In this document: positions 1-64,000 of the stretch, one piece after another
Layout: every line of letters begins with the position of its first letter
Numbering within the stretch: position 1 is the stretch's first letter
NCBI GenBank assembly: GCA_019747895.1
Contig: JAIEQF010000013.1
Span: forward strand, 67,104 to 131,103
Direction of reading: 5' to 3'
DNA: 64,000 nucleotides
Source of the DNA: Chthoniobacterales bacterium
GTDB lineage: Bacteria > Verrucomicrobiota > Verrucomicrobiia > Chthoniobacterales > UBA6821
The notes under the pieces: generated by a model
What the model was told of the DNA's origin: nothing
The model's input: the letters and a program-made list of their open reading frames with translations, nothing else
Database searches by the model: none
Made by a program: the position numbers and the translations under genes

Positions 1-153
1 GAACTGGAAGAAGGCGAGGAACAAATTACTATTTCCTTGGAAGCCGCTGAAAAATGCGAACGCTGCTGGCGCCATCGCGCTGATGTGGGATCTCATGCCG
101 AGCATCCCACGCTGTGTGGGCGGTGCGCAAGCACAGTCGAAGTAAAAAGTTAA
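1..153 (+). CDS. ileS: Isoleucyl-tRNA synthetase, C-terminal end (partial)
   Basis: Frame 1 reads ...[15 protein letters not shown]...[16 protein letters not shown], the IleRS C-terminal zinc finger; directly upstream of lspA as in the common ileS-lspA operon. Confidence 0.9.
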
Positions 154-165
154 AGCGAAATTTTT

Positions 166-196
166 CTGTAACCTATAACCTGTAGCCTGTAACCTG
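166..196 (+). repeat. Heptamer tandem array (CTGTAAC-like), 6 nt before lspA ATG
   Basis: ctgtaac ctataac ctgtagc ctgtaac ctg. Confidence 0.85.
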
Positions 197-202
197 ACTC
201 CC

Positions 203-661
203 ATGACCGCCGCACTCTACTTCATCCCAATTGTCTTCTTGCTCGTTGCTTGTGATCAATTGACCAAGCTCTTGGTGTTACATGCAGTTTCTGTTTATGG
301 AGCTGTTAAAATTGTGCCAGGATTTTTCTATCTGACGCATCTTTATAACACGGGTGCTGCTTTTGGAATGCTTCATGATAGCAATCGATTCTTTATGGGA
401 ATTTCAGTGGCCGCGATTGCCATTTTATTTTGGCAGCGGCGTCATTTTGTCGCGCTCTCCTTACAACTCGGTTGGGTTTTAATGCTCTCTGGTATCCTTG
501 GGAACCTCTGCGACCGCTGGTTCCGCGGCCATGTCATCGATTTTTTAGGATTTCAAATTTGGAATTATTACTGGCCGCCGTTTAACATCGCTGACACCTG
601 CATCTGCATGGCGACAGGATTTTTTCTACTGAGTGCTTTTTCTTCTCAACGATCGAAGTAA
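203..661 (+). CDS. lspA: Lipoprotein signal peptidase II
   Basis: DQLTK, N-T-G-A-A-F-G, GNLCDR...VIDF and FNIAD motifs. Confidence 0.95.
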   Translation: MTAALYFIPIVFLLVACDQLTKLLVLHAVSVYGAVKIVPGFFYLTHLYNTGAAFGMLHDSNRFFMGISVAAIAILFWQRRHFVALSLQLGWVLMLSGILGNLCDRWFRGHVIDFLGFQIWNYYWPPFNIADTCICMATGFFLLSAFSSQRSK

Positions 662-681
662 AGGATGCAAGCCAAAGAAGA

Positions 682-716
682 GAATAGCCACAAAAGAACG
701 CAAAGAACGCAAAGAA
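682..716 (+). repeat. 9-mer (CGCAAAGAA) REP-like repeat, left member of an inverted pair around the DUF5069 gene
   Basis: gaatagccacaaaagaacgcaaagaacgcaaagaa; reverse complement found at 1178-1212. Confidence 0.85.
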
Positions 717-742
717 AAGACAAAAAATGAGCCGCTAGTGGA

Positions 743-1177
743 TTATTTTTTTCTTCCCTCATCGAGGTCTATGTAATCAAACAATGTTTGAATATCAGTG
801 CGATCTTCCCAGCCGCCATCTTTGAGACGAAGTTGTAGGGTCTCTGTCATGGGATCGCGCCAACCGCATTTGGTTATATAGCGATTCCAAATCATGATTT
901 CTTCTTCCGTATGTGGTTTGCCATATTGCTGACACCACTCCCACGTCTCTTCATCAGTGGCTCCATCGACGATAACTTTTTCTAGATCATTGTAAGAAAC
1001 CCCCAAAAAACGAAGGCAGGAACCATCAAATTTTTGAGCATGTCCAAGATTAGCAATATAAGCCTCAGGCAGTTTCTTAGCTGCATGTAATCGGATTTTA
1101 TCGAGCAGGCGACCAAAATAGACAAGACCGTGAATCTCTTCGTAAGGACTGCGAGGAACTTCTGATTCCATTTTCAT
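743..1177 (-). CDS. DUF5069-family protein
   Basis: PRSPYEEIHGLVYFGRLLDKIRLHA...FDGSCLRFLGV pattern; start placed at ATG 1177 or 1171 because the longer ORF-track N-terminus runs through a repeat. Confidence 0.75.
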   Translation of the reverse strand: MKMESEVPRSPYEEIHGLVYFGRLLDKIRLHAAKKLPEAYIANLGHAQKFDGSCLRFLGVSYNDLEKVIVDGATDEETWEWCQQYGKPHTEEEIMIWNRYITKCGWRDPMTETLQLRLKDGGWEDRTDIQTLFDYIDLDEGRKK

Positions 1178-1212
1178 TTTTTTGCGTTCTTTGCGTTCTT
1201 TTGTGGCTATTC
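1178..1212 (-). repeat. 9-mer REP-like repeat, right member of the pair
   Basis: ttttttgcgttctttgcgttcttttgtggctattc is the reverse complement of 682-716. Confidence 0.85.
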
Positions 1213-2082
1213 CTCTTTTTTTGGAGTCACATGATAACTCGCTGGCCAGCAGATTTGGCGACGGAGGAGCCAATGGACGCCGATCAAGTCAAGAATGCCA
1301 TGGCTCATTCTTTTGAAAATGGTGTAGTTTGATTGACCAAAGCGGCGAGGGCGATGATTTACTGGAAACTGTCCTAAGGTGAGCCCTGCGTTTTCTAACA
1401 TGGCAATCATGTAGCATTGCATTTGATTAAAAGGCATGAGGAATCGGAGATATTCTTTGCGGATGACTTTGAGCGTGCAGCCTGCATCGCGAACGGTATC
1501 ACCAGTAAAAAATTTGCGAACTTTATTGGCAACTTTAGAAGCGGCTTTGACCTGCCAACTATCTTTGCGATTTTTACGATAGCCGCAGACAACATCATAA
1601 TTTTTTGATTCGCGAACTAACATTGGAATATCAGCAGGATCGTTTTGACCATCTCCATCCATCAAGACGCAAAGGTCATGAGATGCTGCAAGTAAGCCGG
1701 CGTAGAGGGCTGCACTTTGGCCGAGATTTTTAGGGAAAGAGATCAAACGTACGTCGCTGAACTTTTTAATCAGTGATTCTGTTGCATCGTGACTCCCGTC
1801 ATTAACGGCAATGATTTCAGCATGAGGGTTGGTGAGGCGTGTTTCTTCCAAAACAGCAACGACGTTGTCTTTTTCGTTGTAGAAAGGAATGATGATCGAA
1901 ATAGACCTATTTGAAAACTCTACTGCTGACGCGCATAGCTGCGTCGCGCCGGTGCTCGAGTTGTCGAGTATTTCCTTATACACTCCGCCTCTGCGCTCCG
2001 TCGCTCCTTGCTCTGCATCGCCAGCAGCGAGTTTTGAAAGAGGTCTAGTGTTGAAAAAGGCTTGGTCGTGATCTTGAGACAT
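1207..2082 (-). CDS. Glycosyltransferase family 2 (polyprenol-phosphate sugar synthase-like) with a 48-aa PE1 insert near the N-terminus
   Basis: IIIPFYNE, VNDGSHD, NLGQSAAL, MDGDGQNDP motifs; insert RPLSKLAAG...VEFSNRS precedes the first beta strand. Confidence 0.88.
   Translation of the reverse strand: MSQDHDQAFFNTRPLSKLAAGDAEQGATERRGGVYKEILDNSSTGATQLCASAVEFSNRSISIIIPFYNEKDNVVAVLEETRLTNPHAEIIAVNDGSHDATESLIKKFSDVRLISFPKNLGQSAALYAGLLAASHDLCVLMDGDGQNDPADIPMLVRESKNYDVVCGYRKNRKDSWQVKAASKVANKVRKFFTGDTVRDAGCTLKVIRKEYLRFLMPFNQMQCYMIAMLENAGLTLGQFPVNHRPRRFGQSNYTIFKRMSHGILDLIGVHWLLRRQICWPASYHVTPKKEE
1902..2047. mobile_element. PE1 palindromic element copy A (146 bp), in frame in the GT2 gene
   Basis: Ends tagacctatttgaaaactc / gagttttgaaagaggtcta are imperfect inverted repeats; core cgtcgcgccggtgctc...tcgagt...atacactc is shared with the other copies. 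Confidence 0.92.
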
Positions 2083-2094
2083 AGAAGGAGATTA

Positions 2095-2952
2095 TCACAT
2101 AGGAAGCAAGCCGACAAGGCGCATGGGAGCCTCGGTGCCATGAAGAGTCTTGATCGGAAGAGCCAAAATAAAACTTCCAGTTGGTGGCAGGCTGATAGAG
2201 TTGGCCACGTTTTCAACAATATATTTTTCAGATCCTAGAAAAGCCGCATGCACGGGATAGCCGCTCTCAGGCCGATCTGGAGAGAGTGTGTCGATGCCGA
2301 GGCCGACCGCTTTTCGCTGGATCAAGAAGTCGGCTGCTTCTTTGGAAACGGAAGGAAAGCGATAGTTGTTGTGATAGCGCTCTGGCTGATTCCAAAATTG
2401 ATCCCAGCCTGTTCTAATCAGAACAAAACTATTTGGCGCGATCATGCCCTCTTTTTTTTCAAAGAGTGCAAGATCATCGAGGGAGAGGGTGTAGCTTTCA
2501 TGAGCTTGCGCTGAGACATCGATCATCACGCAAGGTGCTATGAGATTGTTGAGATCTAGCTGTTCGACGGTTGCTTTTCCACGGCTGCAATGGGCTGGTG
2601 CATCGATGTGGGTTCCAATGCCGGCATGCATCTTGAGTTGTTGAACGCGAAAAGAAACATCGCTGGTTGTCAGATCGTAATCAAGTTTTACCTCCTGATG
2701 AAATCCACACGTGCCAGTCCATGAGGAGATTTTTTCATCGAGGGTGTGGGTCAGATCGATGATGTGATAAGGGAAAGCAGAGTCTGTCCAAATGCTACTG
2801 CTAGAGCGCAGGACTGCGTCACTCCGATGCTCGCGTCCTCGAGTATGTTCATATACACTGCGGGTCTGTGCTTCTCGTTCCTTGTCCTGCATCCCTAGCA
2901 GCGCATTTTGATCAGACTCGCCACTTACTATAGTAGCTAGATTTTTTTTCAT
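2095..2952 (-). CDS. Cyclase family / kynurenine formamidase-like metal hydrolase with a PE1 insert
   Basis: IIDLTHTL, HAGIGTHIDAPAH, GLGIDTLSPD, EAPMRLV motifs. Confidence 0.88.
   Translation of the reverse strand: MKKNLATIVSGESDQNALLGMQDKEREAQTRSVYEHTRGREHRSDAVLRSSSSIWTDSAFPYHIIDLTHTLDEKISSWTGTCGFHQEVKLDYDLTTSDVSFRVQQLKMHAGIGTHIDAPAHCSRGKATVEQLDLNNLIAPCVMIDVSAQAHESYTLSLDDLALFEKKEGMIAPNSFVLIRTGWDQFWNQPERYHNNYRFPSVSKEAADFLIQRKAVGLGIDTLSPDRPESGYPVHAAFLGSEKYIVENVANSISLPPTGSFILALPIKTLHGTEAPMRLVGLLPM
2780..2919. mobile_element. PE1 copy B (~140 bp), in frame in the cyclase gene, read in a third frame
   Basis: Ends gagtctgtccaaatgc / gcattttgatcagactc; core gcgtcactccgatgctcgcgtcctcgagt...atacact. 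Confidence 0.85.
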
Positions 2953-2972
2953 GTTTTCTCAAATTTGGATCA

Positions 2973-3488
2973 TCACATCATCACCATTCCTTTTTCTATC
3001 GCTCGTGCCAATGTTTTCTTGGCATCCGCGCTGTATGCACGTGTTGGGGCTATTTCCTCTTCGTCTTCTTCGGCGGAAGTGGTGCTCTCTCCCTCTTTTT
3101 TCTTTTTCTTGAGCTGAGGTCTGCGTGCGCCCCTTTGTCCAATGGGAGCGATCATTTGGTCTTGAGCCATGGTTGCTTGAAGGGATGACTTCTCGGTGTC
3201 ATCGACTGTCGTGTATTGATTGCCAGCTGCTGCTTGGTTTGTTGCTGTTGATCCAAAAACAAAAGCGGTGGAGTCATTGGCTTGCATGGCATAACTATCA
3301 GGAGCAACGGTTCCTGGTGCCACGGTAACATTTGCCTCGGTGCCTCCGCTAACGCCAGTAGATGTTTCTCCCTCGCCAGCAGTCGGAGGTGTTGAACTAT
3401 TCGAAGGAGAAAGCCTATCGTTATTGTTGGAAATAGATGCTTGAATGATCTGCGCAGGGGAGATCATGGTGATAGGATGATTGGCCAT
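2973..3488 (-). CDS. Hypothetical low-complexity Ser/Thr/Ala-rich protein with a Lys-rich patch
   Basis: 171-aa ORF co-oriented with the kinase; no recognisable domain; RRPQLKKKKK stretch. Confidence 0.6.
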   Translation of the reverse strand: MANHPITMISPAQIIQASISNNNDRLSPSNSSTPPTAGEGETSTGVSGGTEANVTVAPGTVAPDSYAMQANDSTAFVFGSTATNQAAAGNQYTTVDDTEKSSLQATMAQDQMIAPIGQRGARRPQLKKKKKEGESTTSAEEDEEEIAPTRAYSADAKKTLARAIEKGMVMM

Positions 3489-3496
3489 GGTTAAAG

Positions 3497-3530
3497 CAGG
3501 ATACAGGTTACAGGTTGCAGGCTACAGGTA
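3497..3530 (-). repeat. Heptamer tandem array, 8 nt before the ATG at 3488 on the minus strand
   Basis: caggata caggtta caggttg caggcta caggta. Confidence 0.85.
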
Positions 3531-3531
3531 A

Positions 3532-5376
3532 TTAATTTAAAGCAATGTCTTCTAAGTCATAATCAGAATCATCATCCGAGTCAGCTTGTCTATTAGGATC
3601 ATTCCAGATGTGGCTCATCACAGTTAACTGTGATGATGCTCGGCTTTGTTGTTGTTGCCGTTGGATGGCTGGTCTGACAAGGGTTTCCATATGAGTTTTT
3701 AATGTTTGGAATGCATTATCTCTTTTTTCTGGTTTAGCAGAAGCAACACCAAAGAAAAGATCGATGGTTTTTTGCATGCTTGGATCTTTTCGAAAGGCTT
3801 GAGCTAATTTGCTATTCGGTCCAAGAATCCTGAGGTACTCTGCAGTGCTAGTAGGGATTTTTGAAGGAATGATCCTTTCATTTACAATCTGCCCATTCTT
3901 ATTTCTTACTTGAGTGAAAAATGATTTTTTTGCGGTTTCAAAACATTGAGGGTCTAATGATTTTATAAGCATTACAGCTGCACTGTGAAAATCAACTTCT
4001 GATCCATAAAGTTCGCCTTTTACAACAGCAGGGGCCATGTGATCTTGGCTTCCCCAGGTATGGCTTGATAATAATGGATTGTTGGAGCTAGTTGTGTCTC
4101 TTCCTGCAGACATTTTACGTCTTTTTCCATAAACTCCTCCCAGGCCAAAGTCGATGACCGTTCCTTGCTTGGTCTTAGGATCGTATATAAAATTTTGTAC
4201 TTTAAGATCACGATGGATCAAATTACGAGTATAAGATTTTTCTAAGAAACCAAAGAGTGAATTAGCAATGCCATCAAAATGTTCCGCTGGTTTAAAAGAG
4301 GGATTTTTTTTAGGATCAAGAAGATCTCCTAATTCTGTTCCAGGTGCTTTTTCCATGAGCTGACCTACTAGCTTTACTTTTGTTCCTTTAGGAAGTGTTT
4401 TCCCAAAATCTTTTGTCTGATCAGCCGTAACATAGTATAGTTGAGGCGGCTCTCCAGCTTTGGTGATTTCTAAAACAAAGGCAGTCGACTTTGCAAAATG
4501 AGCAAGGTCCTTGCAACGCGATGCTGCAATGTCTCCAGTTCTGTGCCACTTTCCATTTAGCTCTGGATCATCAGTTAAAAATTCATTTACCGTCTGTTCT
4601 TTATAGACATAATCTTTAGAGCCGATTTTTGCTGCATAGACTTTTCCAAAAGAGCCCTGGCCGATCTCCTTCCCGATGCTGACACCTCGTGATTGAAGAT
4701 AACTAACAGGAGTCGTTCCAGTCGAAATCTGTTCGATTTCCTTTGTCTGCAAAGCTGTTGCCACATTATATGGTGCTAGATGAGTTTCAAATGCGGATTT
4801 AAAAAGAGAAGAAAAATCTTGAGTTATGGGTGTTCTTGTTGACGAGAGATAGTCACTAAAAATTTGTTGGAGATTGTTTCTATTTTTAGAAAAATTTTCT
4901 CTATCAGGGTAAGCCTTTTGAAGAAGAGATTCAATATAAGCACCTGTCTCTTCTCGTTGCTTAACACTTGGTTTGATCCAGAAATTTCTATATTGAAATT
5001 CCATTCCTTTTTCAGGATCACCAGTAGGTTTTAAAACAAGCATGCCTTTTCCTTTGAGTTGAGTGAGTTGTTGCAGGAGCTCTTGTGCATCTTTGGATGA
5101 TCCCTGAAAAGCTGTTGTTGTTATATGTCTAGTAGGAATCGTGATCTTTGTTCCTGACCACCATGAAGAAGAAATTTTAAACTTTAAACTGGCTGCTTGT
5201 TGAGCAGTCGCTCTGGATGCAGCTCCTGGTTGAGGATTTGCTTCAGCAATGTTATGGCCAAAGAAACAAGAAAAGATTCCTCCTGAGAACCAGGATTTAG
5301 CAGGTTTTGTTGCTGATCCCTCAACGTTACCAGATGATAGTTGAGGTGATCGTGCTGCTGGTGTTGACGCGCTCAT
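3532..5376 (-). CDS. Hanks-type Ser/Thr protein kinase with a long N-terminal extension (effector-like)
   Basis: IGQGSFGKVY, HRDLKVQN, DFG and HMAPA (APE variant) motifs. Confidence 0.9.
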   Translation of the reverse strand: MSASTPAARSPQLSSGNVEGSATKPAKSWFSGGIFSCFFGHNIAEANPQPGAASRATAQQAASLKFKISSSWWSGTKITIPTRHITTTAFQGSSKDAQELLQQLTQLKGKGMLVLKPTGDPEKGMEFQYRNFWIKPSVKQREETGAYIESLLQKAYPDRENFSKNRNNLQQIFSDYLSSTRTPITQDFSSLFKSAFETHLAPYNVATALQTKEIEQISTGTTPVSYLQSRGVSIGKEIGQGSFGKVYAAKIGSKDYVYKEQTVNEFLTDDPELNGKWHRTGDIAASRCKDLAHFAKSTAFVLEITKAGEPPQLYYVTADQTKDFGKTLPKGTKVKLVGQLMEKAPGTELGDLLDPKKNPSFKPAEHFDGIANSLFGFLEKSYTRNLIHRDLKVQNFIYDPKTKQGTVIDFGLGGVYGKRRKMSAGRDTTSSNNPLLSSHTWGSQDHMAPAVVKGELYGSEVDFHSAAVMLIKSLDPQCFETAKKSFFTQVRNKNGQIVNERIIPSKIPTSTAEYLRILGPNSKLAQAFRKDPSMQKTIDLFFGVASAKPEKRDNAFQTLKTHMETLVRPAIQRQQQQSRASSQLTVMSHIWNDPNRQADSDDDSDYDLEDIALN

Positions 5377-5381
5377 AAATT

Positions 5382-6188
5382 TTAAAAGAGTCCAGCAATA
5401 ATGTTCACGACTAACGCCAGGATGGAAGTATTAAAAAAGAAAGCGAGTAATCCATGAAGTAAGACCAGGCGACGAAGGCGATGTTGTGTAATGCCGACAT
5501 CAGCTACTTGGCAAGTCATTCCGATGACAAAAGAAAAATAAACAAAGTCCCAATAGTCTGGAAATTTTTCGTCACCAGGAAAAAGCAAGCCTCTTGCAAT
5601 GGGAGATTTTTTTCGGAAGTTGATGGCCTCAATTTTCAGCGGTTGCTGAACTTGTTGTGAGGGTGCTACGTCTGCATTTGCGGATTCTTTATGGACAACA
5701 AGAGATTTGCTGCTTTCTCCTGCTTCCAACTCACCACGATAGTAGGCATGGGCATAGAGTGTTGCGAAGCGCGTGTGTACAAAAACCCAGGAAAGAGCAA
5801 TGGTTCCCAATGCTAGGAAAATGGTTTCGCTGGCATGTGAGGTGAGTTTAGTTTTAGAGGAATTTAAAAGAAGCCACGTTGCTAAAAAGCTAGCTGCCGC
5901 TGCAGCAACAACGATGAAAAAAAGAAAATGACGGGCGTTATCTTTGAGGCGGAGTTGCTGTCTTATTTCATAGGGATCTTTTGTGAAAATCAAAGCCCAG
6001 GTAGTAACAATACTCGTCACAGCAAATCCATCCCAAGCAATGATCATTGGTATTGGAAATGATGTGTATTGCTGAAATCCTAAAAATAAAAAAAGAGCAA
6101 TAAGGCACTCAAGCACCCAATATTCATGAAAGCGCAGAAAATGATGGGATCGCTTTGCGAATTGGGTTATTTTTTCCGGTGATGGCAT
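5382..6188 (-). CDS. DUF1345-family membrane protein
   Basis: IAWD, YAHAYY, LLFPG..PDYWDFVYFSFVIGMTCQVADV and H-x-x-L-A-F-F-F-N-T motifs. Confidence 0.88.
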   Translation of the reverse strand: MPSPEKITQFAKRSHHFLRFHEYWVLECLIALFLFLGFQQYTSFPIPMIIAWDGFAVTSIVTTWALIFTKDPYEIRQQLRLKDNARHFLFFIVVAAAAASFLATWLLLNSSKTKLTSHASETIFLALGTIALSWVFVHTRFATLYAHAYYRGELEAGESSKSLVVHKESANADVAPSQQVQQPLKIEAINFRKKSPIARGLLFPGDEKFPDYWDFVYFSFVIGMTCQVADVGITQHRLRRLVLLHGLLAFFFNTSILALVVNIIAGLF

Positions 6189-6267
6189 GACGGACGGTAT
6201 TCAATGTGAACGATTCTTGAAAATGAAGATTTATTTTTGTTTGAGATTCGATGCAGCTACAGACAAA

Positions 6268-6421
6268 GTAATGCGTAACAGGTAACGAGTAACGGGTAAA
6301 AATTAGTTGCCTTCGGCAAATTCAAACAAAAGCAATTTTAACAGAACACACTAATTTTACCAATTTGATGAAACTTGTCTGTTCACATTCACTCATTACT
6401 CGTTACTCGTCACCCGTTACT
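6268..6421. repeat. Inverted pair of GTAACGG-type heptamer arrays (6268-6299 and 6388-6421)
   Basis: gtaatgc gtaacag gtaacga gtaacgg gtaa versus ttcactc attactc gttactc gtcaccc gttact. Confidence 0.75.
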
Positions 6422-6483
6422 TTGCCTGTTCGCACAATTGTTATCAAGCGTTCAGAAAGATGTCGTTAAACCAAAAAACGTGA

Positions 6484-8685
6484 ATGAAAACAGAAAATTT
6501 TTTTTCACAATCTCTAGCAGGGACTGTTGTTTTTTTAGTGGCATTGCCACTTTCTCTCGGTATTGCTTTGGCCTCCGGAGCTCCTTTGATTTCCGGATTA
6601 CTCGGGGCAATGGTTGGTGGTCTTATAGTTGGAGTGATTAGTGGCTCTGAAGTGAGTGTTAGTGGACCTTCTGCGGCATTGGCTTCGATTGTTGTTCAAC
6701 AAATAGCAAGGCTTCATTCTTACGAAGCTTTTTTATTAGCCCTCTTTTTTGCTGGGATCATTCAAGTCATCATGGGCTTCTGCCGTGCAGGATTTATTGC
6801 AGAGTTTTTCCCAGCAAGTGTGATCAAAGGTCTTCTAGTAGCAACGGGTCTCTTGATCGCTCTCAAGCAGATTCCCCATCTTGTAGGATATGATCGAACT
6901 CCTTTTGGCTATGAAGAATTTTTGGAAGCAAATGGAGAAAATACCTTCAGTGAAATTATTAAAGCTTTCTCTCATTTTCAGCCTGGGGCCTTAACTATTG
7001 GTTTGATATCATTGGTAGTCTTAGTGGTATGGGAAGTCAGCAAATCGTTAAAAAAGTTTCCCATTCCAGCAGCGCTCATCGTTGTTGTTATTGCCATCGC
7101 GATTAATAAAGTCTTTCTTCACTTAGGAAGTTCGTGGGTTGTTGCTGCCTCTCAATTGGTCCAGATTCCTCAGATTGCAACACCGGAAGCATTTCTAAAG
7201 ACGATGAAATTTCCTGATGCTACTCAACTTTTTCAGCCTGCCATTTATGGTGCAGCCATGATGATTGCTTTCAGTGCTAGCTTGGAGAGCTTATTAAATT
7301 TAGAAGCGACGGATAAGATCGATCCTAATCAACGGGTCAGTTCTCCTCATCGCGAGTTGATTGCTCAAGGAGTTGGAAATATGTTGTTAGGATTAATCGG
7401 AGGAATGCCAATTAGTTGTGCCGTTGTTCGTAGTAGTGCGAATATTGATGCTGGGGGACGCTATCGATTTGCAACTATTGTTCATGGTCTTTTGCTCATG
7501 ATTAGCGTCTTGTTTTTGCCTGGGCTTATCAATCAAATCCCACTTTCTGTCTTGGCTGCTATTTTAGTTGTTGTCGGTTTTAAATTAGCAGCGCCTCGAT
7601 TTTTTATTAGTACGTGGAAAGAGGGGGGGAGTCAGTTTCTCCCTTTTATCATTACTGTTGTCGGTATTATTCTCACCAATTTTTTGGTTGGTGTTTTAAT
7701 TGGTCTTTCCATCAGTTTGCTCTTTCTCCTTTACACCAATTGGCAGCGTCCTGTTGTTGAGGTTGTAGAAAAACATGCAGCTGGAGAGGTCTTGCGCATT
7801 GCATTAGGAAACCAAGTGAGTTTTCTGAATCGTCCCTCGTTGGCCAGAGCATTAAATACTGTTTCTTCAAATAGTCACCTTCTGCTTGATGCTCGTAACA
7901 CCGATTATATTGATCCTGACATTCTGAGTCTCATTCATGATTTTCTTCGGACAAAAGCCAAGGTTCGAAATATTGTTGTGAGCCTTCTCGGTTTTAAAAA
8001 GAAATATTCCCGCTTAAAAAATATTATTCGTTATGTTGATTATTCGACTCAAGAGCTTCAATCAAAACTGGCTCCTGCTGAAGTGCTCGCGATTTTAAAA
8101 GAGGGGAATGAGCGCTTCCAAAAAGGAGCTCCCTTGTTTCGCGATTATCGGCTTCAAGTTCAAAAAACTGCGAGCGACCAATATCCGATGGGAGTTATTC
8201 TAAGTTGTATTGACAGTAGAGCGCCTGTCGAAATGATTTTTGATGCTGGGGTTGGTGATCTTTTCAGCATTCGCATGGCAGGTCAGGTAGCTCATGCCAA
8301 GGAGCTGGCGAGCATGGAGTATGGATGTGTGGTTGCTGGTGCTAAACTCATCGTGGTGCTAGGACATAGTTCTTGTAGTGCTGTGAAAGCTGCAGTTGAT
8401 TTTTTTCAACGTGGCGTCACAGCGCAACAAGAAACTGGCTGCGAGCATCTTGATTTATTATTGAAAGAAATTCAAAAGTCGATTGAGGCGAATATGCCTT
8501 TCTCTTTTTCTTCGCATGAAGAAAAAGCAACTTATATTGATGAGGTGGCGCGACGGCATGTTATGGCTACTATCTATTTTATTCATCAGGAAAGTCCTTC
8601 TCTCCATCGCCTCGCTCAAGAGGGAAAGATCGCTATTGTGGGAGCCTTTTATGATGTAGAGACTGGAAAGGTGGAGTTTCTTTAA
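6484..8685 (+). CDS. SulP-family anion transporter fused to a beta-carbonic anhydrase
   Basis: N-terminal SulP (VALPLSLGIALASGAP, GPSA, RSSANIDAG); C-terminal SCIDSRAPVE, LGHSSC motifs. Confidence 0.93.
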   Translation: MKTENFFSQSLAGTVVFLVALPLSLGIALASGAPLISGLLGAMVGGLIVGVISGSEVSVSGPSAALASIVVQQIARLHSYEAFLLALFFAGIIQVIMGFCRAGFIAEFFPASVIKGLLVATGLLIALKQIPHLVGYDRTPFGYEEFLEANGENTFSEIIKAFSHFQPGALTIGLISLVVLVVWEVSKSLKKFPIPAALIVVVIAIAINKVFLHLGSSWVVAASQLVQIPQIATPEAFLKTMKFPDATQLFQPAIYGAAMMIAFSASLESLLNLEATDKIDPNQRVSSPHRELIAQGVGNMLLGLIGGMPISCAVVRSSANIDAGGRYRFATIVHGLLLMISVLFLPGLINQIPLSVLAAILVVVGFKLAAPRFFISTWKEGGSQFLPFIITVVGIILTNFLVGVLIGLSISLLFLLYTNWQRPVVEVVEKHAAGEVLRIALGNQVSFLNRPSLARALNTVSSNSHLLLDARNTDYIDPDILSLIHDFLRTKAKVRNIVVSLLGFKKKYSRLKNIIRYVDYSTQELQSKLAPAEVLAILKEGNERFQKGAPLFRDYRLQVQKTASDQYPMGVILSCIDSRAPVEMIFDAGVGDLFSIRMAGQVAHAKELASMEYGCVVAGAKLIVVLGHSSCSAVKAAVDFFQRGVTAQQETGCEHLDLLLKEIQKSIEANMPFSFSSHEEKATYIDEVARRHVMATIYFIHQESPSLHRLAQEGKIAIVGAFYDVETGKVEFL

Positions 8686-8727
8686 ACCGATCTTGAAATC
8701 CTACTGTGGCGGCGAAGAGGTGTGTTG
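8683..8727. mobile_element. Truncated PE1 left end starting at the SulP-CA stop codon
   Basis: taaaccgatcttgaaatcctactgtggcggcgaagaggtgtgtt aligns with the left end of copy D (taaacctgccttgtaagttctactgagagagcgaagagctgcgtt). Confidence 0.6.
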
Positions 8728-8747
8728 AGGTTGTAAGAAAAATTTTT

Positions 8748-8780
8748 CCTGTAACCTATAACCTATAACCTATAACCTGC
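8748..8780 (+). repeat. Heptamer tandem array, 4 nt before the ATG at 8785
   Basis: cctgtaa cctataa cctataa cctataa cctgc. Confidence 0.88.
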
Positions 8781-8784
8781 TTGA

Positions 8785-10329
8785 ATGTCTGATTCTTCTC
8801 GAGTTTCCTTTTTTAAAAAAAAATCTGCACTTCCTGTTTTTGCACTACTCATCATTGCGGTAACTCTTTTCCGCTTTTGGTATGCCACGCAGCTTGAGTT
8901 GATCGGCGATGAGGCATATTACTGGTATTGCTCGCGGCATCTCGACTGGAGTTTTTTTGATAAGGGTCCTGGTGCTGCGGTGACGATTTTTTTTGGAACG
9001 CATCTTTTTGGAGACACCGTCTTTGGGGTTCGCTTTTTTGCCGTGCTGCTTTCGGCAGCCACTGGTATAGGCCTCTTTTTTCTTGCACGCATGCTTTTTT
9101 CACAACGTGTTGCTTGTTGGACCTTGCTTGTGGCGCTCTTCATGCCGCTCTACGCGGTGGGGAGCATTCTCATGACGATTGATCCGCTCAGTATTTTCTT
9201 TTGGACGATGGCGGCCATTACTTTTTGGAAAGCAACAAAAAGTGATGGAGTTTTATTTTGGATTATCACTGGAGCTTTTGTCGGTCTTGGAATGTTGGCC
9301 AAATATACAAACTTAGTTGAGTTGCTCTGCTTTGCTCTTTTTTGCCTTTGGAGTTCAGCGCAGCGACGTCAATTCAAACGGCCTCATTTCTACGTGATGT
9401 TAGTCACAGTGCTCTGTTTTTCTTTTCCTATGATCATTTGGAATTATGAACATCACGGCATTGGAATTGTTCATCTTCTTCACCGAGGTGATCTCGATCA
9501 CGCCTGGAGTATCAAACCCGTTGAGATCCTCACATTTCTTGGGGCGCAAGCCGGGGTCATTTCACCATTCTTTTTTCTTGGGGTCATGATTTCGGTTTTT
9601 TGGCCTCAATATGATACGCTTCATGCAGAGGCGACGCGTTATTTGCGTTCTCTTTTTATTCCTCTGTTTGTTTTTTATTCCTGCCTCAGTTTGAATAAAG
9701 CTGCGGAGCCGAATTGGACTGCTCCTTGCTATGTTGCAGGAATGGTCTTGCTTGCTGGTAATTGGCAGGCACTCGCGCGCCGTTGGCCATGGGCAAAGAA
9801 ATGGGTTGTGACTGCATTTGTGGTTGCTGCACTTGAGACCGTCCTGTTGCACAATACTTTTTGGCTGCATCTTCCTTTGCCTCAGTCTTGGAGCCAGAGT
9901 AAAAATCCGATCGTTCAAAAAATCAGTGAGGCCTATCGCAATCTTGGAGTTGTTGATCCTCTTGATCGAACGAGAGGAGCAACTTCCATTGCGCAACATG
10001 CTTTTGAGCTTTCTCAAAAATATGGAACCTCATTTTTTATTTCCGACAATTATCAAACAGCGAGTCTTCTAAGCTTTTATCTGCCAGGCCACCCCGATAC
10101 GTACGAGGCTGATTGGGGGCGGATCAAAGATCAGTTTTCGATTTGGCCTGGATATCACAAGTGTTATCCCATTGGAAGCAATGCTATCCTTGTGTACGAA
10201 TGGAGGTATCCACCAAAAGAAATGTGGTACGATTTTGCTCGGATGCCGCTTATTGACGAAAGCTATTCAACAATAGGAAAGAGACCACTCAAAAAGTATT
10301 ACTACTCTCTTTGCGAGAAATTACAGTGA
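8785..10329 (+). CDS. ArnT/PMT-like GT39 (GT-C) membrane glycosyltransferase
   Basis: DEAYYW, FDKGPG, MTIDP, LAKYT, IIWN motifs; many TM segments. Confidence 0.88.
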   Translation: MSDSSRVSFFKKKSALPVFALLIIAVTLFRFWYATQLELIGDEAYYWYCSRHLDWSFFDKGPGAAVTIFFGTHLFGDTVFGVRFFAVLLSAATGIGLFFLARMLFSQRVACWTLLVALFMPLYAVGSILMTIDPLSIFFWTMAAITFWKATKSDGVLFWIITGAFVGLGMLAKYTNLVELLCFALFCLWSSAQRRQFKRPHFYVMLVTVLCFSFPMIIWNYEHHGIGIVHLLHRGDLDHAWSIKPVEILTFLGAQAGVISPFFFLGVMISVFWPQYDTLHAEATRYLRSLFIPLFVFYSCLSLNKAAEPNWTAPCYVAGMVLLAGNWQALARRWPWAKKWVVTAFVVAALETVLLHNTFWLHLPLPQSWSQSKNPIVQKISEAYRNLGVVDPLDRTRGATSIAQHAFELSQKYGTSFFISDNYQTASLLSFYLPGHPDTYEADWGRIKDQFSIWPGYHKCYPIGSNAILVYEWRYPPKEMWYDFARMPLIDESYSTIGKRPLKKYYYSLCEKLQ

Positions 10330-11349
10330 GTAATTCCAAGGCCACCAAGAAGATTTTTTTGGAGGAGCTTGTGTAGGGTTTGAATAAATGCTCTTGACCA
10401 CAGTTCCCCAGCTGTTCGCAACGTAATTATCAACACCATATTGGTCCCAGATTGCTGTGCTGAAGCTGTTTTGAGCGGCAAAGCTAATCCACGTATTAAG
10501 ACTGCCATCGTTTGGCGAGGTGGTGGGATCTGTCGGATCAACACCGGCACTGATGCGTGCTGGAGTGAATCCATGTTGTTGAGCGAGCCATGTGTTCCAC
10601 GATGTCATGAATCCTTCATTTTGGCTAAGAGGGCAGTAGTCCCAGTAGGTCATCACATAGACGCGATCGATGGCGCACCAATTTTGACTCGTAACAGCAG
10701 TAGCCAAGAATGATGTGTTGCAGGCGTGCCAAGGCCCACTAGCATCACATCCACCAAAGACGCAGCAGCTGGTTGCTAGATCAGGAGCAAGATCTTTAAA
10801 TTTTCCTGCCATAGTCCCAGCAAAAGAGGCAGGAGTTGTGTCATCCATTTCATAGTCGAAGTCGGCTCCGTCAGCTCCTGTTGTGCGGCAGAGGTCGACA
10901 AGGGCTTGGGCAAAAGAATCAACATTGTCTGCATTCAGAACGTTCCAAGAATTTCCAAAAGTTGTTCCAGCTTGTCCTCCGATAGAGAGTTTAACGCTGC
11001 AGCCAGCAGCCTTGCACTGCTGAACAAAATCAGTGAGTGCTGCCACATCGGGAAAGGCGCCTGTGCCTGCTGGCTTGCCTGGTGTGTCGAGGGAGTAACC
11101 ATTGATTGTTGCCGCTCCGTTGACAACAGCAAGCTGTCCAACAAAAACATTGATTGTATTCACTCCCTGCGGAAGCGCACTGATATAAGCTGCGGTGTCC
11201 AAGTTGCCGGTCCAGTCTTCTACCCAGGTGCTATTCTCATATCCAAGGCCGGCTTGAAAGGGGTTCAATAAGTTTTCATGGCGAGCATAAGTTGTGGCCA
11301 GTCCGAGTATGAAGACGGCAATGAACAGAAGGCTTAAGTTTTTTTTCAT
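10321..11349 (-). CDS. Secreted GH18 chitinase-like glycoside hydrolase
   Basis: Signal peptide; VKLSIGG and DGADFDYE (DxDxE) catalytic motif. Confidence 0.82.
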   Translation of the reverse strand: MKKNLSLLFIAVFILGLATTYARHENLLNPFQAGLGYENSTWVEDWTGNLDTAAYISALPQGVNTINVFVGQLAVVNGAATINGYSLDTPGKPAGTGAFPDVAALTDFVQQCKAAGCSVKLSIGGQAGTTFGNSWNVLNADNVDSFAQALVDLCRTTGADGADFDYEMDDTTPASFAGTMAGKFKDLAPDLATSCCVFGGCDASGPWHACNTSFLATAVTSQNWCAIDRVYVMTYWDYCPLSQNEGFMTSWNTWLAQQHGFTPARISAGVDPTDPTTSPNDGSLNTWISFAAQNSFSTAIWDQYGVDNYVANSWGTVVKSIYSNPTQAPPKKSSWWPWNYSL

Positions 11350-11464
11350 AGAAACAAAGGTTGGTTTTTGATCTATAAAGTGACAATAAAAAGCTAGCTG
11401 ACGTCAATAAAAAAGAGGGGAGAGGTTTTTGACGATCTTGAAATCGATGGTGCATTCCGATCGC

Positions 11465-11734
11465 ATGGCTACTATGACTTGTCAAACAACATTTGCTTTT
11501 GACCAGGGCATTATCCGTCGCTTAAAAAGTCTTGCCACACGTTGGCATGTTTCTCAAGCAGAAGTGATCCGCCGTGCTCTATCTCAAGTAGAGGGGAATG
11601 TCTTAGCTTTGCAGCCGGATCCTATCAAGATGTTAGCTTCTTTGCATCAGTCAGGTCATGGACTTTCTCGTGAGCTAGCTGATGCTTATGTTGAAGAAGT
11701 TTATCAAGGTAGAAAAGAGTGGAGAGGAGAATAA
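11465..11734 (+). CDS. Ribbon-helix-helix (CopG/VapB-like) antitoxin
   Basis: TTFAFD...LKSLATRWHVSQAEVIRRAL; its stop overlaps the ATG of the PIN gene (TAATG). Confidence 0.75.
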   Translation: MATMTCQTTFAFDQGIIRRLKSLATRWHVSQAEVIRRALSQVEGNVLALQPDPIKMLASLHQSGHGLSRELADAYVEEVYQGRKEWRGE

Positions 11735-12174
11735 TGATTTGCCTCGATACTAACTACTTGATCCGTGGCCTTATTTTAGGATCTTCGGAAGCAAAAGCAT
11801 TAATTGCATGGTACTGTGCGGGAGAAAAACTCATAACATCTTCTGTTGCGTAGTATGGGTTTTTATGCGGTCCGGTTTCACAGGAACAGATACAAGCGAT
11901 GATGCTTTTTCTGACGGGAGGAATTATTCCTTTTCGAGAAATTCATGCTCAAGAGTCTGCGCGTCTTTTTAATCGAGCCAATCGTTTTCGTCGGTTACGT
12001 GTAGATGAGATGATTGCTGCGACCGCTATTGTAGAGCAGGCAGAGCTTGTGACAGCAAATCACGACGATTTTCAAATTTTTACTCCGCTTGGATTGAAGC
12101 TCACACTGCTTCTGCAGTCGCATGGGCAGAGGCCCAAGCCCATTGAAAATTATAACCACCGAGCCAGCCAGTGA
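11734..12174 (+). pseudogene. PIN-domain (VapC-like) toxin interrupted by TAG
   Basis: MICLDTNYLI... reads to TAG at 11851-11853, then continues in frame (YGFLCGP...DEMIAATA...LVTANHDDF). Confidence 0.85.
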
Positions 12175-13297
12175 CATCGACAACTTCGCCAATGAAGTAG
12201 AGTCCTCGGACCTTTCGTGATTCCATCGTTTTGGAAGAAAGTTCGGAAGTCGAGATGCCGCCACGCGTGACTTCGGCTTTCGGGTAACCTTCCGTTCCAG
12301 CAAAACAAAAAGGCCAATGGTGCAGGAGCTGTAGAAAATTTGAAAACTCTTGATCGCTGCATTGATAAGCAGATTTTGAAAAATGATGTCGATCACACCA
12401 AGCTTCTGCAAAACGTCGAGGAAGATAGCGGCTTAAAATGTTAGGTAGCAAAGCCTGGCTCTTTCGATCGCGAAGCAGCTCTGCAGCGGCTGCAGTGTCA
12501 GGCAGCAAATCAAAAATCAACTCCTCTCCTTGTTTCCAAGTGGAAGAAATTTGCAAGATAGCGGGACCGCTCACACCGCGATGAGTGAAGAGAAGAGCTT
12601 CCTCAAATTTGGTGTCGCGATACTCAACCGTCACTGGCAATGAGACGCCAGCGAGGTTGCTGCAGAAATCACGATCTTTCGAAACGAAAGTTAGTGGTAC
12701 TAGCGCTGGGCTTAGTGTGGTGACGCTGATGCCAAATTGCTTGGCAATGCGATAACCAAAATCAGTGGCTCCTAATTTTTCAAAAGAGAGTCCTCCTGTG
12801 GCAATGACCAGAGAGTCAGCTGTGAAGGGGCCTCGGGAGGTGGTGAGATGAAATTTTTCATTCTTGCTGACCTCTTGAACACGACACGATGTCATGATCG
12901 TAACACCTGCGTCATGACACTCGCGTAGCAGCATGTCGATGATCTCACGAGAACTGCTATCGCAAAATTGCTGTCCTAACTTTTTCTCATGATAGGCGAT
13001 TCGATGTTTTTCAACGAGAGCGATGAAATCCCACGGAGAATAACGTGCTAGGGCTGACTTACAAAAATTGGGATTCTCCGAAAGGTAATTTTCAGCGCTG
13101 GCATGAATGTTAGTGAAGTTGCAGCGACCGCCACCGGAGATTCCAATTTTTTTTCCAACACGATCATTGTGTTCTAGCAAAAGAACAGAGCGTCCTCGCT
13201 GAGCAGCCTGGAAAGCGCAAAAGAGCCCTGCAGCTCCTGCGCCGATGATGACGACGTCATATTGTTGTTGAGGTGAGGAAGAGAAAGAAGAATTCAT
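12101..13297 (-). CDS. NAD(P)/FAD-dependent oxidoreductase, HI0933/YhiN (BaiN) family
   Basis: GAGAAG, GKKIGISGGGRCNFTN, ATGGLS, LFTHRGVSGP, GWLGGYNFQWAWASA. Confidence 0.93.
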   Translation of the reverse strand: MNSSFSSSPQQQYDVVIIGAGAAGLFCAFQAAQRGRSVLLLEHNDRVGKKIGISGGGRCNFTNIHASAENYLSENPNFCKSALARYSPWDFIALVEKHRIAYHEKKLGQQFCDSSSREIIDMLLRECHDAGVTIMTSCRVQEVSKNEKFHLTTSRGPFTADSLVIATGGLSFEKLGATDFGYRIAKQFGISVTTLSPALVPLTFVSKDRDFCSNLAGVSLPVTVEYRDTKFEEALLFTHRGVSGPAILQISSTWKQGEELIFDLLPDTAAAAELLRDRKSQALLPNILSRYLPRRFAEAWCDRHHFSKSAYQCSDQEFSNFLQLLHHWPFCFAGTEGYPKAEVTRGGISTSELSSKTMESRKVRGLYFIGEVVDVTGWLGGYNFQWAWASAHATAEAV

Positions 13298-13368
13298 AAA
13301 AGAACGACTTTTTATCTTCCACGTTATAAACCGTGACGGCAAGCCATTCATGGAGTATGTTAGATTCT

Positions 13369-14940
13369 ATGGAAAAACGTACGTTCGAGGCGCTCGGCCT
13401 CTCTCCCGAGATGATGAAGGCTGTGGCTCAACTTGGCTTTGAGGAAGCCTCGCCGATTCAAACAGCGGCTATTCCACTTTTATTAAGTGGTGCTGATGTT
13501 GTTGGGCAATCTCAAACCGGTTCTGGAAAAACAGCAGCTTATGCTATTCCAGCTATTGAAAAAATAGATCCGACGAGCAAAGCAGTTCAAGTCTTGGTTC
13601 TCTGCCCAACGCGCGAGCTAGCAACACAAGTTGCGGATGAAGTTTATAAGCTGACAGCTTTCAAACGAAATATTCATTGTGTTCCGATTTATGGCGGCGC
13701 TTCCTACGAGCGTCAGCTTTTTGAATTAAAAAAAGGAGTTCAAATTGTCATTGGAACGCCAGGTCGTGTCATGGATCACTTAGAGCGTGGCACATTGAAG
13801 TTGGATCAGATTAAGGTTGTTGTTTTGGATGAAGCGGATCGCATGCTCGACATGGGATTCCGTGATGATATTCAAGTCATTCTTGAAAAGACACCTGAAG
13901 ATCGACAGACAGTTTTCTTTTCGGCAACGCTTTCCAAGCCGATTCGCGATTTGATTAATCGTTTTTCACATGAACCACAGACCGTCAAGATCGAGCAGAA
14001 GGAATTGACTGTTCCAACGGTTGAACAATGGTTTTATGAAGTTCCTGGACGCATGAAGACTGAAGCGTTTATTCGACTTATCGATTTTCATGGCTACAAA
14101 CTTGGGATCATTTTTTGTAATACGCAACGGATGGTTGATGAACTGGCTGATGCACTCTTGGCGCAGGGATTTTCAACCGATCGTCTTCATGGCGGCATTC
14201 CGCAAGCTCAGCGGACCCGCGTGATGAATAAATTTAAAAACTCTGAATTTGAATTTCTTGTGGCAACCGATGTGGCAGGACGAGGGATTGATGTTGAGTC
14301 TTTAGAGCTCGTGGTCAATTACGATCTTCCATACGATCCCGAGGATTACGTGCATCGCATTGGACGCACAGGACGAGCTGGAAAAAAAGGAGTAGCCATG
14401 ACCTTTGTCACGGGTCGTGATATTTATAAACTTCAATTTATTGAACGCTACACCAAAACAAAAATTCGTCGTGGGATACTTCCGACAGTCGGAGAGGTTG
14501 AAGGAAAACGTGCAGAACAACTTTACGCAAAACTCCAGAAACAACTTCAACAAAACTCGTTCAAAAAACATGAGATCATCATGGATCGTTTGTTAGAAGA
14601 GGGATATTCTTCGACTGATATTGGATCTGCTCTCTTTTCAATGCTATTGGGAAATGCTCCTGAAGCCCCTAAAAAAGTCGCTGTAGAGCCTTCTCGCGAG
14701 CGCGAGTCGCAAGATTTTTCTTTTGCGCAAGCTAAGGGAGGTCGAGGTGGGCATCGTAATGACCGCCGAGAAGCTCCTCGTGGAGGTCAAGGTTTTAAAA
14801 GTGGTCCTCCTCGCCGTGATCGGGGCGAACAACGCAGCGGACCTCCAAGGCGCAATAGCGACTACCGAGCTGATGCACCAAGAAGTGGTTCTTTTAAAAA
14901 AGGGCCCGTGCGCAAATATTCGAAGGCAGAAAGAAATTAA
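13369..14940 (+). CDS. deaD: DEAD-box RNA helicase (DeaD/CshA-like)
   Basis: Q motif, GSGKT, PTRELA, DEAD, SAT, HRIGRTGR; RG-rich tail. Confidence 0.92.
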   Translation: MEKRTFEALGLSPEMMKAVAQLGFEEASPIQTAAIPLLLSGADVVGQSQTGSGKTAAYAIPAIEKIDPTSKAVQVLVLCPTRELATQVADEVYKLTAFKRNIHCVPIYGGASYERQLFELKKGVQIVIGTPGRVMDHLERGTLKLDQIKVVVLDEADRMLDMGFRDDIQVILEKTPEDRQTVFFSATLSKPIRDLINRFSHEPQTVKIEQKELTVPTVEQWFYEVPGRMKTEAFIRLIDFHGYKLGIIFCNTQRMVDELADALLAQGFSTDRLHGGIPQAQRTRVMNKFKNSEFEFLVATDVAGRGIDVESLELVVNYDLPYDPEDYVHRIGRTGRAGKKGVAMTFVTGRDIYKLQFIERYTKTKIRRGILPTVGEVEGKRAEQLYAKLQKQLQQNSFKKHEIIMDRLLEEGYSSTDIGSALFSMLLGNAPEAPKKVAVEPSRERESQDFSFAQAKGGRGGHRNDRREAPRGGQGFKSGPPRRDRGEQRSGPPRRNSDYRADAPRSGSFKKGPVRKYSKAERN

Positions 14941-14968
14941 CCGCAAAGAACGCAAAGAGCGCAAAGAA
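14936..14968 (+). repeat. 9-mer REP-like repeat beginning at the deaD stop codon
   Basis: attaaccgcaaagaacgcaaagagcgcaaagaa. Confidence 0.85.
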
Positions 14969-14975
14969 GATAGAG

Positions 14976-16715
14976 ATGAATTTTTTTCTTTGTTTTGGTT
15001 TGCTTGTAAGTTTTCTGCTAGCGACGGTGCGCGCTGACGTGACGATGCCAGCGATCTTTGGGGATCACATGGTGTTGCAACAAGGAACCTCTCTCCCTAT
15101 TTGGGGTGAAGCTGATCCGGGAGAGCGTGTGACGGTGAAATTTGTGGGACAGCAAGTGACAACCACTGCAAGAAAAGATCGGCAATGGCGAGTAAACTTG
15201 CAGCCAGTTTACTTACGGAGTTCTCCTGATATCTTGATGGTTGATGGAAAAAACCACCTCGAGTTTTCGGATGTGCTTGTTGGAGATGTCTGGCTTTGTT
15301 CCGGGCAATCCAACATGGCTTTTCCTTTGCGTGACGCCGATGGAGGAGAAGAAGCGATCATTCATGCCGAAGATCATCAATTGCGTTTTTTTGTTGTTAC
15401 TGAAAAGCGAGCGTTTCAACCGCAACGACAAGTTGAAGGAAGGTGGGAGCGCTCCTCGCCAGAGGTTGCGGCAGGCTTTTCTGCAGTCAGTTATTTTTTT
15501 GGACGTGATCTTCGTATGGCGACTGGTATGCCGGTCGGACTGATTGGAAGCTATTGCGGAGGCAGTTCAGCGCAAGCGTGGATGAGTTTTTCTGCGCTTC
15601 AGCAGGCCCCTTCTTTCAGTCACTATCTTGCGCAGTATCATCAAATCGCACGTGATTTTCCAAAAAATAGTGAAGTTTATTCTCAGCGAAAAGCTGATTA
15701 TCAACAAGAGCTAGCCGCTTGGGAAGAAATGGTCGGAGTCCCGTATCAAAAGGAATTGGAAGCATGGACGCTCAAGTGCAAAGAGGCATGTTCAAAACTA
15801 TGGGCGCAGCCATTAAAACCAGATCCGCTTTCACAAAAACCAACACCCCCTTTCCCGCCAGACGGTGGTGTGACTTCACCGACATTGCTTTTCAATGCGA
15901 TGATTGCTCCGTTGATTCCATATGCCATTACAGGTGTGATTTGGTATCAAGGAGAGTCTAATGAAAATAGAGAGTCTCCGCATTCTTGGATGACTCAATT
16001 TCCAAGTAGTGGCATTGATAATACCGTTTTTTCAGTTGTTGAATACCGACGTCTTTTTCAACGGTTGATTCGTTCGTGGCGCGCGGCCTGGGGCGAAGGA
16101 CCATTCCCTTTTTATTTTGTGAGTTTAGCCGGATTCCGTAAGTCAACGCTCGATCCTGTCGAAATGTTGATAAATGATGAAGGGGACTTGAATCCTGGTT
16201 GGGCCTGGTTGCGGGAAGGTCAAGCGGTCGCGCTCTCGCTGCCTGAGACGGGGATGGCAGAAGCTGTAGATATTGGTAATCCTAATGATATTCATCCCAA
16301 GGATAAGCTTGATGTGGGACGTCGTTTGGCATTGCTAGCACGCAAAAATCTTTACGGCCAGCAAGTGGTAGCAAGTGGTCCAACTTATCGTTCCATGAAG
16401 CAAGAAGGGAAGACTCTTCGGCTTACGTTTGACAATGTTGGCAAAGGCCTGACCGTTGCAGCCCCGCCTTCGCGATATGATGGTACCATCGTTATGCTGT
16501 GCTCTCTCCAAGGTTTTGCCATTGCAGGAGACGATCGTCATTGGTACGACGCCATTGCTCTTATTGACGGAAGCGATGTTATCGTCTCGAGCGAGTTTGT
16601 TTCAAAACCGACCGCTGTTCGCTACAATTGGAAAGATAACCCAACGGGTAACCTCTACAATAAAGACGGCTTGCCGGCGGCACCTTTTAGAACGGATTTG
16701 GATCAACCAAAATAG
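14976..16715 (+). CDS. Sialate O-acetylesterase family (SASA) protein
   Basis: FGDHMVLQ, GDVWLCSGQSNM, IWYQGESN, DIHPKDK, LPAAPFRTD. Confidence 0.9.
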   Translation: MNFFLCFGLLVSFLLATVRADVTMPAIFGDHMVLQQGTSLPIWGEADPGERVTVKFVGQQVTTTARKDRQWRVNLQPVYLRSSPDILMVDGKNHLEFSDVLVGDVWLCSGQSNMAFPLRDADGGEEAIIHAEDHQLRFFVVTEKRAFQPQRQVEGRWERSSPEVAAGFSAVSYFFGRDLRMATGMPVGLIGSYCGGSSAQAWMSFSALQQAPSFSHYLAQYHQIARDFPKNSEVYSQRKADYQQELAAWEEMVGVPYQKELEAWTLKCKEACSKLWAQPLKPDPLSQKPTPPFPPDGGVTSPTLLFNAMIAPLIPYAITGVIWYQGESNENRESPHSWMTQFPSSGIDNTVFSVVEYRRLFQRLIRSWRAAWGEGPFPFYFVSLAGFRKSTLDPVEMLINDEGDLNPGWAWLREGQAVALSLPETGMAEAVDIGNPNDIHPKDKLDVGRRLALLARKNLYGQQVVASGPTYRSMKQEGKTLRLTFDNVGKGLTVAAPPSRYDGTIVMLCSLQGFAIAGDDRHWYDAIALIDGSDVIVSSEFVSKPTAVRYNWKDNPTGNLYNKDGLPAAPFRTDLDQPK

Positions 16716-16870
16716 CAGGTTACAGCCTTACAGGTTACAGGTTGTCAGCAAATGCGATTGATGAAAATATTTCTAAAAAATGAAACCAAAGAAAAAGTAA
16801 CAAAAGAAAAAATAAATTTCATAAAAATTTTCTTCAGCCTGTAACCTGTACGCTATAACCTGTATACCTG
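16716..16870. repeat. Inverted pair of heptamer arrays (16716-16744 and 16835-16870); the second ends 4 nt before the ffh ATG
   Basis: caggttacagccttacaggttacaggttg / cagcctgtaacctgtacgctataacctgtatacctg. Confidence 0.8.
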
Positions 16871-16874
16871 CCCT

Positions 16875-18368
16875 ATGTTTTCCCGTCTTTCCGATCAACT
16901 TCAACAAACTTTTAAAAATCTCCGAGGCCAAGGACGTATCACCGAGGCCAATATTTCTGAAGCGCTCCGCGAAGTCCGCCTTGCCTTGCTTGACGCCGAT
17001 GTTCATTTTCAAGTTGCCAAGGATTTTATTGCGAGAGTCAAAGAAAAAGCCTTAGGAGAGACGGTTCTAAAAAGCGTTGCTCCAGGGCAGCAGATCATCA
17101 AAATTTTTCAAGATGAGTTAACGCAATTACTCGGCGGAGATGCCGCTCCTCTTAATTTAAACAAGCCAGCGCGCATTTTAATGGTCGGACTGAATGGTGC
17201 AGGAAAAACAACTTCTTCTGCCAAGTTAGCAAAATGGTTAAAAGCACAAGGGCAACATCCGATGCTCGTAGCGCTTGATTTGGTCAGGCCAGCAGCTATT
17301 GAGCAGCTTGTGACGTTAGGAAAACAAATCGAGGTTCCTGTTTTTGCGCCAGTAGACTTCTTCCGAAACTCTACTTCTGACGCGAATTGCGGCGTCGCTC
17401 CGGTGCTCGCGTCATCGAGTATTAATTATACACTCAGCCGCTGTGCGCCGGAGGCTCCTGGCACTTCGTCGCCAGAAGCGAGTTTTGAAAAAAGTCTAGT
17501 GCCTGGTTCTACTAATGTTTTAGCGGTGGCTCGTGAAGCTCTTGCTTGGTGTGAGCAGCAACATGGCAATGTGACTATTTTTGATACAGCGGGACGTCGA
17601 GAAATTGATGAGGCGCTTGTGAATGAATTGAGTCAATTAAAAGAGTTGTTCCAACCACAGGAGATTTTATTGGTTTGTGACGGAGCTACCGGACAACAGG
17701 CAGTGAGTGTCGCGGAACGATTTCACGCAGCACTCGGGCTAACGGGGCTCATTCTTACTAAATTAGATGGTGATGCTCGTGGTGGCGCTGCTCTTTCTTT
17801 GCGTTCAGTGACTGGGAGGCCGATTAAATTTGTGGGTGTCGGAGAGAAGCTTGATCAATGGGATCTGTTTCATCCTGATCGCCTCGCGGGACGTATTCTT
17901 GGAATGGGAGATATTGTTAGTTTTGTCGAAAAAGCAGCAGAGGCTGTTGAGATGGATGAGATGATGCAATTGGAGAAAAAATTAAAAACATCTTCCTTGG
18001 ATCTGAATGATTTTTTAGCTCAGTTGAAAATGATTCGACGGATGGGGCCCTTAGAAAATCTTGTTGGGATGTTGCCTGGGGGAGCGAAACTTCCTCCCAA
18101 TGTCACGAATGGAAAAGAACTCACCAGGATAGAAGCCATCATTTTTTCAATGACTCTCGAGGAACGAAAACGCCCGGAGATCCTTAATGCACGCCGTCGC
18201 CATCGGATTGCGCAGGGGAGTGGTACCACGGTAACGGAAGTCAATAGCCTCCTTCTTCGCTTTCAGCAACTCAAGAAGATGACAAAAAACATGGGGAATA
18301 TGAAAAAAATGCTGGCCCAATTCGGGAAAAGCGGATTAAATATGCCCAACCGTTCTTGGAGAGCATAA
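16875..18368 (+). CDS. ffh: Signal recognition particle protein Ffh with a 48-aa PE1 insert in the GTPase domain
   Basis: GLNGAGKTT, DTAGR, TKLDGDARGG, RILGMGD and M-domain motifs. Confidence 0.96.
   Translation: MFSRLSDQLQQTFKNLRGQGRITEANISEALREVRLALLDADVHFQVAKDFIARVKEKALGETVLKSVAPGQQIIKIFQDELTQLLGGDAAPLNLNKPARILMVGLNGAGKTTSSAKLAKWLKAQGQHPMLVALDLVRPAAIEQLVTLGKQIEVPVFAPVDFFRNSTSDANCGVAPVLASSSINYTLSRCAPEAPGTSSPEASFEKSLVPGSTNVLAVAREALAWCEQQHGNVTIFDTAGRREIDEALVNELSQLKELFQPQEILLVCDGATGQQAVSVAERFHAALGLTGLILTKLDGDARGGAALSLRSVTGRPIKFVGVGEKLDQWDLFHPDRLAGRILGMGDIVSFVEKAAEAVEMDEMMQLEKKLKTSSLDLNDFLAQLKMIRRMGPLENLVGMLPGGAKLPPNVTNGKELTRIEAIIFSMTLEERKRPEILNARRRHRIAQGSGTTVTEVNSLLLRFQQLKKMTKNMGNMKKMLAQFGKSGLNMPNRSWRA
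17353..17498. mobile_element. PE1 copy C (146 bp), in frame in ffh
   Basis: Ends tagacttcttccgaaactc / gagttttgaaaaaagtcta, TA at both ends; deleting 144 bp restores VPVFAPV-VPGSTNVLAVAREAL. Confidence 0.95.
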
Positions 18369-18500
18369 GACTTGTTTGTCGTTTTTCAGAGTCTAGAAAA
18401 TTTTTCTAGTTTCTAAAAACGGCCACTGTTCTTAAAAGATGTAAAAAATGCTTGAACGGTCAGGCGTAAGCCGGCATCAACATTTACCCAATCGATTACC

Positions 18501-18761
18501 ATGGCAGTAGCAATTAGACTTCGTCGCGAAGGAGCACGCAATCATCCTTTTTATCGCGTCACTGTAGCAGACCAACGCAGCCCGCGTGACGGCAAATTTA
18601 TTGAACTAATAGGACATTATGATCCTAAGAAAAAAGGCGATAATTTTACTATCGATTTAGAGCGCGCTGAATATTGGTTGAGCGTCGGTGCACGTCCTTC
18701 GCAAACCGTTAAGAGTTTCATTACTAAAACACGGAAGCAGCAACAGTCCGTTGCCGCTTAG
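18501..18761 (+). CDS. rpsP: 30S ribosomal protein S16
   Basis: MAVAIRLRREG...PFYRVTVADQRSPRDGKFIE; follows ffh. Confidence 0.97.
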   Translation: MAVAIRLRREGARNHPFYRVTVADQRSPRDGKFIELIGHYDPKKKGDNFTIDLERAEYWLSVGARPSQTVKSFITKTRKQQQSVAA

Positions 18762-18822
18762 TTCGTATCCGTATTTTAGCAGGGACAAGATTGAGCCGTC
18801 ATTTGGCAGCAAATTAGTTTTT

Positions 18823-19014
18823 ATGAAATTAGTTTTTATTCCTTCGTTTGCTTTTTTGTTGCTCGTTTTTGGCGTCGCCTGCGATCGGCATCCTGCATCA
18901 CAGACAATTCCTGGATATCAAGAAAAGAGTCACCTGCTTAATGGCAAGGAAGCCTTGACTCCAGCCGCTCATCCCATAAAGTTTTTTTCTCAGAAGAAAA
19001 ATGATGTCAACTAG
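18823..19014 (+). CDS. Small putative lipoprotein
   Basis: MKLVFIPSFAFLLLVFGVAC lipobox-like signal; 63 aa. Confidence 0.5.
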   Translation: MKLVFIPSFAFLLLVFGVACDRHPASQTIPGYQEKSHLLNGKEALTPAAHPIKFFSQKKNDVN

Positions 19015-19058
19015 GTTTTCAAATTGACATTGCAGTTTGTATCAGTTAGCACTACGAC

Positions 19059-19256
19059 ATGATGATGACTGAACAACACCTCTCTGCTACTCGAGTAAAA
19101 GTGGGACAGCCTTGCGAAGATGATTCTATCGATGCGGCTGACTATCAAAGAAAATTTGTTGCAGCGGTCGAGGAAGGATTAGCTGAGCTTGATCGCGGAG
19201 AGTTTGTTACTTTTGAAGAAATCAAGAAAGAGTTCTCTTCATGGGTTACCGAATAA
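19059..19256 (+). CDS. Antitoxin partner of a RelE/ParE toxin
   Basis: AVEEGLAELDRGEFVTFEE; overlaps the toxin start; paralogue at 26019. Confidence 0.72.
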   Translation: MMMTEQHLSATRVKVGQPCEDDSIDAADYQRKFVAAVEEGLAELDRGEFVTFEEIKKEFSSWVTE

Positions 19257-19537
19257 TTTTTTCTCCTAGAGCTCAACGTGATCTCAGAAATATTAAACGT
19301 TATATTTCTCGCGACTCTCCTCTGATAGCGGAACGCTTCTGTCAAAAGCTTGTAATAAAAACAGAGATGCTTGGAGTTTATCCAGAAATAGGACGAAAGG
19401 TTCCTGATTTTGATAATCGCACATTGCGAGAAATTATTATTGGAAATTATCGAGTGATTTATAGGGTTGATCTTTTGGCTAAGCAAATTGAAATTGTTCG
19501 TTATTGGAATGCAGCTCGAGGAACACCTGAATTATGA
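19241..19537 (+). CDS. RelE/ParE-family toxin
   Basis: YRIIFSPRAQRDLRNI..YI..DSP, GRKVP, REIIIGNYRVIY motifs. Confidence 0.9.
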   Translation: MGYRIIFSPRAQRDLRNIKRYISRDSPLIAERFCQKLVIKTEMLGVYPEIGRKVPDFDNRTLREIIIGNYRVIYRVDLLAKQIEIVRYWNAARGTPEL

Positions 19538-20211
19538 ACCTCGTTCTCTTCGATCTCGATCACACGTTGCTGAACGGTGACACTCAAAGCGAGTGGGGAT
19601 GTTACTTGGCTGATCGTGGTATTATTGATCTTGCGGCCTATCAAGAAGCCATGGCTGTTTTTGATGAGGGCTATCGCCGAGGAGCGTTGAATATTCGAGC
19701 GTTGGTGGAATTCCAAATTAAAATTCTAAAACCGTATCCTCTTTCGATTCTCCACGCGTGGCGCGAAGAATTTGTCCAAGAACGGATTCGCCCTTTGATT
19801 GTTGATGCTGGGTGGAAGGCGATTGTTAAGCACAAAAAACAAGGGGATGAACTGGTTCTGATTACGGCAACAAATAAATTTCTGACGACGCCCATCGCGA
19901 AGCTCTTAGGTATTCAGCATTTGATTGCCTCTCAAGAAGAGTATGATGCTCAGGGAAACCTTACGGGACATTTTTGTGGTATTCCCTCTTATCGTGAGGG
20001 AAAAGTAACGCGCTTTCATCAGTGGCTGAAAGAACAAGGACGAAGTAGAAGTGATTACAAGAAAATTTTATTTTATAGTGACTCCCATAATGACCTTCCG
20101 CTTCTCTCTCTTGTTGATGAGCCGATCATCGTAAATCCTGATCCGCAGCTGCGAGAGCATGCCTTAAAAAACAAATGGAAGATTGTTGACTTTGGAATTA
20201 AACGAGAATAA
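19534..20211 (+). CDS. HAD-IB family hydrolase (SerB-like)
   Basis: FDLDHTLL, ITAT, FYSDSHNDLPLL. Confidence 0.9.
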   Translation: MNLVLFDLDHTLLNGDTQSEWGCYLADRGIIDLAAYQEAMAVFDEGYRRGALNIRALVEFQIKILKPYPLSILHAWREEFVQERIRPLIVDAGWKAIVKHKKQGDELVLITATNKFLTTPIAKLLGIQHLIASQEEYDAQGNLTGHFCGIPSYREGKVTRFHQWLKEQGRSRSDYKKILFYSDSHNDLPLLSLVDEPIIVNPDPQLREHALKNKWKIVDFGIKRE

Positions 20212-20411
20212 TTATTCCGGTCCGGATTTTTCTTCCGTTGAAATGAAACCGTAATTTTCCAATCCTGCTCTGTCCAACTTTGTTGGATCTTCATCGCATT
20301 ACATGTTAGTGCGTCTTTCAGGATTTTTTTTTGTAGTAGTAGCCAAATGTTGTGGCTGACTTGATTTTTTGTTCAACGTTTTTTCTTGCTCCTTGATGGA
20401 GTATTGTCTCT

Positions 20412-22169
20412 ATGAATCTTCCTAAAAAAGTTTTTCCTTTCCTTGTTTATTTTATTCGTCAGCAATGGATCAAGTTTGCGTTCATCCTTGCCGCTTCGAT
20501 GATTTGGGGCGCCAACAATGCTCTTTTCCCTTTTTTTCTTAAAAAAATTATCGATGCTTTTGCAACCCATCCTGATTTTTCTTTAGGACTAGATAGCGCG
20601 AGTAAAATATTGGTGGTGCTTCTTCTGTTGCTCATCGGGAGTGAGGCTTTATTGCGCCTTCAAGGGTTTGTTCTTATTCGTTTTATCACGCGCTTGCGTG
20701 CTGATACTCGAGCGGAGCTTTTTCGTTATGTGCAGACTCATTCGAGTTCTTATTTTGCAACTCATTTTTCTGGAGCGATCGCAAATAAAATTTCGGATGT
20801 CCCTATTAATAGTGAGCTCATTTTGTTATCTATCTGTTTTGAATTTATCATTGCCGCCATTGGGGCTCTTGTCGTGATTATAACTATGTGGATGAGCCAT
20901 CCCTTGTTTGGTGAAATCTTAATGGGCTGGATTATTATTCATTTGATCCTGACGTTTTTTTTCATCAAAAAAAGTCAACAGCCTCTTCAGAGGCATGCTG
21001 ATGCTGTCACAACACTCTCTGCGAAAATTGTGGACATCATTACCAATATTCAAAATGTAAAATTATTTGCTCGAGAAGAGTATGAGCGTGAGTACCTCAG
21101 TCGTTTTCAGGAAGAGGAAATCATCAAAGCTCGTCGAGCTCAGGGCTTTTTACAGTCAATGTATGTCGGATTTAGCGTCAATGCGCTTTGCATGATCTTA
21201 GGATTGCTCTTTCTTTTAATTTATGGATGGAAAGAGCATTGGGTTACACTTGGAGATTTTACCCAAATCATGATGCAGGCATTTTGGCTCTCTGGATGGA
21301 TGTGGTTTGTCAGTCATCAAATGACGCTCCTAGCTAAAACAACAGCCGCTATCAATGCAGCGCTAGCACTGATTCAACAACCGCATGATGTCGTAGATGC
21401 ACCGGATGCAACTAAATTAAAAGTTTCACGAGGAGAAATTTCTTTTGATAGCGTGAGTTTTTCTTATCATCAGCAACCTGTTTTTCAAAATCTCAATGTG
21501 ACAATTCATGCTGGCGAAAAAGTAGGAATTGTGGGCTTGTCGGGAGCTGGTAAGACGACTTTCATGAATCTCATCTTGAGGCTTTATGAATTGAATGCAG
21601 GAAAAATTTTGATCGATGGACAATCAATTGCAACTGTCACGCAACAATCGTTGCACGAAAATATAGCCGTCATTCCGCAAGAGCCGCTGCTTTTTCATCG
21701 TACCTTGATGGAAAATATTCGCTATGGGCGTCTCGAAGCTACTGATGAAGAGGTCCTCAAGGTTTCTCAGCAGGCCCATTGCCACGAATTTGTTGAACAA
21801 CTCTCTGCAAAATATGAAACACTCGTGGGGGAGCGCGGAATCAAGCTTTCAGGAGGGCAACGTCAACGCATTGCTATTGCACGAGCTTTGTTGAAAGATG
21901 CACCAATCCTTATTTTAGATGAAGCCACTTCATCTCTTGATTCGATGACTGAGAAAAAAATTCAAGAAGGGTTGCGCATGTTGATGCAAGGAAGAACAAC
22001 CATCGTGATCGCTCATCGTCTTTCAACGCTCGCAGCTATGGATCGTATTTTAGTTTTTCATGAAGGCAACATTGTCGAAGACGGAACCATTCAGGAATTA
22101 CTTCACGAAGGAAATCATTTTGCAACGCTCTGGAAAATGCAGCGTGAAGGTTCGACTATTGATGATTGA
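20412..22169 (+). CDS. ABC exporter (fused TMD-NBD)
   Basis: GLSGAGKTT, LSGGQRQR, ILDEATS, IAHRLST. Confidence 0.93.
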   Translation: MNLPKKVFPFLVYFIRQQWIKFAFILAASMIWGANNALFPFFLKKIIDAFATHPDFSLGLDSASKILVVLLLLLIGSEALLRLQGFVLIRFITRLRADTRAELFRYVQTHSSSYFATHFSGAIANKISDVPINSELILLSICFEFIIAAIGALVVIITMWMSHPLFGEILMGWIIIHLILTFFFIKKSQQPLQRHADAVTTLSAKIVDIITNIQNVKLFAREEYEREYLSRFQEEEIIKARRAQGFLQSMYVGFSVNALCMILGLLFLLIYGWKEHWVTLGDFTQIMMQAFWLSGWMWFVSHQMTLLAKTTAAINAALALIQQPHDVVDAPDATKLKVSRGEISFDSVSFSYHQQPVFQNLNVTIHAGEKVGIVGLSGAGKTTFMNLILRLYELNAGKILIDGQSIATVTQQSLHENIAVIPQEPLLFHRTLMENIRYGRLEATDEEVLKVSQQAHCHEFVEQLSAKYETLVGERGIKLSGGQRQRIAIARALLKDAPILILDEATSSLDSMTEKKIQEGLRMLMQGRTTIVIAHRLSTLAAMDRILVFHEGNIVEDGTIQELLHEGNHFATLWKMQREGSTIDD

Positions 22170-22200
22170 TCGCCGCAGAGGCTCTTGTTAAGCTCGCATC

Positions 22201-22968
22201 ATGAAATGTGTCATTTTAGCAGGTGGCCTTGGAACCCGCATTAGCGAAGAAACGGTGCTCAAGCCAAAACCAATGGTAGAAATCGGAGGGAAGCCCCTTC
22301 TTTGGCATGTGATGAAAATTTATTCCGCACATGGCATTAACGACTTCATTATCTGTGCTGGCTACAAGGGATATTTGATCAAAGAATATTTTGCTAACTA
22401 TTTTCTGCACATGTCAGATGTTACTTTTGACATCAAAGAAAATAGTATGGAGGTTCATGAGCGTTATGCTGAGCCATGGAAAGTGACCGTTGTGGATACG
22501 GGAGAGGAGACGATGACTGGAGGGCGTTTAAAAAAAGTAGCTCGTTATCTTGGAGCCGAGACGTTTTGTATGACCTATGGTGACGGAGTGGGAGATGTTG
22601 CTATTCCAAAGGTTTTAGAAGCACATCATTGCAGTCAGCGCAAAGCCACCATCACTGCAGTGCAGCCACCAGGGCGCTTCGGAGCGCTTCATCTTGAAAA
22701 TGATGCCGTCGCTCATTTTATTGAAAAGCCAGAGGGTGATGGCGCTTGGATTAATGGTGGTTTTTTTGTTTTAGAGCCAGAGGTGCTTTCCTACATCGAG
22801 CATGATCAGATCATCTGGGAACGAGAACCCTTGCAGCGCCTTGCTCAGGAAAAAGAATTGTCGGCTTATCAACATCATGGTTTTTGGCAGCCAATGGACA
22901 CCCTTCGTGACAAGCAGCTGCTTGAAGAGTTGTGGCATAAGGGGCAGGCTCCGTGGAAGATTTGGTAA
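22201..22968 (+). CDS. rfbF: Glucose-1-phosphate cytidylyltransferase
   Basis: [43 protein letters not shown]. Confidence 0.96.
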
Positions 22969-23111
22969 ACCTGCCTTGTAAGTTCTACTGAGAGAGCGAA
23001 GAGCTGCGTTACTCCGGTGCTCGTCGCTTCACGTATTAGATATACGCTCAGCGCCTGTGCTCCGAGGCGCCTTGCTCTTCATCACTCTCAGCGAACTTCC
23101 AAAGCAGGTTA
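22967..23111. mobile_element. PE1 copy D, intergenic, starting at the rfbF stop codon
   Basis: Ends aacctgccttgtaagttc / gaacttccaaagcaggtt; core ctccggtgctcg...tatacgctcagcgcctgtgc. Confidence 0.88.
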
Positions 23112-23145
23112 TCATTTGAGAGGGAGAGTATACTCTCCTGTAGTA

Positions 23146-23306
23146 ATACCATCTTTAATAATTACTAAGACCATTTGACTTGTTCTTTTGGCGCTGAGCA
23201 TCGTTGTCATCCCTAGCGTTATCTTTGGATAGCGCTTCGGTCTGACGCCTTGCTTAACGCCAAAACTCCTGCCTCAAATAATCTCATTAATTATTAAAGA
23301 TGGTAT
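23146..23306. mobile_element. PE2 palindromic element / MITE-like, copy 1
   Basis: Perfect 19-bp terminal inverted repeat ataccatctttaataatta; internal gacttgttcttt...gcgttatc-tttg-gatagcgc...aaaactcctgc. Confidence 0.85.
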
Positions 23307-23381
23307 AATAATGATTGTACAAATTTTGGACAAAAATTTATCTTTTAGTGAAATTTCGCGAGTTTAGCAGTTTATTTTTTT

Positions 23382-24491
23382 ATGTCTTCTTTACATGCCC
23401 AGCTTTCTAATATCTACCGAGGAAAGAAAGTCTTTCTCACAGGCCACACCGGCTTCAAAGGAGCATGGCTGGCTGAATGGTTGCTGCAGCTAGGAGCGGA
23501 AGTGCACGGTTATGCTTTAGAGCCAGCGACAACGCCTGTGCTATTTCAGCAATTGAATTTGGCTTCACGATTGCATCATCAAATCGGAGATGTGAGAAAT
23601 TTTAAATTACTACAAGAATCGATCCTCTCTTTTCAACCTGATTTTGTTTTTCATTTAGCCGCTCAACCTCTTGTGCGCTATTCGTATCAAGAGCCCCTTG
23701 AAACTTACGAGACCAATGTCATGGGAACGTTGCATCTGTTGGAGGCGCTCCGAGAATTGCAGAAAATTTCTTCTCATCGCATTGCTGCGGTGATGGTCAC
23801 GACCGATAAGTGTTATGAGAATAAGGAGGATCAGACTGCTTATCACGAAGATCATCCTCTCGGCGGACATGATCCTTACAGCTCGAGCAAAGCGATGGCT
23901 GAAATTGGAACAGCAGCCTATCGGCGTTCTTATTTTTCAAATGCTTCTGCAGTGCATGTGGCTACCGCTCGTGCTGGCAATGTGATTGGTGGAGGAGATT
24001 GGTCGGCTGATCGTATTGTTCCTGATGCTATTCGTGCCTTAGAAAAAAAAGAACCGATCTTTGTTCGCAATCCTTCTTCCGTAAGGCCTTGGCAGCATGT
24101 TCTGGAGCCGCTCTGCGGGTATTTGATGTTGGGGGCTCAACTCATGCAAGATCGTGAATTAGCAGGAGCTTTTAATTTTGGTCCTCATCCCGAAGAAAAT
24201 TATTGTGTCGCTGATGTGGTGACCGAAGTTTTGAAATCCTGGCCAGGCTCGTGGCAAGATCGGAGTGATCCGACTGCGCTCCATGAAGCACGTCATCTAA
24301 ATCTCTCCATCAAAAAAGCTGTCGATCTTTTGGGATGGTCTCCTGTTTGGAATTTTGAAAAAACAATAACGAAGACTGTTGAGTGGTATCGTCTGCATCA
24401 CGAAGATCCCAAAAGTACACGTGCATTAACTCAGGAGCAGATTGTTTCTTACGAAGCGGATGCAGAGGCTTCTGGGATCTCACTTTCTTGA
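23382..24491 (+). CDS. rfbG: CDP-glucose 4,6-dehydratase
   Basis: TGHTGFKGAWL, HLAAQPLVR, TTDKCYEN, DPYSSSK, RPWQHVLEPL. Confidence 0.95.
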   Translation: MSSLHAQLSNIYRGKKVFLTGHTGFKGAWLAEWLLQLGAEVHGYALEPATTPVLFQQLNLASRLHHQIGDVRNFKLLQESILSFQPDFVFHLAAQPLVRYSYQEPLETYETNVMGTLHLLEALRELQKISSHRIAAVMVTTDKCYENKEDQTAYHEDHPLGGHDPYSSSKAMAEIGTAAYRRSYFSNASAVHVATARAGNVIGGGDWSADRIVPDAIRALEKKEPIFVRNPSSVRPWQHVLEPLCGYLMLGAQLMQDRELAGAFNFGPHPEENYCVADVVTEVLKSWPGSWQDRSDPTALHEARHLNLSIKKAVDLLGWSPVWNFEKTITKTVEWYRLHHEDPKSTRALTQEQIVSYEADAEASGISLS

Positions 24492-24493
24492 TC

Positions 24494-25987
24494 ATGAATA
24501 AAACTGCCGCTGACCTCAAAAAAGAAATTCTCCGTCTCACGCAGGAATATTCCTCGCTCATGCATCAGGGCAATTTGCCAGCTTGGGGGAGAGAGTCTGA
24601 TTTTATTCCTGGTGAAACAATCATTCCGTATGCGGGTCGTGTTTTTGATTCCCATGAAGTTGAAGCTGCCGTCGGAAGCACGCTTGATTTTTGGCTGACG
24701 CTGGGAAAAGAGGGTGAAGCTTTTGAAAAAGAGTTTGCTGCTTTTCTTGGTGTCAAACATACGCTCTTGGTCAATTCCGGATCCTCCGCAAACTTGGTGG
24801 CCCTCTCAGCGTTGACGACCCACAAACTCCCTTCGCATCAGCGTCTGCAGCCGGGAGATGAAGTTATTACCGTGGCAGCTGGTTTTCCAACGACGGTGGC
24901 TCCGATCATTCAGCTAGGGGCAGTTCCTGTTTTTCTCGATAACAATCCTGCAACTGGAAACATGAATGTTGCGTTGTTAGAAAAAGCTTTTTGTGAAGGA
25001 AAAACAAAAGCAGTGATGATGGCTCATGCTCTTGGTAATCCTTTTGATCTAGGGACCGTCTTGGAATTTTGTCGTCGTCACGGTCTCTGGCTCATCGAAG
25101 ATAATTGTGATTCGCTCGGCTCCACGTATTCGATGCCGCTCGAGCGAGCTAAAAAATTGGGAGTGACGCAGAATTCTCCCGGTATTCCTTCCGATGGAAA
25201 AAATATCACGCGTTACACGGGAACATGGGGCGATCTTTCCACTCAATCTTTTTATCCGCCGCACCATCTCACGATGGGCGAGGGAGGCGCGGTGAATATC
25301 ATCTCGCGTCCGCCGCTCAAGTCCTATGCAGAGAGCTTTCGTGATTGGGGGCGCGATTGTTGGTGTGCTTCTGGAAAAGATAACACCTGCAACAAACGCT
25401 TCTGCTGGCAGCTTGGCGAATTGCCCAAGGGATACGACCACAAATATATTTACAGTCATCTCGGCTACAACTTGAAGCCGCTTGATCCTCAAGCTGCGAT
25501 CGGACGCGAGCAGCTCAAGAAGCTGCCTGCTTTTGTCGAGGCGCGGAAAAAAAATTGGGAGATCTTGCGTGCGGGGCTCGCTCACTTGGAAGAGTTTTTT
25601 GAGTTTTCTTTGCCGACCCATGCGACCGCTTGGAATCAAGATGGCACTTTCGATTGGGATGATTCTGGATGTCAGACTGACTGTTCTTGGTTTGGATTTA
25701 TGCTGCGCGTCAAAGCAACAGCTCCTTTTTCTCACACTGACTTTGCGCGTTATCTCGAAGAGAAAAAAATTGGAACGAGGATGTTTTTTGGAGGAAACTT
25801 GCTGCGACAACCAGCATTTGTACAGTTGAAGAAAGATCGTTCCGAGGCCTTGCGTGTGGTGGGAAGCCTCGCTGGAGCTGATGACATCATGAACAGTGCA
25901 CTTTTTTTAGGAACTTATCCTGGATTGACGCAAGCGATGTTGGAGTATGAAATTAAGATGATTCATGAGTTTTGCCTTCCTTCTTGA
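24494..25987 (+). CDS. rfbH: CDP-4-keto-6-deoxyglucose 3-dehydratase (RfbH/DdhC)
   Basis: FYPPHHLTMGEGG (His in place of the PLP Lys), RDWGRDCWC, GYDHKYIYSHLGYNLK; start ATG 24494. Confidence 0.93.
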   Translation: MNKTAADLKKEILRLTQEYSSLMHQGNLPAWGRESDFIPGETIIPYAGRVFDSHEVEAAVGSTLDFWLTLGKEGEAFEKEFAAFLGVKHTLLVNSGSSANLVALSALTTHKLPSHQRLQPGDEVITVAAGFPTTVAPIIQLGAVPVFLDNNPATGNMNVALLEKAFCEGKTKAVMMAHALGNPFDLGTVLEFCRRHGLWLIEDNCDSLGSTYSMPLERAKKLGVTQNSPGIPSDGKNITRYTGTWGDLSTQSFYPPHHLTMGEGGAVNIISRPPLKSYAESFRDWGRDCWCASGKDNTCNKRFCWQLGELPKGYDHKYIYSHLGYNLKPLDPQAAIGREQLKKLPAFVEARKKNWEILRAGLAHLEEFFEFSLPTHATAWNQDGTFDWDDSGCQTDCSWFGFMLRVKATAPFSHTDFARYLEEKKIGTRMFFGGNLLRQPAFVQLKKDRSEALRVVGSLAGADDIMNSALFLGTYPGLTQAMLEYEIKMIHEFCLPS

Positions 25988-26018
25988 CTATAAAAACTTA
26001 ATCTGTTAGGCCTTTTTT

Positions 26019-26219
26019 ATGATCACTCAACAACCGCCGCCGCATCCTTCCAGTTCTCATTTGGCAGAGGCTTCTTGTGAAGATCTTTCCTTCGATTCTA
26101 TTCCCTATGATGTAGAGCTCATCGCCGCTATCGAAGAGGCTCGGGCTGAGATTAGATGTGGAGAATTTATTACACACGAAGAACTTGAAAAAGAATTTTA
26201 TTCATGGTTTTTCGAATAA
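26019..26219 (+). CDS. Antitoxin, paralogue of 19059-19256
   Basis: AIEEARAEIRCGEFITHEELEKEFYSW. Confidence 0.72.
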   Translation: MITQQPPPHPSSSHLAEASCEDLSFDSIPYDVELIAAIEEARAEIRCGEFITHEELEKEFYSWFFE

Positions 26220-26503
26220 TTGTCTCTCCCGGAGCAAGGCGTGATCTTAGAGGGATTCAACGTTATATTTCTATTGATTCGCCTCAAGCAGCTCTACGCT
26301 TTGGTCAACGACTTCTGAAAAAACAAGAAATGCTTGGAAGTCATCCTGAAATAGGACGTGTCGTTCTTGAAATAGGTAATCGAGCGGTACGAGAGCTTAT
26401 TGTTGGAAATTATCGATTGATTTATGAAGTCAATTTTTTGAACAAGGAGATTGAAATATTTCGCTACTGGCACGCTGCTCGAGGGATTCCAAAGGTCACT
26501 TGA
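26204..26503 (+). CDS. RelE/ParE-family toxin, paralogue of 19241-19537
   Basis: FRIIVSPGARRDLRGIQRYISIDSP, RELIVGNYRLIY. Confidence 0.9.
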   Translation: MVFRIIVSPGARRDLRGIQRYISIDSPQAALRFGQRLLKKQEMLGSHPEIGRVVLEIGNRAVRELIVGNYRLIYEVNFLNKEIEIFRYWHAARGIPKVT

Positions 26504-26510
26504 TATACTC

Positions 26511-27551
26511 ATGACGAATAAAAAAACCATTGTTCCACCACTTCCTCAGGAAGATCTCGAGCATGTCTTAACACACACGAAGCCGCTCTGGGAGCAGGTG
26601 CGGGGAGGTCGGATTTTTGTGACGGGGGCTACTGGTTTTTTTGGAATTTGGTTATTGGAAACTTTTTTGTATGCCAATGACCAATTGAAATTAGGAGCGG
26701 AGCTTGTGGGACTCAGTCGTAAACCTGCCGCTTTTGCTGCAAAGGCTCCTCACATCGCCAATCATCCAGCGATTAAAATGCATGCTGGTGATGTGCGTGA
26801 TTTTGTTTTTTCTGAAGGGGGTTTTTCACATGTGATTCATGCGGGCACAACTTCCAGTGCGCCCGTGCCGCCCTTGGAAATGCTGGAGACAATTACTCAA
26901 GGAACACGGCACACGCTTGATTTTGCAGTCGCTTGTGAGGCCAAGCGATTTCTTTTTGTCAGCTCTGGTGCCGTTTATGGTGAGGCGCCAAGTAAGGATC
27001 ATCATTTTTCCGAAGAAGATTCTACGGCTCCCGATCCAAAGAATTCTAACTCAGCGTACGGCGAAGGGAAGCGCCTTGCTGAGTTATTGTGTCGACTTTA
27101 TCATGACAACCATCAGCTGGAGACGACGATTGCCCGTTGCTTTGCCTTTGTCGGACCGCATCTGCCACTCGATGCTCATTTTGCCATTGGAAATTTTTTG
27201 CGAGATGCTCTAGAAAAAAAACCGATCATGATCAAGAGCGATGGTCAGTCTCAACGTTCGTACCTCTACGCTGCCGACCTCATGATCTGGCTCTGGACGA
27301 TTCTTTTTAAAGGTGAGCCCTGCCGCCCATACAATGTCGGTTCGGAGCACGCACTCACGATCAAGCAGCTGGCGGAAAAAGTTCATGGCACACTGCAACT
27401 TGAGGAAAAAGTACAGATCGGAACCGGCGGCAAAATTTCGTTCTACATTCCTCAGACAGCACGAGCTCAACAGGAATTAAGATTGCAAGAGTGGGTGACG
27501 ATCGAAGAGAGTGTTCGGAGATATTTTAGTTGGCTTAAGGTGAATTTTTGA
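26511..27551 (+). CDS. NAD-dependent epimerase/dehydratase (extended SDR)
   Basis: TGATGFFG, SSGAVYG, YGEGK, ARCFAFVGP. Confidence 0.88.
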   Translation: MTNKKTIVPPLPQEDLEHVLTHTKPLWEQVRGGRIFVTGATGFFGIWLLETFLYANDQLKLGAELVGLSRKPAAFAAKAPHIANHPAIKMHAGDVRDFVFSEGGFSHVIHAGTTSSAPVPPLEMLETITQGTRHTLDFAVACEAKRFLFVSSGAVYGEAPSKDHHFSEEDSTAPDPKNSNSAYGEGKRLAELLCRLYHDNHQLETTIARCFAFVGPHLPLDAHFAIGNFLRDALEKKPIMIKSDGQSQRSYLYAADLMIWLWTILFKGEPCRPYNVGSEHALTIKQLAEKVHGTLQLEEKVQIGTGGKISFYIPQTARAQQELRLQEWVTIEESVRRYFSWLKVNF

Positions 27552-27589
27552 GAATGATTAACTTTTCCTAAAAATCAAAAATCAAAAAA

Positions 27590-28468
27590 ATGAAACAGGA
27601 GCTTATCATTAATCATCGAGCTGTCGGTAATGGACATCCCGCTTATATTATTGCAGAGATTGGGATCAATCATAACGGAAGTGTTGAAATAGCAAAGAGC
27701 CTCATTTCAATTGCAAAAAATTCTGGATGTGATGCAGTCAAGTTTCAGAAACGCACCGTTGATATTGTTTACACGGCAGAAGAATTAGCTAAGCCTCGTG
27801 AAAATCCGTTTGGTGCTACCAATGGTGATTTGAAGCGTGGCTTGGAATTTGGAGTTGAGCAGTACCGTGAGATCGATGAGTTTTGTAAAGAAATAGAGAT
27901 GACGTGGTTTGTTTCGTGCTGGGATGAACCTTCCGTTGATTTTATAGAACAGTTTAAAATGCCTTGTTATAAAATTGCTTCAGCTTCTCTCACTGATGAT
28001 GCCTTGTTGCGATACACGCGGGCTACTGGAAAACCTATTCTGCTTTCAACGGGCATGAGTACTTATAAAGAAATTGATCATGCTGTAGAAATTTTAGGCA
28101 AGCATGATCTTATCTTGATTCATACCTGCAGCACCTATCCTTCCAAATACAACGAACTAAATCTGCGCGTCATTCCTGAGCTGTATAAACGTTATGGCGT
28201 TCCTGTCGGCTATTCAGGCCATGAGACAGGGATTGCTTCTTCGGTAGCGGCGGTGACTCTTGGAGCTTGTCTTATTGAACGTCATATTACACTCGATCGT
28301 GCTATGTGGGGCTCAGACCAAGCCGCTTCCTTGGCTCCCAGTGGACTTTCCCATTTGGTGCGTGATATTCGACTTGTTGAAGAATCGATGGGCGATGGAG
28401 TCAAGATTGTTCAAGAGAGTGAGATTCCTGTCATGAAGAAACTTCGTCGAGTAGGATGTAAGTCATGA
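27590..28468 (+). CDS. NeuB/SpsE-family keto-deoxy-ulosonic acid synthase (no C-terminal SAF/AFP domain)
   Basis: IAEIGINHNG, DAVKFQ, KIASA, STGMS, GYSGHE, IERHITLDR. Confidence 0.9.
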   Translation: MKQELIINHRAVGNGHPAYIIAEIGINHNGSVEIAKSLISIAKNSGCDAVKFQKRTVDIVYTAEELAKPRENPFGATNGDLKRGLEFGVEQYREIDEFCKEIEMTWFVSCWDEPSVDFIEQFKMPCYKIASASLTDDALLRYTRATGKPILLSTGMSTYKEIDHAVEILGKHDLILIHTCSTYPSKYNELNLRVIPELYKRYGVPVGYSGHETGIASSVAAVTLGACLIERHITLDRAMWGSDQAASLAPSGLSHLVRDIRLVEESMGDGVKIVQESEIPVMKKLRRVGCKS

Positions 28469-29160
28469 TTCCAAATAGACCGCTCTCAAAACTCGCTGAT
28501 GGTGATGAAGCGCAAGGAGGCGACGGCGCACAGCGACTGAGTGTACAAGAGCATACAGCCGGCTGGGAGGCCGCTGGATCAAATGCCGAAGGCAGCCCCA
28601 GAGGGGCGAGCCTCGCGGGAGCGAGCGAGTTGCTCCTCGATGGCGCGAGCGCCGGCGCGACACAGCGCTTCGCATCAGCAGTAGAGTTTGGAAAGCGGTC
28701 TAAAATCAAAGCAATCGTTCTCGATATAGATGGAGTCTTAACTGATGGGACTTTTTGGTGGGATCTTAATGGTGGTGAACAAAAACGTTTTAGTTTTCGT
28801 GATGTGATGGGGATTGTGCGAGCAGGACGAAAGGGAATTTTATTTGCACTCATTTCTGGAGAAGAAAATGTCATGGTCGATCGCCTTGCTGCAAAACTGA
28901 ATATTGATTCTGTTTATCAGGGATGTTCTGACAAAGCCTCAGCTCTTCGCTCTTTTGCAAAAGAAAAAAATCTTTCACTCTCAGAAATTTGTTTTATGGG
29001 AGATGACATCAATGATCTTGACGCGATTGAGATTGCAGGCTATTCCGCAGCTCCTGCAAATGCTCATGAAAGCGTCTTGAGTGCGGTCGATTTTGTTGTA
29101 AGAAAATCGGGAGGCGATGGAGCTGTGAGAGAGTTAATTGATTCTTTAGTTGCGATATGA
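28465..29160 (+). CDS. KdsC-like HAD phosphatase with a 75-aa PE1 insert after residue 4
   Basis: LDIDGVLTDG, ISGE, MGDDINDL, GGDGAVRE; ATGA overlap with the neuB-like stop supports the start. Confidence 0.9.
   Translation: MIPNRPLSKLADGDEAQGGDGAQRLSVQEHTAGWEAAGSNAEGSPRGASLAGASELLLDGASAGATQRFASAVEFGKRSKIKAIVLDIDGVLTDGTFWWDLNGGEQKRFSFRDVMGIVRAGRKGILFALISGEENVMVDRLAAKLNIDSVYQGCSDKASALRSFAKEKNLSLSEICFMGDDINDLDAIEIAGYSAAPANAHESVLSAVDFVVRKSGGDGAVRELIDSLVAI
28476..28702. mobile_element. PE1 copy E, long form (227 bp), in frame
   Basis: Ends tagaccgctctcaaaactc / gagtttggaaagcggtcta; carries an extra ~81-nt central module shared with copy H. Confidence 0.93.
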
Positions 29161-29873
29161 AAAATATCTTGAGCCATAAAAAAGTTTTGATTACTGGAGC
29201 CAATGGCGGCCTCGGAGTTGCTATTGCAAAAGAGCTAGCAACTTTAAAGTGTCATCTTTTTTTGACGGCTCGCAATCGTTCTTCTCTCGAGCAACTAGCA
29301 AGCGATCTTCATGAAATCAGTCCTGAGGTAGAAATATTTTCTGCCGATTTAACAAAAGAAATAGAACTGAAAGAGCTTGAAAAAAAAGTTCGATCAACTT
29401 TTCAATCAATAGACATTCTCATTAATTGTGCCGGAGTTTTTCCGGTAGCCTCTATTTCTGAGTCAACACTTGAAGAGTTTGATGCTTGCTTTGCTCTTAA
29501 TGTGAGAGCGCCATTCTTTTTATCAAAAGCATTTTTGCCTGATATGATGACTCGTCAATGGGGGCGCGTTGTGAATATTGGGTCATCATCTGCTTTCAGT
29601 GGTTTTAAAGACACTTCTATTTATTGTGCCTCGAAACATGCATTGCTGGGCCTCAGCCGGGCGCTCTATCAAGAGATGAGAGATAGCAATGTGAGGGTCA
29701 TCTCTATTAATCCAGGATCGATCAAAACAGAGATGGGAAAGAAAAGTGATGACCAAGAATTTAGTACCTTTCTCAATCCAGAGGATATTGCAAAATACTT
29801 AGCATTTAGTATTGCCATTGATTCTGAATTGATTGCCGAGGAGATTAGACTTAATCGTTTTGTGATTAGGTAA
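29157..29873 (+). CDS. Classical SDR oxidoreductase
   Basis: TGANGGLG, INCAG, YCASK. Confidence 0.9.
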   Translation: MKNILSHKKVLITGANGGLGVAIAKELATLKCHLFLTARNRSSLEQLASDLHEISPEVEIFSADLTKEIELKELEKKVRSTFQSIDILINCAGVFPVASISESTLEEFDACFALNVRAPFFLSKAFLPDMMTRQWGRVVNIGSSSAFSGFKDTSIYCASKHALLGLSRALYQEMRDSNVRVISINPGSIKTEMGKKSDDQEFSTFLNPEDIAKYLAFSIAIDSELIAEEIRLNRFVIR

Positions 29874-29911
29874 AATATTACTCTGCGATCTTGGCTTCAC
29901 TTATTTTCAAT

Positions 29912-31723
29912 ATGAAACTTTCCGATTATGTCATTGATTTTTTAGTTCAGCGGGGAGTTAATCATGTTTTCTTTTTGCCTGGTGGGGCAGCCATGCATCT
30001 CAACGATTCGCTTGGAAAAAGGCGTCAAGAAATTGCCTTTATTCCCATGCTGCATGAACAAGCTGTTTCGATTGCTACAGAGGCCTACGCCAAATCATCT
30101 CAGCAGTTAGGAGTTGCAATGGTCACGAGTGGGCCTGCGGGAACGAATGCTCTTACTGGTGTGGTAGGAGCTTGGCTTGATTCAACAGCATGTATTTTTT
30201 TATCAGGGCAAGTAAAACGAGCAGATCTTAAACAAAATCCCAAACTCCGACAGTTAGGCTCACAAGAAGTCGATATCACGACCATTGTTAGTTCTGTTAC
30301 TAAACACGCTATTACGATTACTGACCCTAAAAGTATACGGTATCATTTAGAAAAAGCTTTTTACCTAGCTCATCATGGAAGACCTGGTCCTGTATGGCTT
30401 GATTTTCCTTTAGACGTGCAAGCACACGAGATTGCTCCAGAGACATTAGAAACATTTGTTCTACCATGTTCGGGAGAAAAGGATCTTCTAATCTTAAAAA
30501 AGAAAGTTCATCAGGTGTTAGAAATGCTTCAAGCTGCGGAGCGACCTATTATTGTCGCAGGAAATGGTATTCGCATTGCCAATGCGATTCCAGAATTTCA
30601 TGAATTAGTCGACCTGGTAGGTGCTCCGGTCCTGACGACATGGCCTGCTATGGATTTGCTCCCTCATGATCATCCTCTCTTTGCTGGCAGGCCCGGTATC
30701 ATTGCGCCTCGAGGAGCTAACTTCACACTTCAGAATAGTGATCTGATGATAGTGATAGGGTCTCGCTTAGATATGTTTTTTACGGGCTATGCTCACCAAA
30801 ATATGGCTCGAGGAGCAAAAAAAGTGATGGTTGATATTGATGAGGAAGAGATCAAGAAAATGCAGACAGAAATACATCTTCCTATCGTTGATGATGCGCG
30901 TTCTTTCATTTTAGAATTTTTAGATCAAATTAAAAAAATGTCCTCTAAGCCTCATGGTCGTTTTGATGCTTGGGTAAAACGAGTGCAGGAATGGAAGAAA
31001 AAATATCCGCTGGTGCAACCAGAGCATCGTCAGGTGAAAGATCGAATAAGTCTTTATTATTTTTCTGAAATTATTTCTCAAGAGCTTCCAGAAGGCGCTC
31101 TGGTTGCGCCTGGAAGTTCCGGAGTTGCTATCGAATTATTTTTACTTAACTTTGCTGTCAAAAAAGGTCAGCGCGTCTTTCATAATCGCGGACTTGGCTC
31201 CATGGGATTTGCATTGCCTTCTGCTATTGGAGCGTGTTTAGCCGCTGGCAACAAAGAAACGATTTGTGTTGATGGCGATGGCGGCTTTCAAATGAATGTC
31301 CAAGAGTTGGCTCTTGTGGCTCAATGGAAGTTGCCCATCAAAATTTTTGTGCTCAACAATGATGGTTATGCCTCGATTCGCACCTCTCAACAAAATTATT
31401 TCAAACAATTAGTCGGAGCAGATAGCAGCAGCGGTCTAGCATTACCCGACTTGCAAAAAATAGCCGCAGCTTATGAAATTCCAGCGGTGCGTTTGGAAAA
31501 TCACGAGAATTTAGCATTGAAGATTCGTTCTGTCTTAGCAACACCAGGACCTGTCATTTGTGAAGTCATGGTGCTTCCTGAAGAAGAGCGAGTGCCCCGT
31601 CTTTCTTCTATGCAGCGTCCTGATGGAAGCATGGTTTCTAAGCCTCTTGAAGATTTGTGGCCGTTCTTGGATCGTCAGGAATTTTTATCTAATATGATAG
31701 TGCCTGCACTGGAGGAGAAGTAA
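29912..31723 (+). CDS. Thiamine-diphosphate-dependent enzyme (acetolactate synthase-like / YerE-like)
   Basis: HEQA, TSGPAGTN, GSMGFALP, DGDGGFQMN...NNDGY ThDP motif. Confidence 0.9.
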   Translation: MKLSDYVIDFLVQRGVNHVFFLPGGAAMHLNDSLGKRRQEIAFIPMLHEQAVSIATEAYAKSSQQLGVAMVTSGPAGTNALTGVVGAWLDSTACIFLSGQVKRADLKQNPKLRQLGSQEVDITTIVSSVTKHAITITDPKSIRYHLEKAFYLAHHGRPGPVWLDFPLDVQAHEIAPETLETFVLPCSGEKDLLILKKKVHQVLEMLQAAERPIIVAGNGIRIANAIPEFHELVDLVGAPVLTTWPAMDLLPHDHPLFAGRPGIIAPRGANFTLQNSDLMIVIGSRLDMFFTGYAHQNMARGAKKVMVDIDEEEIKKMQTEIHLPIVDDARSFILEFLDQIKKMSSKPHGRFDAWVKRVQEWKKKYPLVQPEHRQVKDRISLYYFSEIISQELPEGALVAPGSSGVAIELFLLNFAVKKGQRVFHNRGLGSMGFALPSAIGACLAAGNKETICVDGDGGFQMNVQELALVAQWKLPIKIFVLNNDGYASIRTSQQNYFKQLVGADSSSGLALPDLQKIAAAYEIPAVRLENHENLALKIRSVLATPGPVICEVMVLPEEERVPRLSSMQRPDGSMVSKPLEDLWPFLDRQEFLSNMIVPALEEK

Positions 31724-32559
31724 TGTTGCTTGGTATCATGCAAGGAAGGCTTCTTCCACCAGTAGAAAATCGGATCCAATCTTTTCCAAAAGATCGATGG
31801 GCGGAGGAATTTTCTTTAGCAGCTTTATTAGGGATCCAGACGATTGAATGGATTTATGAAGATTATGGCTCCAAAGAAAATCCTATAGCAACGGATGTTG
31901 GAATTATGCGCCTCAAGGAACTTTCTTCTCAGTACGGAATAAAAGTTCTTTCTCTTTGTGCCGACTATTTTATGGATTATCCGCTCTTGCGTTGCAGTGT
32001 CATCCAGCAACGAGAACGTATTGCCAAATTAGAGTGGCTCCTCGAGAGAGCTCAACAGGCCGCTATCGCTTCCGTTGTTCTGCCTTTTGTTGATCATTCC
32101 AACATCAAAAATGAAGAGGAAATTAAAGAGACCATCTCCTTGCTTCAAGAAGTATTGCCTTTTGCTGAGCGCTATCAGGTAGAGCTTCATTTAGAAACAG
32201 ACTTGGAGCCGCACCTTTTTTCGTCGTTGCTTCATCGCCTTCCTCATCCTCTTTTAAAAGTCAACTATGACTCTGGTAACAGTGCCTCTTTAGGATATTC
32301 CATATCAGAAGAATTCAAAGCTTATGGAGAGCGTATTGGGAGTGTTCATATTAAAGATCGTCTGCGCGGAGGAGGCACAGTTCCATTAGGTCAGGGAGAT
32401 GTTTCTTTTGCTGAGCTTGCAGCCGCTTTGCAACGCATCGATTATCAGCGTCCTCTCATTTTACAAATTGCTCGTGGAGTTTCTGGAAGCGAAGTTGATT
32501 GGGTAAGAGAAAATATAAAAACAGTAAAAACAATTTTCAAAAAAACAGATCATTCATGA
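31723..32559 (+). CDS. Sugar-phosphate isomerase/epimerase (AP-endonuclease-2 TIM barrel)
   Basis: GIMQGRL, LHLETD, NYDSGNS, VHIKDR. Confidence 0.85.
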   Translation: MLLGIMQGRLLPPVENRIQSFPKDRWAEEFSLAALLGIQTIEWIYEDYGSKENPIATDVGIMRLKELSSQYGIKVLSLCADYFMDYPLLRCSVIQQRERIAKLEWLLERAQQAAIASVVLPFVDHSNIKNEEEIKETISLLQEVLPFAERYQVELHLETDLEPHLFSSLLHRLPHPLLKVNYDSGNSASLGYSISEEFKAYGERIGSVHIKDRLRGGGTVPLGQGDVSFAELAAALQRIDYQRPLILQIARGVSGSEVDWVRENIKTVKTIFKKTDHS

Positions 32560-33383
32560 ACCCTCTTTCTTTATTTAGTATAAAAAATAAGATTGCTGTT
32601 ATTACTGGTGGCGCTGGTCTTCTTGGGCGTGAACATGCGCATGCCATAGCGCTTGCTGGTGGAATCCCAGTTATTTTCGATGTGCTCGCTGCTGCTCCTA
32701 TCAAAGTAGCAAAAGCATTAACACAGGAGTGGGGAACTTCTGTTTATGGCTATGAAGTTGATATTACTAACATAGAAGCGATCAAGGAAGTTCAACGGAA
32801 GTTGAGCTCTGAGTTAGGACGTATTGATATTTTAATTAACAATGCTGCTAACAATCCTAAGATGGATGGCGATTCCAAGTCTAACGCGTCGCGATTTGAA
32901 ACATTCTCTTTAGAGGCATGGAATCAAGATTTGGCTGTTGGATTAACAGGTGCTTTTTTATGTTGTCAGGTTTTTGGCGCTGAAATGGCCCATCAAGGTT
33001 CTGGAGTGATTGTTAATATTGCTTCCGATTTAAGTCTAATTTCACCCGATCAACGACTCTATCGAAAGCCCGATCTTCCTGATCAAATGCAACCAGTAAA
33101 GCCAGTGACTTATTCTGTGGTGAAGAGTGGTATCATTGGGCTGACTCGTTATTTGGCAACCTATTGGGCTGATCGCGGTGTTCGTGTGAATGCGCTTTCG
33201 CCAGGCGGTGTTTTTACAGGACAAGATGCAGCCTTCGTCCAACGTCTGACTTCCTTAATTCCATTGGGACGTATGGCTACTCCTACGGAATATCAGGCTG
33301 CCATCATTTTTCTTTGTTCAGAGGCATCGGCATATATGACAGGAAATAATTTAGTGATGGATGGAGGAAGGACATGTTGGTGA
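32556..33383 (+). CDS. SDR oxidoreductase of nonulosonate-type sugar clusters
   Basis: TGGAGLLG, NNAANNP, PVTYSVVKSG, RVNALSPGG. Confidence 0.88.
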   Translation: MNPLSLFSIKNKIAVITGGAGLLGREHAHAIALAGGIPVIFDVLAAAPIKVAKALTQEWGTSVYGYEVDITNIEAIKEVQRKLSSELGRIDILINNAANNPKMDGDSKSNASRFETFSLEAWNQDLAVGLTGAFLCCQVFGAEMAHQGSGVIVNIASDLSLISPDQRLYRKPDLPDQMQPVKPVTYSVVKSGIIGLTRYLATYWADRGVRVNALSPGGVFTGQDAAFVQRLTSLIPLGRMATPTEYQAAIIFLCSEASAYMTGNNLVMDGGRTCW

Positions 33384-33403
33384 TTTTTTAATGAATTCGA
33401 TTT

Positions 33404-34315
33404 TTGATAATAATGAAACACCGTGCAAAGCAGCATGTTTATCTTTTAGGAGCGAGTGGCCGTTTAGGCAACGTGCTCCTGGAGGCTTGGAGTCATCATC
33501 CAGAAATTGAATCCATCATTCCTTTAGGAAGAAAAGAAATTGATTTTACAAATCCTTCCGTGGCTCAAAAAAAATTTTCTTCTTACGAGCTCCATGAGAA
33601 CGATCTTGTGATCAATTGTGTTGCTTTAACGGATGTTGATTATTGCGAACGAGAGTCGTTAGAAGCTACGACCATCAATGCAACCACGCCGGCTCTTTTA
33701 GCAGAAGTTTGTGCCAAGCGACGAGCTCGTTTTCTTCAAGTGAGTACGGATTATGTTTTTGATGGAACATTAGACCAACTTTATCGAGAAACAGATGAAC
33801 CAGCACCTTTAAACCAGTATGGCAGTAGTAAGCTTGCGGGAGAAAAAGGTGTGATGGCATCATCACCAGATCATCTGATTGCCCGCATTTCATGGGTCTT
33901 TGGGCCAGGGTGTCCTAGTCTTGTTGATCAAATAATTCAGGAAGCGATGACTTCGAAAGAAGTTAGTTCTGCTGCTGATAGGATTGCCTCTCCTTCTTTT
34001 ACTCGTGATTTAGTAGAGTGGTTTAAATTTTTTCTCAATCCATCTCTCGAAGGTGGCATCTATCATCTTTGCAATACGGGAGTTTGTTCTTGGCATGAAT
34101 ATGGTACGTATGTTTTAAAAAGAGCCGCGCATTATGGATTACCTGTTTTAACAACAGAAATTACTCCAGTGAATTTATATTCTATGAAGCAGTTTGTGAC
34201 ACGCCGTCCATTAAGGACTCCTCTTGATACTAGCAAGTTTTGCGAGCGGAGCGGTCTTCCTCTTCGCCCATGGCAAGAGGCAGTAGAGGAATATTTATTA
34301 AAATATAAATTATAA
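33404..34315 (+). CDS. dTDP-4-dehydrorhamnose reductase-like (RmlD family)
   Basis: GASGRLG, STDYVFDG, YGSSKLAGE. Confidence 0.85.
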   Translation: MIIMKHRAKQHVYLLGASGRLGNVLLEAWSHHPEIESIIPLGRKEIDFTNPSVAQKKFSSYELHENDLVINCVALTDVDYCERESLEATTINATTPALLAEVCAKRRARFLQVSTDYVFDGTLDQLYRETDEPAPLNQYGSSKLAGEKGVMASSPDHLIARISWVFGPGCPSLVDQIIQEAMTSKEVSSAADRIASPSFTRDLVEWFKFFLNPSLEGGIYHLCNTGVCSWHEYGTYVLKRAAHYGLPVLTTEITPVNLYSMKQFVTRRPLRTPLDTSKFCERSGLPLRPWQEAVEEYLLKYKL

Positions 34316-34383
34316 CTTATTTGAAAAAGGAAACTTTTTTTCAGAATAAACAAATAGAGTCAACGCGACAAAAGGAAACTTTT

Positions 34384-35361
34384 ATGAAAAAAACTAAACA
34401 AATTAAAAGAATCTCAGCGATGCAAAAAGTTAAAAACTGGCTTCTATTGCTGGGGGCAAGTTGTCTTTTAACGCAATGGTCACTGAAACTATATGGTTTG
34501 CTCAAGGGGTATAAGATAGCTTTTAAAAAAGGATCTATCGAGGTGAGGAAAAAAAATCGATGTCTTATTATTAATGAAAAAGACTGCATATTTATGCCAT
34601 TCATCATGCGCGGATTCTTTGATGAAAAATTCAATGAGTTTGATGCAAAGCAAATCAGCAATGAAGAAGTGCTTGATTTTTCAAAACCAGGAATTCATCA
34701 CCTAAAAAATCATGGAATTGATTTTATGTTTGTCGGTATTGCTGATGCTCCTATTGATACTTACATTGATAAATTTCAGCCCACTTCAGGAATGATCGTT
34801 TTTGATGTTGGCGCTCATGTTGGTGCCGTTAGCTATTTTTTTTCAAAGATGGTCGGGGAATATGGTAAAGTCTATGCTTTTGAGCCTGATGACACTAATC
34901 GATATTACTTTGATGTTAATCTCAAAAACAAAAAATTAAATAACGTAACAATTTTAGATACCGCGTTAGGATCTCAATCAGGCAAGGAAATGTTTTTTAT
35001 AGATGGATCCATGAGGTCATCCTTTATTGAAAATGCTACCTACCTTCCCCGTAATGTTGTTAAAAAAGAAGTGCCTGTTCTAACAATTGAAGACTGTTGT
35101 CATCAATTAGGTGTTATTCCAAATTTTATTAAAATGGATATTGAAGGTGCAGAAATTGGTGTTATTAAAAGTTCTTTAGAGTTTCTTAAAAAACATCCTA
35201 TTCATTTTGCAATTGAGAGTAATCACCTGACTCAAGATGGTTTTTTGACCTGTTATGAATTAGAAACACTATTTAGATCTATTGGCTATCTTGTAGAATC
35301 ATCGGATAAGTTTGGAGAAATGTTCACATGGGCAACACCTCCGGATGCAGTTAGAAGCTAG
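34384..35361 (+). CDS. FkbM-family SAM-dependent methyltransferase
   Basis: FDVGAHVG, YAFEPD, IKMDIEGAE; start uncertain (34321/34384/34420). Confidence 0.85.
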   Translation: MKKTKQIKRISAMQKVKNWLLLLGASCLLTQWSLKLYGLLKGYKIAFKKGSIEVRKKNRCLIINEKDCIFMPFIMRGFFDEKFNEFDAKQISNEEVLDFSKPGIHHLKNHGIDFMFVGIADAPIDTYIDKFQPTSGMIVFDVGAHVGAVSYFFSKMVGEYGKVYAFEPDDTNRYYFDVNLKNKKLNNVTILDTALGSQSGKEMFFIDGSMRSSFIENATYLPRNVVKKEVPVLTIEDCCHQLGVIPNFIKMDIEGAEIGVIKSSLEFLKKHPIHFAIESNHLTQDGFLTCYELETLFRSIGYLVESSDKFGEMFTWATPPDAVRS

Positions 35362-35369
35362 TTATTATC

Positions 35370-36305
35370 ATGAACAAAAAACTCATCACCATTGTAACTC
35401 CAACCTTCAATGAGGCAGGGAATGTTGAAGAGCTTTATCAACAGGTGAGGGGGATATTTCAAAATCTGCCTCAATACGATTACGAGCATCTCTTCATTGA
35501 TAATGCTTCTACGGATGAAACAGTTGATCGATTAAAAAAAATTATCCTCACAGATCCAAAAGTTAAGCTCATCATTAATCAACGTAATTTTGGACATGCA
35601 CGTTCTCCTCTATATGCGTGTTATCAGGCCAAAGGGGATGCTATTATTTCTCTAGCTTGCGATTTACAAGATCCGCCATCATTGATTCCTGTGTTTATAA
35701 AAAAATGGGAAGAAGGATCTCTTGTTGTGCTGGGACAGAAAATCAACAGCGAGGAATCGGCAGTGATGTTTGCTTTGCGAAGTATTTATTATTCAGTTGT
35801 GAATAAATTGTCAGATACAGAGCTCTTGCAGCATGTGACTGGTTTTGGTCTCTATGACCGAACGGTTATGGATCAGATAAAATCTTTGGATGATCCTTAT
35901 CCGTATGGGCGTGGTTTAATTGCTGAGCTTGGCTATCCTGTTGTTAGGATTCCTTACACACAACCGCAGAGGAAAAGAGGAATCTCAAAAAATAATTTCT
36001 ATACACTTTATGACTACGCCATGCTTGGCATTACGAGTCATTCTAAAGTTCCTTTGCGTCTTGCAACGATGCTTGGTTTTCTTTTCTCTTTTTTGAGCAT
36101 CATTATTGCGTTTGGATATTTGATTTATAAATTTCTTTTTTGGAGTTCCATTCCAATGGGGATTGCGCCGATTGTTATTGGATTATTTTTATTTTCCTCA
36201 GTGCAACTTTTTTTCATTGGAATTCTTGGGGAATACATTGGAGCCATTCATACACAAGTTTTACATCGACCTTTAGTGGTTGAAAAAGAACGCGTCAATT
36301 TTTAG
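35370..36305 (+). CDS. GtrB-like GT2 (bactoprenol glycosyltransferase)
   Basis: VTPTFNE, IDNASTD, RNFGH, DLQDPP, two C-terminal TM helices, GILGEYIG. Confidence 0.88.
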   Translation: MNKKLITIVTPTFNEAGNVEELYQQVRGIFQNLPQYDYEHLFIDNASTDETVDRLKKIILTDPKVKLIINQRNFGHARSPLYACYQAKGDAIISLACDLQDPPSLIPVFIKKWEEGSLVVLGQKINSEESAVMFALRSIYYSVVNKLSDTELLQHVTGFGLYDRTVMDQIKSLDDPYPYGRGLIAELGYPVVRIPYTQPQRKRGISKNNFYTLYDYAMLGITSHSKVPLRLATMLGFLFSFLSIIIAFGYLIYKFLFWSSIPMGIAPIVIGLFLFSSVQLFFIGILGEYIGAIHTQVLHRPLVVEKERVNF

Positions 36306-36315
36306 TTAATCCATT

Positions 36316-38706
36316 ATGTTTTCTCACAAAAAAATATCACCAAAAACAAAACTGAGCCTTCTTACGGGCTTGCTCTTTATTGTTGTCATCGGAATTGTAT
36401 GGCTTTTGCAGACTCCATCTCCTGAAGAAGCTTTTGGCGATACAGGAAAATTTTGGGATTTGTTGCGGACGACTTGTGGTGGATGGACTCCAACATTCAT
36501 GCTAGGGCATAGTGCAACTATTTACCACGTAGCGATCATTGATCTTTTCGTTCATTATCTTTTTGTCCCTTTTCAATCTTTCTTAACGTTATTTGTCATC
36601 ACGAAGATTATTGGGCTTGTTTCCCTAGCAGCCAGTGGAGTGACGATGTTCTTTTTTATTCGGCGGTTGACGCGGGATGAGACGCAGGCGGCTGTGGCAG
36701 GATTGGCCTATGTGATGATGCCATCGATCACGGTGGCGATGGGCATTTATGAGCATTTCAGCGTGACGCTTTGTTTTGTTTTTGTCCCTTTGATTTTGCG
36801 AGGGATTTTAGTTTTGTCGGAAGAAGCATCGCCACGAGAAATTGTAGGACTCGGTTTAGCAGCTAGTGCGATTGCGTTGAGTTATACAAAAATCGCCGTC
36901 GTGATTTCGCCAATCCTTTTGTTGTGGACGTTGGAAGTCTTGCGTTTGCAGCCTGCGAATGCTCGTTTGAAAATCATGGGGCATTACGCCGTGAGTGCTG
37001 GTCTGGCACTAGCGCTGGCGCTTCCTTTTTTGTTGCCGGCTTCACGTGAGTTTGGTTTTGCCGCAGGATTTCTTTTTGATCCGCTGGATGGATGGCAGCA
37101 TCATTACGCTTTTAAGTCAGCGCTCCAGTGGATCGATCTCTGGGGTGTTTTCATCAAAGGTTCTGGTCCTAATGTTGAAAGGGATTCTGTGATGTTTGCC
37201 ATTGGGTTGATGCCGATGCTCGGCATTTCTTTTGGGTTGGGTCTTTCTTCTCTTGAAGAGTGGCGCCGCTCTTCGCTCGGACGTTGGTTTTTGATCTTAG
37301 TAGCTTGTTGGTTGCTTTCTATTAATCTGGCTGCTGGTCCTGATGGGGTTCTTTTAGGACATTGGCATCTTTTGAAAGAGAGTGCTCGTGGCATGTTTGA
37401 CTTTGCTATTCCTTGCCTTTGGTTTGCTCTGGCGTGGCTGGTTTGGATGAGTTATCAGACCATTTGTTGTCTTATTGGAGGCAAAGCATGGCGCTCCTGG
37501 TTGTTGTTGGCCGTGTTTTTGGCGACGCCATTTTTTCGCATCGCTGCAGCATTTCCTCTTTTTAACGACATTCGCGCCCCTGAATCTTTTTGGAGTGTTG
37601 GTGGTTTTTGTGTCTTGGCGGCCGCGGTGGGGATGGTCACGGTGGCACTTTTTACAAAAGTGATTTTAAGTCGACTTCGTGTGATCAGCGCCATCGGTAT
37701 TGGGCTTCTTTTTTTATTAGAGCTCTATCCGATTCACTCTGCTTATTGGACGCGAGGGCTTCCTGAGGAACTTTTTTCTGATTACGATCAAGCTCTTGTT
37801 TTTTTAAAAAATGCTCCTTTGCCCGGTCGCGTGCACCCTCTTTGTAGTCGCTATTTTTATTTAACTATTCCTCAGAAGACAGGCCGCTCTCTTAGTACCG
37901 AAGCGCTTCTGCGTCATTTTGAGTTAAAATGGGTTCGACATTTTGAGGCTGCAGGAATGGCTAATATCGATGCGATGAAAAGCTATCTGAACCTTGCTGG
38001 CGTTTCTTATATTTTCATTGATAAAGAAGATCCGCTAACACCGAAGCAGGCGCAAGACGTCTATCGTTCCTTCTTTCCGGTCGTTTTTGAAAATCGTTCG
38101 ATTGCTATCTTAGCCAATGAAGCCTCGCTCTATCCTGCTTTTTTGGCGCGTAACTTTGTTGCGCTCCCTCTGGAAAGCTACCAGCAGGCTCCGATGGCCT
38201 TGCAGTTGGCAAGAATGAATCTCCTTGGAGTAGAGCTTGCGCAAAGCGATCAAAGACAGAGTGGGTTTGCAGGAAGAGCTACTGGAAATAATCAGGTGGA
38301 GCTTCTCCCTCAATACCAAGGCCGCGGAGGTGCTCCTTTTCAACGTGTGGCGTCTGTTGGTAATCGTGCTGATGATTATGGAAAGATGACCTATCGTTTG
38401 CCACCTACAGTTTCAGGATGGCTAACAGTTACTGAGGCCTTTCATCCAGATTGGACCGCAATGATCGATGGGCAGCCAGCTGATATTCATCGTGCTGCTG
38501 CTGCATTGCTTTCTGTCTATGTGCCACTCGGGTCTCAAGAAATTATTTTTAAATTTATTCAACCTGCTTGGTATACGCTTTCATTTTATTTGGGATGCTT
38601 CCTCTGGTTCATGGCGCTGGGAGGATTTATCTTCTTTCGTACTCGCTGGGCGCGTTCTGATTTGAAAACCTGGTGGTTAGGTTCTTATACCACTTCCATT
38701 AAATAA
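36316..38706 (+). CDS. Multi-pass membrane protein, YfhO-like GT-C candidate
   Basis: Many TM segments; C-terminal WLTVTEAFHPDWTAMIDG motif; last residues and stop come from a PE2 end. Confidence 0.65.
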   Translation: MFSHKKISPKTKLSLLTGLLFIVVIGIVWLLQTPSPEEAFGDTGKFWDLLRTTCGGWTPTFMLGHSATIYHVAIIDLFVHYLFVPFQSFLTLFVITKIIGLVSLAASGVTMFFFIRRLTRDETQAAVAGLAYVMMPSITVAMGIYEHFSVTLCFVFVPLILRGILVLSEEASPREIVGLGLAASAIALSYTKIAVVISPILLLWTLEVLRLQPANARLKIMGHYAVSAGLALALALPFLLPASREFGFAAGFLFDPLDGWQHHYAFKSALQWIDLWGVFIKGSGPNVERDSVMFAIGLMPMLGISFGLGLSSLEEWRRSSLGRWFLILVACWLLSINLAAGPDGVLLGHWHLLKESARGMFDFAIPCLWFALAWLVWMSYQTICCLIGGKAWRSWLLLAVFLATPFFRIAAAFPLFNDIRAPESFWSVGGFCVLAAAVGMVTVALFTKVILSRLRVISAIGIGLLFLLELYPIHSAYWTRGLPEELFSDYDQALVFLKNAPLPGRVHPLCSRYFYLTIPQKTGRSLSTEALLRHFELKWVRHFEAAGMANIDAMKSYLNLAGVSYIFIDKEDPLTPKQAQDVYRSFFPVVFENRSIAILANEASLYPAFLARNFVALPLESYQQAPMALQLARMNLLGVELAQSDQRQSGFAGRATGNNQVELLPQYQGRGGAPFQRVASVGNRADDYGKMTYRLPPTVSGWLTVTEAFHPDWTAMIDGQPADIHRAAAALLSVYVPLGSQEIIFKFIQPAWYTLSFYLGCFLWFMALGGFIFFRTRWARSDLKTWWLGSYTTSIK

Positions 38707-38848
38707 TCGGACTATTGTGACTTATTCTTTTGCTCCCTAGCTTCGTTGTCAGAGCTTACGTTATGCTTGCATAGCGCCTCACTCTTCTGACTTGCTAGAA
38801 ACCAAAACTCCTGCGTCCTATAGTCTCATTATTTAATGGAAGTGGTAT
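38687..38848. mobile_element. PE2 copy 2, between two convergent genes
   Basis: Perfect 21-bp terminal inverted repeat ataccacttccattaaataat; same internal motifs as copy 1. Confidence 0.85.
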
Positions 38849-39837
38849 TAGTCCTCAAAATCAAACGGATGATTTTTTAATGCTGGCAACCATTCTTGTA
38901 CCCAAGCAATAACGCTATCAATGCCATCTTCTAATTCAATATTGGGAGACCAATAAAGTTCGCGGTGACTTTTGGTGTTATCTAAGAGATAGGCTGCATC
39001 TTTACCGGGACGATCTTCAACAATGGTCACCGCATTCTCAAAAGTAACATTCATACGATCGCAAATCAAAGCTACAAGATCACTAATTGAAGTGAAGCGA
39101 CTAGTTGAAAGATGATAAGCTTCGCCTGGAGTGCCCTGGCGAGCAGCCTTTAAAGTGCCTGAGACAACGTCATCGACATGAATAAAAGAGCGTACCGCAT
39201 GACCTTTACCATGAAGGGGGATTTTTTTTCCTAACAAAATGGAGAGGATGGTGCGAGGGATGATGCGATGAGTCCGTTGTCCAGGGCCATAAACGTTTGC
39301 TGCCCGAGTAAAGACAACAGGAAAGGAGTCGTTTTTAAAAATAGCGTTGAGGTGCCATTCGCAAGCAGCACGCGATGCGCCATGATGGGTGCTAGGATTA
39401 AAAGATTGGGTTTCTACGACAGGGTCTTGGCATGTTCCATAAACTTCAGGAGTAGAAACGTGAACATATTTTTTAAGAAAGGAAAAATGTTTTAATCGAT
39501 CATGAAGCTTGGTGTTGCTAAAAAAGTTGGTTTGGTACCACTCTTCGATTCCTTTGTTGTTTTTTGATGCTCTGCGCTGTGCAGCAAAATTAATCACATA
39601 ATCTGGTTTGTAAGCCCGAATCACGTTAGCTATTTCGTCAGTGTGCTGATTGAGGTCGAATTGTTCAAAAGAAAAACCGCGACCCGCTCCATGTTTCCAA
39701 TGATAAGGAGTGAAGGGAATGCTTGGTTCTGCCGAGCGGCTAATGCCTAAGACCCTAGATTCTTGGGTGAGAGCGTGATGAACAAAGTGGCTTCCTGAAA
39801 AAGAATTGCTTCCAATAACAACGATTTTTTCACTCAT
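38848..39837 (-). CDS. NDP-sugar 4,6-dehydratase-like extended SDR
   Basis: GSNSFSG, NFAAQ, STPEVYG, RAANVYGPGQ, DRPGKDAAY; the catalytic YxxxK appears as HGASR, so activity is uncertain. Confidence 0.75.
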   Translation of the reverse strand: MSEKIVVIGSNSFSGSHFVHHALTQESRVLGISRSAEPSIPFTPYHWKHGAGRGFSFEQFDLNQHTDEIANVIRAYKPDYVINFAAQRRASKNNKGIEEWYQTNFFSNTKLHDRLKHFSFLKKYVHVSTPEVYGTCQDPVVETQSFNPSTHHGASRAACEWHLNAIFKNDSFPVVFTRAANVYGPGQRTHRIIPRTILSILLGKKIPLHGKGHAVRSFIHVDDVVSGTLKAARQGTPGEAYHLSTSRFTSISDLVALICDRMNVTFENAVTIVEDRPGKDAAYLLDNTKSHRELYWSPNIELEDGIDSVIAWVQEWLPALKNHPFDFED

Positions 39838-39935
39838 GATTGATGCGCAGCCTACAATAGGGTTCTTTTATTGAAAATAAAAATTTGGTTTTTAAGGGAA
39901 CAGTGTTTACTTTTAGAGCATCATTCTTATCCATC

Positions 39936-40907
39936 ATGAGACCTGAGTTTTCTAACATAACTGAACAACCATTTTTTTTATCGTCATCTGGTGATGCAAA
40001 AAAAAAGGAACCTCTTCCTTTCGAGAAAACAGAAAAAATTAATTCCTCTCACCTTGATATTATTAGAGATATTGCTCGGGCGATCTATCCTAAAAAAAGT
40101 ATAGAAGCTGCTTCTGAAAAATTTAGTGGCAGTGATTCTTTGAGTGCTTCTCCAACGGTAAAAGAAAGTATGAAGATCACTGTTCCTTTTCATCACGATC
40201 TGGAGGAGGACCAAACGACTGTTAGTAGCAGGAGTCAAGCTGCGAGTCCTTCCTCTTCCACCATTAGTGAACTCTCCGGTAGTGAGATATCCAGTAAGGC
40301 TTCTTCTCCAAAATCACCGAAAGAAGTCCGTTATCAAAAAATGTTAACGGCCGCTCATGCTACAGAGATTGATGCAGAGTATGCAAAGCTGTGTGAGCAT
40401 TGGAAGGGAGTTAATTCAAAATTAGAAAACAAAGGATATTATAATGTGGCTTCAGATCTTTTAGAGCGTCTTGCAGAGCAGCTTTCTACTCAACCAGATT
40501 CATCCCTTGAAGAAGGCCTTGTACAGGCGAACAAAGGAGTAAGCGATTTTGCAAAACAGAATAAAACAGCTAATCAACCAGCTTTTGATCAAAAATTACG
40601 AAAAGAATATCAACAAGTGCACGCTACGTTTCAAAAAGCGTTGCAGCAATACTTAGTTTCTAAGGAGATTGCTGAACTCAGATTGCTCCATGCCTCGCCT
40701 AAGGAAGAAGGGCTTTTAGTCGATTTTTTAGGAGAAAAAAAAGCAACTTTAGATCAAGCAATGATTTCTTTAGAAAAAATTAAACAAACGATTAAAGAGG
40801 ACAATCATCAAAAATCCATTGAATCTCTCCGAAATGCTTATCCAGAAGCGGCAACGCTAGAGGAAGCTCGAGAACAATGGATGAACGACTTGCCAAATGG
40901 AATTTAG
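39936..40907 (+). CDS. Hypothetical protein, Ser-rich N-half and helical C-half
   Basis: 323-aa ORF from ATG 39936; no recognised domain. Confidence 0.65.
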   Translation: MRPEFSNITEQPFFLSSSGDAKKKEPLPFEKTEKINSSHLDIIRDIARAIYPKKSIEAASEKFSGSDSLSASPTVKESMKITVPFHHDLEEDQTTVSSRSQAASPSSSTISELSGSEISSKASSPKSPKEVRYQKMLTAAHATEIDAEYAKLCEHWKGVNSKLENKGYYNVASDLLERLAEQLSTQPDSSLEEGLVQANKGVSDFAKQNKTANQPAFDQKLRKEYQQVHATFQKALQQYLVSKEIAELRLLHASPKEEGLLVDFLGEKKATLDQAMISLEKIKQTIKEDNHQKSIESLRNAYPEAATLEEAREQWMNDLPNGI

Positions 40908-40973
40908 GTCTGTGTATGAAAGTTCTTGATAAAGCCTCAGCGACGTTTAAATTCTTTCTCCTCTTGTTTCATT

Positions 40974-41720
40974 ATGAATACACTCTCTATCCGTAACCTC
41001 CATGCTTCTATCGGTGATAAGCCGATCCTTCGAGGCCTCAACTTAGATATTCCTCAAGGTGAGGTGCATGCCATTATGGGAAAAAATGGTTCTGGAAAAA
41101 GCACTCTTGCAAAAGTCATGGCCGGACATCCTGATTATACCGTCACCAGTGGTGATGTGCTCCTCAATGGGCAAAGCATTCTTGGTATGGAGCCTGATGT
41201 ACGGGCGCGTTTGGGGCTCTTTCTTGCTTTTCAATATCCGATGGAAATTCCAGGAGTGACCATTGCCAACTTTATCCGAGCTGCTGTGCAGGCTCGTCTG
41301 CCTGAAGGAGAAGAGTTGGAAGCCACGGAGTATTACGCAAAGCTTTACGCTAAGATGGATGAGTTGAGTATCCCTCGTGCCTTTACCTCACGTTCCGTGA
41401 ACGAAGGGTTTTCGGGTGGAGAAAAAAAGCGGTGTGAAGTTTTGCAAATGGCAATGCTTCAACCGCGCTATGCCGTGCTTGACGAAACAGACAGCGGTCT
41501 TGACATCGATGCGCTTAAAGTTGTTTCGTCAGGAGTCAATGCCCTCCGAGGCCCAGAAGTCGGAATGCTTGTCATTACGCACTACCAAAGGCTTCTCGAT
41601 TACATCGTGCCTGACAAAGTCCATGTCATGGCCGAAGGAGAGATTGTCTTGAGTGGGGATAAAGATCTGGCTTTGAAACTAGAGGCAGAGGGTTATGATT
41701 GGGTGACGGCAAAGAATTAA
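40974..41720 (+). CDS. sufC: Fe-S cluster assembly ATPase SufC
   Basis: [38 protein letters not shown]. Confidence 0.96.
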
Positions 41721-41925
41721 CCACAAAGAACTACAAAAAAAGAAGAAATTAACCGCAAAGAAGGAAATACAAAAAGTTGAAGGTAGAGGCTTCCTTGGTT
41801 AATGTTCTGTATTCATTCGCATGAGAATCGAAGCTTATGAATTTGAGAGAGCAAGCTGCTGTCAGATTTTTTCTTTGCGTTCCTTGCGGTTAATTATTTT
41901 TCCTTATGTTATTTTGCGGTTAATT
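41716..41925. repeat. Inverted 9-mer REP-like pair between sufC and sufB
   Basis: aattaaccacaaagaa...ttaaccgcaaagaa (41716-41763) versus ttctttgcgttccttgcggttaat...ttgcggttaatt (41869-41925). Confidence 0.8.
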
Positions 41926-41941
41926 TCCCTATTCTTCTTTT

Positions 41942-43354
41942 ATGAACACTGAAACTAAACCTGATATTAACATCGATCGTTCTGTTGGCGATTTTCGTTA
42001 CGATGTCGACTATGCCTTTGATGCTGGCGTGGGCTTGACGGAGAAGACGATCGATTATATTTGCGATGTGAAGGGAGATCCTGATTGGGTCCGAAAATTT
42101 CGTAAAGAGGGATATAAAAAATTTCTTGAAAAACCGATGCCGACCCATTGGGCCAGCAAAGATCTTGAGAACATCGTCTTTGAGAATATTCGTTATTACC
42201 TCTCACAAGGACAGGTTCCTAAACGCAGTTGGGATGATGTTCCCGAAGATGTGAAGAGAACTTTTGAGCGGCTCGGTATTCCAGAACAAGAACGAAAATT
42301 TCTGGCTGGTGTCGAAGCTCAGTTTGATAGCGAAGCCGCCTATTCCAACATCAAAGAAGCTGTCGGCAAACAAGGTGTCATCTTTGTTGGCAGCACCGAG
42401 GGATTACAAAAACATCCCGAGATTTTTAAAAAATGGTTTGGAAAAGTCATTCCAAGTGGCGACAACAAATTTAGCGCGCTCAATAGTGCTGTCTTTAGTG
42501 GAGGAAGTTTTATTTACATCCCTCCTGGAGTGAAGGTCTCTCATCCGCTGCAGGCCTACTTCCGCATCAATGCACAAAATTTTGGTCAATTTGAACGAAC
42601 ACTCATCATTGCTGACGAAGGATCCGAAGTCACCTATATGGAAGGATGCACGGCGCCAAAATTTGAAACAGCAACGCTGCACAGTGCTGTGGTGGAGCTC
42701 GTCGCGCTCAAAGGAGCCAAGATCCAATACATCACGGTGCAAAATTGGAGCTCCAATGTTTTTAACTTAGTGACGAAGCGTGGCCTTGCTCATGAAGATG
42801 CCGAGATCAAATGGATCGATTGCAATATTGGTTCCCGCCTGACGATGAAATATCCTGGTGTGGTAATGAAAGGACGCCGTGCGCGTGGAGAGGTCATTTC
42901 GATTGCTCTTGCGGGTGATGGTCAACATCAGGATACGGGAGCCAAAATGGTCCATGCTGCTGATGAGACCACGAGCAATATCATTTCTAAATCGATTAGT
43001 TTGGGGACCGGTCGCTCGACTTACCGCGGGATGGTGCATATTCCGAAGCATCTTAAAAAATGCAAAAACAATACGGAGTGTGATGCCCTTCTCATCAATG
43101 CCAACAGCCGCACCGACACGTATCCTGCGATCACCGTTCGTGGTCAAGGTCACTCGGTGCAGCATGAGGCGAGTGTCAGCCAAATTAACGCAGAACAGAT
43201 TTTTTATATGCAACAACGTGGGTTGAGTGAGGCTGCTGCAATGAGCTTAGCTGTGAATGGTTTTGTCAATGACCTCGTGCAGCAATTTCCGATGGAATAT
43301 TCGGTGGAGCTGAAAAGGCTGATTGATCTCGAGATGGAGGGATCGGTTGGCTAG
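41942..43354 (+). CDS. sufB: Fe-S cluster assembly protein SufB
   Basis: [42 protein letters not shown]. Confidence 0.97.
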
Positions 43355-43389
43355 AAAAAAGAATGAGTCACAAAGAATATTTAGAAAAA

Positions 43390-43590
43390 AGAATAGCCAC
43401 AAAAGAACGCAAAGAACGCAAAGAAAGAAAATTGAGCTGATAGCATATTCTTTAGTGTCGCTTGCAATCTACTTTTGAATGCAGGAAAAGTAAGCGAGGT
43501 AGTATTATTTTTTGCGTTCTTTGTGTTCTTTTGTGGCTATTCTCTTCTTTTCCTTAAGTTACTTTATGGCTATGCTCTTCGCGGTTAATT
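43390..43590. repeat. Inverted 9-mer REP-like pair between sufB and sufD
   Basis: gaatagccacaaaagaacgcaaagaacgcaaagaa versus ttttgcgttctttgtgttcttttgtggctattc. Confidence 0.85.
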
Positions 43591-43597
43591 TTTTGAT

Positions 43598-44866
43598 ATG
43601 AATATTGTTTCCCAACATCAGATTTCTTCGGACTTGCCAGCTTGGTTTTCCGAACAACAAAAGCAGGCTTGGACTGAATTTCAATCGGTGCCACAGCCAA
43701 CGCGTCATGACGAACTGTGGCGTTTTTCCAATTTAAAAATTCTGGATCTTGCTCGGTGGCATTTGGCATCGGCACCGGCAGATGTGGATGCGTTGCTCGC
43801 TCGCTCACGAGGTCTGAGCGATCTTGCTGCTAAGCTCGTCTTTGCTAACGATCGTTTGATTTTGCGAGAGATCAAAAATCTTCCTGAAGGCGTTCTGCTC
43901 CTGCCGTTGGAGGAAGCGGCTCGTGATCATGAAGCCTTGTTTGAGCGTTATTTTATGAAGCATCCTACGCTTCTCGGTTCAGCCAAGATTGCAGCGCTGC
44001 ATCGTGCGCAACTAAAAACAGGAGCTTTTCTCTACGTGCCAGCTGGAGTGAAGGTTGAAAAACCGATTGAGCTTTGGCATTGGAGTGAAGGGGATCATAT
44101 CGCGATTTTTCCACATACGCTCGTCGTCTGCGAGGAGGGGAGCTCTGCTTCCGTCATTGATCATTTTTTCTCGATGAACAACGAGGCCTCCTTTGTTGCA
44201 GGGGTGAATGATTTGATTGTAAAAGCAGATGCTCATCTCAAATATATTGCTGTTCAAAATTGGAGCCGTGAAACAACGGCGTTTCATTTGAATACGACCG
44301 GCGTTGGCAAGAATGCTGTTGCTACCTCGCTGCAACTTAACTTAGGAGGTCGGTACATCCGCACGGAGAGTAACAGTCGTCTTTTAGAAGAGGGCGCTCG
44401 CAGCGTGATGCTTTCAATCAACCCAATGGATGCGGATCGTGAGGTGGATCAACGGACCTTTCAAGATCACCTTGCTCCGAGTGCTACGAGTGATTTGCTT
44501 TATCACAATGCGCTCGATGATCGTTCGAGGAGTGTTTTTTCGGGGCTGATTAAAGTTGGAACGGCGGCTCATGAGACCGATGCTTATCAAAAAGTCCGCA
44601 ACCTCATGCTCAGCGACGAGGCCGAGGCCAACTCGATGCCAGGACTGGAGATCTTGGCTGATCGCGTCCGCTGCTCCCACGGTGCGACCTCAGGAGAACT
44701 CAATCAAGATGAACTTTTTTATATGATGGCCCGCGGCATCCCTCCACAAAAGGCAGCGAAGTTGATCGTTCGCGGATTTTTTGAAACAGTCTTGAGACGT
44801 CTTGAGGAACCTTCGTTAGAAAAATATTTTGGACACTTGCTGGATAGGCGATTAGCGTTGGGATAA
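43598..44866 (+). CDS. sufD: Fe-S cluster assembly protein SufD
   Basis: ELWRFS, SRSVFSGLIKV, PGLEILADRVRCSHGAT, LFYMMARGI. Confidence 0.94.
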   Translation: MNIVSQHQISSDLPAWFSEQQKQAWTEFQSVPQPTRHDELWRFSNLKILDLARWHLASAPADVDALLARSRGLSDLAAKLVFANDRLILREIKNLPEGVLLLPLEEAARDHEALFERYFMKHPTLLGSAKIAALHRAQLKTGAFLYVPAGVKVEKPIELWHWSEGDHIAIFPHTLVVCEEGSSASVIDHFFSMNNEASFVAGVNDLIVKADAHLKYIAVQNWSRETTAFHLNTTGVGKNAVATSLQLNLGGRYIRTESNSRLLEEGARSVMLSINPMDADREVDQRTFQDHLAPSATSDLLYHNALDDRSRSVFSGLIKVGTAAHETDAYQKVRNLMLSDEAEANSMPGLEILADRVRCSHGATSGELNQDELFYMMARGIPPQKAAKLIVRGFFETVLRRLEEPSLEKYFGHLLDRRLALG

Positions 44867-44879
44867 CGTTAATTTTGAT

Positions 44880-45179
44880 ATGGATCGTTTTGATACTGGT
44901 GCAGCTAGTTATAGAAAGGATTATTCATTGCCAAAAGCTCCTGCTGGGACATTTTTTAATAGCAGCTTAGGAGATTATTTAACGAAAAAGGAAATCGGAC
45001 AAGGGACTGTTAAAGCGGATCCAGTGGCTCCCGAAAGAGCGCCAAGTGCTCCCGAGAAAAGTTTTTTTTTTTTCGATGGCCTTTTTTTCTCTCGTTTAGA
45101 AGTGAAGGGGAGAAAGCAGCCTCGCAAGCAACAGGCCAGAATGGACAAGTGGGAAAAAGAAAAACCTACACTCCGGTAG
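44880..45179 (+). CDS. Hypothetical ORF, probably the 5' part of a gene split at a T12 tract
   Basis: T12 at 45062-45073; one extra T fuses it with the 45149 ORF. Confidence 0.5.
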   Translation: MDRFDTGAASYRKDYSLPKAPAGTFFNSSLGDYLTKKEIGQGTVKADPVAPERAPSAPEKSFFFFDGLFFSRLEVKGRKQPRKQQARMDKWEKEKPTLR

Positions 45180-46057
45180 AGAAAGCAAAAGTCCGTGAGA
45201 TGATCCATGAAAACTATGGAGGAGATGAAGCCGTCTTAAACCGGTTTGATCAGTTGCAACCTCAAAAAGTCTCTTCCTATAGATTTTGGACATCGAGGCA
45301 AGCGAACAAAGACTCTCAGCCTTCTGAAGTTAAGTATTCCCATGAAGACCTTCGGCGTTTTTTAGATGCGCCTGCACAGAGGGTAGCACTTGATACGATG
45401 GTTCAAAAGACGCTTCGTGAACTTAGTGCGCATTTTAAATTGAAACCAACTTCGAATGTTGACTATAAGAGTGCCATAAAAGCAGCTAATGATATGGAGT
45501 CATTTCTTAACAAAGGAGATTTGGCTTCGGCCCATCGAGCAGCTCTTGCATTTCGTGGCTTTGCTCGTTCTGCGATGAATGCAGCCAAATATGAGGCTGC
45601 AGTACGTGGGGAAAACCCAAGTTCTCTTTCAAGATCGAGCACTCCTGATTCTATGACGACAGAAGAGTCTACGGTTTCCGCGAAGGGCCAAGAGATCGAA
45701 TTACATCCGGACTATGAGTATTCTCAACAACAACTCAGTCATTTAATGGACTCAAGTAAAAAGGAGATTCAAAAACTGCAAAGTTATCGAATGAGACCAT
45801 CAGCGAAAGAGATAACAGCTGTCAAAGAGATGATTGAAGAGGGACTTGAGCAGTTTCGCTTTTTAAGTGAGCCGCATTTTAATAATCATAAGAAAATAAC
45901 GACACAGAATCAGCTTCAGATTGCTTCAAAAATCAGTATTGTTCAGAATTTTTTATCAATTGCTTTAAAACCATCGGTTACTCTTTCAGACCTTCAATCA
46001 GCTTTGGATCATCTTCAAGAAGCTACTAACCTGTACCATCAACTTCCAAATAAATAA
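45149..46057 (+). CDS. Hypothetical helical protein, probably the 3' part of the same gene
   Basis: Its frame is open from 45014, through the T tract. Confidence 0.6.
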   Translation: MGKRKTYTPVEKAKVREMIHENYGGDEAVLNRFDQLQPQKVSSYRFWTSRQANKDSQPSEVKYSHEDLRRFLDAPAQRVALDTMVQKTLRELSAHFKLKPTSNVDYKSAIKAANDMESFLNKGDLASAHRAALAFRGFARSAMNAAKYEAAVRGENPSSLSRSSTPDSMTTEESTVSAKGQEIELHPDYEYSQQQLSHLMDSSKKEIQKLQSYRMRPSAKEITAVKEMIEEGLEQFRFLSEPHFNNHKKITTQNQLQIASKISIVQNFLSIALKPSVTLSDLQSALDHLQEATNLYHQLPNK

Positions 46058-47154
46058 TCAGCTCCCGGGCGCTGATAGCGAAAGCCACTGAGGGTTGGTG
46101 TCGTTGAAATCTTTTTTCCAAGACCCAGGAATTTAAACGAGCGGCCCATGGTTTCTGGGTGTAGCAGTGTCTGTAGAAGACGAAATTCTTTTTGCTCAGC
46201 AGGTGTGAGCATTTTATTTTCAAACGTTCGCAACCAAGCTTCGGAGGCTCCAATAAGAAAATGATGCTGATCACTATAGCCGAGGATTTCAAAATGATGT
46301 TGCAGCGCTTTCTCAGCAAGGTCGGTAAAATCGACATGGGCTGTGATGTCGCGCTTGCCAATATTCTCAAAAGGATTGTCGTAGCGCTGATGGTTTTCAT
46401 AACAGGCAATGCTTCCTTCCGCTCGGTAAGAGGCAAAGCGATCGACTCCCGCATACCCATAATCTGCGACGAGGATCATGCCTCGCTTCATCCGTGCCTC
46501 AATAGCTTGCAGCCAGGGAGCGATGCCAAGCCGCACTTCCCATAAAAATCCCGGAGCAAGATCGCGCGGTAGTTTTTTTGCGACGCTCTGGAGTTCCTCT
46601 TGTTCGATCGGAAGCGTGATCCAATCATTTGCTGTCACACGTTGTTCTTGCCACTCCCCATCATTCCAGCGGAGCAAGTGAACAGGGAAGGCATCTAGAA
46701 GTTCATTCGAAAAATGGACGCCTTCAAATTCTGGGAGGTCCTCAAGTTTTTCTACCCAGAAAACATTTCGATGGTGCTTCAATGTCTCTTGCTGTTTTTT
46801 TTGATGAATAAAAAAAGGCTCAATGATGTAGTAGTGGATCGCAGAAAAAAAATCTGATGAGGCTTCCGCTGCCTCCAAAATATCGAGGGCCAGCCTTCCG
46901 TCGTTGGCTCCTTGTTCTAGGAGCGTGAAAGGTTTTGGTCGGCCCATTTTTTCCCAGAGCTCTTTAAAAAAGAGTGCCAAAATTTTCCCGTAAATTTTTC
47001 CCACGCTTACATTGGTAAAAAAATCACCAGCTTTGCCAATGTGGACGCGACCAGAAGCGTAGTAGCCCTGCTCAGGATCGTAGAGAGCCTGCTCCATAAA
47101 TTGGGCGAAGGAGATGGAAGGGGAATTCACAGCGATGAAAAAATTATTAACCAC
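46039..47154 (-). CDS. SAM-dependent methyltransferase, MidA/NDUFAF7 family
   Basis: FAQFMEQALYDP..GYY, GDFFT, EQGANDG, SNELLDAFP, DYGY, DITAHVDF; start uncertain. Confidence 0.9.
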   Translation of the reverse strand: MVNNFFIAVNSPSISFAQFMEQALYDPEQGYYASGRVHIGKAGDFFTNVSVGKIYGKILALFFKELWEKMGRPKPFTLLEQGANDGRLALDILEAAEASSDFFSAIHYYIIEPFFIHQKKQQETLKHHRNVFWVEKLEDLPEFEGVHFSNELLDAFPVHLLRWNDGEWQEQRVTANDWITLPIEQEELQSVAKKLPRDLAPGFLWEVRLGIAPWLQAIEARMKRGMILVADYGYAGVDRFASYRAEGSIACYENHQRYDNPFENIGKRDITAHVDFTDLAEKALQHHFEILGYSDQHHFLIGASEAWLRTFENKMLTPAEQKEFRLLQTLLHPETMGRSFKFLGLGKKISTTPTLSGFRYQRPGADYLFGS

Positions 47155-55277: not shown

Positions 55278-56366
55278 CTAATTCCCAACTTCTCCCATCA
55301 TCGTTACGAGAGGAAGGAAGAGCGCAATGATCAGCGTTCCCACGGTCAGCGCGAGAAGGAGGATGGTGGCAGGCTCGAGCAGTGTCAGGAGGCGTTCCAA
55401 GTGAGTTTGTAATTCTTCCTCATAAAAATCGGCGAGGTTGAGGAACATTTTTGGAAGCTGTCCCGTTGCTTCTCCAACTTCCATCATATTCACGACCATC
55501 GGAGGAAAAAAAGCATGCTGGCGCAAAGAGGCTGCCATCGCATTGCCATGCTGAATACTATCATGAACTTCTTGAAAGAGCTGATCTACGGAATGAGATC
55601 CGGTCGTCTCTTTTCCAAGCTCTAGGGCTTGTAGCAGCGGGATGCCATGAGTCAGGAGTGTTCCCACTGTTCTTGTGAAGCGAGCCAAGATATTTTTTTG
55701 AAAGAGGTGTTGAAAAAACGGAGTTCGCAAGAGGACCAAATCCCGCCACAAACGGCCCAACGTTGTTTTAGAAAAAAAAGAAATTCCTCCCAGCAGCATT
55801 ACTCCTCCAAAAATAAGAAGGTGAGGGTGGTTGATGATGTTGCGACTTAAATTTAAAATCAGTTGGGTCAAGGCTGGGAGCGCTTTGTCCGAAAACATTT
55901 CTGAAAAGATGGTTTCAAATTTTGGAACTACAAAAAAAAGTAACAATCCTATGATCATGAGCGCTGCTATCAGCACCATCATCGGATAAAGCAGAATGGA
56001 AAATAATTTCTGGTGAAGTTTTTGGCGCTTGTCTTGCAATGCTGCTAGTTGTTGCAGGACATCTCCCAAAATTCCTCCATGCTCGCCGGCTTTTATCATG
56101 CTCCGGTAGTCATTTGAAAAGAGTGTTGGATGTTCGCTCAACGCACTGCTGAAGCTCTTGCCTTCGTGGAGAGAGGCGATGAGATGAGAAATGATTTTTT
56201 TGAAATGACTTTTAGGTTGCTGCTCTTCTAACATCAGGAGGCTTGGCAACAGTGGCATGCCAGCGTGGAGTAAGGTGGCGAGCTGATGGGTAAAAAGAGA
56301 AAGCGTCTTAGAAGAAATCTTTTTTTTAGGGAAATACTTTTGAAAAAAAGAAGAATGCATTAGCAA
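55278..56366 (-). CDS. Type II secretion / type IV pilus platform protein (GspF/PilC family)
   Basis: FTHQLATLLHAGMPL, AGEHGG, YP, GEATGQL, LLEP, ALFLP. Confidence 0.92.
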   Translation of the reverse strand: MLMHSSFFQKYFPKKKISSKTLSLFTHQLATLLHAGMPLLPSLLMLEEQQPKSHFKKIISHLIASLHEGKSFSSALSEHPTLFSNDYRSMIKAGEHGGILGDVLQQLAALQDKRQKLHQKLFSILLYPMMVLIAALMIIGLLLFFVVPKFETIFSEMFSDKALPALTQLILNLSRNIINHPHLLIFGGVMLLGGISFFSKTTLGRLWRDLVLLRTPFFQHLFQKNILARFTRTVGTLLTHGIPLLQALELGKETTGSHSVDQLFQEVHDSIQHGNAMAASLRQHAFFPPMVVNMMEVGEATGQLPKMFLNLADFYEEELQTHLERLLTLLEPATILLLALTVGTLIIALFLPLVTMMGEVGN

Positions 56367-56379
56367 TTCTCATACTATT

Positions 56380-57414
56380 TTAAGCCTCCAAGCTCAAGCC
56401 TTGAGTTTTTGGTTTCATTAATTGCAGAGTGAGTTTTTTGCACTCTTGGACCAGGTGGTAGACAATAATAGCTACAAAAAAGGCAAGAAGACTTACGGTG
56501 ATTCGTCCATAGGCTACATGAAAATTCGAATCGGGAGCTGGGATCATAAAAACAGAAAAGGAACACATCGCTATGATGCCACGGAAAAGCGCTGTATGAT
56601 TTGAAAAATAACAAGCAAGCCATTCTAGTAATCCAAATAGCCCTGCCAATCCCAGGAGATAAATAGTGATGTCATTTGCAAAAGCTACGATACCTACGAG
56701 AAAAGCCGTTGCTACAAATGCTCCCAAAAAATAACCAATCATTTGTTGAAGATAGAGGTTCACGGATTTTCCAATTTCTAAAAAAGTAATTGTAGAAATG
56801 CTTGCCATGACCAGGCGTGTTTCTTGATCTGTTTCAATAGTCATTTCTAACATAATGGCGATGGATACCGTAATTCCGATACTAACGATGCTGCCCAAAT
56901 CTATCTTCGGATAAGTTTGAGGTGGTTGATGTTTTTTAATGAGTGCTGCAGCAAGGTAAGTCATCACAATGGGAACAATTGTTTGGACCCAGAGTTTGAG
57001 TGCCTGAATCAGTAGGTCGCTTCCATAAAAGGAGTGAGTAGCCGTTGCGTAGAGTGCTAAAAAGTATGCTCCAAAAGCATAGGCGCTTCCAGGTCCTGAA
57101 TGCTTAAAAAAAAGAGCGTATCCAAATGCAGCAATAAAACCTGCCAGAGGAAAGGAAATCCAAGGGGCTTGGAAAAAAGCGATCAAGACAGCCATGCTTG
57201 TGAGGATGCCGAGTGAGAGTGCACCAAATCGAGCTAGAACATAACTCAGTGTGGGTCTTGGCAAGAGAGAGAGTGTTGCAGCCAAACTCAGTGACATGTA
57301 GCAATTGGGAATTCTAAAACATTCCAAGACTAAAACAGTTCCTGCTGTTCCAAGAGCGATGCAGAGTGCTGAAGAAGTTTTCTCGTCAAATTGGAGAGGA
57401 GAAGAATTACTCAT
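56380..57414 (-). CDS. FUSC/MdtO-like inner-membrane component
   Basis: Multi-TM; ATG 57414 overlaps the HlyD stop; position after ytcA-like and HlyD genes. Confidence 0.6.
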   Translation of the reverse strand: MSNSSPLQFDEKTSSALCIALGTAGTVLVLECFRIPNCYMSLSLAATLSLLPRPTLSYVLARFGALSLGILTSMAVLIAFFQAPWISFPLAGFIAAFGYALFFKHSGPGSAYAFGAYFLALYATATHSFYGSDLLIQALKLWVQTIVPIVMTYLAAALIKKHQPPQTYPKIDLGSIVSIGITVSIAIMLEMTIETDQETRLVMASISTITFLEIGKSVNLYLQQMIGYFLGAFVATAFLVGIVAFANDITIYLLGLAGLFGLLEWLACYFSNHTALFRGIIAMCSFSVFMIPAPDSNFHVAYGRITVSLLAFFVAIIVYHLVQECKKLTLQLMKPKTQGLSLEA

Positions 57415-58591
57415 TTTCTTGGATCGATTTAAAATCGTAAAGCGGCGGAACAAAAGGAATCGACTCCGGTTCTTGAAGTAATTTTAACTCCGTGTTGTAA
57501 GGAGTGGTGCGTGTGTCAATGATCACGGCCGCTTTACCTCCTGAACGAAATTCAGGTTGTTCTTTTGATTGAAGGACGATGCGGACAGGAAAGCGTGTTG
57601 CCAATTGGATGAAATCAAAGGTTGGAGGGACTTCAGATAAAACGCCTTCGCCAGCAGCTTGATTTTTTGAGGCTCCGACATAAGGAATAACGCCACGTGC
57701 TATTCCTTGAACAATGCCATCAACAGAAGTTAAGCGTCGTCCCATGATAAAAACCTTAGCGCTTTGCCCCCGCTTGACGCGGTGAATATCGATTTCTCGA
57801 AAATTGGCCATAACGTACCAAATGCTCGAGTCGACAATGGTGAAGAGTTGTTCGCCAGTGGCAGCGTAGGAACCTGGTGCAATTTTAAGATTCGTGATGT
57901 AGCCCTCACACGATGCAAAAACTTTGCAATAAGAGACTCGAAGTTCTGCGTTCCTCAGTTCTGCTTCCGCTTCTTCAATGCGTGTATTTCTTCCACCATA
58001 TTCACCATATAAATTTTCAGCACGAACGACAGCAGCCTCTGCTTCTTTGACTAAGGCTGCACTACTTTCAGCCTCGGATTGAGATTGTTGAACTTTATCA
58101 GCAGAGGCAAAGTTACCTTCGAGAAGTGGCTTGAGACGCTCGTAGTGGGCCATGGCGTAGGCGGCTTTTGCTTGACGGTCGCGAAGTGTTGCTTTGGCAG
58201 CTTTGATCTGCTCTTCGAGTGCGGTGACTTCAAGTCGGACAAGGTTGAGTTTTGCGCGGGCGCGAGCGGCTTCTGCCTCGTAAGGACGAGCATCGAGTTT
58301 GAGGATCAGATCGCCACGTTTGACTTTTTGATTATCAACAACGTGGATTTCAGTAATGGTGCCGCCTACTTGAGCTGCCACACCTACAGTGTTAGCCAAA
58401 ACCTCCGCATCATCGGTGCGAGGACAGAGTTCAATATTATGCCAGACCAAATACGCGCCCAAGAAGCCTGCGAGCAGAATGAAAATGCGAATGGGGTTTA
58501 CGAGCCATTGGAGCGAGCTGTCAGATTGCTCTCTATTCTTAGGAAGAGGATCAGGAATAGCGAGAGATGTTTTTTTTTCTTCAGAAGTCAT
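57407..58591 (-). CDS. HlyD/MdtN-family membrane fusion protein
   Basis: PRTDDAEV, VGGTITEIHVVDNQ.VKRG, A.CEGYITN, QLATRFPVRI; start ATG 58591. Confidence 0.9.
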   Translation of the reverse strand: MTSEEKKTSLAIPDPLPKNREQSDSSLQWLVNPIRIFILLAGFLGAYLVWHNIELCPRTDDAEVLANTVGVAAQVGGTITEIHVVDNQKVKRGDLILKLDARPYEAEAARARAKLNLVRLEVTALEEQIKAAKATLRDRQAKAAYAMAHYERLKPLLEGNFASADKVQQSQSEAESSAALVKEAEAAVVRAENLYGEYGGRNTRIEEAEAELRNAELRVSYCKVFASCEGYITNLKIAPGSYAATGEQLFTIVDSSIWYVMANFREIDIHRVKRGQSAKVFIMGRRLTSVDGIVQGIARGVIPYVGASKNQAAGEGVLSEVPPTFDFIQLATRFPVRIVLQSKEQPEFRSGGKAAVIIDTRTTPYNTELKLLQEPESIPFVPPLYDFKSIQENE

Positions 58592-58827
58592 CGGGCTGAA
58601 AAATAAAACATCCAAGTCCAAAGTGTAATGACGGCAAAAAATGCAGGAATCATTAAACCAGGAGGTTGGAAAATACGAGAGAGATGGAGACGTGATGCCA
58701 CGATGGCCGTTCCCCAGGTCCCAATGATGCCGACGAGCATGCACATTAGCCAGCCTGGAAAATAGGCTCCTCCAATATTAATGAGAGGGTCGTGACTTAA
58801 CTTGATGATTGCTAAATTTTCCAGCAT
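58588..58827 (-). CDS. YtcA-like small membrane protein
   Basis: GAYFPGWL motif; immediately upstream of the MdtN-like gene. Confidence 0.75.
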   Translation of the reverse strand: MLENLAIIKLSHDPLINIGGAYFPGWLMCMLVGIIGTWGTAIVASRLHLSRIFQPPGLMIPAFFAVITLWTWMFYFSAR

Positions 58828-58845
58828 AATAAGTGGAATCTTTTT

Positions 58846-60354
58846 ATGAGATACCAGAGCTGGCTAACTATATATCTTTTTTTCTTTTATGGAAGTTCTC
58901 TTCTTGTTGCCGTAGAAAGTTCTTTTCAAGAAAAGCATGCTGCTACTGCTGGACCAGAGATAGGACAACAGCCAGCTGCCTATATTAAAGCTGCTGCTGC
59001 GCCAGTTCCAGCAGTGCCTCAGTTTTCTTCTCAAAAAAGTTATAACCTGGGAAACTTAATTGATCTTGCGCTGAATAATAATCCTTCTACCCGCGCAGCA
59101 TGGAGTCAGGCAAAAGCTGCTTCAGCCTCCGTAGGAGAGGCGCGTTCTCTTTACTATCCGTGGGTGAAAGCTGGTTTTACTGGAGGGTACGACCAGAATT
59201 ATCTTCCTCTTACTACAGGTCTTAATGTTTATAACCGGACTCAGGCCACGGTCTTTTTTAGCTTGGAATATATTTTGCTCGATTTTGGGCGAAGGGATGC
59301 TGATGTGGCACGAACGATTGCTACCTTCAATGCGCTTGGTCTAACGTACCAGCGTAAGTTGCAAGAAATTATTTTTGCCGTCCAAAAAGTTTATTTTGCG
59401 CACGAGGCTGCTCTTTGGAAAAAAAAGGCAGCAGAAACGAACCTCGCTTTTTTATCAACCCTAGCTGACATGATTGCCCGAGAAAATGTTACTGGTTTGT
59501 CAGCAGGACCAGAGCTGCTCAAAGCACGAAAACAAGTTCTTGAAGCCCAGTACGAGGTGGAGTCCGCTAGGGCGAAGGTCAAAAATACATTAGGAGAGCT
59601 CTGCGTTGCCACAGGGCTTCCAGCTAATACGCCTTTGCAAATCACAACGACAGAGCGTCCTGTTTCGACCAAAAAACTACGAGGAGATGCCAATGAATTA
59701 GTGCGTCGGGCGCTTGTCTTTCGTCCTGATATTGCCGCTCGTGTAGCTGAGCTGAAAGCCAGTAAAGAAGCCACGCGACGAGCCATTGCTGATTTTTTTC
59801 CTGTTATTAAACTGCATTCAGACTATATCAACAGCACTTTTGGATATACCGCGACTGATGGGACCTTGAATGGAACATATGGTGGAGGTGGGATTTCTGG
59901 GGTTAATGGTTTTGTCATGGCGAGCTGGGATATTTTTGATGGTTTGGAGCGCATCTTTAAAGTTCGGCAGCGACAAGAAGAAGATAAAGTTGCTGAACGA
60001 AACTTAGAGCAGACAAAGTTGAATACAACACGAGATGTTTGGACTTCTTACAATGATAGTTTGACAGCAGAGCAAAGGGTTAATTTTGCTGAAGGATATG
60101 TGGCCTCTGCTAAAGAAACATTTGATGCCGTCAAAACGGCCGTAGAGACAGGTTTAACGAATGTTACTGATTTTGCTGAGTCAGGGAGTAATGTTGCTAA
60201 TGCTGATTCAGAATTGGCTAGTGCTGTCGCGGACTATTCGACAGCATTGGCGCTGCTTGCATTTTCAGTGGGAACTACGACTCCTGCGCCTTCTCGTGTT
60301 CCTGAAGACTTGGGAAAGCCGGGAGAGTTGAAGTTAAGAGCGTTGTCGTTTTAA
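58846..60354 (+). CDS. TolC-family outer-membrane efflux protein
   Basis: ALNNNPS, LLDFG, RPDI, WDIFDG motifs. Confidence 0.9.
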   Translation: MRYQSWLTIYLFFFYGSSLLVAVESSFQEKHAATAGPEIGQQPAAYIKAAAAPVPAVPQFSSQKSYNLGNLIDLALNNNPSTRAAWSQAKAASASVGEARSLYYPWVKAGFTGGYDQNYLPLTTGLNVYNRTQATVFFSLEYILLDFGRRDADVARTIATFNALGLTYQRKLQEIIFAVQKVYFAHEAALWKKKAAETNLAFLSTLADMIARENVTGLSAGPELLKARKQVLEAQYEVESARAKVKNTLGELCVATGLPANTPLQITTTERPVSTKKLRGDANELVRRALVFRPDIAARVAELKASKEATRRAIADFFPVIKLHSDYINSTFGYTATDGTLNGTYGGGGISGVNGFVMASWDIFDGLERIFKVRQRQEEDKVAERNLEQTKLNTTRDVWTSYNDSLTAEQRVNFAEGYVASAKETFDAVKTAVETGLTNVTDFAESGSNVANADSELASAVADYSTALALLAFSVGTTTPAPSRVPEDLGKPGELKLRALSF

Positions 60355-60368
60355 AATGACTAAAAAAA

Positions 60369-60507
60369 ATTAACCGCAAAGAACGCAAAGAGCGCAAAAA
60401 AAGACAGGGAAAGAGCAGTGGAAATTTTTATTCTTTGCGTTCTCTGCGTTCTTTGCGGTTAATTTTCTTCTTCTTTTCTTTTGGTTTTTGTGTTCTTTGT
60501 GGTTAAT
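60369..60507. repeat. Inverted 9-mer REP-like pair
   Basis: attaaccgcaaagaacgcaaagagcgcaaaa versus ttctttgcgttctctgcgttctttgcggttaat. Confidence 0.85.
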
Positions 60508-60518
60508 CCAAATTTTTC

Positions 60519-62939
60519 ATGAAAAACCTAACTCGCTTCTTAATCACACTTGCTTTGGTTGCCGTTGCTGCTCGAGGAGGTGATCAAAAACTTCCCATTG
60601 CACAACAAAATGCGCTTGATGAAAACAGTGTTCTCTTTGTGCCGCAAGGCTACGACGCGAAGACCAATCCTTCGTTTGCCTTTGAACAACCGCTTAAGCC
60701 ACTTGGGCCTGTTCCTAAACATTGGAAACTCTTTCCTCGTTTTTCATCAGATGTAAAAACAACAAAGGTGATTCTTGATGTTCCCTTCCAAGCCTCTCTC
60801 TATGGGACAGGGGAGGTGACTGGTCCGCTCTTGCGTAATGGAAAGAAAATCACGCTCTGGAATACTGATAGCTCAACTTACGCTGTTGCTCATGGCAAGC
60901 GCCTTTATCAAACGCATCCGTGGGTGTTGGGAGTGCGTCTTGATGGAACCGCTTTTGGTATTATTTTTGACACAACGTGGAAAGCAAAATTGGAGACAAC
61001 GTCACATCAGATCGTTTTAATGAGTGAAGGTCCTCCATGTCGCGTGGTTATCATCGAGGGAAAAAATCCACAAGTCGTCGTTCGCAAGCTGGCGGATCTG
61101 ACCGGAAAAATGCCACTTCCGCCAAAATGGGCGATTGGCTTTCAACAATGCCGCTATTCTTATTATCCCGATGCAAAGGTGCGTGAGATTGCCGATCAAT
61201 ATCGTGCTCGTCATCTGCCGTGTGATGTCATCTGGCTCGACATTGATTACATGGATGGGTATCGCAGTTTTACGTTTGATCCAAAGCGTTTTCCTGATCC
61301 TAAGGCCACGAATGACTATTTGCACGAGCATGGCTTTCACTCTGTTTGGATTATTGATCCTGGAATCAAGATTGATCCTAACTATTTTGTCTATCAACAG
61401 GGGACAAACCTGCTTTCAAATTCTACTGAGGCTGTGAATAACAGCGTCGCGCCGGTGCTCGCGTCATCGAGTAGCAACTCGCTCGCTCCCGCGAGTCTCG
61501 CCCTTACGGGCTGCCTAACGGCAGTCGATCCAGCGGCTGCCACGCCGCATGTATGTAGAGATACACTCAGCCGCTGTGCGCCGTCGGCTCCTTCTTCTTC
61601 ACTACCCTCAGCGAATTTTAAAGCAGGTTTGCGAGCAGGGGGGGTGAATACTGCTTGGGTGCTGACTAAAAATGGTCAACCGTTTCATGGCACTGTCTGG
61701 CCGGGAGATTCTGTCTTTCCTGATTTTACGATGCCTGCCGTGCGGCATTGGTGGTCGGAACTCTATCATGATTTCTTAGCTCAAGGAGCTGATGGCATTT
61801 GGAACGATATGAATGAACCTTCGGTTTTTAATGGTCCTCGTCAGACGATGCCTGAAAATAATTGGCATCGCGGAGGAGGGGGGCTTCCTTCTGGTATTCA
61901 TCGGATGTATCACAATGTTTATGGAATGCTGATGGCATCAGCAACGCGGGCTGGTATCTTGCACGAGCGTCCTGACAAACGTCCGTTTCTTTTGTCACGC
62001 TCCAATTATCTCGGGGGCCAGCGCTATGCGACCACATGGACTGGAGACAATAGTTCCGGGATGCATTATTTGAAAATGTCGATTCCGATGGGGCTCAATC
62101 TTGGTCTTTCGGGATCGCCTTTTAATGGGGTTGATCTTGGTGGTTACGCGGGGAGAGAAAACCCTGATCTTTTTGGAAAATGGATTGTGATGTCAGCCTT
62201 TTTTCCTTTCTCGCGAGCTCACACAGCCACCTACAATCCTCCGAGAGAGCCATGGGTTTTTGGACCCAAAATTGAAACCGTCACTCGTGTCGCTTTGGAA
62301 CGGCGATATCGCATGTTGCCTTACCTCTACACGCTCTTCCACAAAGCCTCGCAATACGGTGATCCGATCATGCAGCCAGTTTTCTTTGCTGATCCCAAAA
62401 ACTTGTTGCTTCGTTCTGAAGATCAAGCTTTTCTTTTGGGGACAGATCTCTTGGTGGTGCCGCGTTGGGCTCGCTTTCCACGGTTGCCGGGAGGTATTTG
62501 GCGTGATGTTTCTCTTCTTCCCGGAAAACGGGAGGAAGATGGATATCAGCCTCGCATCAAGATCCGCGGTGGTGCCATTGTGCCACTCGGTCGGGTGATT
62601 CAAAACACCAACGAAGAATCACTGAAGCCGTTGACGTTGCTTGTTTGTCTCAATGAAAAAGGGGAAGCGCGTGGAAGTCTCTACGAAGACGCTGGCGAAG
62701 GCTTCGGTTATAAAACGGGAGACTATGCGCTGACGCATTATCACGCCATTCGCAAAGGAAAGACCGTAATGGTCACCATGGAAAAGCGAGAAGGGAATCG
62801 CGCTATTCCAGATCGTCCCGTCCATGTGCAGTTGGTCGTCAATGGTCCAGACTTAGAAAAGAGCGGTTTTGAATCAGGAGGGGTTGTCTTAAAGCTGCCT
62901 CTCAACCTCTATGAAAAAATAGCAGAAAAAACAAAATAA
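60519..62939 (+). CDS. GH31 alpha-glucosidase with a 75-aa PE1 insert
   Basis: IWLDIDYM, IIDPG, GIWNDMNEP (nucleophile), TWTGDN, RYRMLPYLY. Confidence 0.93.
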   Translation: MKNLTRFLITLALVAVAARGGDQKLPIAQQNALDENSVLFVPQGYDAKTNPSFAFEQPLKPLGPVPKHWKLFPRFSSDVKTTKVILDVPFQASLYGTGEVTGPLLRNGKKITLWNTDSSTYAVAHGKRLYQTHPWVLGVRLDGTAFGIIFDTTWKAKLETTSHQIVLMSEGPPCRVVIIEGKNPQVVVRKLADLTGKMPLPPKWAIGFQQCRYSYYPDAKVREIADQYRARHLPCDVIWLDIDYMDGYRSFTFDPKRFPDPKATNDYLHEHGFHSVWIIDPGIKIDPNYFVYQQGTNLLSNSTEAVNNSVAPVLASSSSNSLAPASLALTGCLTAVDPAAATPHVCRDTLSRCAPSAPSSSLPSANFKAGLRAGGVNTAWVLTKNGQPFHGTVWPGDSVFPDFTMPAVRHWWSELYHDFLAQGADGIWNDMNEPSVFNGPRQTMPENNWHRGGGGLPSGIHRMYHNVYGMLMASATRAGILHERPDKRPFLLSRSNYLGGQRYATTWTGDNSSGMHYLKMSIPMGLNLGLSGSPFNGVDLGGYAGRENPDLFGKWIVMSAFFPFSRAHTATYNPPREPWVFGPKIETVTRVALERRYRMLPYLYTLFHKASQYGDPIMQPVFFADPKNLLLRSEDQAFLLGTDLLVVPRWARFPRLPGGIWRDVSLLPGKREEDGYQPRIKIRGGAIVPLGRVIQNTNEESLKPLTLLVCLNEKGEARGSLYEDAGEGFGYKTGDYALTHYHAIRKGKTVMVTMEKREGNRAIPDRPVHVQLVVNGPDLEKSGFESGGVVLKLPLNLYEKIAEKTK
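61405..61631. mobile_element. PE1 copy H, long form (227 bp), in frame in GH31
   Basis: Ends caaacctgctttcaaattc / gaattttaaagcaggtttg (18/19 complementary); central module shared with copy E. Confidence 0.94.
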
Positions 62940-62982
62940 ATTCTTGCCACTCTTTCAATTCACTGTTACTTTTTTCCGCCTC

Positions 62983-63192
62983 ATGCCAAAAGCAATCGCA
63001 CGTAGTAAAACAAAGAAGTCTGTTGCAAAACGATTCAAAATCACAGCGACAGGTAAAGTCATTCGCTCCAAAGCCGGACGCCGCCACTTGCTGGAATGTA
63101 AGAATTCCAAGTTAAAACGCAATATGGGCAAACGCGCTGTGGTGGAAGCTTGTGATGTGAATCATATCAAAGCAAACCTCCCTTGGGGATAA
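62983..63192 (+). CDS. rpmI: 50S ribosomal protein L35
   Basis: KTKKSVAKRFKITATGK...GRRHLLECK; precedes rplT. Confidence 0.95.
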   Translation: MPKAIARSKTKKSVAKRFKITATGKVIRSKAGRRHLLECKNSKLKRNMGKRAVVEACDVNHIKANLPWG

Positions 63193-63332
63193 TTTCCTCA
63201 TAAATTCTACTGATGCAGCGAGGAACGGCGTCATGTCGGTGCTCGCGTCATCGAGTATTAATTGTACACTCAGCCACTGTGCGCGGCCGTTACTTGTTCC
63301 TTATCTGCCTTAGCGAATTTCTAAGGGAATTA
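63190..63332. mobile_element. PE1 copy I, intergenic, starting at the rpmI stop codon
   Basis: Ends taatttcctcataaattc / gaatttctaagggaatta; core cggtgctcgcgtcatcgagtattaattgtacactcagcc. Confidence 0.9.
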
Positions 63333-63520
63333 TTATGTATTGATAGATTTTGCGTTGGCAAGGAGCTCAGTAACTGATAAATTATAACTTCAATTTTTAA
63401 AACGATTCATGGAACTGGGTATTTGTACAAATACTCTAACCGGGCGGGTGAGTTCCTGAATCATTAACTAACAAACAGCCTGCCCGAGGAGACTCTTTGC
63501 GAAAGCAAAGAGAATTACAT

Positions 63521-63889
63521 ATGCCTAGAGCCACTAACTCTCCCGCGAGTCGCGCACGTCGCAAGCGGGTCATTGATGAAGCCGCTGGTTATCGCGGTCG
63601 CCGTTCCAAACTTTTCCGCTATGCAAAAGATGCGCGGATGAAAGCCAAGTATTGGGCTTATCGTGATCGTAAGACACGGAAGCGCAATGTTCGTTCACTC
63701 TGGATCGCTCGTCTTAATGCGGCCGTTCGTGCAGAATCACTCACCTACAGTCGTTTTATGGAGGGAATGAAAGCAGCAGGGATCACTCTTGATCGCAAAG
63801 TGCTTTCTGATCTTGCCATCAACGATGCGCAGGCTTTTTCTGTTATTGTAGCTCAAGCAAAAGCTGCGCTTGCTGCTAAGAATAAATAG
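63521..63889 (+). CDS. rplT: 50S ribosomal protein L20
   Basis: MPRATNSPASRARRK...GYRGRRS...YAYRDR-like WAYRDRK, SLWIARLNAA. Confidence 0.97.
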   Translation: MPRATNSPASRARRKRVIDEAAGYRGRRSKLFRYAKDARMKAKYWAYRDRKTRKRNVRSLWIARLNAAVRAESLTYSRFMEGMKAAGITLDRKVLSDLAINDAQAFSVIVAQAKAALAAKNK

Positions 63890-63911
63890 ATACAAGCATT
63901 AAAAAGAATTT

Positions 63912-63962
63912 TATCACAAAGAACACAAATGCCGCTTTGAGCGGCTTTGTGATCTTTGTGGT
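63912..63962 (+). terminator. Hairpin after rplT embedded in a 9-mer-type inverted pair
   Basis: gccgct-ttg-agcggc followed by tttgt, flanked by tcacaaagaacacaaa / tttgtgatctttgtg. Confidence 0.5.
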
Positions 63963-64000
63963 GAATTCGTTTCTCTATGAACATCGAGATTGATCAACTT

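Follow-up and report, generated by a model that had tools for sequence, protein, structure and literature searches.

Related palindromic segments recur throughout the 64-kb stretch of DNA analyzed here (the window), and they raise the question of whether one mobile element is being carried in frame within otherwise ordinary proteins. The element, designated PE1, is likely to be a non-autonomous, MITE-like palindromic element of freshwater Verrucomicrobiota (Chthoniobacterales-like) that acts in the manner of the Rickettsia palindromic element RPE-1, is probably its distant kin, and forms an in-frame insert tolerated by genes.

PE1 copies in the window

The alignment revealed a single palindromic family of nine copies and one fragment in the window, and the view that the nine belong together was thus confirmed. 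The nhmmer profile re-found all nine copies with E-values between 2e-41 and 1e-14 and gave one extra, weak match to a left-arm fragment. Seven copies are approximately 140-146 nt long and two are 227 nt, with a pairwise divergence of 10-40% among copies. The features of the window are as follows, with the method or comparison in brackets.

1902-2047, plus strand: PE1 copy of 146 nt, TAGACC arm type (nhmmer)
2780-2919, plus strand: PE1 copy of 140 nt, AGAGTC arm subfamily (nhmmer)
8684-8726, plus strand: PE1 left-arm fragment of about 40 nt (nhmmer, E 0.0017)
17353-17498, plus strand: PE1 copy of 146 nt in ffh (orthologue and PDB comparison)
22967-23111, plus strand: intergenic PE1 copy of 145 nt (nhmmer)
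28476-28702, minus strand: PE1 long form of 227 nt, reverse orientation (nhmmer)
28552-28633, minus strand: 81-nt module nested in the long form, at its apex
48449-48594, plus strand: PE1 copy of 146 nt, the most decayed, hairpin lost
49912-50057, plus strand: PE1 copy of 146 nt, AGAACC arm type
51963/51964, no strand: empty site in the NUDIX-like ORF 51566-52186 (filled in the L050 orthologue)
61405-61631, plus strand: PE1 long form of 227 nt in the GH31 gene
61474-61556, plus strand: nested 81-nt module in the GH31 long form
63190-63332, plus strand: intergenic PE1 copy of 143 nt (nhmmer)

The original prediction, made from the letters alone, had counted seven translated copies, two intergenic copies and one fragment. 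The latter three were found as described (22967-23111, 63190-63332 and the fragment 8684-8726), and the seven copies were all located in stop-free host frames, with the qualification that three of them lie near an N-terminus and start at codons 4-12. These three are the copy at 1902-2047, which occupies codons 12-60 of the GT2 glycosyltransferase ORF 1207-2082 (minus strand), the copy at 2780-2919, which occupies codons 12-57 of the putative cyclase ORF 2095-2952 (minus strand) in a third frame, and the long form at 28476-28702, which occupies codons 4-79 of the HAD/KdsC-like ORF 28465-29160. The start codon of the last ORF overlaps the neuB stop (ATGA). The AGAGTC arm subfamily is otherwise intergenic, apart from this copy in the cyclase ORF. 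The mid-gene hosts are Ffh (gene 16875-18368; insert in the G domain, aa 160-208), a 591-aa protein (ORF 47331-49106, minus strand; aa 171-219), MutL (gene 49566-51500; ATPase domain, aa 116-164), and the GH31 alpha-glucosidase (gene 60519-62939; aa 296-371).

Outside the genes, the NTP-transferase ORF 22201-22968 ends at a TAA stop (22966-22968) contributed by the first bases of the copy at 22967-23111, and the fragment starts within the TAA stop (8683-8685) of ORF 6484-8685. The copy at 63190-63332 lies between rpmI and rplT, has stops in all frames, and is also present in the syntenic locus L050. A long hairpin was predicted for every copy except the decayed one at 48449 (folding z -2.7 to -6.4), with stabilities of -43 to -94 kcal/mol.

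Structure of the element and its insertion site

The PE1 unit is 144 nt long and consists of inverted arms of about 38 nt around a conserved, non-palindromic core of roughly 70 nt. The terminal inverted repeats of approximately 19 bp that had been proposed are therefore too short, the arms having 30 paired positions. In the long form the unit measures 225 nt, because a nested 81-nt module is added to the 144 nt; this module is itself a small palindromic element, with 14 copies in at least three contexts, and was also found alone or at other positions. Covariation was seen at 26 of the 30 stem pairs, and the core was the most conserved part across subfamilies and species. Ordinary MITEs conserve their inverted repeats and not their core, whereas in PE1 the pattern is reversed: the core is conserved while the arms vary and covary.

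The unit is flanked by 3-nt direct repeats, in which 37 of 72 positions match compared with 22 in shuffles (P = 0.0006), and the repeat is perfect in 5 of 24 copies (P = 0.003). The duplicated target is of the ANT or TNA type. In ffh, for example, the 144-nt unit (17354-17497) lies between AGT and AGT. The flanking repeat is imperfect in most old copies, fits poorly at the L050 site (TCA/TTC), and the GH31 insertion site carries 9 extra nt. The ends of the element are written as TAGAGCATTTTCA...-type. Young intergenic copies of the A and B subfamilies are flanked by Y-TA...TA-R, which agrees with a TA target duplication (IS630/mariner type). Such a duplication was rejected for the 146-nt type, where the flanking AG/CT and CA/TG are inverted and not direct; the 3-nt duplication model fits these flanks better than the TA model.

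PE1 inserts with a 3-nt target duplication (ANT/TNA), each event adding 147 nt, or 228 nt with the module. The predicted additions of 144 and 225 nt hold for the unit itself, but the net gain is 147 or 228 nt (49 or 76 codons), since the 3-nt direct repeat flanks the unit.

Filled and empty sites

Comparison with orthologues showed that the inserts are additions to intact genes and not loops of the whole clade. The Ffh orthologues P0002 and P0003 (94-95% amino acid identity) lack the 49-residue insert, and the L047 Ffh orthologue has a 12-nt in-frame remnant at the same position. None of the GH31 orthologues listed has the insert, and these include P0175 (94% identity). A reciprocal case was found in the NUDIX-like gene, where the L050 orthologue is filled by 228 nt (282 vs 206 aa) and the window is empty at 51963/51964. 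MutL measures 593 aa on the contig of a syntenic relative and 644 aa in the window, and PDB homologues are colinear on either side of the MutL, GH31 and Ffh inserts, as expected of genuine insertions. The presence or absence of PE1 thus varies between genomes that are about 92% identical. Because the copies align, orthologues lack the inserts and a reciprocal case exists, PE1 behaves like the Rickettsia palindromic elements, as had been proposed.

Reading frames of genic and intergenic copies

Copies within genes use two canonical frames, plus one exception, and orientation decides which of two unrelated frames of the element is read. The copy in the glycosyltransferase ORF is read in the "opposite" frame, giving the peptide RPLSKLAAGDAEQGA...AVEFSNRS; the copy in ffh is read in the "same" frame, giving DFFRNSTSDANCGVAPVLASSS...; and the decayed copy in the 591-aa ORF is read in the "opposite" frame and now has a stop in the unused one. 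Each orientation of the gene-resident subfamilies offers one open frame, and the unused frames are decaying, with 6 of 13 still open. In all length variants found in genes (167 and 227 nt), the difference from 146 nt is divisible by three. Both canonical frames were closed in all six intergenic PE1-like copies tested; the copy at 22967-23111 has neither frame open.

This division follows the subfamilies. Of the 25 copies of the 146-nt type, 23 were located in long ORFs, whereas the other subfamilies have no more than 3 of 34 there (P = 5e-11), at a coding density of 88%. Subfamilies that carry stops, or whose length is not divisible by three, are intergenic and often begin at a stop codon, and the copies at stop codons are oriented as the upstream gene.

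These results suggest how the element may persist. The unit and the duplication are both multiples of three, and with one open frame per orientation about one third of gene insertions would therefore keep the reading frame. The insert would then be translated into 49 or 76 additional residues forming a hydrophilic loop, which the host appears to tolerate. Copies within genes may be hard to lose, as only an in-frame deletion would be viable, and this may explain why PE1 accumulates and ages inside genes. The sister subfamilies with stops or non-triplet lengths persist solely between genes, often exactly at a stop codon that their TAA or TAG end recreates.

We infer that the inserts are translated. 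A different reading is that PE1 never reaches the protein, because it is either excised from the mRNA like an intron or bypassed in translation (as in T4 gene 60 and the mitochondrial "byp" elements), leaving proteins of normal length. The very stable hairpins within essential genes speak for such removal, yet it would need neither an open frame nor a triplet length, and every copy within a gene has both. The 167- and 227-nt variants and the 12-nt remnant in the L047 gene also keep the frame, and the stop-bearing or non-triplet subfamilies are kept out of gene interiors. Moreover, no Rfam intron or ribozyme was matched, and among the arm mismatches, read on the sense strand, G-U is no commoner than A-C. 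We consider removal very improbable. In a search of the whole window with the Rfam 15 covariance models, none reached its gathering score, and one chance-level match (E 0.85) fell in the long form. Selection on the stem at the RNA level was also examined and rejected; G-T and A-C mismatches are equally rare, independent of the sense strand. A 30-bp perfect stem within an mRNA would be a plausible target of RNase III, which counts against a translated insert.

The host may also have recruited PE1, either as a functional peptide loop or as an mRNA hairpin that tunes stability or translation. Strong conservation of the core across subfamilies and species is consistent with this, as is the exact placement of intergenic copies on stop codons: they point the same way as the gene upstream, and a hairpin in that position could affect the 3' end of its mRNA. 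However, the inserts are polymorphic at approximately 92% genome identity and the nearest orthologues work without them, one DNA is read in two unrelated frames, it is the nucleotide sequence that is conserved, whether a copy is coding or non-coding, and the host proteins are functionally unrelated. Recruitment is thus quite improbable, and a tolerated insert remains the preferred reading.

Distribution in other genomes

PE1 was found at 46 loci in four other species-level MAGs (Verrucomicrobiota/Chthoniobacterales), so that the family is present in at least four such MAGs. A related MAG holds near-identical copies of 140/141 nt with unrelated flanks, in agreement with the suggestion that the family is active or was so recently. 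The copies L038:2228 and L018:5444 were considered as orthologues with a compensatory change in place, and this was rejected because their flanks are unrelated. The window did not overlap any of the 46 genome loci, and hence no further empty sites were obtained from them.

A word-indexed search with the profile of the 48-aa peptide recovered two tiny element-only ORFs and nothing else, not even the proteins of the window; it was replaced by an exhaustive profile search, which detected the peptide in 54 representative protein clusters of unrelated families. Their Pfam assignments include prephenate dehydrogenase, dehydroquinase, PD-(D/E)XK nuclease, subtilase and GT9, among others, and one PD-(D/E)XK nuclease protein contains two copies of the peptide. 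No DNA match to PE1 was found in the plasmid and phage collections, and tblastn of the peptide against plasmids gave chance matches only, none of them from Rickettsia.

Since the contig is apparently metagenomic and repeats are a known source of misassembly, the copies could have been misplaced into genes during assembly or binning. This is hardly credible, because the copies keep the frame and their junctions with the host genes are exact, the family recurs in assemblies made independently in different studies and for different lakes (Lac Pavin, the "K_DeepCast" lake sample, "Deming" and GROS21), and the copy at 63190 is shared with the independently assembled L050. The divergence of 10-40% between copies also makes collapsed-repeat chimeras unlikely.

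Mobilization and orientation

In accordance with the original prediction, none of the window's ORFs of 120 aa or more matches a transposase family. The window and about 300 kb of related loci (46 + 4) yielded neither a transposase nor an autonomous partner. No IS-sized repeat came to light when the loci were searched with the end sequences, allowing up to 2 mismatches, or compared with one another by all-against-all megablast. PE1 would be mobilized in trans by a transposase encoded elsewhere. The "Tourist" MITEs of the IS5 family and PIF-Harbinger have 3-bp TNA/ANT target duplications and ends starting with GA or GG. PE1 shares with them the 3-bp TNA/ANT duplication and the GA-type ends, and these features suggest, by analogy, that the mobilizing enzyme may be of the IS5 family or Harbinger-like. 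PE1 further resembles MITEs in its terminal inverted repeats, small size, lack of a transposase ORF and many dispersed copies, and its 3-nt repeats (net 147 and 228 nt) correspond to a target-site duplication.

The orientation of PE1 tracks the local GC skew at a ratio of 42:16 (P = 0.0009). Among copies within genes, 12 in leading-strand genes are in the same orientation as the gene and 2 are opposite, compared with 4 and 8 in lagging-strand genes (P = 0.014), and the link to the skew is therefore independent of the host-gene strand. The bias is moderate (72-78%) and was derived from short MAG fragments with noisy skew. It counts against PE1 as a symmetric transposon with terminal inverted repeats, because such a transposon predicts no bias.

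It is conceivable that PE1 spreads instead as a single-stranded hairpin at the replication fork, without a DDE transposase of the double-strand cut-and-paste kind, in the style of IS200/IS605, REP/RAYT or attC, with an enzyme that reads the core at the tip and a stem that need only pair. Both the skew-dependent orientation and the covarying stem around a highly conserved core fit this idea. On the other hand, IS200/IS605-type insertion is not known to leave a target duplication, and the flanking direct repeats of PE1 are significant (P = 0.0006); the strand bias, as noted, is only 72-78% on short fragments with noisy skew; and there is no conserved flanking tetranucleotide, no GTAG or CGTC tag at the ends, and no Y1, HUH or RAYT gene in the window. 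Of the features of IS200/IS605-derived elements, only the strand bias fits, as the duplication is present and the flanks are variable. Such spread is unlikely, and a MITE-like element mobilized in trans is preferred.

Relationship to RPE-1 and other palindromic elements

RPE-1 is said to have been described by Ogata et al. in 2000 (Science 290:347) as a Rickettsia palindromic element with in-frame insertion, and protein-coding palindromic repeats of a similar, in-frame kind were reportedly found outside the genus Rickettsia, in Wolbachia, by Ogata, Suhre and Claverie in 2005 (Trends Microbiol 13:253, as cited in PMC3733652). The Wolbachia repeats, which are likened to PE1 by description, belong to the Rickettsiales, a different phylum from that of PE1. 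We know of no 3-nt duplication, nested 81-nt module or replication-strand bias for the RPEs. RPE-1 is a palindromic repeat of about 150 bp found in frame in unrelated housekeeping genes, where it adds a peptide of roughly 48 residues; insert-free orthologues occur, and it has no known transposase (PMC10969869). PE1 resembles it in all these respects: it too is a palindrome of about 150 bp that sits in frame in unrelated genes whose orthologues can be free of it, and it behaves as RPE-1 is defined to behave. The two differ in that the host of PE1 is a member of the Verrucomicrobiota with about 44% G+C, and in that PE1 is read in two different frames by orientation. Whereas 53 of 526 RPEs lie within genes in R. 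bellii (PMC1458961), the coding-compatible PE1 subfamilies do so in 23 of 25 cases.

The peptides were compared with the NCBIfam "RPE1 domain" TIGR01045 (48 profile positions, curated cut-off 30 bits). Six of 12 opposite-frame PE1 peptides matched this family and no other, with E-values from 2.2e-4 (best) to below 10, and the alignment was colinear over profile positions 1-36 of 48; the glycosyltransferase peptide gave an E-value of 8.7e-4 (19.2 bits). At 19 bits against a cut-off of 30, PE1 is below the curated threshold and falls outside RPE1 as curated. None of 10 shuffled or reversed control peptides matched. Because one PE1 frame gives specific, sub-threshold matches, PE1 may be distantly related to RPE-1 and not merely analogous, as far as these peptide alignments indicate. 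Our verdict is that PE1 extends the known RPE-like elements by one family and into another phylum. A stronger reading is that PE1 is a true homologue of RPE-1, from an ancient lineage that crossed between Rickettsiales and Verrucomicrobiota, is still active in lakes, spreads as a hairpin via the lagging-strand template, and has subfamilies specialized for gene interiors as a refuge. This is possible but doubtful. If it were true, hairpin spread with a conserved tip would explain both the replication-strand bias and the freely covarying stem, and the triplet lengths with an open frame per orientation would make gene interiors a refuge from deletion.

The proposal that the family is undescribed in this lineage agrees with the literature, in that no paper on it in Verrucomicrobiota was found. 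Short intragenic REPs with GTAG/CGTC tags, reported in the Verrucomicrobium Opitutus terrae among other bacteria, lie within ORFs, including DNA-repair genes and N-termini (PMC3733652). REPs are 20-40 bp long, tagged with GTAG or CGTC and linked to RAYT (PMC3733652), whereas PE1 is 146 nt, untagged, and flanked by 3-nt repeats. QMITE1/2 of Coxiella (PMC5896051) and ERIC/RU (PMC2759123) are non-autonomous, have terminal inverted repeats and stable hairpins, and occasionally extend or interrupt an ORF in frame. Their intragenic copies are the exception and are mostly at ORF ends, whereas the gene-resident PE1 subfamilies are mainly in gene interiors.

Implications for host genes

In-frame "selfish" palindromic elements have so far been regarded chiefly as an oddity of Rickettsia and a small number of other reduced intracellular genomes. 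PE1 is a dense family in uncultured lake Verrucomicrobiota, with nine copies per 64 kb in ffh, mutL and other housekeeping genes, and its weak, specific matches to the RPE1 domain make spread between phyla conceivable. Filled and empty alleles at about 92% identity offer natural-population material on the insertion rate, the tolerance of proteins and the decay into loop indels, of which the 12-nt remnant in the L047 ffh gene is an example. The separation of coding-compatible subfamilies (in genes) from incompatible ones (intergenic, at stop codons) is a natural experiment in how selection filters transposon insertions.

The inserts also split Pfam domains and mislead gene callers; in the source annotation, ffh (P0009) is called from Met130. 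An AlphaFold model of Ffh based on an alignment of 11 sequences was poor overall (pLDDT 51), and the disorder that it predicts for the insert (pLDDT 21-28) is therefore weak support.

PE1 Copies and Their Host Genes

The nine segments proposed as PE1 in the original prediction aligned as one family. When the seven short copies were used to build a profile, it recovered all nine in the window with E values from 2e-41 to 1e-14 and additionally matched, though weakly (E 0.0017), positions 8684-8726, a PE1 left arm of ~40 nt beginning in the TAA stop of ORF 6484-8685. Seven copies are 140-146 nt long and two are 227 nt, and 28476-28702 alone is reversed. Apart from the decayed copy 48449, all fold into a long hairpin with stability well above that of shuffled controls (z -2.7 to -6.4). 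The two long forms are as follows:

61405-61631, forward strand, PE1 long form, 227 nt
28476-28702, reverse strand, PE1 long form, 227 nt

The coding density of the window is 88%. As predicted, seven copies lie within ORFs that read through them stop-free and two (22967 and 63190) are intergenic; copy 22967 provides the TAA stop of the preceding gene. The hosts were named by Pfam, and PE1 lies in mid-gene in four of them and inside the first 4-12 codons in three.

Host genes of the PE1 copies in the window
Ffh/SRP54: aa 160-208, G domain split
MutL: aa 116-164, ATPase domain
GH31 alpha-glucosidase: aa 296-371, TIM barrel split
591-aa protein without a Pfam family: aa 171-219
GT2 glycosyltransferase: near the N-terminus, just ahead of the first conserved strand
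Putative cyclase: same placement as in GT2
HAD/KdsC-like hydrolase: same placement as in GT2

In the three N-terminal hosts, the upstream starts lie 12 nt and 20 nt past the previous stop or share 4 nt with it (ATGA), and no start codon occurs between PE1 and the conserved N-terminal motif; judging from this arrangement, the long ORFs are plausibly the genes. In the source collection, ffh (window 16875-18368) is called as P0009, a 368-aa protein that begins at Met130, not Met1. The full ORF of 497 aa aligned to its orthologues from residue 1. Ffh was modeled poorly overall by AlphaFold (pLDDT 51), with the insert predicted to be unstructured (pLDDT 21-28), weakly suggesting a tolerated surface loop.

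Two other proteins of the window, a DegT/E1-dehydrase-like protein (24383-25987) with ~25 extra residues at aa 250-278 relative to PDB 3bcx and a DUF1345 protein (5382-6188) whose Pfam match is broken into two, could carry further in-frame inserts of different families.

Filled and Empty Sites

The window belongs to Verrucomicrobiota, near Chthoniobacterales, and empty sites were found for two host genes. The 119 other Ffh homologues listed all measure 440-530 aa, and the ones 94-95% identical outside the insert lack PE1; at the DNA level, the window and the empty allele of locus L049 differ by exactly 147 nt. The Ffh orthologue P0001 (L047:4050-4190) retains the first ~28 nucleotides of PE1, a net in-frame gain of 12 nt (VSFSGN), which shows a route by which PE1 insertions decay to ordinary loop indels. 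The GH31 insert is missing in every listed orthologue, including P0175 (94%). P0175 lies on contig L050, which shows synteny to window 50.8-63.9 kb with ~90-95% nucleotide identity; there the GH31 site is empty, the intergenic copy 63190 is shared, and MutL has 593 aa, compared with 644 aa in the window. Reciprocally, the L050 orthologue of the NUDIX-like ORF 51566-52186 carries a long-form PE1 and the window is empty, with a difference of exactly 228 nt (282 aa versus 206 aa). Homologues of MutL, GH31, and Ffh with solved structures aligned colinearly on either side of the inserts. The PE1 segments are insertions that are polymorphic between genomes.

Within the same syntenic stretch, window 52205-54070 and L050:1791-3855 form a variable island, in which the window's 621-aa ORF without a Pfam family gives way to different genes in L050 between syntenic flanks.

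The flanks of 24 PE1 copies were analyzed for target duplication. Direct repeats of 3 nt bracket a 144-nt unit (225 nt in long forms), with 37 of 72 positions in agreement versus 22 in shuffled pairings (P = 0.0006) and perfect repeats in 5 of 24 copies (AGT, ACT, AAT, and TGA twice; P = 0.003). The predicted addition of 144 or 225 nt thus stands as the unit length but not as the net gain, which was measured as 147 and 228 nt, consistent with unit plus repeat. The repeat is imperfect at the L050 reciprocal site (TCA/TTC), and the GH31 site contains an additional 9 nt.

Reading Frames of the Inserted Copies

Co-oriented in-gene copies are read in the frame DFFRNSTADANCGVAPVLASSSINYTLSRCAPEAPGTSSPAASFERSL, opposed copies in the frame RPLSKLAAGDEEQGA..GAQRLSV..LDDASTGATQLFASAVEFGKRS, and copy 2780 in a third frame. 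The frame in use is open in every in-gene copy, whereas only 6 of 13 co-oriented copies have the unused canonical frame open; length variants in genes (167, 227) deviate from 146 nt only in steps of three. Of the six intergenic PE1-like copies that were tested (144-146 nt), none had either canonical frame open, and several intergenic copies begin exactly on the stop codon of the upstream same-strand gene. Among copies of 146-nt type, 23 of 25 are in long ORFs, versus at most 3 of 34 in other subfamilies (Fisher P = 5e-11). From these patterns we infer that insertions in genes last only if they keep the frame and are stop-free. Such a filter is expected if the inserts are translated, but not if the segment is taken out of the RNA or bypassed in translation. 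Because viable deletions are limited to in-frame ones, copies in genes may persist longer than intergenic copies.

Structure of PE1 and the 81-nt Module

Alignment of 30 copies revealed arms of ~38 nt, not the ~19-bp terminal inverted repeats originally described, flanking a ~70-nt core, GCGTCGC(G/T)CCGGTGCTCGCGTCATCGAGTAT...ATACACTCAGCCGCTGTGCGCC, which is the best-conserved part. The arms are highly variable in sequence among copies, and their complementarity is kept: two-sided changes occurred at 26 of 30 pairs of the outer helix, and 90.7% of its cells were paired, versus 37-48% when the partner was shifted by one to three columns. The observed values were reached by no shuffle. The pairing is Watson-Crick, with G-T no more frequent than A-C on either strand, sense or antisense; the constraint therefore acts on a DNA palindrome rather than on an RNA fold. 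Arm type defines subfamilies, each with several copies across different genes and genomes.

The long forms owe their additional 81 nt to a distinct small palindromic module, GCAACTCGCTCGCTCCCGCGAG...GCCGCATGTATG, with four small hairpins, a length divisible by three, and open frames where used. The window and related loci contain 14 copies, including:

PE1 apex: window 61474-61556 and 28552-28633; L032
PE1 right arm: L050:1431-1511, L027, L031, L026
Unrelated TIR element or elsewhere: L050:4170-4251, L050:18304-18385, L045, L011
Further copies: L002, L039

Since it occurs in three different contexts, the module is a nested insertion that behaves independently, rather than an ancestral part of PE1.

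Orientation and Possible Mode of Spread

PE1 orientation followed local GC skew, with 42 concordant and 16 discordant copies (binomial P = 0.0009), counted on short MAG pieces with copies that are not all independent. In genes co-oriented with the skew, 12 copies were in the same orientation as the gene and 2 opposite, versus 4 and 8, respectively, in genes against it (Fisher P = 0.014); the bias of in-gene copies is thus independent of the host-gene strand. The usual reading of GC skew places the PE1 top strand on the lagging-strand template. Such a bias is not expected of a symmetric cut-and-paste element; taken with the conserved core and the covarying stem, it keeps spread by a single-strand hairpin mechanism in play as a less likely rival. 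Some features of PE1 are at odds with the standard MITE picture. As predicted, no window ORF of at least 120 aa matched a transposase family; neither a transposase nor an autonomous partner was found in the window or related loci.

Distribution and Relationship to RPE-1

A 26-base degenerate core pattern run on a species-representative genome collection matched 46 stretches, all from four MAGs labeled Verrucomicrobiia, Verrucomicrobia, Chthoniobacterales, or Chthoniobacter, 39 of them in one Lac Pavin MAG. The PE1 profile gave 71 matches (~66 copies) in these stretches and the window. Two near-identical intergenic subfamilies of 140 and 141 nt in the Lac Pavin MAG, TAGAGCATTTTCA...AAAACGCTCTA, have unrelated flanks, indicating recent insertions in line with the recent activity proposed originally. 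The same-frame peptide profile, scored against 1.84 billion representative proteins, matched 54 at E <=0.001. These include at least one chance match, the tandem-repeat protein P0130; among the remaining 53, most showed a 48-residue match in proteins of very different lengths. Those examined by Pfam included prephenate dehydrogenase, type I dehydroquinase, subtilase, GT9 transferase, UCH peptidase, and PD-(D/E)XK nucleases, one with two copies. Nothing similar to PE1 was found in plasmid and phage collections, and Rfam gave no match.

Many Rickettsia genes carry RPEs inserted in frame (Ogata 2000; reviewed in PMC10969869); 53 of 526 RPEs lie in genes in R. bellii (PMC1458961), and N-termini bearing RPE-1 were reported to be expressed (PMC3733652). 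Protein-coding palindromic repeats have also been reported in Wolbachia, as cited in PMC3733652. In the Verrucomicrobium Opitutus terrae, short GTAG REPs are found within genes (PMC3733652), and Coxiella QMITEs are occasionally fused in frame (PMC5896051). No description of the 146-nt family, or of any RPE-like element from Verrucomicrobiota, turned up in a literature search, in agreement with the original prediction. PE1 is real, and its reading as an RPE-like element, here in a new phylum, is supported.

The opposite-frame peptide of copy 1902 matched the NCBIfam profile TIGR01045 (palindromic element RPE1 domain; 48 positions) with E 8.7e-4, residues 1-36 aligning to 1-36. Scanned singly, 6 of 12 opposite-frame peptides matched TIGR01045 and no other family (best E 2.2e-4); eight shuffled and two reversed control peptides gave no match at all, and a Pfam match was also lacking. 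The score of 19 bits is under the curated cut-off of 30, and hence PE1 was not assigned to RPE1. Because the match is specific, colinear, and of equal length, distant kinship with RPE-1 seems more likely than chance resemblance, and a deep link is possible.

Neighboring Repeats in the Window

Three other repeat types and a short motif were observed:

54655-54822 and 55087-55254: 168-nt element, 96% identical, 32-nt terminal inverted repeats (TTATAGTCAAATTACTTAGAAC...)
23146-23306 and 38684-38851: second TIR element family, ~160 nt, 33-nt inverted ends (ATACCATCTTTAATAATTACTAAG...)
669-726/1169-1221, 14923-14969, 41716-41780/41862-41914, 43385-43435/43504-43555, 47146-47216/47280-47330, 60352-60408/60423-60507, 63930-63966: AACCGCAAAGAACGCAAAGAA-type repeats
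158-196, 8741-8779, 16824-16862, 51529-51567: 39-nt motif with tandem heptads (AAATTTTTCTGTAACCTATAACCTGTAGCCTGTAACCTG)

One insertion of the 168-nt element is recent, since syntenic L050 matches the family at a single place (4371-4516). One copy of the ~160-nt family directly follows PE1 copy 22967, and the ~160-nt family is linked directly to the 81-nt module in L050. The AACCGCAAAGAACGCAAAGAA-type repeats form inverted pairs in many spacers between genes; these REP-like hairpins at gene ends may serve as terminators. The heptad motif ends 0-12 nt upstream of four start codons (203, 8785, 16875 of ffh, and 51566) and might be a leader or promoter element that these genes have in common.

Follow-up and report, generated by a model that had tools for sequence, protein, structure and literature searches.

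PE1 copies and host genes in the window

The analysed window, a 64-kb stretch of DNA from a Chthoniobacterales bacterium, contains nine copies of a palindromic repeat of about 146 nt, PE1, all of which fold into long hairpins (z -4.8 to -6.8 in comparison with dinucleotide shuffles). A minus-strand gene coding for a cyclase/kynurenine-formamidase-like protein of 285 residues (2095-2952) has its Pfam Cyclase domain from residue 65, preceded by a 58-codon N-terminal extension. Codons ~12-59 of this ORF are occupied by a PE1 copy belonging to the shorter subfamily B (2777-2921, minus strand; hairpin z -6.2), which is read along a mosaic third antisense path. The gene for a family-2 glycosyltransferase (GT2; 1207-2082, minus strand), whose Pfam domain starts at residue 62, carries a copy at 1902-2047 (minus strand) that supplies residues 12-61 through the canonical antisense frame. 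Sense-frame copies are found on the plus strand in Ffh (17353-17498, residues 160-208) and MutL (49912-50057, residues 116-164). Composite copies with a nested element of 81 nt occur in a KdsC-like gene (28476-28704, minus strand), where the antisense frame supplies residues 4-80, and in a GH31 gene (61405-61631, plus strand), where the sense frame supplies residues 296-371 and the TIM-barrel Pfam match is cut in two. An old and diverged copy (48449-48595, plus strand), whose antisense frame is used, makes up residues 171-220 of a conserved protein encoded on the minus strand (47331-49106). The remaining copies are intergenic: one of a 145-nt subfamily (22967-23112, plus strand), whose only stop-free frame runs 22 codons past the element and forms no long ORF, and one of 145 nt (63189-63334, plus strand) with stops in all six frames.

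The terminal arms of PE1 read TAGACyTCTTTC...GAAAGArGTCTA, the core ending in AGAC...GTCT. This core measures 144 nt and is accompanied by a target duplication of 3 bp with the consensus A-N-T. When the flanks of 40 PE1 copies of 146 nt were compared, the 3-bp duplication was identical on both sides in 16 of them against 5.0 expected, the maximum reached in 5000 permutations being 12 identical pairs. A core of 144 nt together with a 3-bp duplication means that a standard PE1 insertion adds 147 nt, exactly 49 codons. A TA target duplication of the Tc1/IS630-like type was ruled out, since the empty KdsC site lacks a TA and the net gain was 147 rather than 144 nt. At 144-146 nt PE1 has no transposase gene, its sole reading frames being passenger frames, and no autonomous element with PE1-matching ends was noticed among the partial matches in the fetched loci.

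Searches with an exact 28-mer and with a looser 25-position pattern returned PE1 only from Verrucomicrobia/Chthoniobacterales MAGs and metagenome contigs, the sources of the PE1-bearing MAGs including Lac Pavin and the Lake Tanganyika deep cast. The DNA sequencing runs containing parts of the locus were mainly from freshwater, drinking-water and wastewater metagenomes; none of these runs covered the whole stretch, and no RNA run was among them. A profile search of all the fetched loci yielded 98 PE1 copies, 81 of which were unique and derived from the window, four Verrucomicrobia/Chthoniobacterales MAGs and freshwater metagenome contigs; the loci had been fetched by an exact pattern in the left arm of PE1, and well-conserved copies are therefore over-represented in this set. 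The 49-residue sense peptide, used as a query against a protein database, retrieved two candidates only. Our literature search found no paper on the PE1 family in Chthoniobacter or Verrucomicrobia.

Filled and empty insertion sites

The PE1 hosts identified in the window and the fetched loci included Ffh, MutL, GH31, KdsC, IleRS, PheS, DnaX, NuoG, an HI0933-like protein, an epimerase, a cytochrome c assembly protein, MurD (two copies), an OprB porin and PIG-L. Many of these proteins are conserved and several are essential, and their Pfam domains resume on either side of the insert. The presence or absence of PE1 varied between close relatives at KdsC, GT2, the cyclase, PMT_2 and IleRS. The KdsC site was found in an empty state, with MIP directly followed by KIKAIVLD in a protein of 155 aa (L076); in a simple state, with 49 residues between MIP and KIKA (L077); and in the composite state of the window, where a further nested element of 27 codons brings the insert to a total of 76 codons. 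Comparison of the filled and empty sites gave a net insertion of 147 nt after codon 3. As the original KdsC start is kept, with its ATGA overlap with the stop of the upstream gene, the insert lies inside the ancestral coding sequence.

L006, L007 and L008 have an empty GT2 site and a GT2 of 240-245 aa. The window GT2 is 99.6% identical to an insert-free relative and retains the ATG upstream of the insert, followed by codons that resemble the ancestral N-terminus. PMT_2 carries PE1 in L008 and lacks it in the window. In Ffh, PE1 takes the place of a 6-residue loop that connects a strand with a helix in the G domain, as judged by comparison with Bacillus subtilis Ffh (7o5b). The K_DeepCast Ffh, with a protein identity of 87%, has an element at the same site as the window Ffh; the two inserts differ by 6 codons and in arm type, and synonymous sites in their flanks are near saturation (dS ~1.5). 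The MutL orthologue in L038 is devoid of the PE1 copy found in the window and has an independent copy elsewhere.

Reading frames of the genic copies

Frames were set by the codon phase at a shared anchor column, by the phase along the whole alignment and by the translations. The initial annotation had described three readings of PE1, namely a sense frame (...NST..VAPVLASSS..TLSRC...) in Ffh, MutL and GH31, an antisense frame (RPLSK...AVEFGKRS) in GT2, the KdsC-like protein and ORF 47331-49106, and a different antisense frame in the cyclase. Codon phase and translations agreed with all three assignments, the cyclase frame being off the canonical antisense phase in both arms of the element. The statement that one DNA yields unrelated peptides was equally correct, as the sense and antisense peptides have no similarity. 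The first base of the PE1 core is a third codon position when read in sense and a first codon position when read in antisense; on account of these different phases and of the dissimilar peptides, the idea that the two frames are mirror images generated by the palindrome was rejected.

Among the 81 unique copies, 50 (62%) were located in long ORFs, defined as stop-free frames extending at least 100 codons beyond PE1. The sense frame was used by 26 of these genic copies and the canonical antisense frame by 21. The cyclase frame was found in two copies, those of the window and of its L006 orthologue, which represent one event, and a related off-phase path was found in one copy at the N-terminus of a HAD-like protein (L041:4071-4892, P0244). 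The three off-phase copies thus amount to two independent events, both N-terminal. Two frames, and not the three originally proposed, therefore dominate the tally (26 : 21 : 3). The length of the element followed a corresponding rule: length plus one was divisible by three in 38 of 40 genic copies compared with 3 of 15 non-genic copies (Fisher p = 8e-8), and the two genic exceptions were both cyclase copies. Non-genic copies mostly belonged to the 144-145-nt subfamilies. Several proteins contained two PE1 copies, and one ORF had a sense and an antisense copy together.

Stop codons were counted in the six frames of 40 PE1 copies of 146 nt and compared with 8000 dinucleotide shuffles. The host sense frame was open in 85% of the copies with 0.15 stops per copy (shuffles, 13% open and 1.85 stops), and the host antisense frame was open in 78% with 0.35 stops per copy (shuffles, 9% and 2.2 stops). 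The other two sense frames were each open in 15% of the copies, with 1.08 and 1.85 stops per copy (shuffles, 13-14% and 1.85-1.89 stops), while the other two antisense frames were open in none, with 3.62 and 2.40 stops per copy (shuffles, 8-9% and 2.2-2.3 stops), both being closed in 40/40 canonical copies. Depletion of stops beyond that expected from composition was therefore limited to two frames, the remaining four lying near or above the shuffle expectation. The earlier proposal that PE1 is kept open in several frames stands for one frame in each orientation; it does not extend to a third frame.

The six-frame total was mildly low, with 9.45 stops per copy against 12.35 +/- 2.6 in shuffles, and, for a single master sequence, chance alone gives one open frame per strand in about 11% of shuffles. 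As the PE1 copies are kin by descent, the excess of open frames does not represent independent events and is most readily understood as a feature of the master copies. The frame not used by the host was still open in 11 of 19 sense-hosted and in 13 of 18 antisense-hosted copies. A second sense frame, internally open in 26/40 copies, was never used and is closed by the terminal TAG of the element (TAGAC...). It is plausible that openness in more than one frame lowers the cost of PE1; since a lower cost is already the explanation given for the Rickettsia palindromic elements, this idea is not new.

Probable translation of the inserts and fate of an old copy

In GT2, the cyclase and KdsC, the stretch from the insert to the conserved N-terminal motifs contains no ATG, GTG or TTG, in agreement with the initial annotation, which had seen no alternative start in these genes. 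The first such codon after the insert is located 17 codons downstream in GT2, 34 in KdsC and 49 in the cyclase, inside or beyond the essential motifs and, for the cyclase, beyond the invariant residues. As the inserts lie inside coding sequence and canonical downstream starts are lacking, the genes as read from their DNA indicate that the inserts are almost certainly translated, as had been suggested. Across the family, PE1 inserts in coding sequence are very probably translated in the two main frames. Strong, if indirect, evidence for this comes from host domains that run on in phase past the insert in dozens of conserved genes, from the length rule, from the old copy described below and from the occupied Ffh site of K_DeepCast.

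The old copy in protein 47331-49106 provided a record of long-term preservation of an antisense insert. The PE1 segment is open, with neither a stop nor a frameshift, in five orthologues of 70-86% identity and contains several invariant residues. Its DNA similarity to PE1 falls across the orthologues from E = 1e-35 to undetectable, and its synonymous divergence (dS) ranges from 0.3 to 1.0. The dN/dS of the segment was 0.23-0.70, compared with 0.06-0.15 in the flanks.

The PE1 copy of the cyclase gene

The cyclase ORF reads PE1 as ESDQNALLGMQDKEREAQTRSVYEHTRGREHRSDAVLRSSSSIWTDS. This reading coincides with the canonical antisense phase over the central ~23 nt only, where it gives the peptide SVYEHT in comparison with the SVQEHT or GVYKE of canonical antisense copies. 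The phase shift is due to a 1-nt insertion and a 2-nt deletion in this PE1 copy, and the same indels are common to a small subfamily including L030, L008:17107-17246 and the orthologous copy of L006. The reading path joins three stop-free stretches: it uses one non-canonical antisense phase over its first half, passes briefly through the canonical phase and then takes the second half of the other non-canonical phase. Apart from this insertion event the subfamily lies between genes, and the cyclase path is interrupted in its other members from the fetched loci. This path is viable only because of its N-terminal position, where the length need not be a multiple of three.

Insert-free orthologues of the cyclase, 85-88% identical and 229-236 aa long, start with M(A/T)SSMSFPY or MSFPY. 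The window cyclase and its 96%-identical relative (L006) have DSAFPY at the old start, and the ancestral ATGs are absent. The candidate N-termini are MKKNLATIVSGESDQNALLGMQDK, from the upstream ATG, and M21, from an ATG within PE1. Translation most likely starts at the upstream ATG at 2952 or at the in-element ATG, codon 21, and from either of them the third path would be followed through at least part of PE1. A rare start codon near the old cyclase start is possible, the candidates in the stop-to-stop ORF being ATT at codon 56, ATC at codon 66 or 67 and CTG at codon 69. Translation of the third frame in the cyclase is thus likely, if unproven.

The comparison of the window cyclase with that of L006 gave a pN/pS of 0.17 for the core, indicative of purifying selection, and the ORF is kept open in this relative. 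The extension differed by 4 substitutions only, 2 synonymous and 2 non-synonymous. An AlphaFold model of the cyclase, built from a 17-sequence alignment, was weak overall (mean pLDDT 63) and of low confidence at residues 1-57, which makes it suggestive at most. When the third-frame peptide was compared with 1.84 billion representative proteins, 8 matches were obtained. Six were short ORFs of 53-81 aa, or of 113-116 aa with nested inserts, resembling calls on intergenic copies; one was a real gene, the above-mentioned P0244, which has the same N-terminal arrangement, and there was one further match. The third frame is a one-off accident of N-terminal insertion by a shorter subfamily and not a third property of the family.

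Interpretation and alternative explanations

We consider it highly probable that PE1 is a non-autonomous MITE of freshwater Chthoniobacterales, carried within genes as an in-frame passenger under a frame filter, the cyclase copy representing an off-length N-terminal case. Since the standard element is stop-free in one frame per strand, a genic insertion in either orientation would be harmless in one permissive phase. Insertions in that phase would persist in loops, linkers and N-termini and would presumably be translated as passenger peptides, all the other insertions into genes being lost through a selective filter that we infer. Such a filter on the insertion phase would leave genic copies that use essentially two frames and give two unrelated peptides. 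Old copies would then evolve as ordinary, weakly constrained protein segments. In the cyclase, a member of a normally intergenic subfamily whose length is not a multiple of three would have landed at the start codon, with the loss of the ancestral ATG, and the resulting reading path would cross three phases of PE1 and be stop-free by chance.

The N-terminal inserts of the cyclase, GT2 and KdsC might instead be untranslated, the true starts lying downstream, perhaps at rare codons, and the upstream frames being artefacts of ORF calling. All three elements are located directly upstream of the first conserved residues, rare starts (ATT, ATC, CTG) follow each element by 1-8 codons, and most of the third-frame peptide matches, the short ORFs of 53-116 aa, appear to be spurious calls on intergenic copies. 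This explanation is nevertheless improbable in view of the lack of canonical starts before the essential motifs of any of the three genes. Moreover, KdsC conserves its MIP start and ATGA overlap upstream of an insert of exactly 49 codons (76 when the nested element is included), and GT2 keeps an ATG with ancestral-like next codons. An unread frame open over 48-77 codons in three genes is also unlikely when only 9-13% of shuffles are open per frame. The view that the insert-bearing genes are pseudogenes, in which a recent insertion has not yet been followed by decay, could draw on the 99.6% identity of GT2 to its insert-free relative, which marks some insertions as recent, and on the lack of RNA runs among those matching the locus. 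We regard it as very unlikely, because the hosts include the single-copy essential genes for Ffh, PheS, IleRS, DnaX and MurD, and because the 47331-49106 copy has stayed open across five lineages while its segment reached a dS of 0.3 to 1.0. The filled Ffh site in a genome with 87% protein identity, the purifying selection on the cyclase core after the insertion and the multiple-of-three rule followed by the genic copies point in the same direction.

PE1 might also be removed or skipped before the protein is made, by excision from the RNA at the hairpin, by translational bypassing or by intein-like splicing, in which case the frames would be irrelevant. Every copy does form a very stable mRNA hairpin, and translational bypass elements such as those of T4 gene 60 and the mitochondrial byp elements of Magnusiomyces are short, structured, mobile inserts that leave the gene functional. 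Bypassed inserts, however, need neither lack stops nor have a length divisible by three, whereas the genic copies of PE1 strictly observe both rules. An intein is far larger than 49 residues, and the PE1 peptides have no conserved junction residues. The old copy evolves with a dN/dS below 1, and Rfam gave no match anywhere in the window, introns and ribozymes included. Assignment of PE1 to the self-splicing introns, inteins or bypass elements was ruled out on the basis of the conserved frame and length and of the Rfam result, and removal in any form is very unlikely.

Selection of the segment in each host as a functional protein module, rather than its tolerance as a passenger, would account for the long retention and the several invariant residues in protein 47331-49106 and for the proteins bearing two copies. 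It is quite unlikely, as two unrelated peptides are used about equally in hosts with unrelated functions, close relatives are without the insert and otherwise unchanged, dN/dS in the old copy exceeds the flank values by a factor of 3-8, and intergenic copies of the same subfamilies exist. Passenger insertion under a frame filter remains our preferred explanation.

Comparison with known mobile repeats

PE1 has the features of a MITE, being small, lacking a transposase gene, ending in terminal inverted repeats that form a hairpin, generating a target duplication and occurring as dispersed copies with filled and empty sites. It also shares with the Rickettsia palindromic elements (RPEs) the occurrence of a ~100-150-bp palindrome in-frame in conserved protein genes. 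RPEs (Ogata et al. 2000, summarised in PMC10969869, PMC2229807 and PMC1166351) are palindromic repeats of ~105-150 bp forming long hairpins, which are found between genes and in-frame in many unrelated conserved genes, where they add a peptide of ~50 residues. The product of an RPE-bearing gmk gene is translated and active, and RPEs are regarded as tolerated rather than functional (PMC10969869, PMC2229807, PMC1166351). The ~146-nt hairpin of PE1 closely resembles them, being likewise palindromic and both intergenic and in-frame in unrelated conserved genes. However, its host is a free-living freshwater member of the Verrucomicrobiota and not an obligate intracellular alphaproteobacterium. PE1 occurs in its two orientations at similar frequencies (26 : 21), with a separate frame and an unrelated peptide for each of them, and shows a clear 3-bp target duplication, with 147 nt added. 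The genic share is also larger, 50/81 copies in our sample compared with 85/728 RPEs within ORFs in R. felis (PMC1166351). The RPE families, RPE-1 to RPE-10, are defined by sequence homology and by confinement to Rickettsia; as the host phylum of PE1 is a different one, we filed PE1 as a new family that works like RPE and not as a member of the RPEs.

Several other families, namely the 107-bp form of Correia/NEMIS, ERIC/IRU, YPAL, BOX, BRE and the QMITE of Coxiella, are MITEs whose open frames have been found joined to host ORFs, either in the interior or at one of the two ends, 5' or 3' (PMC2229807, PMC3184786, PMC5896051). PE1 is similar to them in its terminal inverted repeats, target duplications and stable RNA hairpins. 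In Neisseria, the 107-bp Correia variant is open and is found inside genes, whereas its 155-bp sister variant has stops in all frames and is intergenic (PMC2229807), a split that matches the one between the 146-nt and the 144-145-nt subfamilies of PE1. The use of more than one frame was also known already, from the two frames of the 107-bp Correia form and from frame-shifted ERIC fusions (PMC2229807, PMC3184786, PMC5896051). Those families are mostly intergenic with occasional fusions, whereas the majority of the sampled PE1 copies lie in-frame within conserved housekeeping genes. An extragenic palindrome of the REP/BIME type (20-40 bp, intergenic) was ruled out by the 146-nt length of PE1 and by the 62% of sampled copies located in ORFs. 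PE1 is a new family of a known kind, an in-frame intragenic MITE similar to RPE, and does not represent a new principle.

Significance of PE1

Rickettsia provides the best-known cases of in-frame palindromic inserts in housekeeping proteins, and these have been tied to the odd biology of reduced intracellular genomes. PE1 offers a clean and abundant example in free-living freshwater Verrucomicrobia, with unusually clear rules. Every stage is represented, namely empty sites, fresh inserts and one insert that has survived deep divergence, which makes PE1 a good system for investigating how proteins tolerate and then absorb random segments of 49 residues. The claim of three frames adds little in itself.

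We tentatively propose, at somewhat less than even confidence, that PE1 is a gene-dwelling MITE lineage, whose 144-nt core, 3-bp duplication and single stop-free frame per strand have been held by selection among element lineages. If so, specialisation for genes would let PE1 colonise the ~90% coding share of a compact free-living genome, and essential proteins (Ffh, PheS, IleRS, DnaX and MurD among them) would be left with enduring segments of 49 residues. Further peptide diversity would come from nested elements and from phase-shifted variants, of which the cyclase copy is one, and protein tinkering of the RPE type would be a general strategy and not a quirk of reduced intracellular genomes. 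As regards the annotation of these MAGs, insert-bearing genes should be treated as intact, and the short hypothetical ORFs called on intergenic PE1 copies are probably spurious.

Insertion of PE1 at the cyclase and GT2 genes

The palindromic mobile repeat PE1 is inserted in both the cyclase gene and the neighbouring GT2 gene of the window. The spacer between the two genes (2083-2094) and the first ~11 GT2 codons diverge sharply from the corresponding region of a 99.6%-identical relative (L006, 10868-10917), the spacer measuring 12 nt in the window instead of 50 nt with CCTGTAA-like repeats in the relative. This divergence suggests that a rearrangement took place alongside PE1 insertion. At the empty cyclase site of a second relative (L008, ~9985-10000), ATTTTGGACAG lies immediately 5' of the ATG and is similar to CATTTGGACAGACTC, the terminal arm of the window cyclase copy (2777-2795); this likeness could be due to chance, to target microhomology or to a remnant.

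Two of the gene families hosting PE1 in the window were also hit independently, at different sites, elsewhere. The cyclase homologues P0015 and P0029 carry a canonical antisense copy following KLDYDxxxS, and a sense copy occupies the MutL linker in a genome other than that of the window (L038:5383-5526). Two copies within a single ORF were observed at three fetched loci, namely a sense and an antisense composite copy (L023:755-3397), two antisense copies (L024:1994-4552) and two sense copies in MurD (L025:2375-4273).

Orientation, fragments and nested element

Eight of the nine PE1 copies in the window are oriented the same way round, on the plus strand, independently of the host-gene strand. 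A lone left-arm piece at 8682-8725 (profile positions 12-55, E about 3e-4) is located at the 3' end of the ORF at 6484-8685 and is also kept in the close relative (L006, 4193-4236).

In two window copies, a GC-rich 81-nt segment sits at the centre of PE1 (~28552-28633 and ~61474-61560), adding 27 codons and no stop in either host frame. The segment is a dispersed repeat in its own right, also found in L057, L041, L017, L068, L026 and L020, and the KdsC copy of PE1 is present without it in a close relative.

Other repeats in the window

The window holds a second repeat family, AAAGAACGCAAAGAACGCAAAGAA-like, whose members (669-726/1169-1221, 14923-14969, 41724-41914, 43385-43555, 47146-47330 and 60352-60507) mainly form inverted pairs that lie close together between genes; the family may represent a further palindromic element or a terminator-like module. 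Two additional direct-repeat pairs were detected, one of 168 nt with 96% identity (54655-54822 and 55087-55254) and one of 131 nt with 73% identity (23176-23306 and 38718-38848).

Follow-up and report, generated by a model that had tools for sequence, protein, structure and literature searches.

A PE1 hairpin repeat in frame in the GTPase domain of Ffh, a probable translated and tolerated selfish insertion in a freshwater verrucomicrobium

The ffh gene in the window, the whole 64-kb stretch of DNA that was analysed, encodes an essential GTPase of protein targeting and contains 48 additional codons in the region encoding the GTPase domain, raising the question of where this segment came from, whether it is translated and whether the protein that bears it can still work. 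Analysis of the ORF with Pfam showed complete N, G and M domains (SRP54_N, SRP54 and SRP_SPB), the best PDB Ffh match had an E value of 3e-136, and motifs I-IV as well as the insertion-box motif II were all present, identifying the host gene as ffh. The GLNGAGKTT, DxxR..Q, DTAGR and TKLD sequences corresponded to invariant columns among the Ffh homologues. The positions of these and all other features are collected in Table 1.

The protein reads ...KQIEVPVFAPV, followed by the insert DFFRNSTSDANCGVAPVLASSSINYTLSRCAPEAPGTSSPEASFEKSL and then by VPGSTNVLAVAREAL..., with the extra codons (n=48) occupying positions 17355 to 17498 (D161-L208) and motif II ending 16 residues upstream of them. The PDB Ffh alignments were split at this place (query residues 1 to 159/164, and then from 216/221 on), and the insert was found in none of the best 120 Ffh homologues, whose lengths ranged from 440 to 469 aa, with the exception of a 530-aa match carrying an N-terminal extension and of the window's own truncated gene call. 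The ORF, the split alignments and the homologues confirmed the preliminary description, in which a 48-aa PE1 insert had been placed in the G domain upstream of DTAGR, and the repeat family described below, together with the homologue alignments, corroborated that it is an in-frame PE1 copy; the two new cysteines that had been announced correspond to C172 and C190. It had also been proposed that the removal of 144 bp restores a normal Ffh. This deletion does produce a 449-aa protein with the junction FAPV-VPGSTNV, but when compared with the nearest empty allele (L067, see below) the net gain of the window gene was 147 nt, that is, 49 codons. A tryptic peptide predicted for the insert-bearing Ffh is NSTSDANCGVAPVLASSSINYTLSR.

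Table 1. Features of the ffh gene and PE1 copies in the window
Feature	Position	Strand	Basis
ffh (signal recognition particle protein), 497 aa	16875..18368	+	ORF list; Pfam; PDB matches; dN/dS
PE1 copy in ffh, 146 nt	17353..17498	+	Reading frame, repeat search, homologue comparison
P-loop / motif I GLNGAGKTT (G105-T113), intact	17187..17213	+	Invariant columns, 60-sequence alignment A2
Insertion-box motif II DLVRPAAIEQ, intact	17277..17306	+	D135, R138 and Q144 invariant in alignment A2
Motif III DTAGR (D237-R241), intact, downstream of the insert	17583..17597	+	Invariant in alignment A2
Left arm, 28-bp terminal stem of ffh PE1	17354..17390	+	RNAalifold and pair counts, 29 copies
Central core, motif VAPVLASSSI.YTLSRCAP	17391..17460	+	Alignment A3
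Right arm of terminal stem, ffh PE1	17461..17497	+	RNAalifold and pair counts
PE1 on the opposite strand of a GT2 glycosyltransferase ORF (1207..2082, -), residues ~12-60, before the Pfam domain	1902..2047	+	
Degenerate PE1, N-terminus of a putative cyclase ORF (2095..2952, -)	2777..2921	+	
Intergenic PE1, directly adjoining the stop codon of a nucleotidyl-transferase gene (22201..22968)	22967..23111	+	
Long 225-nt PE1, 5' end of a HAD hydrolase ORF (28465..29160, +), opposite-strand frame	28477..28701	-	
PE1 with decayed right half, inside an unannotated 591-aa ORF (47331..49106, -)	48449..48594	+	
PE1 in frame in mutL (49566..51500), separating the ATPase fold from the transducer domain	49912..50056	+	
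Long 225-nt PE1 in frame in a GH31 alpha-glucosidase (60519..62939)	61406..61630	+	
Intergenic PE1, all frames with stops	63189..63333	+	

The ffh insert matched eight other places in the window when searched with nhmmer (E 4.5e-22 to 1e-7) and therefore is not a chance sequence. PE1 is an interspersed palindromic repeat of about 145 nt, with nine copies in the window, and its copies measure either 144-146 or 225 nt. At least 36 further copies were found in MAG loci, giving approximately 45 overall. A pattern and profile scan of 185,579 species genomes found true PE1 copies only in Verrucomicrobia MAGs (LacPavin_0419_WC53_MAG_45_28, K_DeepCast_35m_m1_007 and two uncultured Chthoniobacter MAGs). 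The repeat was multicopy in a few freshwater, Chthoniobacterales-like MAGs, and its copy number differed sharply among the lineages, from many copies to fragments only or none. Its GC content was 53%, against 44% in the genome. The PE1 peptide profile had 60 matches among 1.84e9 proteins in a full HMMER scan, and a word-indexed search of 5.8e9 proteins, whose index misses short inserts, returned four tiny hypothetical ORFs. Neither translated frame of PE1 had a Pfam match, Rfam gave no match for the window at the gathering threshold or for the element at E <= 1, and no transposase domain was detected among the Pfam-scanned ORFs of the window. As a multicopy interspersed repeat that encodes no transposase itself, PE1 resembles the Rickettsia palindromic elements (RPEs). 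Hairpins of similar construction, named PE2, were also observed in the same window.

About 22 of the approximately 45 copies were located within ORFs of more than 200 aa, "in-gene" being defined here by an open frame, so that gene-disrupting copies would count as intergenic. The phases of 19 clearly internal copies were mostly the same, with 14 on the same strand in phase 2, three on the opposite strand in phase 0 and one partial copy in another phase. In-gene copies were nearly always read in two stop-free frames, an in-frame share like that of RPE-like repeats, and their lengths (144/147 and 225 nt) preserve the reading frame. The host genes in the window encode Ffh, MutL and GH31; those in the MAG loci encode SecA, MetRS, DnaX, HolA, NuoG, Sua5 and a phytoene/squalene synthase, and those in the library of 1.84e9 proteins a prephenate dehydrogenase, a dehydroquinase and RsmE. 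The MutL PDB alignment stopped at query residue 115 and restarted at 171/182, and in GH31 the insert was a clean 76 aa with respect to 5djw_A (query residues 296/373 aligned to chain residues 266/264). The copy that begins at 1902 could alternatively belong to a 5'-UTR, given a true start codon downstream.

The copy in ffh has 22-nt inverted termini and a folding energy of -61.2 kcal/mol (z = -5.4 with respect to shuffled sequences), a stable hairpin as expected of RPE-like repeats. In the alignment of 29 copies, columns 2-39 pair with columns 126-162, and compensatory (double) changes were found in 21 of the 28 pairs. Paired cells amounted to 93.5% in the stem, in comparison with 79.6% in shuffled alignments and 36-43% when the partners were slid, and the covariation score (0.383 vs 0.130) was matched by none of 500 shuffles. 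Mismatches, tallied by hand from the pair table, were about 16 G-U and about 28 A-C, a strand asymmetry compatible with selection on either the RNA or the DNA. The outer 13 nt or so varied between subfamilies (TAGACC..., AGAACCTGCC..., CCTAGTAC..., AAAACTGC...) and were complementary within each copy, so that every copy has terminal inverted repeats of the kind known from MITEs, with ends that are not conserved across subfamilies. The core contains an invariant inner hairpin (17403-17409 / 17416-17422) and was equally conserved in intergenic copies, suggesting that conservation acts at the DNA level; the 225-nt form contains a nested central extension. TA had been reported at both ends of the ffh copy and is indeed present at 17353-54 and 17497-98. 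A reading of these ends as a target-site duplication did not stand, because this position is a covarying stem pair across the copies (AU 17, CG 5, GC 4, UA 2), and no sign of such a duplication was found in the flanks, where the longest common string was 3.79 vs 3.84 in controls (p = 0.59). A search of the flanks for a fixed target motif gave no motif, and insertion into pre-existing palindromes was discarded as well (flank complementarity of 2.24 vs 2.04 in controls).

The insert is located in the loop that connects the last strand of the insertion-box domain to the helix leading to DTAGR. This domain carries the catalytic motif II (the roles of its residues are described in PMC1904258 and PMC2568955) and gates the active site (PMC1904258). 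AlphaFold2 gave a pLDDT of 25-30 for the insert and above 90 for the flanking G domain, predicting a disordered loop, and Foldseek superposed the NG part of the model on Ffh NG crystal structures with TM values of 0.90-0.93. Residue 160 ranked second in variability among the 296 positions of the NG domain, and the flanks of the site were among its most variable positions. The dN/dS of ffh against its relatives was 0.05-0.11, indicating strong purifying selection. The predicted disorder, the variable flanks and the purifying selection are all consistent with the earlier proposal of a surface loop that tolerates the insert, the tolerance itself being probable.

Comparison with relatives showed three states of the site. 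The allele of L067 (92% nucleotide identity) is empty and reads APAAGSTDV, and no duplication was apparent between the filled and the empty gene. In two independent assemblies (L065 and L066), 27-28 nt of the left end of the element were present at exactly this junction, and the next 135 nt had been deleted in frame. The dS to the window ffh was 0.47 for L065, which shares the site, and 0.31 for the empty L067; between the window and L065 it was 0.28 in the 5' half and 0.61 in the 3' part of the gene. The species-like tree ((window, L067-empty), L065-remnant) was obtained with ffh and likewise with the SASA gene next to it. The ffh copy shared 92.5% identity with one from a different genome (L025), and this close identity is inconsistent with the age implied by the deep window-L065 split. 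The allele pattern may be due to precise loss, to re-insertion at the same site or to recombination. No other filled ffh allele was found in the collection of 5.8e9 proteins nor in the JGI metagenomes, so that the filled state is known from one assembly together with the L065/L066 remnant. In the JGI metagenomes the junction query GCNCCAGTAGACTTCTTCC had 18 matches, all of which must be due to chance because none of them carries PE1 or ffh.

Taken together, these results make it very probable that the insert in ffh is a translated and tolerated selfish PE1 insertion, functionally analogous to the RPEs and apparently unrelated to them in sequence. PE1 is best explained as a non-coding selfish hairpin repeat of about 145 nt, in which an imperfectly paired 28-bp terminal stem encloses a conserved core of about 70 nt. 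A copy of it would have entered ffh at a poorly conserved loop; as oriented and phased here it contains no stop codon, and its length maintains the frame. Because the copy is stop-free and frame-preserving, the ribosome would read through it, and Ffh would thus gain about 48 probably disordered residues as part of the protein. The catalytic motifs are untouched, and therefore this ffh probably retains its function, with FtsY binding perhaps undisturbed, and the insert would not have been removed by selection. The spread of PE1 would require the terminal hairpin and not particular end sequences, leaving no target-site duplication, and in-gene copies would persist only in stop-free frames at tolerant sites, to decay later by deletion. 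A broader proposal, which we consider doubtful, is that PE1 and PE2 represent a type of mobile DNA, as yet undescribed, that relies on hairpins and colonises essential genes of free-living bacteria, in which case the lack of fixed ends and of target duplication would be characteristic of the type, the stem would be selected for mobility and the core might be a recognition module.

The size and copy number of PE1 would also fit a TA-duplicating MITE, either Correia/NEMIS-like or derived from Tc1/mariner-IS630, moved by cut-and-paste through terminal repeats recognised by a transposase, and TA...TA does bound the copies in ffh, at 1902 and 48449, and in L005, L017, L026 and L058, with inverted termini of the form TAGAC...GTCTA. 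However, the outer ends differ between subfamilies and yet are complementary within copies, the terminal dinucleotide covaries (CA...TG in L060b, which is inverted and not direct), and neither the flank duplication expected of a MITE nor a transposase in the scanned window ORFs was found, all of which makes this origin improbable. The same covarying stem brings the precise 5' and 3' junctions side by side, as would be required if they were joined for cleavage and ligation in an intron-like removal, with the peptide never appearing in Ffh. Such a process would make it unnecessary for in-gene copies to be stop-free and to preserve the frame, as they do; no Rfam ribozyme or intron model matched, and no intron-like pathway of this kind is known in bacteria, so that the probability of splicing is close to negligible.

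The filled allele comes from a single assembly, in which the public gene call at the locus is truncated (P0009, 368 aa), and this could point to a misassembly or to a decaying ffh backed by an intact paralogue elsewhere. The truncation is nevertheless a gene-calling artefact, because the insert-free P0184 likewise starts at an internal methionine (M130), and the ffh copy cannot be a collapsed repeat, since its sequence is unique and shares no more than 80% identity with any other copy in the window. Moreover, both junctions are in frame and free of stops, the remnant of the same element lies at the same nucleotide in two independent assemblies of a relative, the purifying selection, the intact motifs and the conserved synteny with rpsP speak for a working gene, and no second SRP-type GTPase was found within the 64-kb window; an insert outside a working gene is thus scarcely credible. 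Co-option of the insert, either as an mRNA hairpin (RNase III site or pause) or as a 48-residue loop with two Cys that regulates the level, GTPase timing or partners of Ffh, would agree with the unusually well kept stem of this copy, with a divergence that looks lower than the neutral expectation if the insertion dates back to the split between the window and L065, and with its position next to the domain that gates the active site (PMC1904258). On the other hand, these features are as conserved in intergenic copies, suggesting that it is the element and not Ffh that they serve; the insert is absent from the closest relatives, one lineage having deleted it in frame, the inserted residues are predicted to be disordered, and the other hosts of PE1 are unrelated proteins. 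We therefore regard a regulatory role as very unlikely, and a selfish and tolerated insertion as the preferred reading.

Stable hairpins in coding sequence are rare, the RPEs being the textbook case. These Rickettsia elements were reportedly described in 2000, and what moves such "coding palindromes" is said to have been an open question since then. As quoted in PMC10969869 and PMC6649704, the title of Ogata 2002 presented them as a feature unique to Rickettsia, which was later extended to Wolbachia. RPE-1 to RPE-10 and the Wolbachia protein-coding palindromic repeats share with PE1 a length of 100-150 bp, an interspersed palindromic character without a transposase, an unusually high proportion of copies in frame in unrelated housekeeping genes, to which a conserved peptide is added, and the existence of filled, empty or decayed orthologues, with no mobilising enzyme known (PMC10969869, PMC3767692). 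In contrast, RPE hosts are obligate intracellular alphaproteobacteria, whereas PE1 resides in a Chthoniobacterales-like verrucomicrobium that lives free in fresh water, and PE1 differs in being GC-richer than the genome, in the stem covariation between subfamilies and in having a 225-nt form with a nested extension. Sequence homology between PE1 and the RPEs seems unlikely, judging from the spread of the PE1 matches (Verrucomicrobia only; 60 of 1.84e9 proteins).

REPs and REPINs (RAYT/TnpA_REP) are non-autonomous hairpins with compensated stems and without classical TIR or TSD, for which a single-stranded hairpin intermediate is plausible. PE1 shares with them the non-autonomous hairpin structure, the compensated stems and the absence of a classical TIR/TSD signature; they are, however, extragenic, with 20-40 nt units, doublets of about 100 nt and a conserved GTAG/CGTC-type end tag, whereas in PE1 the ends vary, the conserved core is large and one copy in two lies within a gene, so that it does not fit this class. 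The Correia/NEMIS elements of Neisseria (about 100-155 bp) and the ERIC elements of enterobacteria (127 bp) are similar to PE1 in having inverted termini and hairpin transcripts and are occasionally found within ORFs (PMC10969869), although intragenic copies that preserve the frame are exceptional among them and usual for PE1. The 26-bp TIRs of Correia elements are conserved and accompanied by a TA duplication, in contrast to the variable ends of PE1, where no duplication was detected. The coding palindromes of Nematomorpha mitochondria are also long hairpins in coding sequence with both arms translated (PMC6649704), but they are perfect, gene-specific and confined to animal mitochondria, whereas PE1 is an interspersed multicopy family with a common core.

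PE1-like coding palindromes have apparently not been described in the phylum Verrucomicrobiota, and the habit of selfish hairpins of residing inside genes has been reported so far mainly in Rickettsia and Wolbachia. PE1 appears as an independent, sequence-unrelated family that does likewise in core machinery (Ffh, SecA, MutL, DnaX, HolA, MetRS and NuoG), and its occurrence in free-living bacteria suggests that in-frame entry of palindromic selfish DNA into genes is a general evolutionary route rather than a peculiarity of intracellular bacteria with reduced genomes. Its copies amount to natural insertion scans, from which the tolerant loops of essential proteins can be read. PE1 also offers a second system in which to seek the mobilising mechanism of coding palindromes, and the sharp contrast in copy number among MAG lineages implies that presence/absence genomics could identify the mobilising enzyme. 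Annotators should be aware that PE1-like inserts make proteins longer and break profile matches apart. Finally, the public gene calls were truncated at an internal start for the ffh of the window and for its insert-free relative alike.

Solved Ffh structures matched the Ffh protein of the window with E-values down to 3e-136, and their alignments fell into two blocks, residues 1-159/164 and 216/221 onward, with nothing matching between them. The in-frame insert in the GTPase domain proposed in the preliminary description was borne out at its coordinates by the open reading frame, the split structure alignments and the homologues, and the peptide quoted there was exactly the unmatched stretch; its interpretation was also supported, but had to be corrected on the TA ends and on the insert length. 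The segment was absent from all 120 best Ffh matches in a search of 5.8 billion proteins, the apparent exceptions being explained: a 530-aa match was rejected as a carrier since its extra length was an N-terminal extension, and the other was the truncated call made for the window gene itself. The closest Ffh relatives were freshwater Chthoniobacterales/Verrucomicrobiota sequences. The public call for this gene (P0009) had only 368 aa, beginning at the internal M130 (MLVALDL...) without N domain and P-loop, and that of an insert-free relative (P0184, 325 aa) had the same truncated start; the truncation is a systematic start-codon miscall within the clade and is not caused by the insert.

Positions of ffh, repeats and other genes in the window or, where named, in L026, L037 and L068 (loci of related MAGs)
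Feature	Position	Strand	Remarks
ffh	16875..18368	+	one 497-codon ORF; SRP54_N, SRP54 GTPase, SRP_SPB domains (Pfam)
Insert-encoding codons of ffh	17355..17498	+	unmatched in solved Ffh structures
TA dinucleotides at insert ends	17353-54, 17497-98		
DTAGR of Ffh	17583..17597	+	downstream of insert
PE1 copies (lower coordinate)	1902, 2777, 17353, 22967, 28477, 48449, 49912, 61406, 63189		nhmmer
Long PE1 copies	28477-28701, 61406-61630; L026 7622-7848; L037 1948-2174		
PE1 fragment, weak	L068 9820-9914		E 2.6e-4
PE1 fragment, clearer	L068 3571-3637		
Insert-free ffh	L068 10001..11365		
PE2 copies	23146-23306, 38687-38848, 54655-54822, 55087-55254		partial match 54687-54757
AAAGAACGCAAAGAACGCAAAGAA motifs	674-738, 1167-1222, 14928-14968, 41872-41901, 43385-43443, 43508-43551, 47280-47326, 60363-60471		
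Another short repeat	158-196, 8738-8779, 51528-51559		
Antitoxin/ParE-toxin modules	19059..19537, 26145-26484		
Sugar-nucleotide and polysaccharide cluster	26451..41720		Pfam: epimerases, NeuB, SDR, TPP enzyme, RmlD, FkbM methyltransferase, GT2, ABC transporter
SUF Fe-S assembly pair	41942..44866		

An AlphaFold2 model built with 60 homologues gave a predicted pLDDT of 25-30 for residues 164-212 and above 90 for the G domain around them, and its NG part agreed with Ffh NG crystal structures (target-normalised TM 0.90-0.93). The insert followed the short VPVF strand (around residues 155-158) and preceded helix 215-228, which places it directly after the insertion-box element that bears motif II, whose residues D135, R138 and Q144 (for their roles, see PMC1904258, PMC2568955) were intact and invariant in the alignment. 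Positions flanking the insert were among the most variable of the NG domain in 59 relatives, residue 160 ranking second and residue 158 ninth of 296. Judging from the topology, the loop would lie on the nucleotide-binding face at the sheet edge, so that an effect on complex formation may occur.

The insert is a copy of the palindromic repeat PE1, 146 nt long with inverted ends of 22 nt, which as a single strand folds at -61.2 kcal/mol (z = -5.4 relative to shuffled sequences) and has 53% G+C vs 44% in the window. Two of the nine window copies had a 225-nt form with an additional central segment; in this long subfamily, a GC-rich segment of ~81 nt (27 codons) occupied the identical position of the central loop in 4/4 copies and would be translated in the GH31 (window) and Sua5 (L037) hosts. 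In an alignment of 29 full-length copies, the core (~70 nt) was conserved and contained an inner hairpin that never varied; the subterminal motifs AAWTTCTACTG ... CAGCGAATTT were also conserved, and the outer ends of ~13 nt varied across subfamilies and were complementary inside each copy. Neither PE1 nor its peptides matched any Rfam or Pfam model. When the 19-nt core pattern was scanned over 185,579 genomes (one per species; the window's own genome was not among them), matches on numerous contigs were confined to a small number of Verrucomicrobia MAGs (LacPavin_0419_WC53_MAG_45_28, K_DeepCast_35m_m1_007 and two uncultured Chthoniobacter MAGs), and only there was the whole element present; elsewhere the pattern occurred by chance, as single hits in GC-rich genomes.

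About 22 of about 45 PE1 copies lay within open frames of more than 200 codons. Among the 19 clearly internal copies, 14 were read in the same-strand phase ..NST..CVAPVLASSSI.YTLSRCAP.. and three in the opposite-strand phase RPLSKLA.GDE.QG..GAQRLSV..LDDASTGAT.., the two phases that are stop-free in the family consensus; one partial copy used yet another. The hosts were conserved and mutually unrelated: in the window, besides Ffh, MutL (alignment to E. coli MutL stops at residue 115 and restarts at 171/182), a GH31 glucosidase (clean 76-residue insertion vs 5djw_A) and an unannotated 591-aa protein; in MAG loci, SecA, methionyl-tRNA synthetase, DnaX, HolA, NuoG, Sua5, phytoene/squalene synthase and a GT1 glycosyltransferase. 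An HMMER scan found the peptide in only 60 of 1.84 billion representative proteins, including prephenate dehydrogenase, type I dehydroquinase, RsmE, AddB-like nucleases and a subtilase. Three window copies fell within the first ~80 codons of ORFs (GT2, cyclase, HAD) and may instead precede the actual start codons.

The ffh of the window was compared with three close relatives at the DNA level. L067 (92% nt identity) had an empty site, GCACCAGCGGCTGGT (APAAG). L065 and L066, which were assembled independently (90% identity), had the sequence GCGCCAGTAAGCTTTTCCGGAAACTCTCCTTCTGA|TGTG, with the same left junction as the window followed by 27-28 nt matching the PE1 left end at ~77% and then by host sequence, a 135-nt in-frame deletion having removed the rest of PE1 and five host codons. 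Since this remnant starts at the same nucleotide, a second lineage once held a PE1 copy there, which later decayed. Synonymous distances in ffh and the neighbouring SASA gene gave ((window, L067), L065), so the nearer lineage is the empty one. Over the 5' half of ffh (16875..17352), dS was 0.28 to L065 and 0.30 to L067; over the 3' part (17499..18368) it was 0.61 and 0.33, and the contrast for L065 may point to a recombination breakpoint close to the insert. The ffh copy was 92.5% identical to one in another genome, which looks young if the insertion predates dS 0.47. Long inverted repeats promote precise excision, and such excision in L067 is a possibility; same-site re-insertion, or allele transfer by recombination, is also possible. 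In L068 (uncultured Chthoniobacter MAG CAYOAN010000001.1), the weak PE1 fragment was directly upstream of the insert-free ffh, and a PDDEXK_2 gene (Rpn/transposase-like), absent from the window, separated the DEAD helicase gene from the SASA gene.

The TA at both ends of the insert could mark a classical MITE that duplicates TA. RNAalifold predicted a terminal helix of 28 pairs. In pair counts on the 29-copy alignment, 93.5% of the cells were paired (79.6% when shuffled, 36-43% with partners slid), 21 of the 28 pairs had changes on both sides and the covariation score was 0.383, which none of 500 shuffles reached (control 0.130). The terminal TA...TA corresponds to alignment columns 2 and 162, whose pairing also covaries (AU 17, CG 5, GC 4, UA 2) and which therefore belong to the stem and not to a target duplication. 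The longest string common to left and right flanks averaged 3.79 nt vs 3.84 in mismatched controls, showing no duplication, and neither a palindrome nor a target motif was found in the flanks. A TA-duplicating MITE is thus less likely; the compensatory evolution between subfamilies, the variable ends and the missing duplication suggest that PE1 needs its terminal hairpin to move.

A misassembly, or a pseudogene backed by a paralogue elsewhere, is also a less likely account: dN/dS between the window ffh and its relatives was 0.05-0.11, which indicates strong purifying selection on a gene that is not a pseudogene. Removal at the RNA level is less likely too, because the genic copies keep stop-free frames and frame-preserving lengths, which argues that the inserts are translated and not spliced out. 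Co-option of the insert to regulate Ffh is likewise less likely; the core was equally conserved in intergenic and genic copies, so its conservation serves the element and not the peptide. We consider it highly probable that PE1, a hairpin repeat, is selfish and non-coding and inserted into a tolerant Ffh loop in a phase without stops, so that read-through would add about 48 disordered residues, and that the insert persists because Ffh still works.

The closest known system, by analogy of behaviour, is that of the Rickettsia palindromic elements (RPEs) and their Wolbachia counterparts. RPEs are palindromic repeats of 100-150 bp, many in frame in unrelated ORFs, with filled, empty or decayed orthologues (PMC10969869, PMC3767692); a paper of 2019 still counts them among only a handful of examples in which coding sequence contains stable hairpins (PMC6649704). 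Set beside these descriptions, PE1 agreed with RPEs in every behavioural trait tested, the decayed copy of L065/L066 included; it belongs to another phylum and lifestyle. It differed from classical MITEs in target duplication, and from REP/REPINs in extragenic placement and end tags. No report of coding palindromes in Verrucomicrobia or Chthoniobacterales was found in the open-access literature, and with PE1, coding palindromes of the RPE type extend to a new phylum; the ffh insert is one instance, and the family-wide phenomenon is the part worth reporting.

A second family of hairpin repeats in the window, PE2 (~165-175 nt, -52 to -69 kcal/mol), resembled PE1 in its variable outer stem and conserved inside. 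Its terminal stems were long, AT-rich and unlike between copies, around a common inner motif (TTGACTTGTTCTTTT ... CGTTATC.TTGGATAGCGC ... AAAACTCCTGCG); all copies looked intergenic and two were 95.8% identical. Short interspersed motifs (~40-60 nt) built on AAAGAACGCAAAGAACGCAAAGAA occurred near gene ends in both orientations, sometimes as inverted pairs (60363-60471), and may be REP-like or terminator-/promoter-associated. The large biosynthesis cluster followed ffh. The two antitoxin/ParE-toxin modules were paralogous (72% identical over 341 nt), and relatives carried the first at the corresponding position after rpsP, where it had a ParE_toxin Pfam match.

Follow-up and report, generated by a model that had tools for sequence, protein, structure and literature searches.

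Genes for a CDP-dideoxyhexose, a sialic acid-type synthase with its phosphatase and a ThDP enzyme lie together in one operon of the analysed DNA, and this raises the question of whether the sugar acid and the dideoxyhexose end up in the same product. On sequence comparisons we consider it probable that they do, and that the operon specifies a CDP-activated 3,6-dideoxyhexose carrying a long C4 polyhydroxyalkyl branch derived from a sialic acid-type sugar acid.

Extent and gene content of the operon

In the window (the whole stretch of 64,000 nucleotides analysed), the genes for RfbF, RfbG, RfbH, a NeuB-like synthase, a KdsC-type HAD phosphatase, SDRs, a ThDP enzyme, a TIM-barrel protein and an RmlD-like reductase form one run on the plus strand. 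The initial annotation had listed rfbF-rfbG-rfbH, NeuB-like and KdsC-like genes, two SDRs, the ThDP enzyme, the TIM barrel and the RmlD-like reductase, and all of them were found where it placed them. Its span of 22201-34315 was correct in the gene identities but not in the end of the operon, which is now placed at 38706: the co-directional, tightly packed run continues with an FkbM methyltransferase, a GT2 glycosyltransferase and a 796-aa GT-C-like membrane protein. Similarly, rfbH and the NeuB-like gene, given there as consecutive, are both present, but a ParDE toxin-antitoxin pair (26019-26503) and then an extended SDR (26511-27551) intervene. The whole cluster is syntenic with that of a Chthoniobacter MAG (locus L001) at protein identities of 68-86%, so the arrangement did not arise by chance. 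Open reading frames were called mechanically, and the trees mentioned below are simple NJ trees.

An MsbA-like ABC exporter with fused permease and ATPase (20412-22169, plus strand; Pfam ABC_membrane and ABC_tran) lies 31 nt upstream of rfbF. It scored 365 bits with the NCBIfam MsbA-related model, which is under the cut-off, and is possibly a lipid-linked sugar flippase or exporter. No counterpart was seen in the related locus L081, and its membership of the cluster is uncertain.

Predicted synthesis of CDP-4-keto-3,6-dideoxyglucose

The first three genes of the run, all on the plus strand, were identified with the NCBI curated equivalog models and passed every cut-off: RfbF/DdhA, glucose-1-phosphate cytidylyltransferase (22201-22968; TIGR02623, 457 bits against a cut-off of 300), RfbG/DdhB, CDP-glucose 4,6-dehydratase (23382-24491; TIGR02622, 471 bits against 278), and RfbH/DdhC (E1), the PMP/[2Fe-2S] CDP-6-deoxy-4-hexulose 3-dehydrase (24494-25987; NF011936, 636 bits against 423). 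We infer that the true start of RfbH is at about 24494, at MNKTAADL, straight after the rfbG stop codon. Its sequence has the hallmarks of E1, namely PHH, with His in place of the PLP lysine, and DCWCASGKDNTC (C-x-C-x7-C). RfbF would convert Glc-1-P and CTP to CDP-glucose, and RfbG would convert CDP-glucose to CDP-4-keto-6-deoxyglucose; together with RfbH and an unlinked reductase, they would yield CDP-4-keto-3,6-dideoxy-D-glucose, a step that is supported at the equivalog level. The earlier assignment of this product to RfbF/G/H thus stands as far as the three enzymes are concerned, but it left out the E3 reductase (RfbI/AscD), which E1 also requires and which was not found in the 64-kb window by Pfam searches of ORFs of at least 150 aa. 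A linked E3 is also rare in the related loci (NAD_binding_1 in 2 of 103 neighbour ORFs).

The ThDP enzyme

The putative YerE-like ThDP-dependent carboligase (29891-31723, plus strand) has TPP_enzyme_N, M and C domains, and the motifs HEQ and GDG-x24-NN are visible in the alignment. Its best matches in the PDB were JanthE (8rph, 400 bits) and PpYerE (5ahk, 268 bits), followed by AHAS (about 250 bits), and it scored 368 bits with the AHAS equivalog model, whose cut-off is 538. These scores indicate that the enzyme is YerE-like and not an AHAS, an activity that the initial annotation had named among the findings that would speak against its proposal. No gene for the AHAS small subunit was found among the Pfam matches of the window.

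The enzyme falls outside the subgroup nearest to the pyruvate-specific PpYerE. An active-site position occupied by Phe in AHAS and PpYerE corresponds to V121 in JanthE and to Ser or Val in the clade of this enzyme. The enzyme is nearer to JanthE than to PpYerE and, unlike PpYerE and AHAS, lacks the Phe.

The synthase and phosphatase

The NeuB-family PEP-dependent synthase (27590-28468, plus strand; 292 aa; PF03102, 262 bits) is without a SAF domain, and its best solved relative, 6ncs, is likewise of 290 aa. It remained under the equivalog cut-offs for both NeuB (249 bits against 400) and PseI (218 against 340). The overlapping gene for a KdsC/YrbI-family HAD phosphatase (28465-29160, plus strand) exceeded the cut-off of TIGR01670 (120.6 bits against 107), whereas its top model, Kdn-9-P phosphatase, gave 134 bits against a cut-off of 180. 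The synthase would condense PEP with an aldose phosphate to a 3-deoxy-2-ulosonate phosphate, and the phosphatase would release the free 3-deoxy-2-ulosonic acid, perhaps of 7-10 carbons.

The absence of a CMP-sugar synthetase from the window, as first annotated, was borne out both by Pfam searches of every ORF of at least 150 aa and by a purpose-built CMP-transferase HMM, which matched none of the six-frame ORFs of 70 aa or longer. A housekeeping KdsB may be encoded elsewhere in the genome, which is a counterpoint to the reading as a long-branched sugar. The pyruvate aldolase HpcH is absent from the window and from the loci of the NeuB clade. In the reading we prefer, the ulosonic acid would bypass CMP activation: the ThDP enzyme would decarboxylate it and attach the acyl-anion equivalent so formed at the C4 ketone of CDP-4-keto-3,6-dideoxyglucose, and the product would be a tertiary alcohol bearing a 1'-oxo-2'-deoxy-polyol branch. 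A point against this reading is that such acids are mostly cyclic hemiketals, so that only a small open-chain fraction would be available to a ThDP enzyme.

Gene neighbourhoods of the ThDP enzyme and the synthase

We retrieved 80 homologues of the ThDP enzyme (32-81% identical). They mostly adjoin rfbF/G/H genes (clusters in 45/80, 55/80 and 37/80 loci), and none of the 80 loci had a match to the CMP-transferase HMM. NeuB (53-86% identity) and HAD genes are adjacent to the ThDP gene in more than 10 phyla (Verrucomicrobiota, Planctomycetota, Chloroflexota, Acidobacteriota, Myxococcota, Bacteroidota, Actinomycetota, Margulisiibacteriota, Bacillota, Synergistota and others), and a third, independent scan showed this adjacency again (L227, L234 and L236-L238). 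In aldolase-type loci, homologues of the extended SDR (38-57% identity) are located 9-45 nt upstream of the ThDP gene; in NeuB-type loci this distance is 1.4-2.2 kb, and exactly NeuB and HAD occupy the space between. In a second ThDP subclade, the gene directly downstream is a distant member of the NeuB family, again without a CMP-transferase. Beyond the NeuB-core clade, the ThDP clade does not correspond cleanly to a donor-supply gene (no recognised supplier within 6 kb in 41 of 64 'Asp-type' loci).

The reverse test used 80 loci centred on NeuB homologues (54-75% identity). A CTP_transf_3::HAD fusion was present in 59 loci, a ThDP enzyme with a stand-alone HAD in 12, and both in none (Fisher p = 5e-9, a statistic that ignores shared ancestry). 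In the CMP-type loci the transferase, fused to the HAD, lies a median of 0.8 kb from NeuB; no CMP-transferase was found within 8-10 kb in any ThDP-type locus, where the HAD stands alone. Within these 80 loci, one NeuB family has the CMP-transferase or the YerE-like enzyme as its partner, but never the two together. Loci of both contexts intermingle in the NeuB tree, indicating that close relatives of one family serve both locus types, and plausibly that similar acids are made in both. The conserved adjacency and this exclusivity support the proposal of the initial annotation that the 3-deoxy-2-keto acid from NeuB and the phosphatase is the donor that the ThDP enzyme adds to C4.

Alternatively, two pathways could share the operon, a yersiniose-type sugar being made by the ThDP enzyme from pyruvate and a Kdn/Kdo-like ulosonic acid being CMP-activated by a transferase encoded elsewhere, such as the housekeeping KdsB, and incorporated separately. 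Such mixing is common in surface-glycan loci, a kdsB gene is expected somewhere in a Gram-negative host, and the majority of homologues in this NeuB family do supply a CMP-transferase. The close linkage of that transferase in CMP-type loci and its absence from ThDP-type loci argue otherwise, as do the placement of NeuB and HAD exactly between the YerF-like and YerE-like genes and the recurrence of the association in Actinomycetota, Chloroflexota and Bacillota, which are generally not expected to make Kdo. Classical YerE takes pyruvate (PMC9306805), but the present enzyme, as described above, is closer to JanthE than to the pyruvate-specific PpYerE. We regard two separate pathways as unlikely.

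Somewhat less likely still is another action of the ThDP enzyme on the NeuB product, either plain decarboxylation to a 2-deoxy-aldose or an AHAS-like reaction in which the ulosonic acid receives a unit from pyruvate at its C2 ketone, with the CDP-dideoxyhexose as a separate building block. Within the cluster, conservation is tightest for the NeuB-HAD-ThDP triad, which occurs without visible rfb genes on some short contigs (L022, L005 and L066), but on contigs that are long enough rfbF/G/H or a YerF-like SDR is nearly always there. The similarity to true AHAS structures is offset by the low equivalog score and the missing small subunit, and the characterised members of the enzyme's family are ketone-accepting carboligases (PMC12247030).

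Proposed reduction, tailoring and transfer

For the long-branched sugar that we favour, we infer the steps from NeuB condensation to GT-C transfer from the conserved gene context. The extended SDR (26511-27551, plus strand; Pfam Epimerase, 123 bits), a candidate YerF/ErwF-like reductase in the YerF position, would reduce the C1' ketone of the branch. The RmlD-like reductase (33404-34315, plus strand; PF04321, 226 bits; TIGR01214, 218.6 bits, marginally under the cut-off of 224) is conserved only in L001, suggesting a lineage-specific ketoreductase and an alternative candidate for this reduction.

The xylose-isomerase-like TIM barrel (31723-32559, plus strand; PF01261, 78.6 bits) is of the sugar or sugar-phosphate isomerase/epimerase type, with L-ribulose-5-P 3-epimerase models as weak top NCBIfam matches. 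Its homologues (33-55% identity) accompany NeuB even where loci lack ThDP and CDP-sugar genes. The adjacent classical SDR2 (32556-33383, plus strand, with its start set by comparison with L001; adh_short_C2, 147 bits) resembles sugar-acid dehydrogenases (gluconate-5-DH/KduD-like in the top NCBIfam matches), and a homologue was present in 45 of the 80 NeuB-centred loci, including CMP-transferase-type ones at 57-61% identity. These distributions assign both proteins to the ulosonic-acid module, where they probably supply or tailor the aldose phosphate for NeuB.

The classical SDR1 (29157-29873, plus strand; adh_short, 183 bits), conserved only in L001 (76%) with weak matches elsewhere, is a putative lineage-specific tailoring oxidoreductase. 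The FkbM-family methyltransferase (34321-35361, plus strand; PF05050, 62 bits; TIGR01444, 85 bits), genes for which recur adjoining ThDP in NeuB-type loci, probably O-methylates the sugar or its branch. Tailoring of the branched sugar would fall to SDR1, the RmlD-like reductase and this methyltransferase.

The GT2 (35370-36305, plus strand; PF00535, 76 bits) is a predicted polyprenyl-phosphate glycosyltransferase of the GtrB/CsbB/ArnC/PgfS type with two TM segments at its C-terminus (PgfS model, 197 bits, and ArnC model, 97 bits, both under cut-off); homologues (45-67% identity) occur in 32 of the 80 ThDP-centred loci. Its proposed role is to pass the completed sugar from CDP on to undecaprenyl phosphate. 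From this lipid carrier, the YfhO-like putative GT-C glycosyltransferase (36316-38706, plus strand; weak PF09586 YfhO match, E = 2e-4) would transfer the sugar to an envelope acceptor at the outer face of the cytoplasmic membrane. This protein, 76% identical in L001, has about 12-14 hydrophobic segments in residues 1-470, then a soluble region and a last TM segment at 754-775.

Insertions in the cluster

Three insertions are absent from the orthologous cluster of L001. The first (22969-23381) separates rfbF from rfbG, which overlap in L001, and consists of one copy of a dispersed repeat of about 145 nt (22969 to about 23110) and a MITE-like element (23146-23306) with 33-nt inverted ends (repeat families D1, D8 and I18 in the insert). 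The second comprises genes for a ParD-like antitoxin (26019-26219) and a ParE toxin (26204-26503; PF05016 ParE_toxin, 63.7 bits), both on the plus strand; the pair is inserted into the operon and is no part of the pathway. In the third (28476-28702), an inverted copy of the dispersed repeat makes up the first 75 or so codons of the HAD gene; the HAD core comprises residues 81-229, and the L001 orthologue (158 aa) is without this N-terminal extension.

These insertions and the missing E3, which also weigh against our preferred reading, could be taken as signs of a decaying or inactive cluster that no longer makes the sugar in this genome. We consider this very improbable, because none of the 14 pathway ORFs is interrupted or shortened relative to L001, despite the ParDE pair and the small repeats, and a linked E3 is missing from most related loci too. 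The dispersed repeat also occurs in frame inside the apparently essential ffh and mutL, suggesting that it is tolerated.

Comparison with known branched sugars

The general chemistry is well known from erwiniose, caryophyllose and gastriose (PMC9306805), in agreement with the initial annotation, which had cited caryophyllose and erwiniose as longer 4-C-branched sugars. The donors used by ErwE, MMAR_2332 and MyGE are hydroxylated 2-keto acids (C4-C8), and pyruvate is not accepted by ErwE (PMC9306805). The chemical logic, addition of a long 2-keto-acid donor to CDP-4-keto-3,6-dideoxyglucose, was thus already published by Steitz et al. in 2022; the NeuB-type synthase and phosphatase as donor source would be new here. 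If our reading is true, the product would be an unusually large branched surface sugar. In the scheme of Steitz et al. the donors come from pyruvate aldolases, whereas in the present operon a PEP-dependent synthase and a phosphatase would take that role.

Gene content of the operon

Between 22.2 and 38.7 kb, open reading frame (ORF) calls placed every gene on the + strand, separated by gaps of a few bases or by small overlaps. The first three genes, rfbF (22201-22968), rfbG (23382-24491) and rfbH (24494-25987), encode proteins which all exceed the equivalog cut-offs of the CDP-3,6-dideoxyhexose pathway (TIGR02623, 457 bits against 300; TIGR02622, 471 against 278; NF011936, 636 against 423), and the E1 signatures PHH and C-x-C-x7-C (His and Fe-S Cys motifs) are present in the RfbH sequence. 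They are followed by genes for an extended SDR (26511-27551), a NeuB-family protein of 292 residues without a SAF domain (27590-28468; PF03102, 262 bits), a KdsC/YrbI-family HAD phosphatase (28465-29160; TIGR01670, 120.6 against 106.95), a classical SDR (SDR1, 29157-29873), a three-domain ThDP enzyme (29891-31723), a xylose-isomerase-like TIM barrel (31723-32559), a second classical SDR (SDR2, 32556-33383), an RmlD-like reductase (33404-34315), an FkbM methyltransferase (34321-35361), a GT2 glycosyltransferase of the polyprenyl-phosphate type (35370-36305) and a polytopic membrane protein of 796 residues (36316-38706), whose topology is as expected for GT-C but whose YfhO match is weak (E = 2e-4). 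Every gene named in the initial annotation was correct, although genes at either end and in the middle were missing from its list. Its statement that RfbF, RfbG and RfbH make CDP-4-keto-3,6-dideoxyglucose agrees with three equivalog-level enzymes but omits the reductase E3, which is absent from the window.

E1 requires an electron-transfer partner. A Pfam search of the window ORFs of at least 150 residues detected no E3 (DdhD/RfbI/AscD; Fer2, FAD_binding_6 and NAD_binding_1), and because E1 needs this partner, E3 is presumably encoded elsewhere in the genome. The same search gave no family match to a pyruvate aldolase, and Rfam families were found nowhere in the window. Scanning of 20000-39900 returned 32 promoter-like matches (34.4 ± 5.7 in shuffled sequence) and 30 terminator-like matches (20.0 ± 4.3), with no site at either operon end and little or no gain over shuffled sequence; because these scans were uninformative, the operon boundaries were drawn from gene spacing alone.

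The closest locus in the genome scans described below, L001 from an uncultured Chthoniobacter MAG, is syntenic throughout with 68-86% protein identity, and the next is L081 (Verrucomicrobiae); a Chthoniobacterales-like verrucomicrobium is accordingly the probable source of the window. A ParDE pair and small repeats of the window are gains relative to L001, whereas L001 carries between the SDR and NeuB genes two genes that are absent from the window, one for a protein of 577 residues without a Pfam match and the other for an FAD amine-oxidase-like protein. An inactive cluster seems highly improbable to us.

The ThDP enzyme

The ThDP enzyme matches TPP_enzyme_N, M and C above cut-off, which corresponds to the PYR/TH3/PP architecture, and its alignment to 8rph contains the catalytic-Glu motif HEQ and GDGG-x24-NN. 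Its best solved match was JanthE (8rph, 400 bits); PpYerE (5ahk) gave 268 bits, and plant and bacterial AHAS structures about 250 bits or less. Every AHAS model remained below its cut-off (equivalog TIGR00118, 368 against 538), and neither an AHAS small subunit nor an ilv gene was among the Pfam matches of window ORFs of at least 150 residues, so that the true AHAS which the initial annotation had named as the alternative does not fit this enzyme.

A genome scan with this enzyme as the query, using one genome per species, yielded 80 loci with homologues of 32-81% identity. A 4,6-dehydratase/extended-SDR-like gene was present in 55 of these 80 ThDP-centred loci, an rfbF-like gene in 45, an rfbH-like gene in 37 and a GT2 homologue in 32. 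Such linkage of the ThDP homologues to rfb genes marks the YerE-like family at the genome level. By sequence and gene linkage the window enzyme is YerE-like, and it is predicted to add a decarboxylated 2-keto acid to a ketone, leaving a tertiary alcohol. The cultured genomes among the ThDP-centred loci (L045, L052, L054, L065 and L068) all lack the NeuB-core cassette, in which NeuB and HAD directly precede ThDP.

For the active site, the hotspot residues of JanthE, a YerE-like enzyme (PMC12188165), were located in the alignments. At the site of JanthE V121, PpYerE and AHAS have the Phe of their GFQE motif, and Phe is also present in the deep subgroup nearest to the pyruvate-specific PpYerE. 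The residue is Ser in the window enzyme and L001, Val in the remaining enzymes of the NeuB core (the clade linked to NeuB genes, see below), Val in an aminotransferase clade, and Asp in 19 of 19 aldolase-type enzymes. A smaller residue at this position would fit a larger donor, which is a weak indication, and the pattern tracks phylogeny.

The NeuB-like synthase, the HAD phosphatase and their product

The NeuB-like protein scored below both relevant equivalog cut-offs (NeuB, 249 against 400; PseI, 218 against 340). It ends at 292 residues, covering positions 2-277 of the 329-position model, and lacks the C-terminal SAF domain; none of the strict marks of NeuB, PseI or LegI (a SAF domain, an equivalog score and a linked CTP_transf_3) was found for the window protein. 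The HAD belongs to the KdsC/YrbI subfamily by a score above the cut-off and by its DxDG core, present as DIDGV in the translation, and its best single NCBIfam model was Kdn-9-P phosphatase, below cut-off (133.7 against 180). The family models thus give only 'NeuB family' and 'Kdn-9-P phosphatase-like' for the two proteins.

The simplest reading is that NeuB and HAD, perhaps with SDR2 and the TIM barrel, produce a free 3-deoxy-2-ulosonic acid, which is either CMP-activated or passed to the YerE-like enzyme; in the latter case the branch would be one carbon shorter than the acid. Among the matches listed, NeuB homologues of about 59% identity were found in Streptomyces. Since Kdn polymers (Kdn-containing teichulosonic acid) are present in Streptomyces walls (PMC11481543), these homologues may, by analogy, make Kdn. 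Together with the best match of the HAD to the Kdn-9-P phosphatase model, they hint at a C9, Kdn-like acid.

In related loci of both the CMP-type and the ThDP-type (named after the gene that accompanies NeuB), a GmhA-like SIS isomerase (TIGR00441, 183 bits against a cut-off of 209) was encoded beside NeuB, at a median of 155 nt, in at least 11 loci among the matches listed (L082-L086, L092, L094, L096, L105, L118, L122, which is the same locus as L008, and L139); no such isomerase was found in the window. This neighbour hints that the synthase may take an aldose phosphate derived from a ketose phosphate, possibly heptose 7-phosphate. Because the isomerase adjoins NeuB in these relatives, NeuB substrates other than the Kdn-type are possible.

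Linkage of NeuB and ThDP genes across genomes

In the ThDP-query scan, NeuB homologues of 53-86% identity, usually accompanied by the HAD, were located within 1.4 kb of the ThDP gene in one coherent ThDP clade, with members from Verrucomicrobiota, Planctomycetota, Anaerolineales/Chloroflexia, Acidobacteria, Myxococcales, Bacteroidota, Actinomycetota, Margulisiibacteriota, Synergistales and Lachnospiraceae. The HpcH/HpaI aldolase (PF03328) was present in 14 loci of other ThDP clades and in none of the NeuB clade. In the aldolase-type loci the extended SDR lies 9-45 nt upstream of the ThDP gene, whereas in the NeuB-type loci it lies 1.4-2.2 kb upstream and NeuB and HAD occupy the gap; the NeuB/HAD cassette sits within a candidate YerF/YerE-like gene pair. 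The extended SDR is the YerF-like candidate by position, as its homologues are kept directly upstream of ThDP elsewhere.

The absence of a CMP-sugar synthetase from the window, pointed out in the initial annotation, was confirmed by Pfam (CTP_transf_3) on the window ORFs of at least 150 residues and by a CMP-transferase profile HMM built from 49 domains of related loci, which had no match in any six-frame window ORF of at least 70 residues or in the 80 ThDP-centred loci. Similarly, the 103 otherwise unlabelled neighbour ORFs of the NeuB-clade loci contained no CTP_transf_3 family with even two members. A second scan, with NeuB as the query, gave at least 80 loci of 54-75% identity. Among the 80 NeuB loci listed, the CMP-transferase was found in 59, typically fused to a KdsC-like HAD and at a median of 0.8 kb from NeuB, and the ThDP enzyme (at least 45% identity) in 12, where the HAD is stand-alone and rfbF, rfbG and rfbH are usually present; the two never occurred together (0 of 80; Fisher p = 5e-9, with kinship ignored). 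The CMP-type loci among these matches also bear Kdo/NulO-style transferases (Capsule_synth, MptE-like). In the NeuB tree of the matches listed the two contexts are interleaved, as exemplified by the CMP-type Chloroflexia loci L082-L086, which are nested among ThDP-type loci. SDR2 homologues (45 of the 80 NeuB loci listed) and TIM-barrel homologues (18 of 80) accompany NeuB in either context, and for this reason both were assigned to the sugar-acid module and not to CDP-sugar tailoring. It is conceivable that the window holds two independent pathways, the acid being activated by a CMP-transferase encoded at a distance. The frequency of the CMP-type context is in keeping with such an arrangement, and the mutual exclusion of the two genes and the position of the cassette speak against it; we regard it as unlikely.

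A third scan, with aldolase-clade ThDP sequences as the query, gave 80 further loci, none of them from Pectobacterium, Mycobacterium or Yersinia. It included five new enzymes with the NeuB-core active-site pattern V-x-A-Y-R: in four of them (L234 and L236-L238), NeuB (69-73%) and HAD (47-63%) are encoded directly upstream of ThDP, and the fifth (L226) is on a 4.7-kb contig with a NeuB match at the HMM level only. NeuB and HAD are likewise directly upstream of ThDP in L227, where the active-site pattern is different. A second ThDP subclade (L164, L169, L172, L176, L178, L181, L196 and L207) has the pattern D-I/L-R-Y-K/R (D-I-R-Y-R in five of eight) and a distant NeuB-family gene (27-32% identity to that of the window) downstream of ThDP, mostly directly and up to 3.5 kb away in L172, with neither a HAD nor a CMP-transferase. 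This subclade is an independent NeuB-family/YerE-like pairing.

Other YerE-like clades

A clean one-to-one rule between ThDP clade and donor supplier was considered and abandoned, as it holds for the NeuB-core and aminotransferase clades and not overall: 41 of the 64 Asp-type enzymes have none of the tested suppliers within 6 kb, and some have the distant NeuB. In nine loci (L033, L041, L050, L053, L057-L059, L062 and L070), a class I/II aminotransferase is encoded 0-0.7 kb from ThDP. The hosts are gut or rumen Lachnospiraceae, Butyrivibrio, Eubacterium and Bacteroides, and one Methanosarcinales MAG (L033); the ThDP gene is at about 10001-11800 in most of these loci, and rfbF, rfbG and rfbH are present in all but the short contig L041. 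This gene order suggests that branch donors may be obtained from amino acids by transamination; in the literature found, transamination-derived donors appear only as a synthetic trick.

Another clade (L030, L034, L035, L039, L043-L045 and L048, also L161, L164 and L165) occurs in Burkholderiales, Bradyrhizobium canariense, Polynucleobacter, Acidimicrobiaceae and others. Most of its loci have an SDR directly upstream of ThDP (not L043), a 3-dehydroquinate-synthase-like sugar-phosphate cyclase and no rfbH, and some have an HpcH aldolase (L034, L035, L044 and L048) or an FGGY kinase (L030, L039, L043 and L045). We speculate that carbocycle-containing branched sugars of the caryose or bradyrhizose type are made by these loci.

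Inserted elements and repeats

A ParD-like/ParE toxin-antitoxin gene pair (26019-26219 and 26204-26503; PF05016, 63.7 bits), absent from L001, is located between rfbH and the extended SDR gene. A dispersed GC-rich repeat, with a core of ~145 nt, a long form of ~225 nt, conserved ends and no Rfam match, was found at 1902-2047, 2779-2843, 17355-17498, 22969-~23110, 28476-28702 (inverted), 48451-48515, 49914-50055, 61407-61629 and 63191-63326. Several copies lie in frame within long intact ORFs. In one of these, ffh/SRP54, Pfam recognizes the GTPase domain as two separate stretches; the others are mutL, the genes for a GH31 glycosidase, a GT2 and a cyclase, and the HAD phosphatase gene, whose first ~75 codons are supplied by the repeat. 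In this respect the repeat is comparable to the palindromic elements of Rickettsia, which also insert into coding genes. The N-terminal 80 residues of the HAD ORF were considered as the missing SAF domain; they have no Pfam match and are a copy of this repeat. MITE-like elements of 130-170 nt with terminal inverted repeats of ~32 nt are present at 23146-23306, between rfbF and rfbG, at 38684-38851, where a related copy directly follows the last operon gene, and at 54655-54822 and 55087-55254. AT-rich intergenic short repeats on the motif CGCAAAGAACGCAAAGAA occur in both orientations, often as inverted pairs flanking gene ends (669-726, 1169-1221, 14923-14969, 41716-41914, 43385-43555, 47146-47330 and 60352-60507).

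Proposed pathway

RfbF, RfbG and RfbH, with equivalog-level support, would carry out CDP-glucose formation, 4,6-dehydration and E1-type 3-deoxygenation. Judging from gene context, the NeuB-like synthase would condense PEP with an aldose phosphate to an ulosonate phosphate, from which the HAD would remove the phosphate, and the ThDP enzyme would decarboxylate the acid and add the remainder to the C4 ketone of the CDP-sugar. The resulting 1'-ketone may be reduced by the extended SDR, possibly by the RmlD-like enzyme, and later redox tailoring and O-methylation may follow; the GT2 would then transfer the sugar to polyprenyl phosphate, and the GT-C-like protein to an extracytoplasmic acceptor. The central idea of the initial annotation, that the NeuB/KdsC product is the donor joined to C4 by the ThDP enzyme, is supported by the gene-context evidence, and on balance we favour this long-branched-sugar model. 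The ThDP enzyme may instead use the ulosonic acid in a different way, for which the same NeuB linkage could be cited; with the rfb linkage of its family on the other side, we consider this quite unlikely.

The chemical idea itself is an already published scheme, and the difference here is the donor source. The donors of ErwE, MMAR_2332 and MyGE are hydroxylated 2-keto acids of C4-C8, pyruvate is rejected by ErwE, and the acids were proposed to join CDP-4-keto-3,6-dideoxyglucose to give erwiniose, caryophyllose and gastriose, with a subsequent YerF-like reduction; the donor in all of these clusters is a pyruvate aldolase product (Steitz et al. 2022, PMC9306805). A 2025 review gives the same picture and cites a survey in which more than 200 YerE-like clusters were analysed in silico. 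A donor route by NeuB and a phosphatase was absent from the literature found, although that survey (Krug et al. 2024, more than 200 YerE-like BGCs) might already note NeuB-type clusters; searches on branched sugars with thiamine and NeuB, and on acyl-branched sugars, retrieved nothing further.

A wider proposal is tentative, and we put it forward as possible rather than probable: a Kdn/Kdo-type acid, made by a NeuB-family synthase and a phosphatase which in other loci serve CMP activation, may be the donor of a YerE-like enzyme in bacteria, mostly uncultured, of more than 10 phyla, giving a C4-branched 3,6-dideoxyhexose of 13-15 carbons, larger than caryophyllose and gastriose, for polyprenyl-phosphate-dependent display on the envelope, and the CMP-transferase may have been exchanged for a ThDP carboligase at least twice, in different NeuB subfamilies.

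If true, a second donor route, dependent on PEP, is added to the published scheme for long-branched bacterial sugars, and a new class of very large monosaccharides would be expected on the surfaces of Verrucomicrobiota, Planctomycetota, Acidobacteriota, Chloroflexota and others, phyla whose envelope glycans are almost unstudied. Two predictions can be tested, namely that a very large branched sugar is made and that ThDP carboligases use a new class of donor, both being widespread in these poorly studied phyla, and such clusters can be recognized by a sequence rule (NeuB and a stand-alone KdsC-like HAD beside a YerE-like gene, with the CMP-transferase absent). For biocatalysis, the carboligases may take polyhydroxylated C7-C10 sugar acids, a donor class beyond those tested, and in evolutionary terms one sugar-acid module would be wired to two downstream chemistries. 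Since the underlying chemistry has been published and a C8 sugar-acid donor is already implied by gastriose, this would extend known chemistry and not introduce a new principle.

Comparison with known systems

In the last two genes of the operon, a GT2 that ends in two C-terminal TM segments directly precedes a large polytopic GT-C-like protein, an order which recalls the pairs CsbB/YfhO, GtrB/GtrC, ArnC/ArnT and PgfS/PgfM. CsbB/YfhO-type pairs have a UDP-sugar donor, whereas the window pair would use a CDP-sugar; near the cluster no GtrA-type flippase ORF was found, and an MsbA-like ABC exporter is encoded upstream instead.

The CMP-Kdn pathway of Bacteroides thetaiotaomicron comprises a NeuB-like synthase, a Kdn-9-P phosphatase and a CMP-transferase. 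Kdn-type CMP pathways share with the window the NeuB-like synthase (54-75% homologues), a KdsC-family phosphatase domain and often the SDR2 and TIM-barrel homologues. These loci have a CTP_transf_3::HAD fusion and Kdo/NulO transferases (Capsule_synth, MptE-like), whereas in the window the CMP-transferase is absent, the HAD is stand-alone and the module lies inside a CDP-sugar/YerE-like operon.

The pathway of yersiniose A (DdhA-D, YerE and YerF; Yersinia pseudotuberculosis O:VI; PpYerE, 5ahk) has the same acceptor pathway and enzyme family, and, as proposed here, forms a tertiary alcohol at C4 before ketoreduction. Unlike the window proposal, YerE uses pyruvate and gives a C2 branch, and the yersiniose A pathway includes ddhD/E3, which the window lacks. 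PpYerE, with 41-43% identity to L072 and L075 and 33-35% to NeuB-clade members among its listed matches, belongs to a different subclade, which has Phe where the window enzyme has Ser. JanthE (Janthinobacterium sp. HH01; 8rph/8rpi/8rpj), the best solved relative, accepts longer donors and has Val where the window clade has Val or Ser; its motif is CDG against GDG in the window enzyme, and its nearest loci (37-40% identity) include some of the aldolase-, aminotransferase- and NeuB-types.

The closest parallels are the clusters for erwiniose (ErwE/F/I/J, Pectobacterium atrosepticum), caryophyllose (MMAR_2331/2332, Mycobacterium marinum) and gastriose (MyGE/MygI/MygF, M. gastri). With the window they have in common a YerE-like ThDP enzyme encoded together with the genes for CDP-4-keto-3,6-dideoxyglucose, a methyltransferase in some clusters and, as proposed for the window, a neighbouring NAD(P)H reductase, an enzyme dedicated to making a hydroxylated 3-deoxy-2-keto-acid donor and a product bound for a surface glycan. 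Compared by description, the published clusters have an HpcH/HpaI or BphI pyruvate aldolase, whereas the window has no aldolase and instead a PEP-dependent NeuB synthase and a KdsC phosphatase wedged between the reductase and ThDP genes. Replacement of the aldolase by a synthase and a phosphatase suggests that the substrate is a sugar phosphate and that the donor is probably longer and sugar-acid-like.
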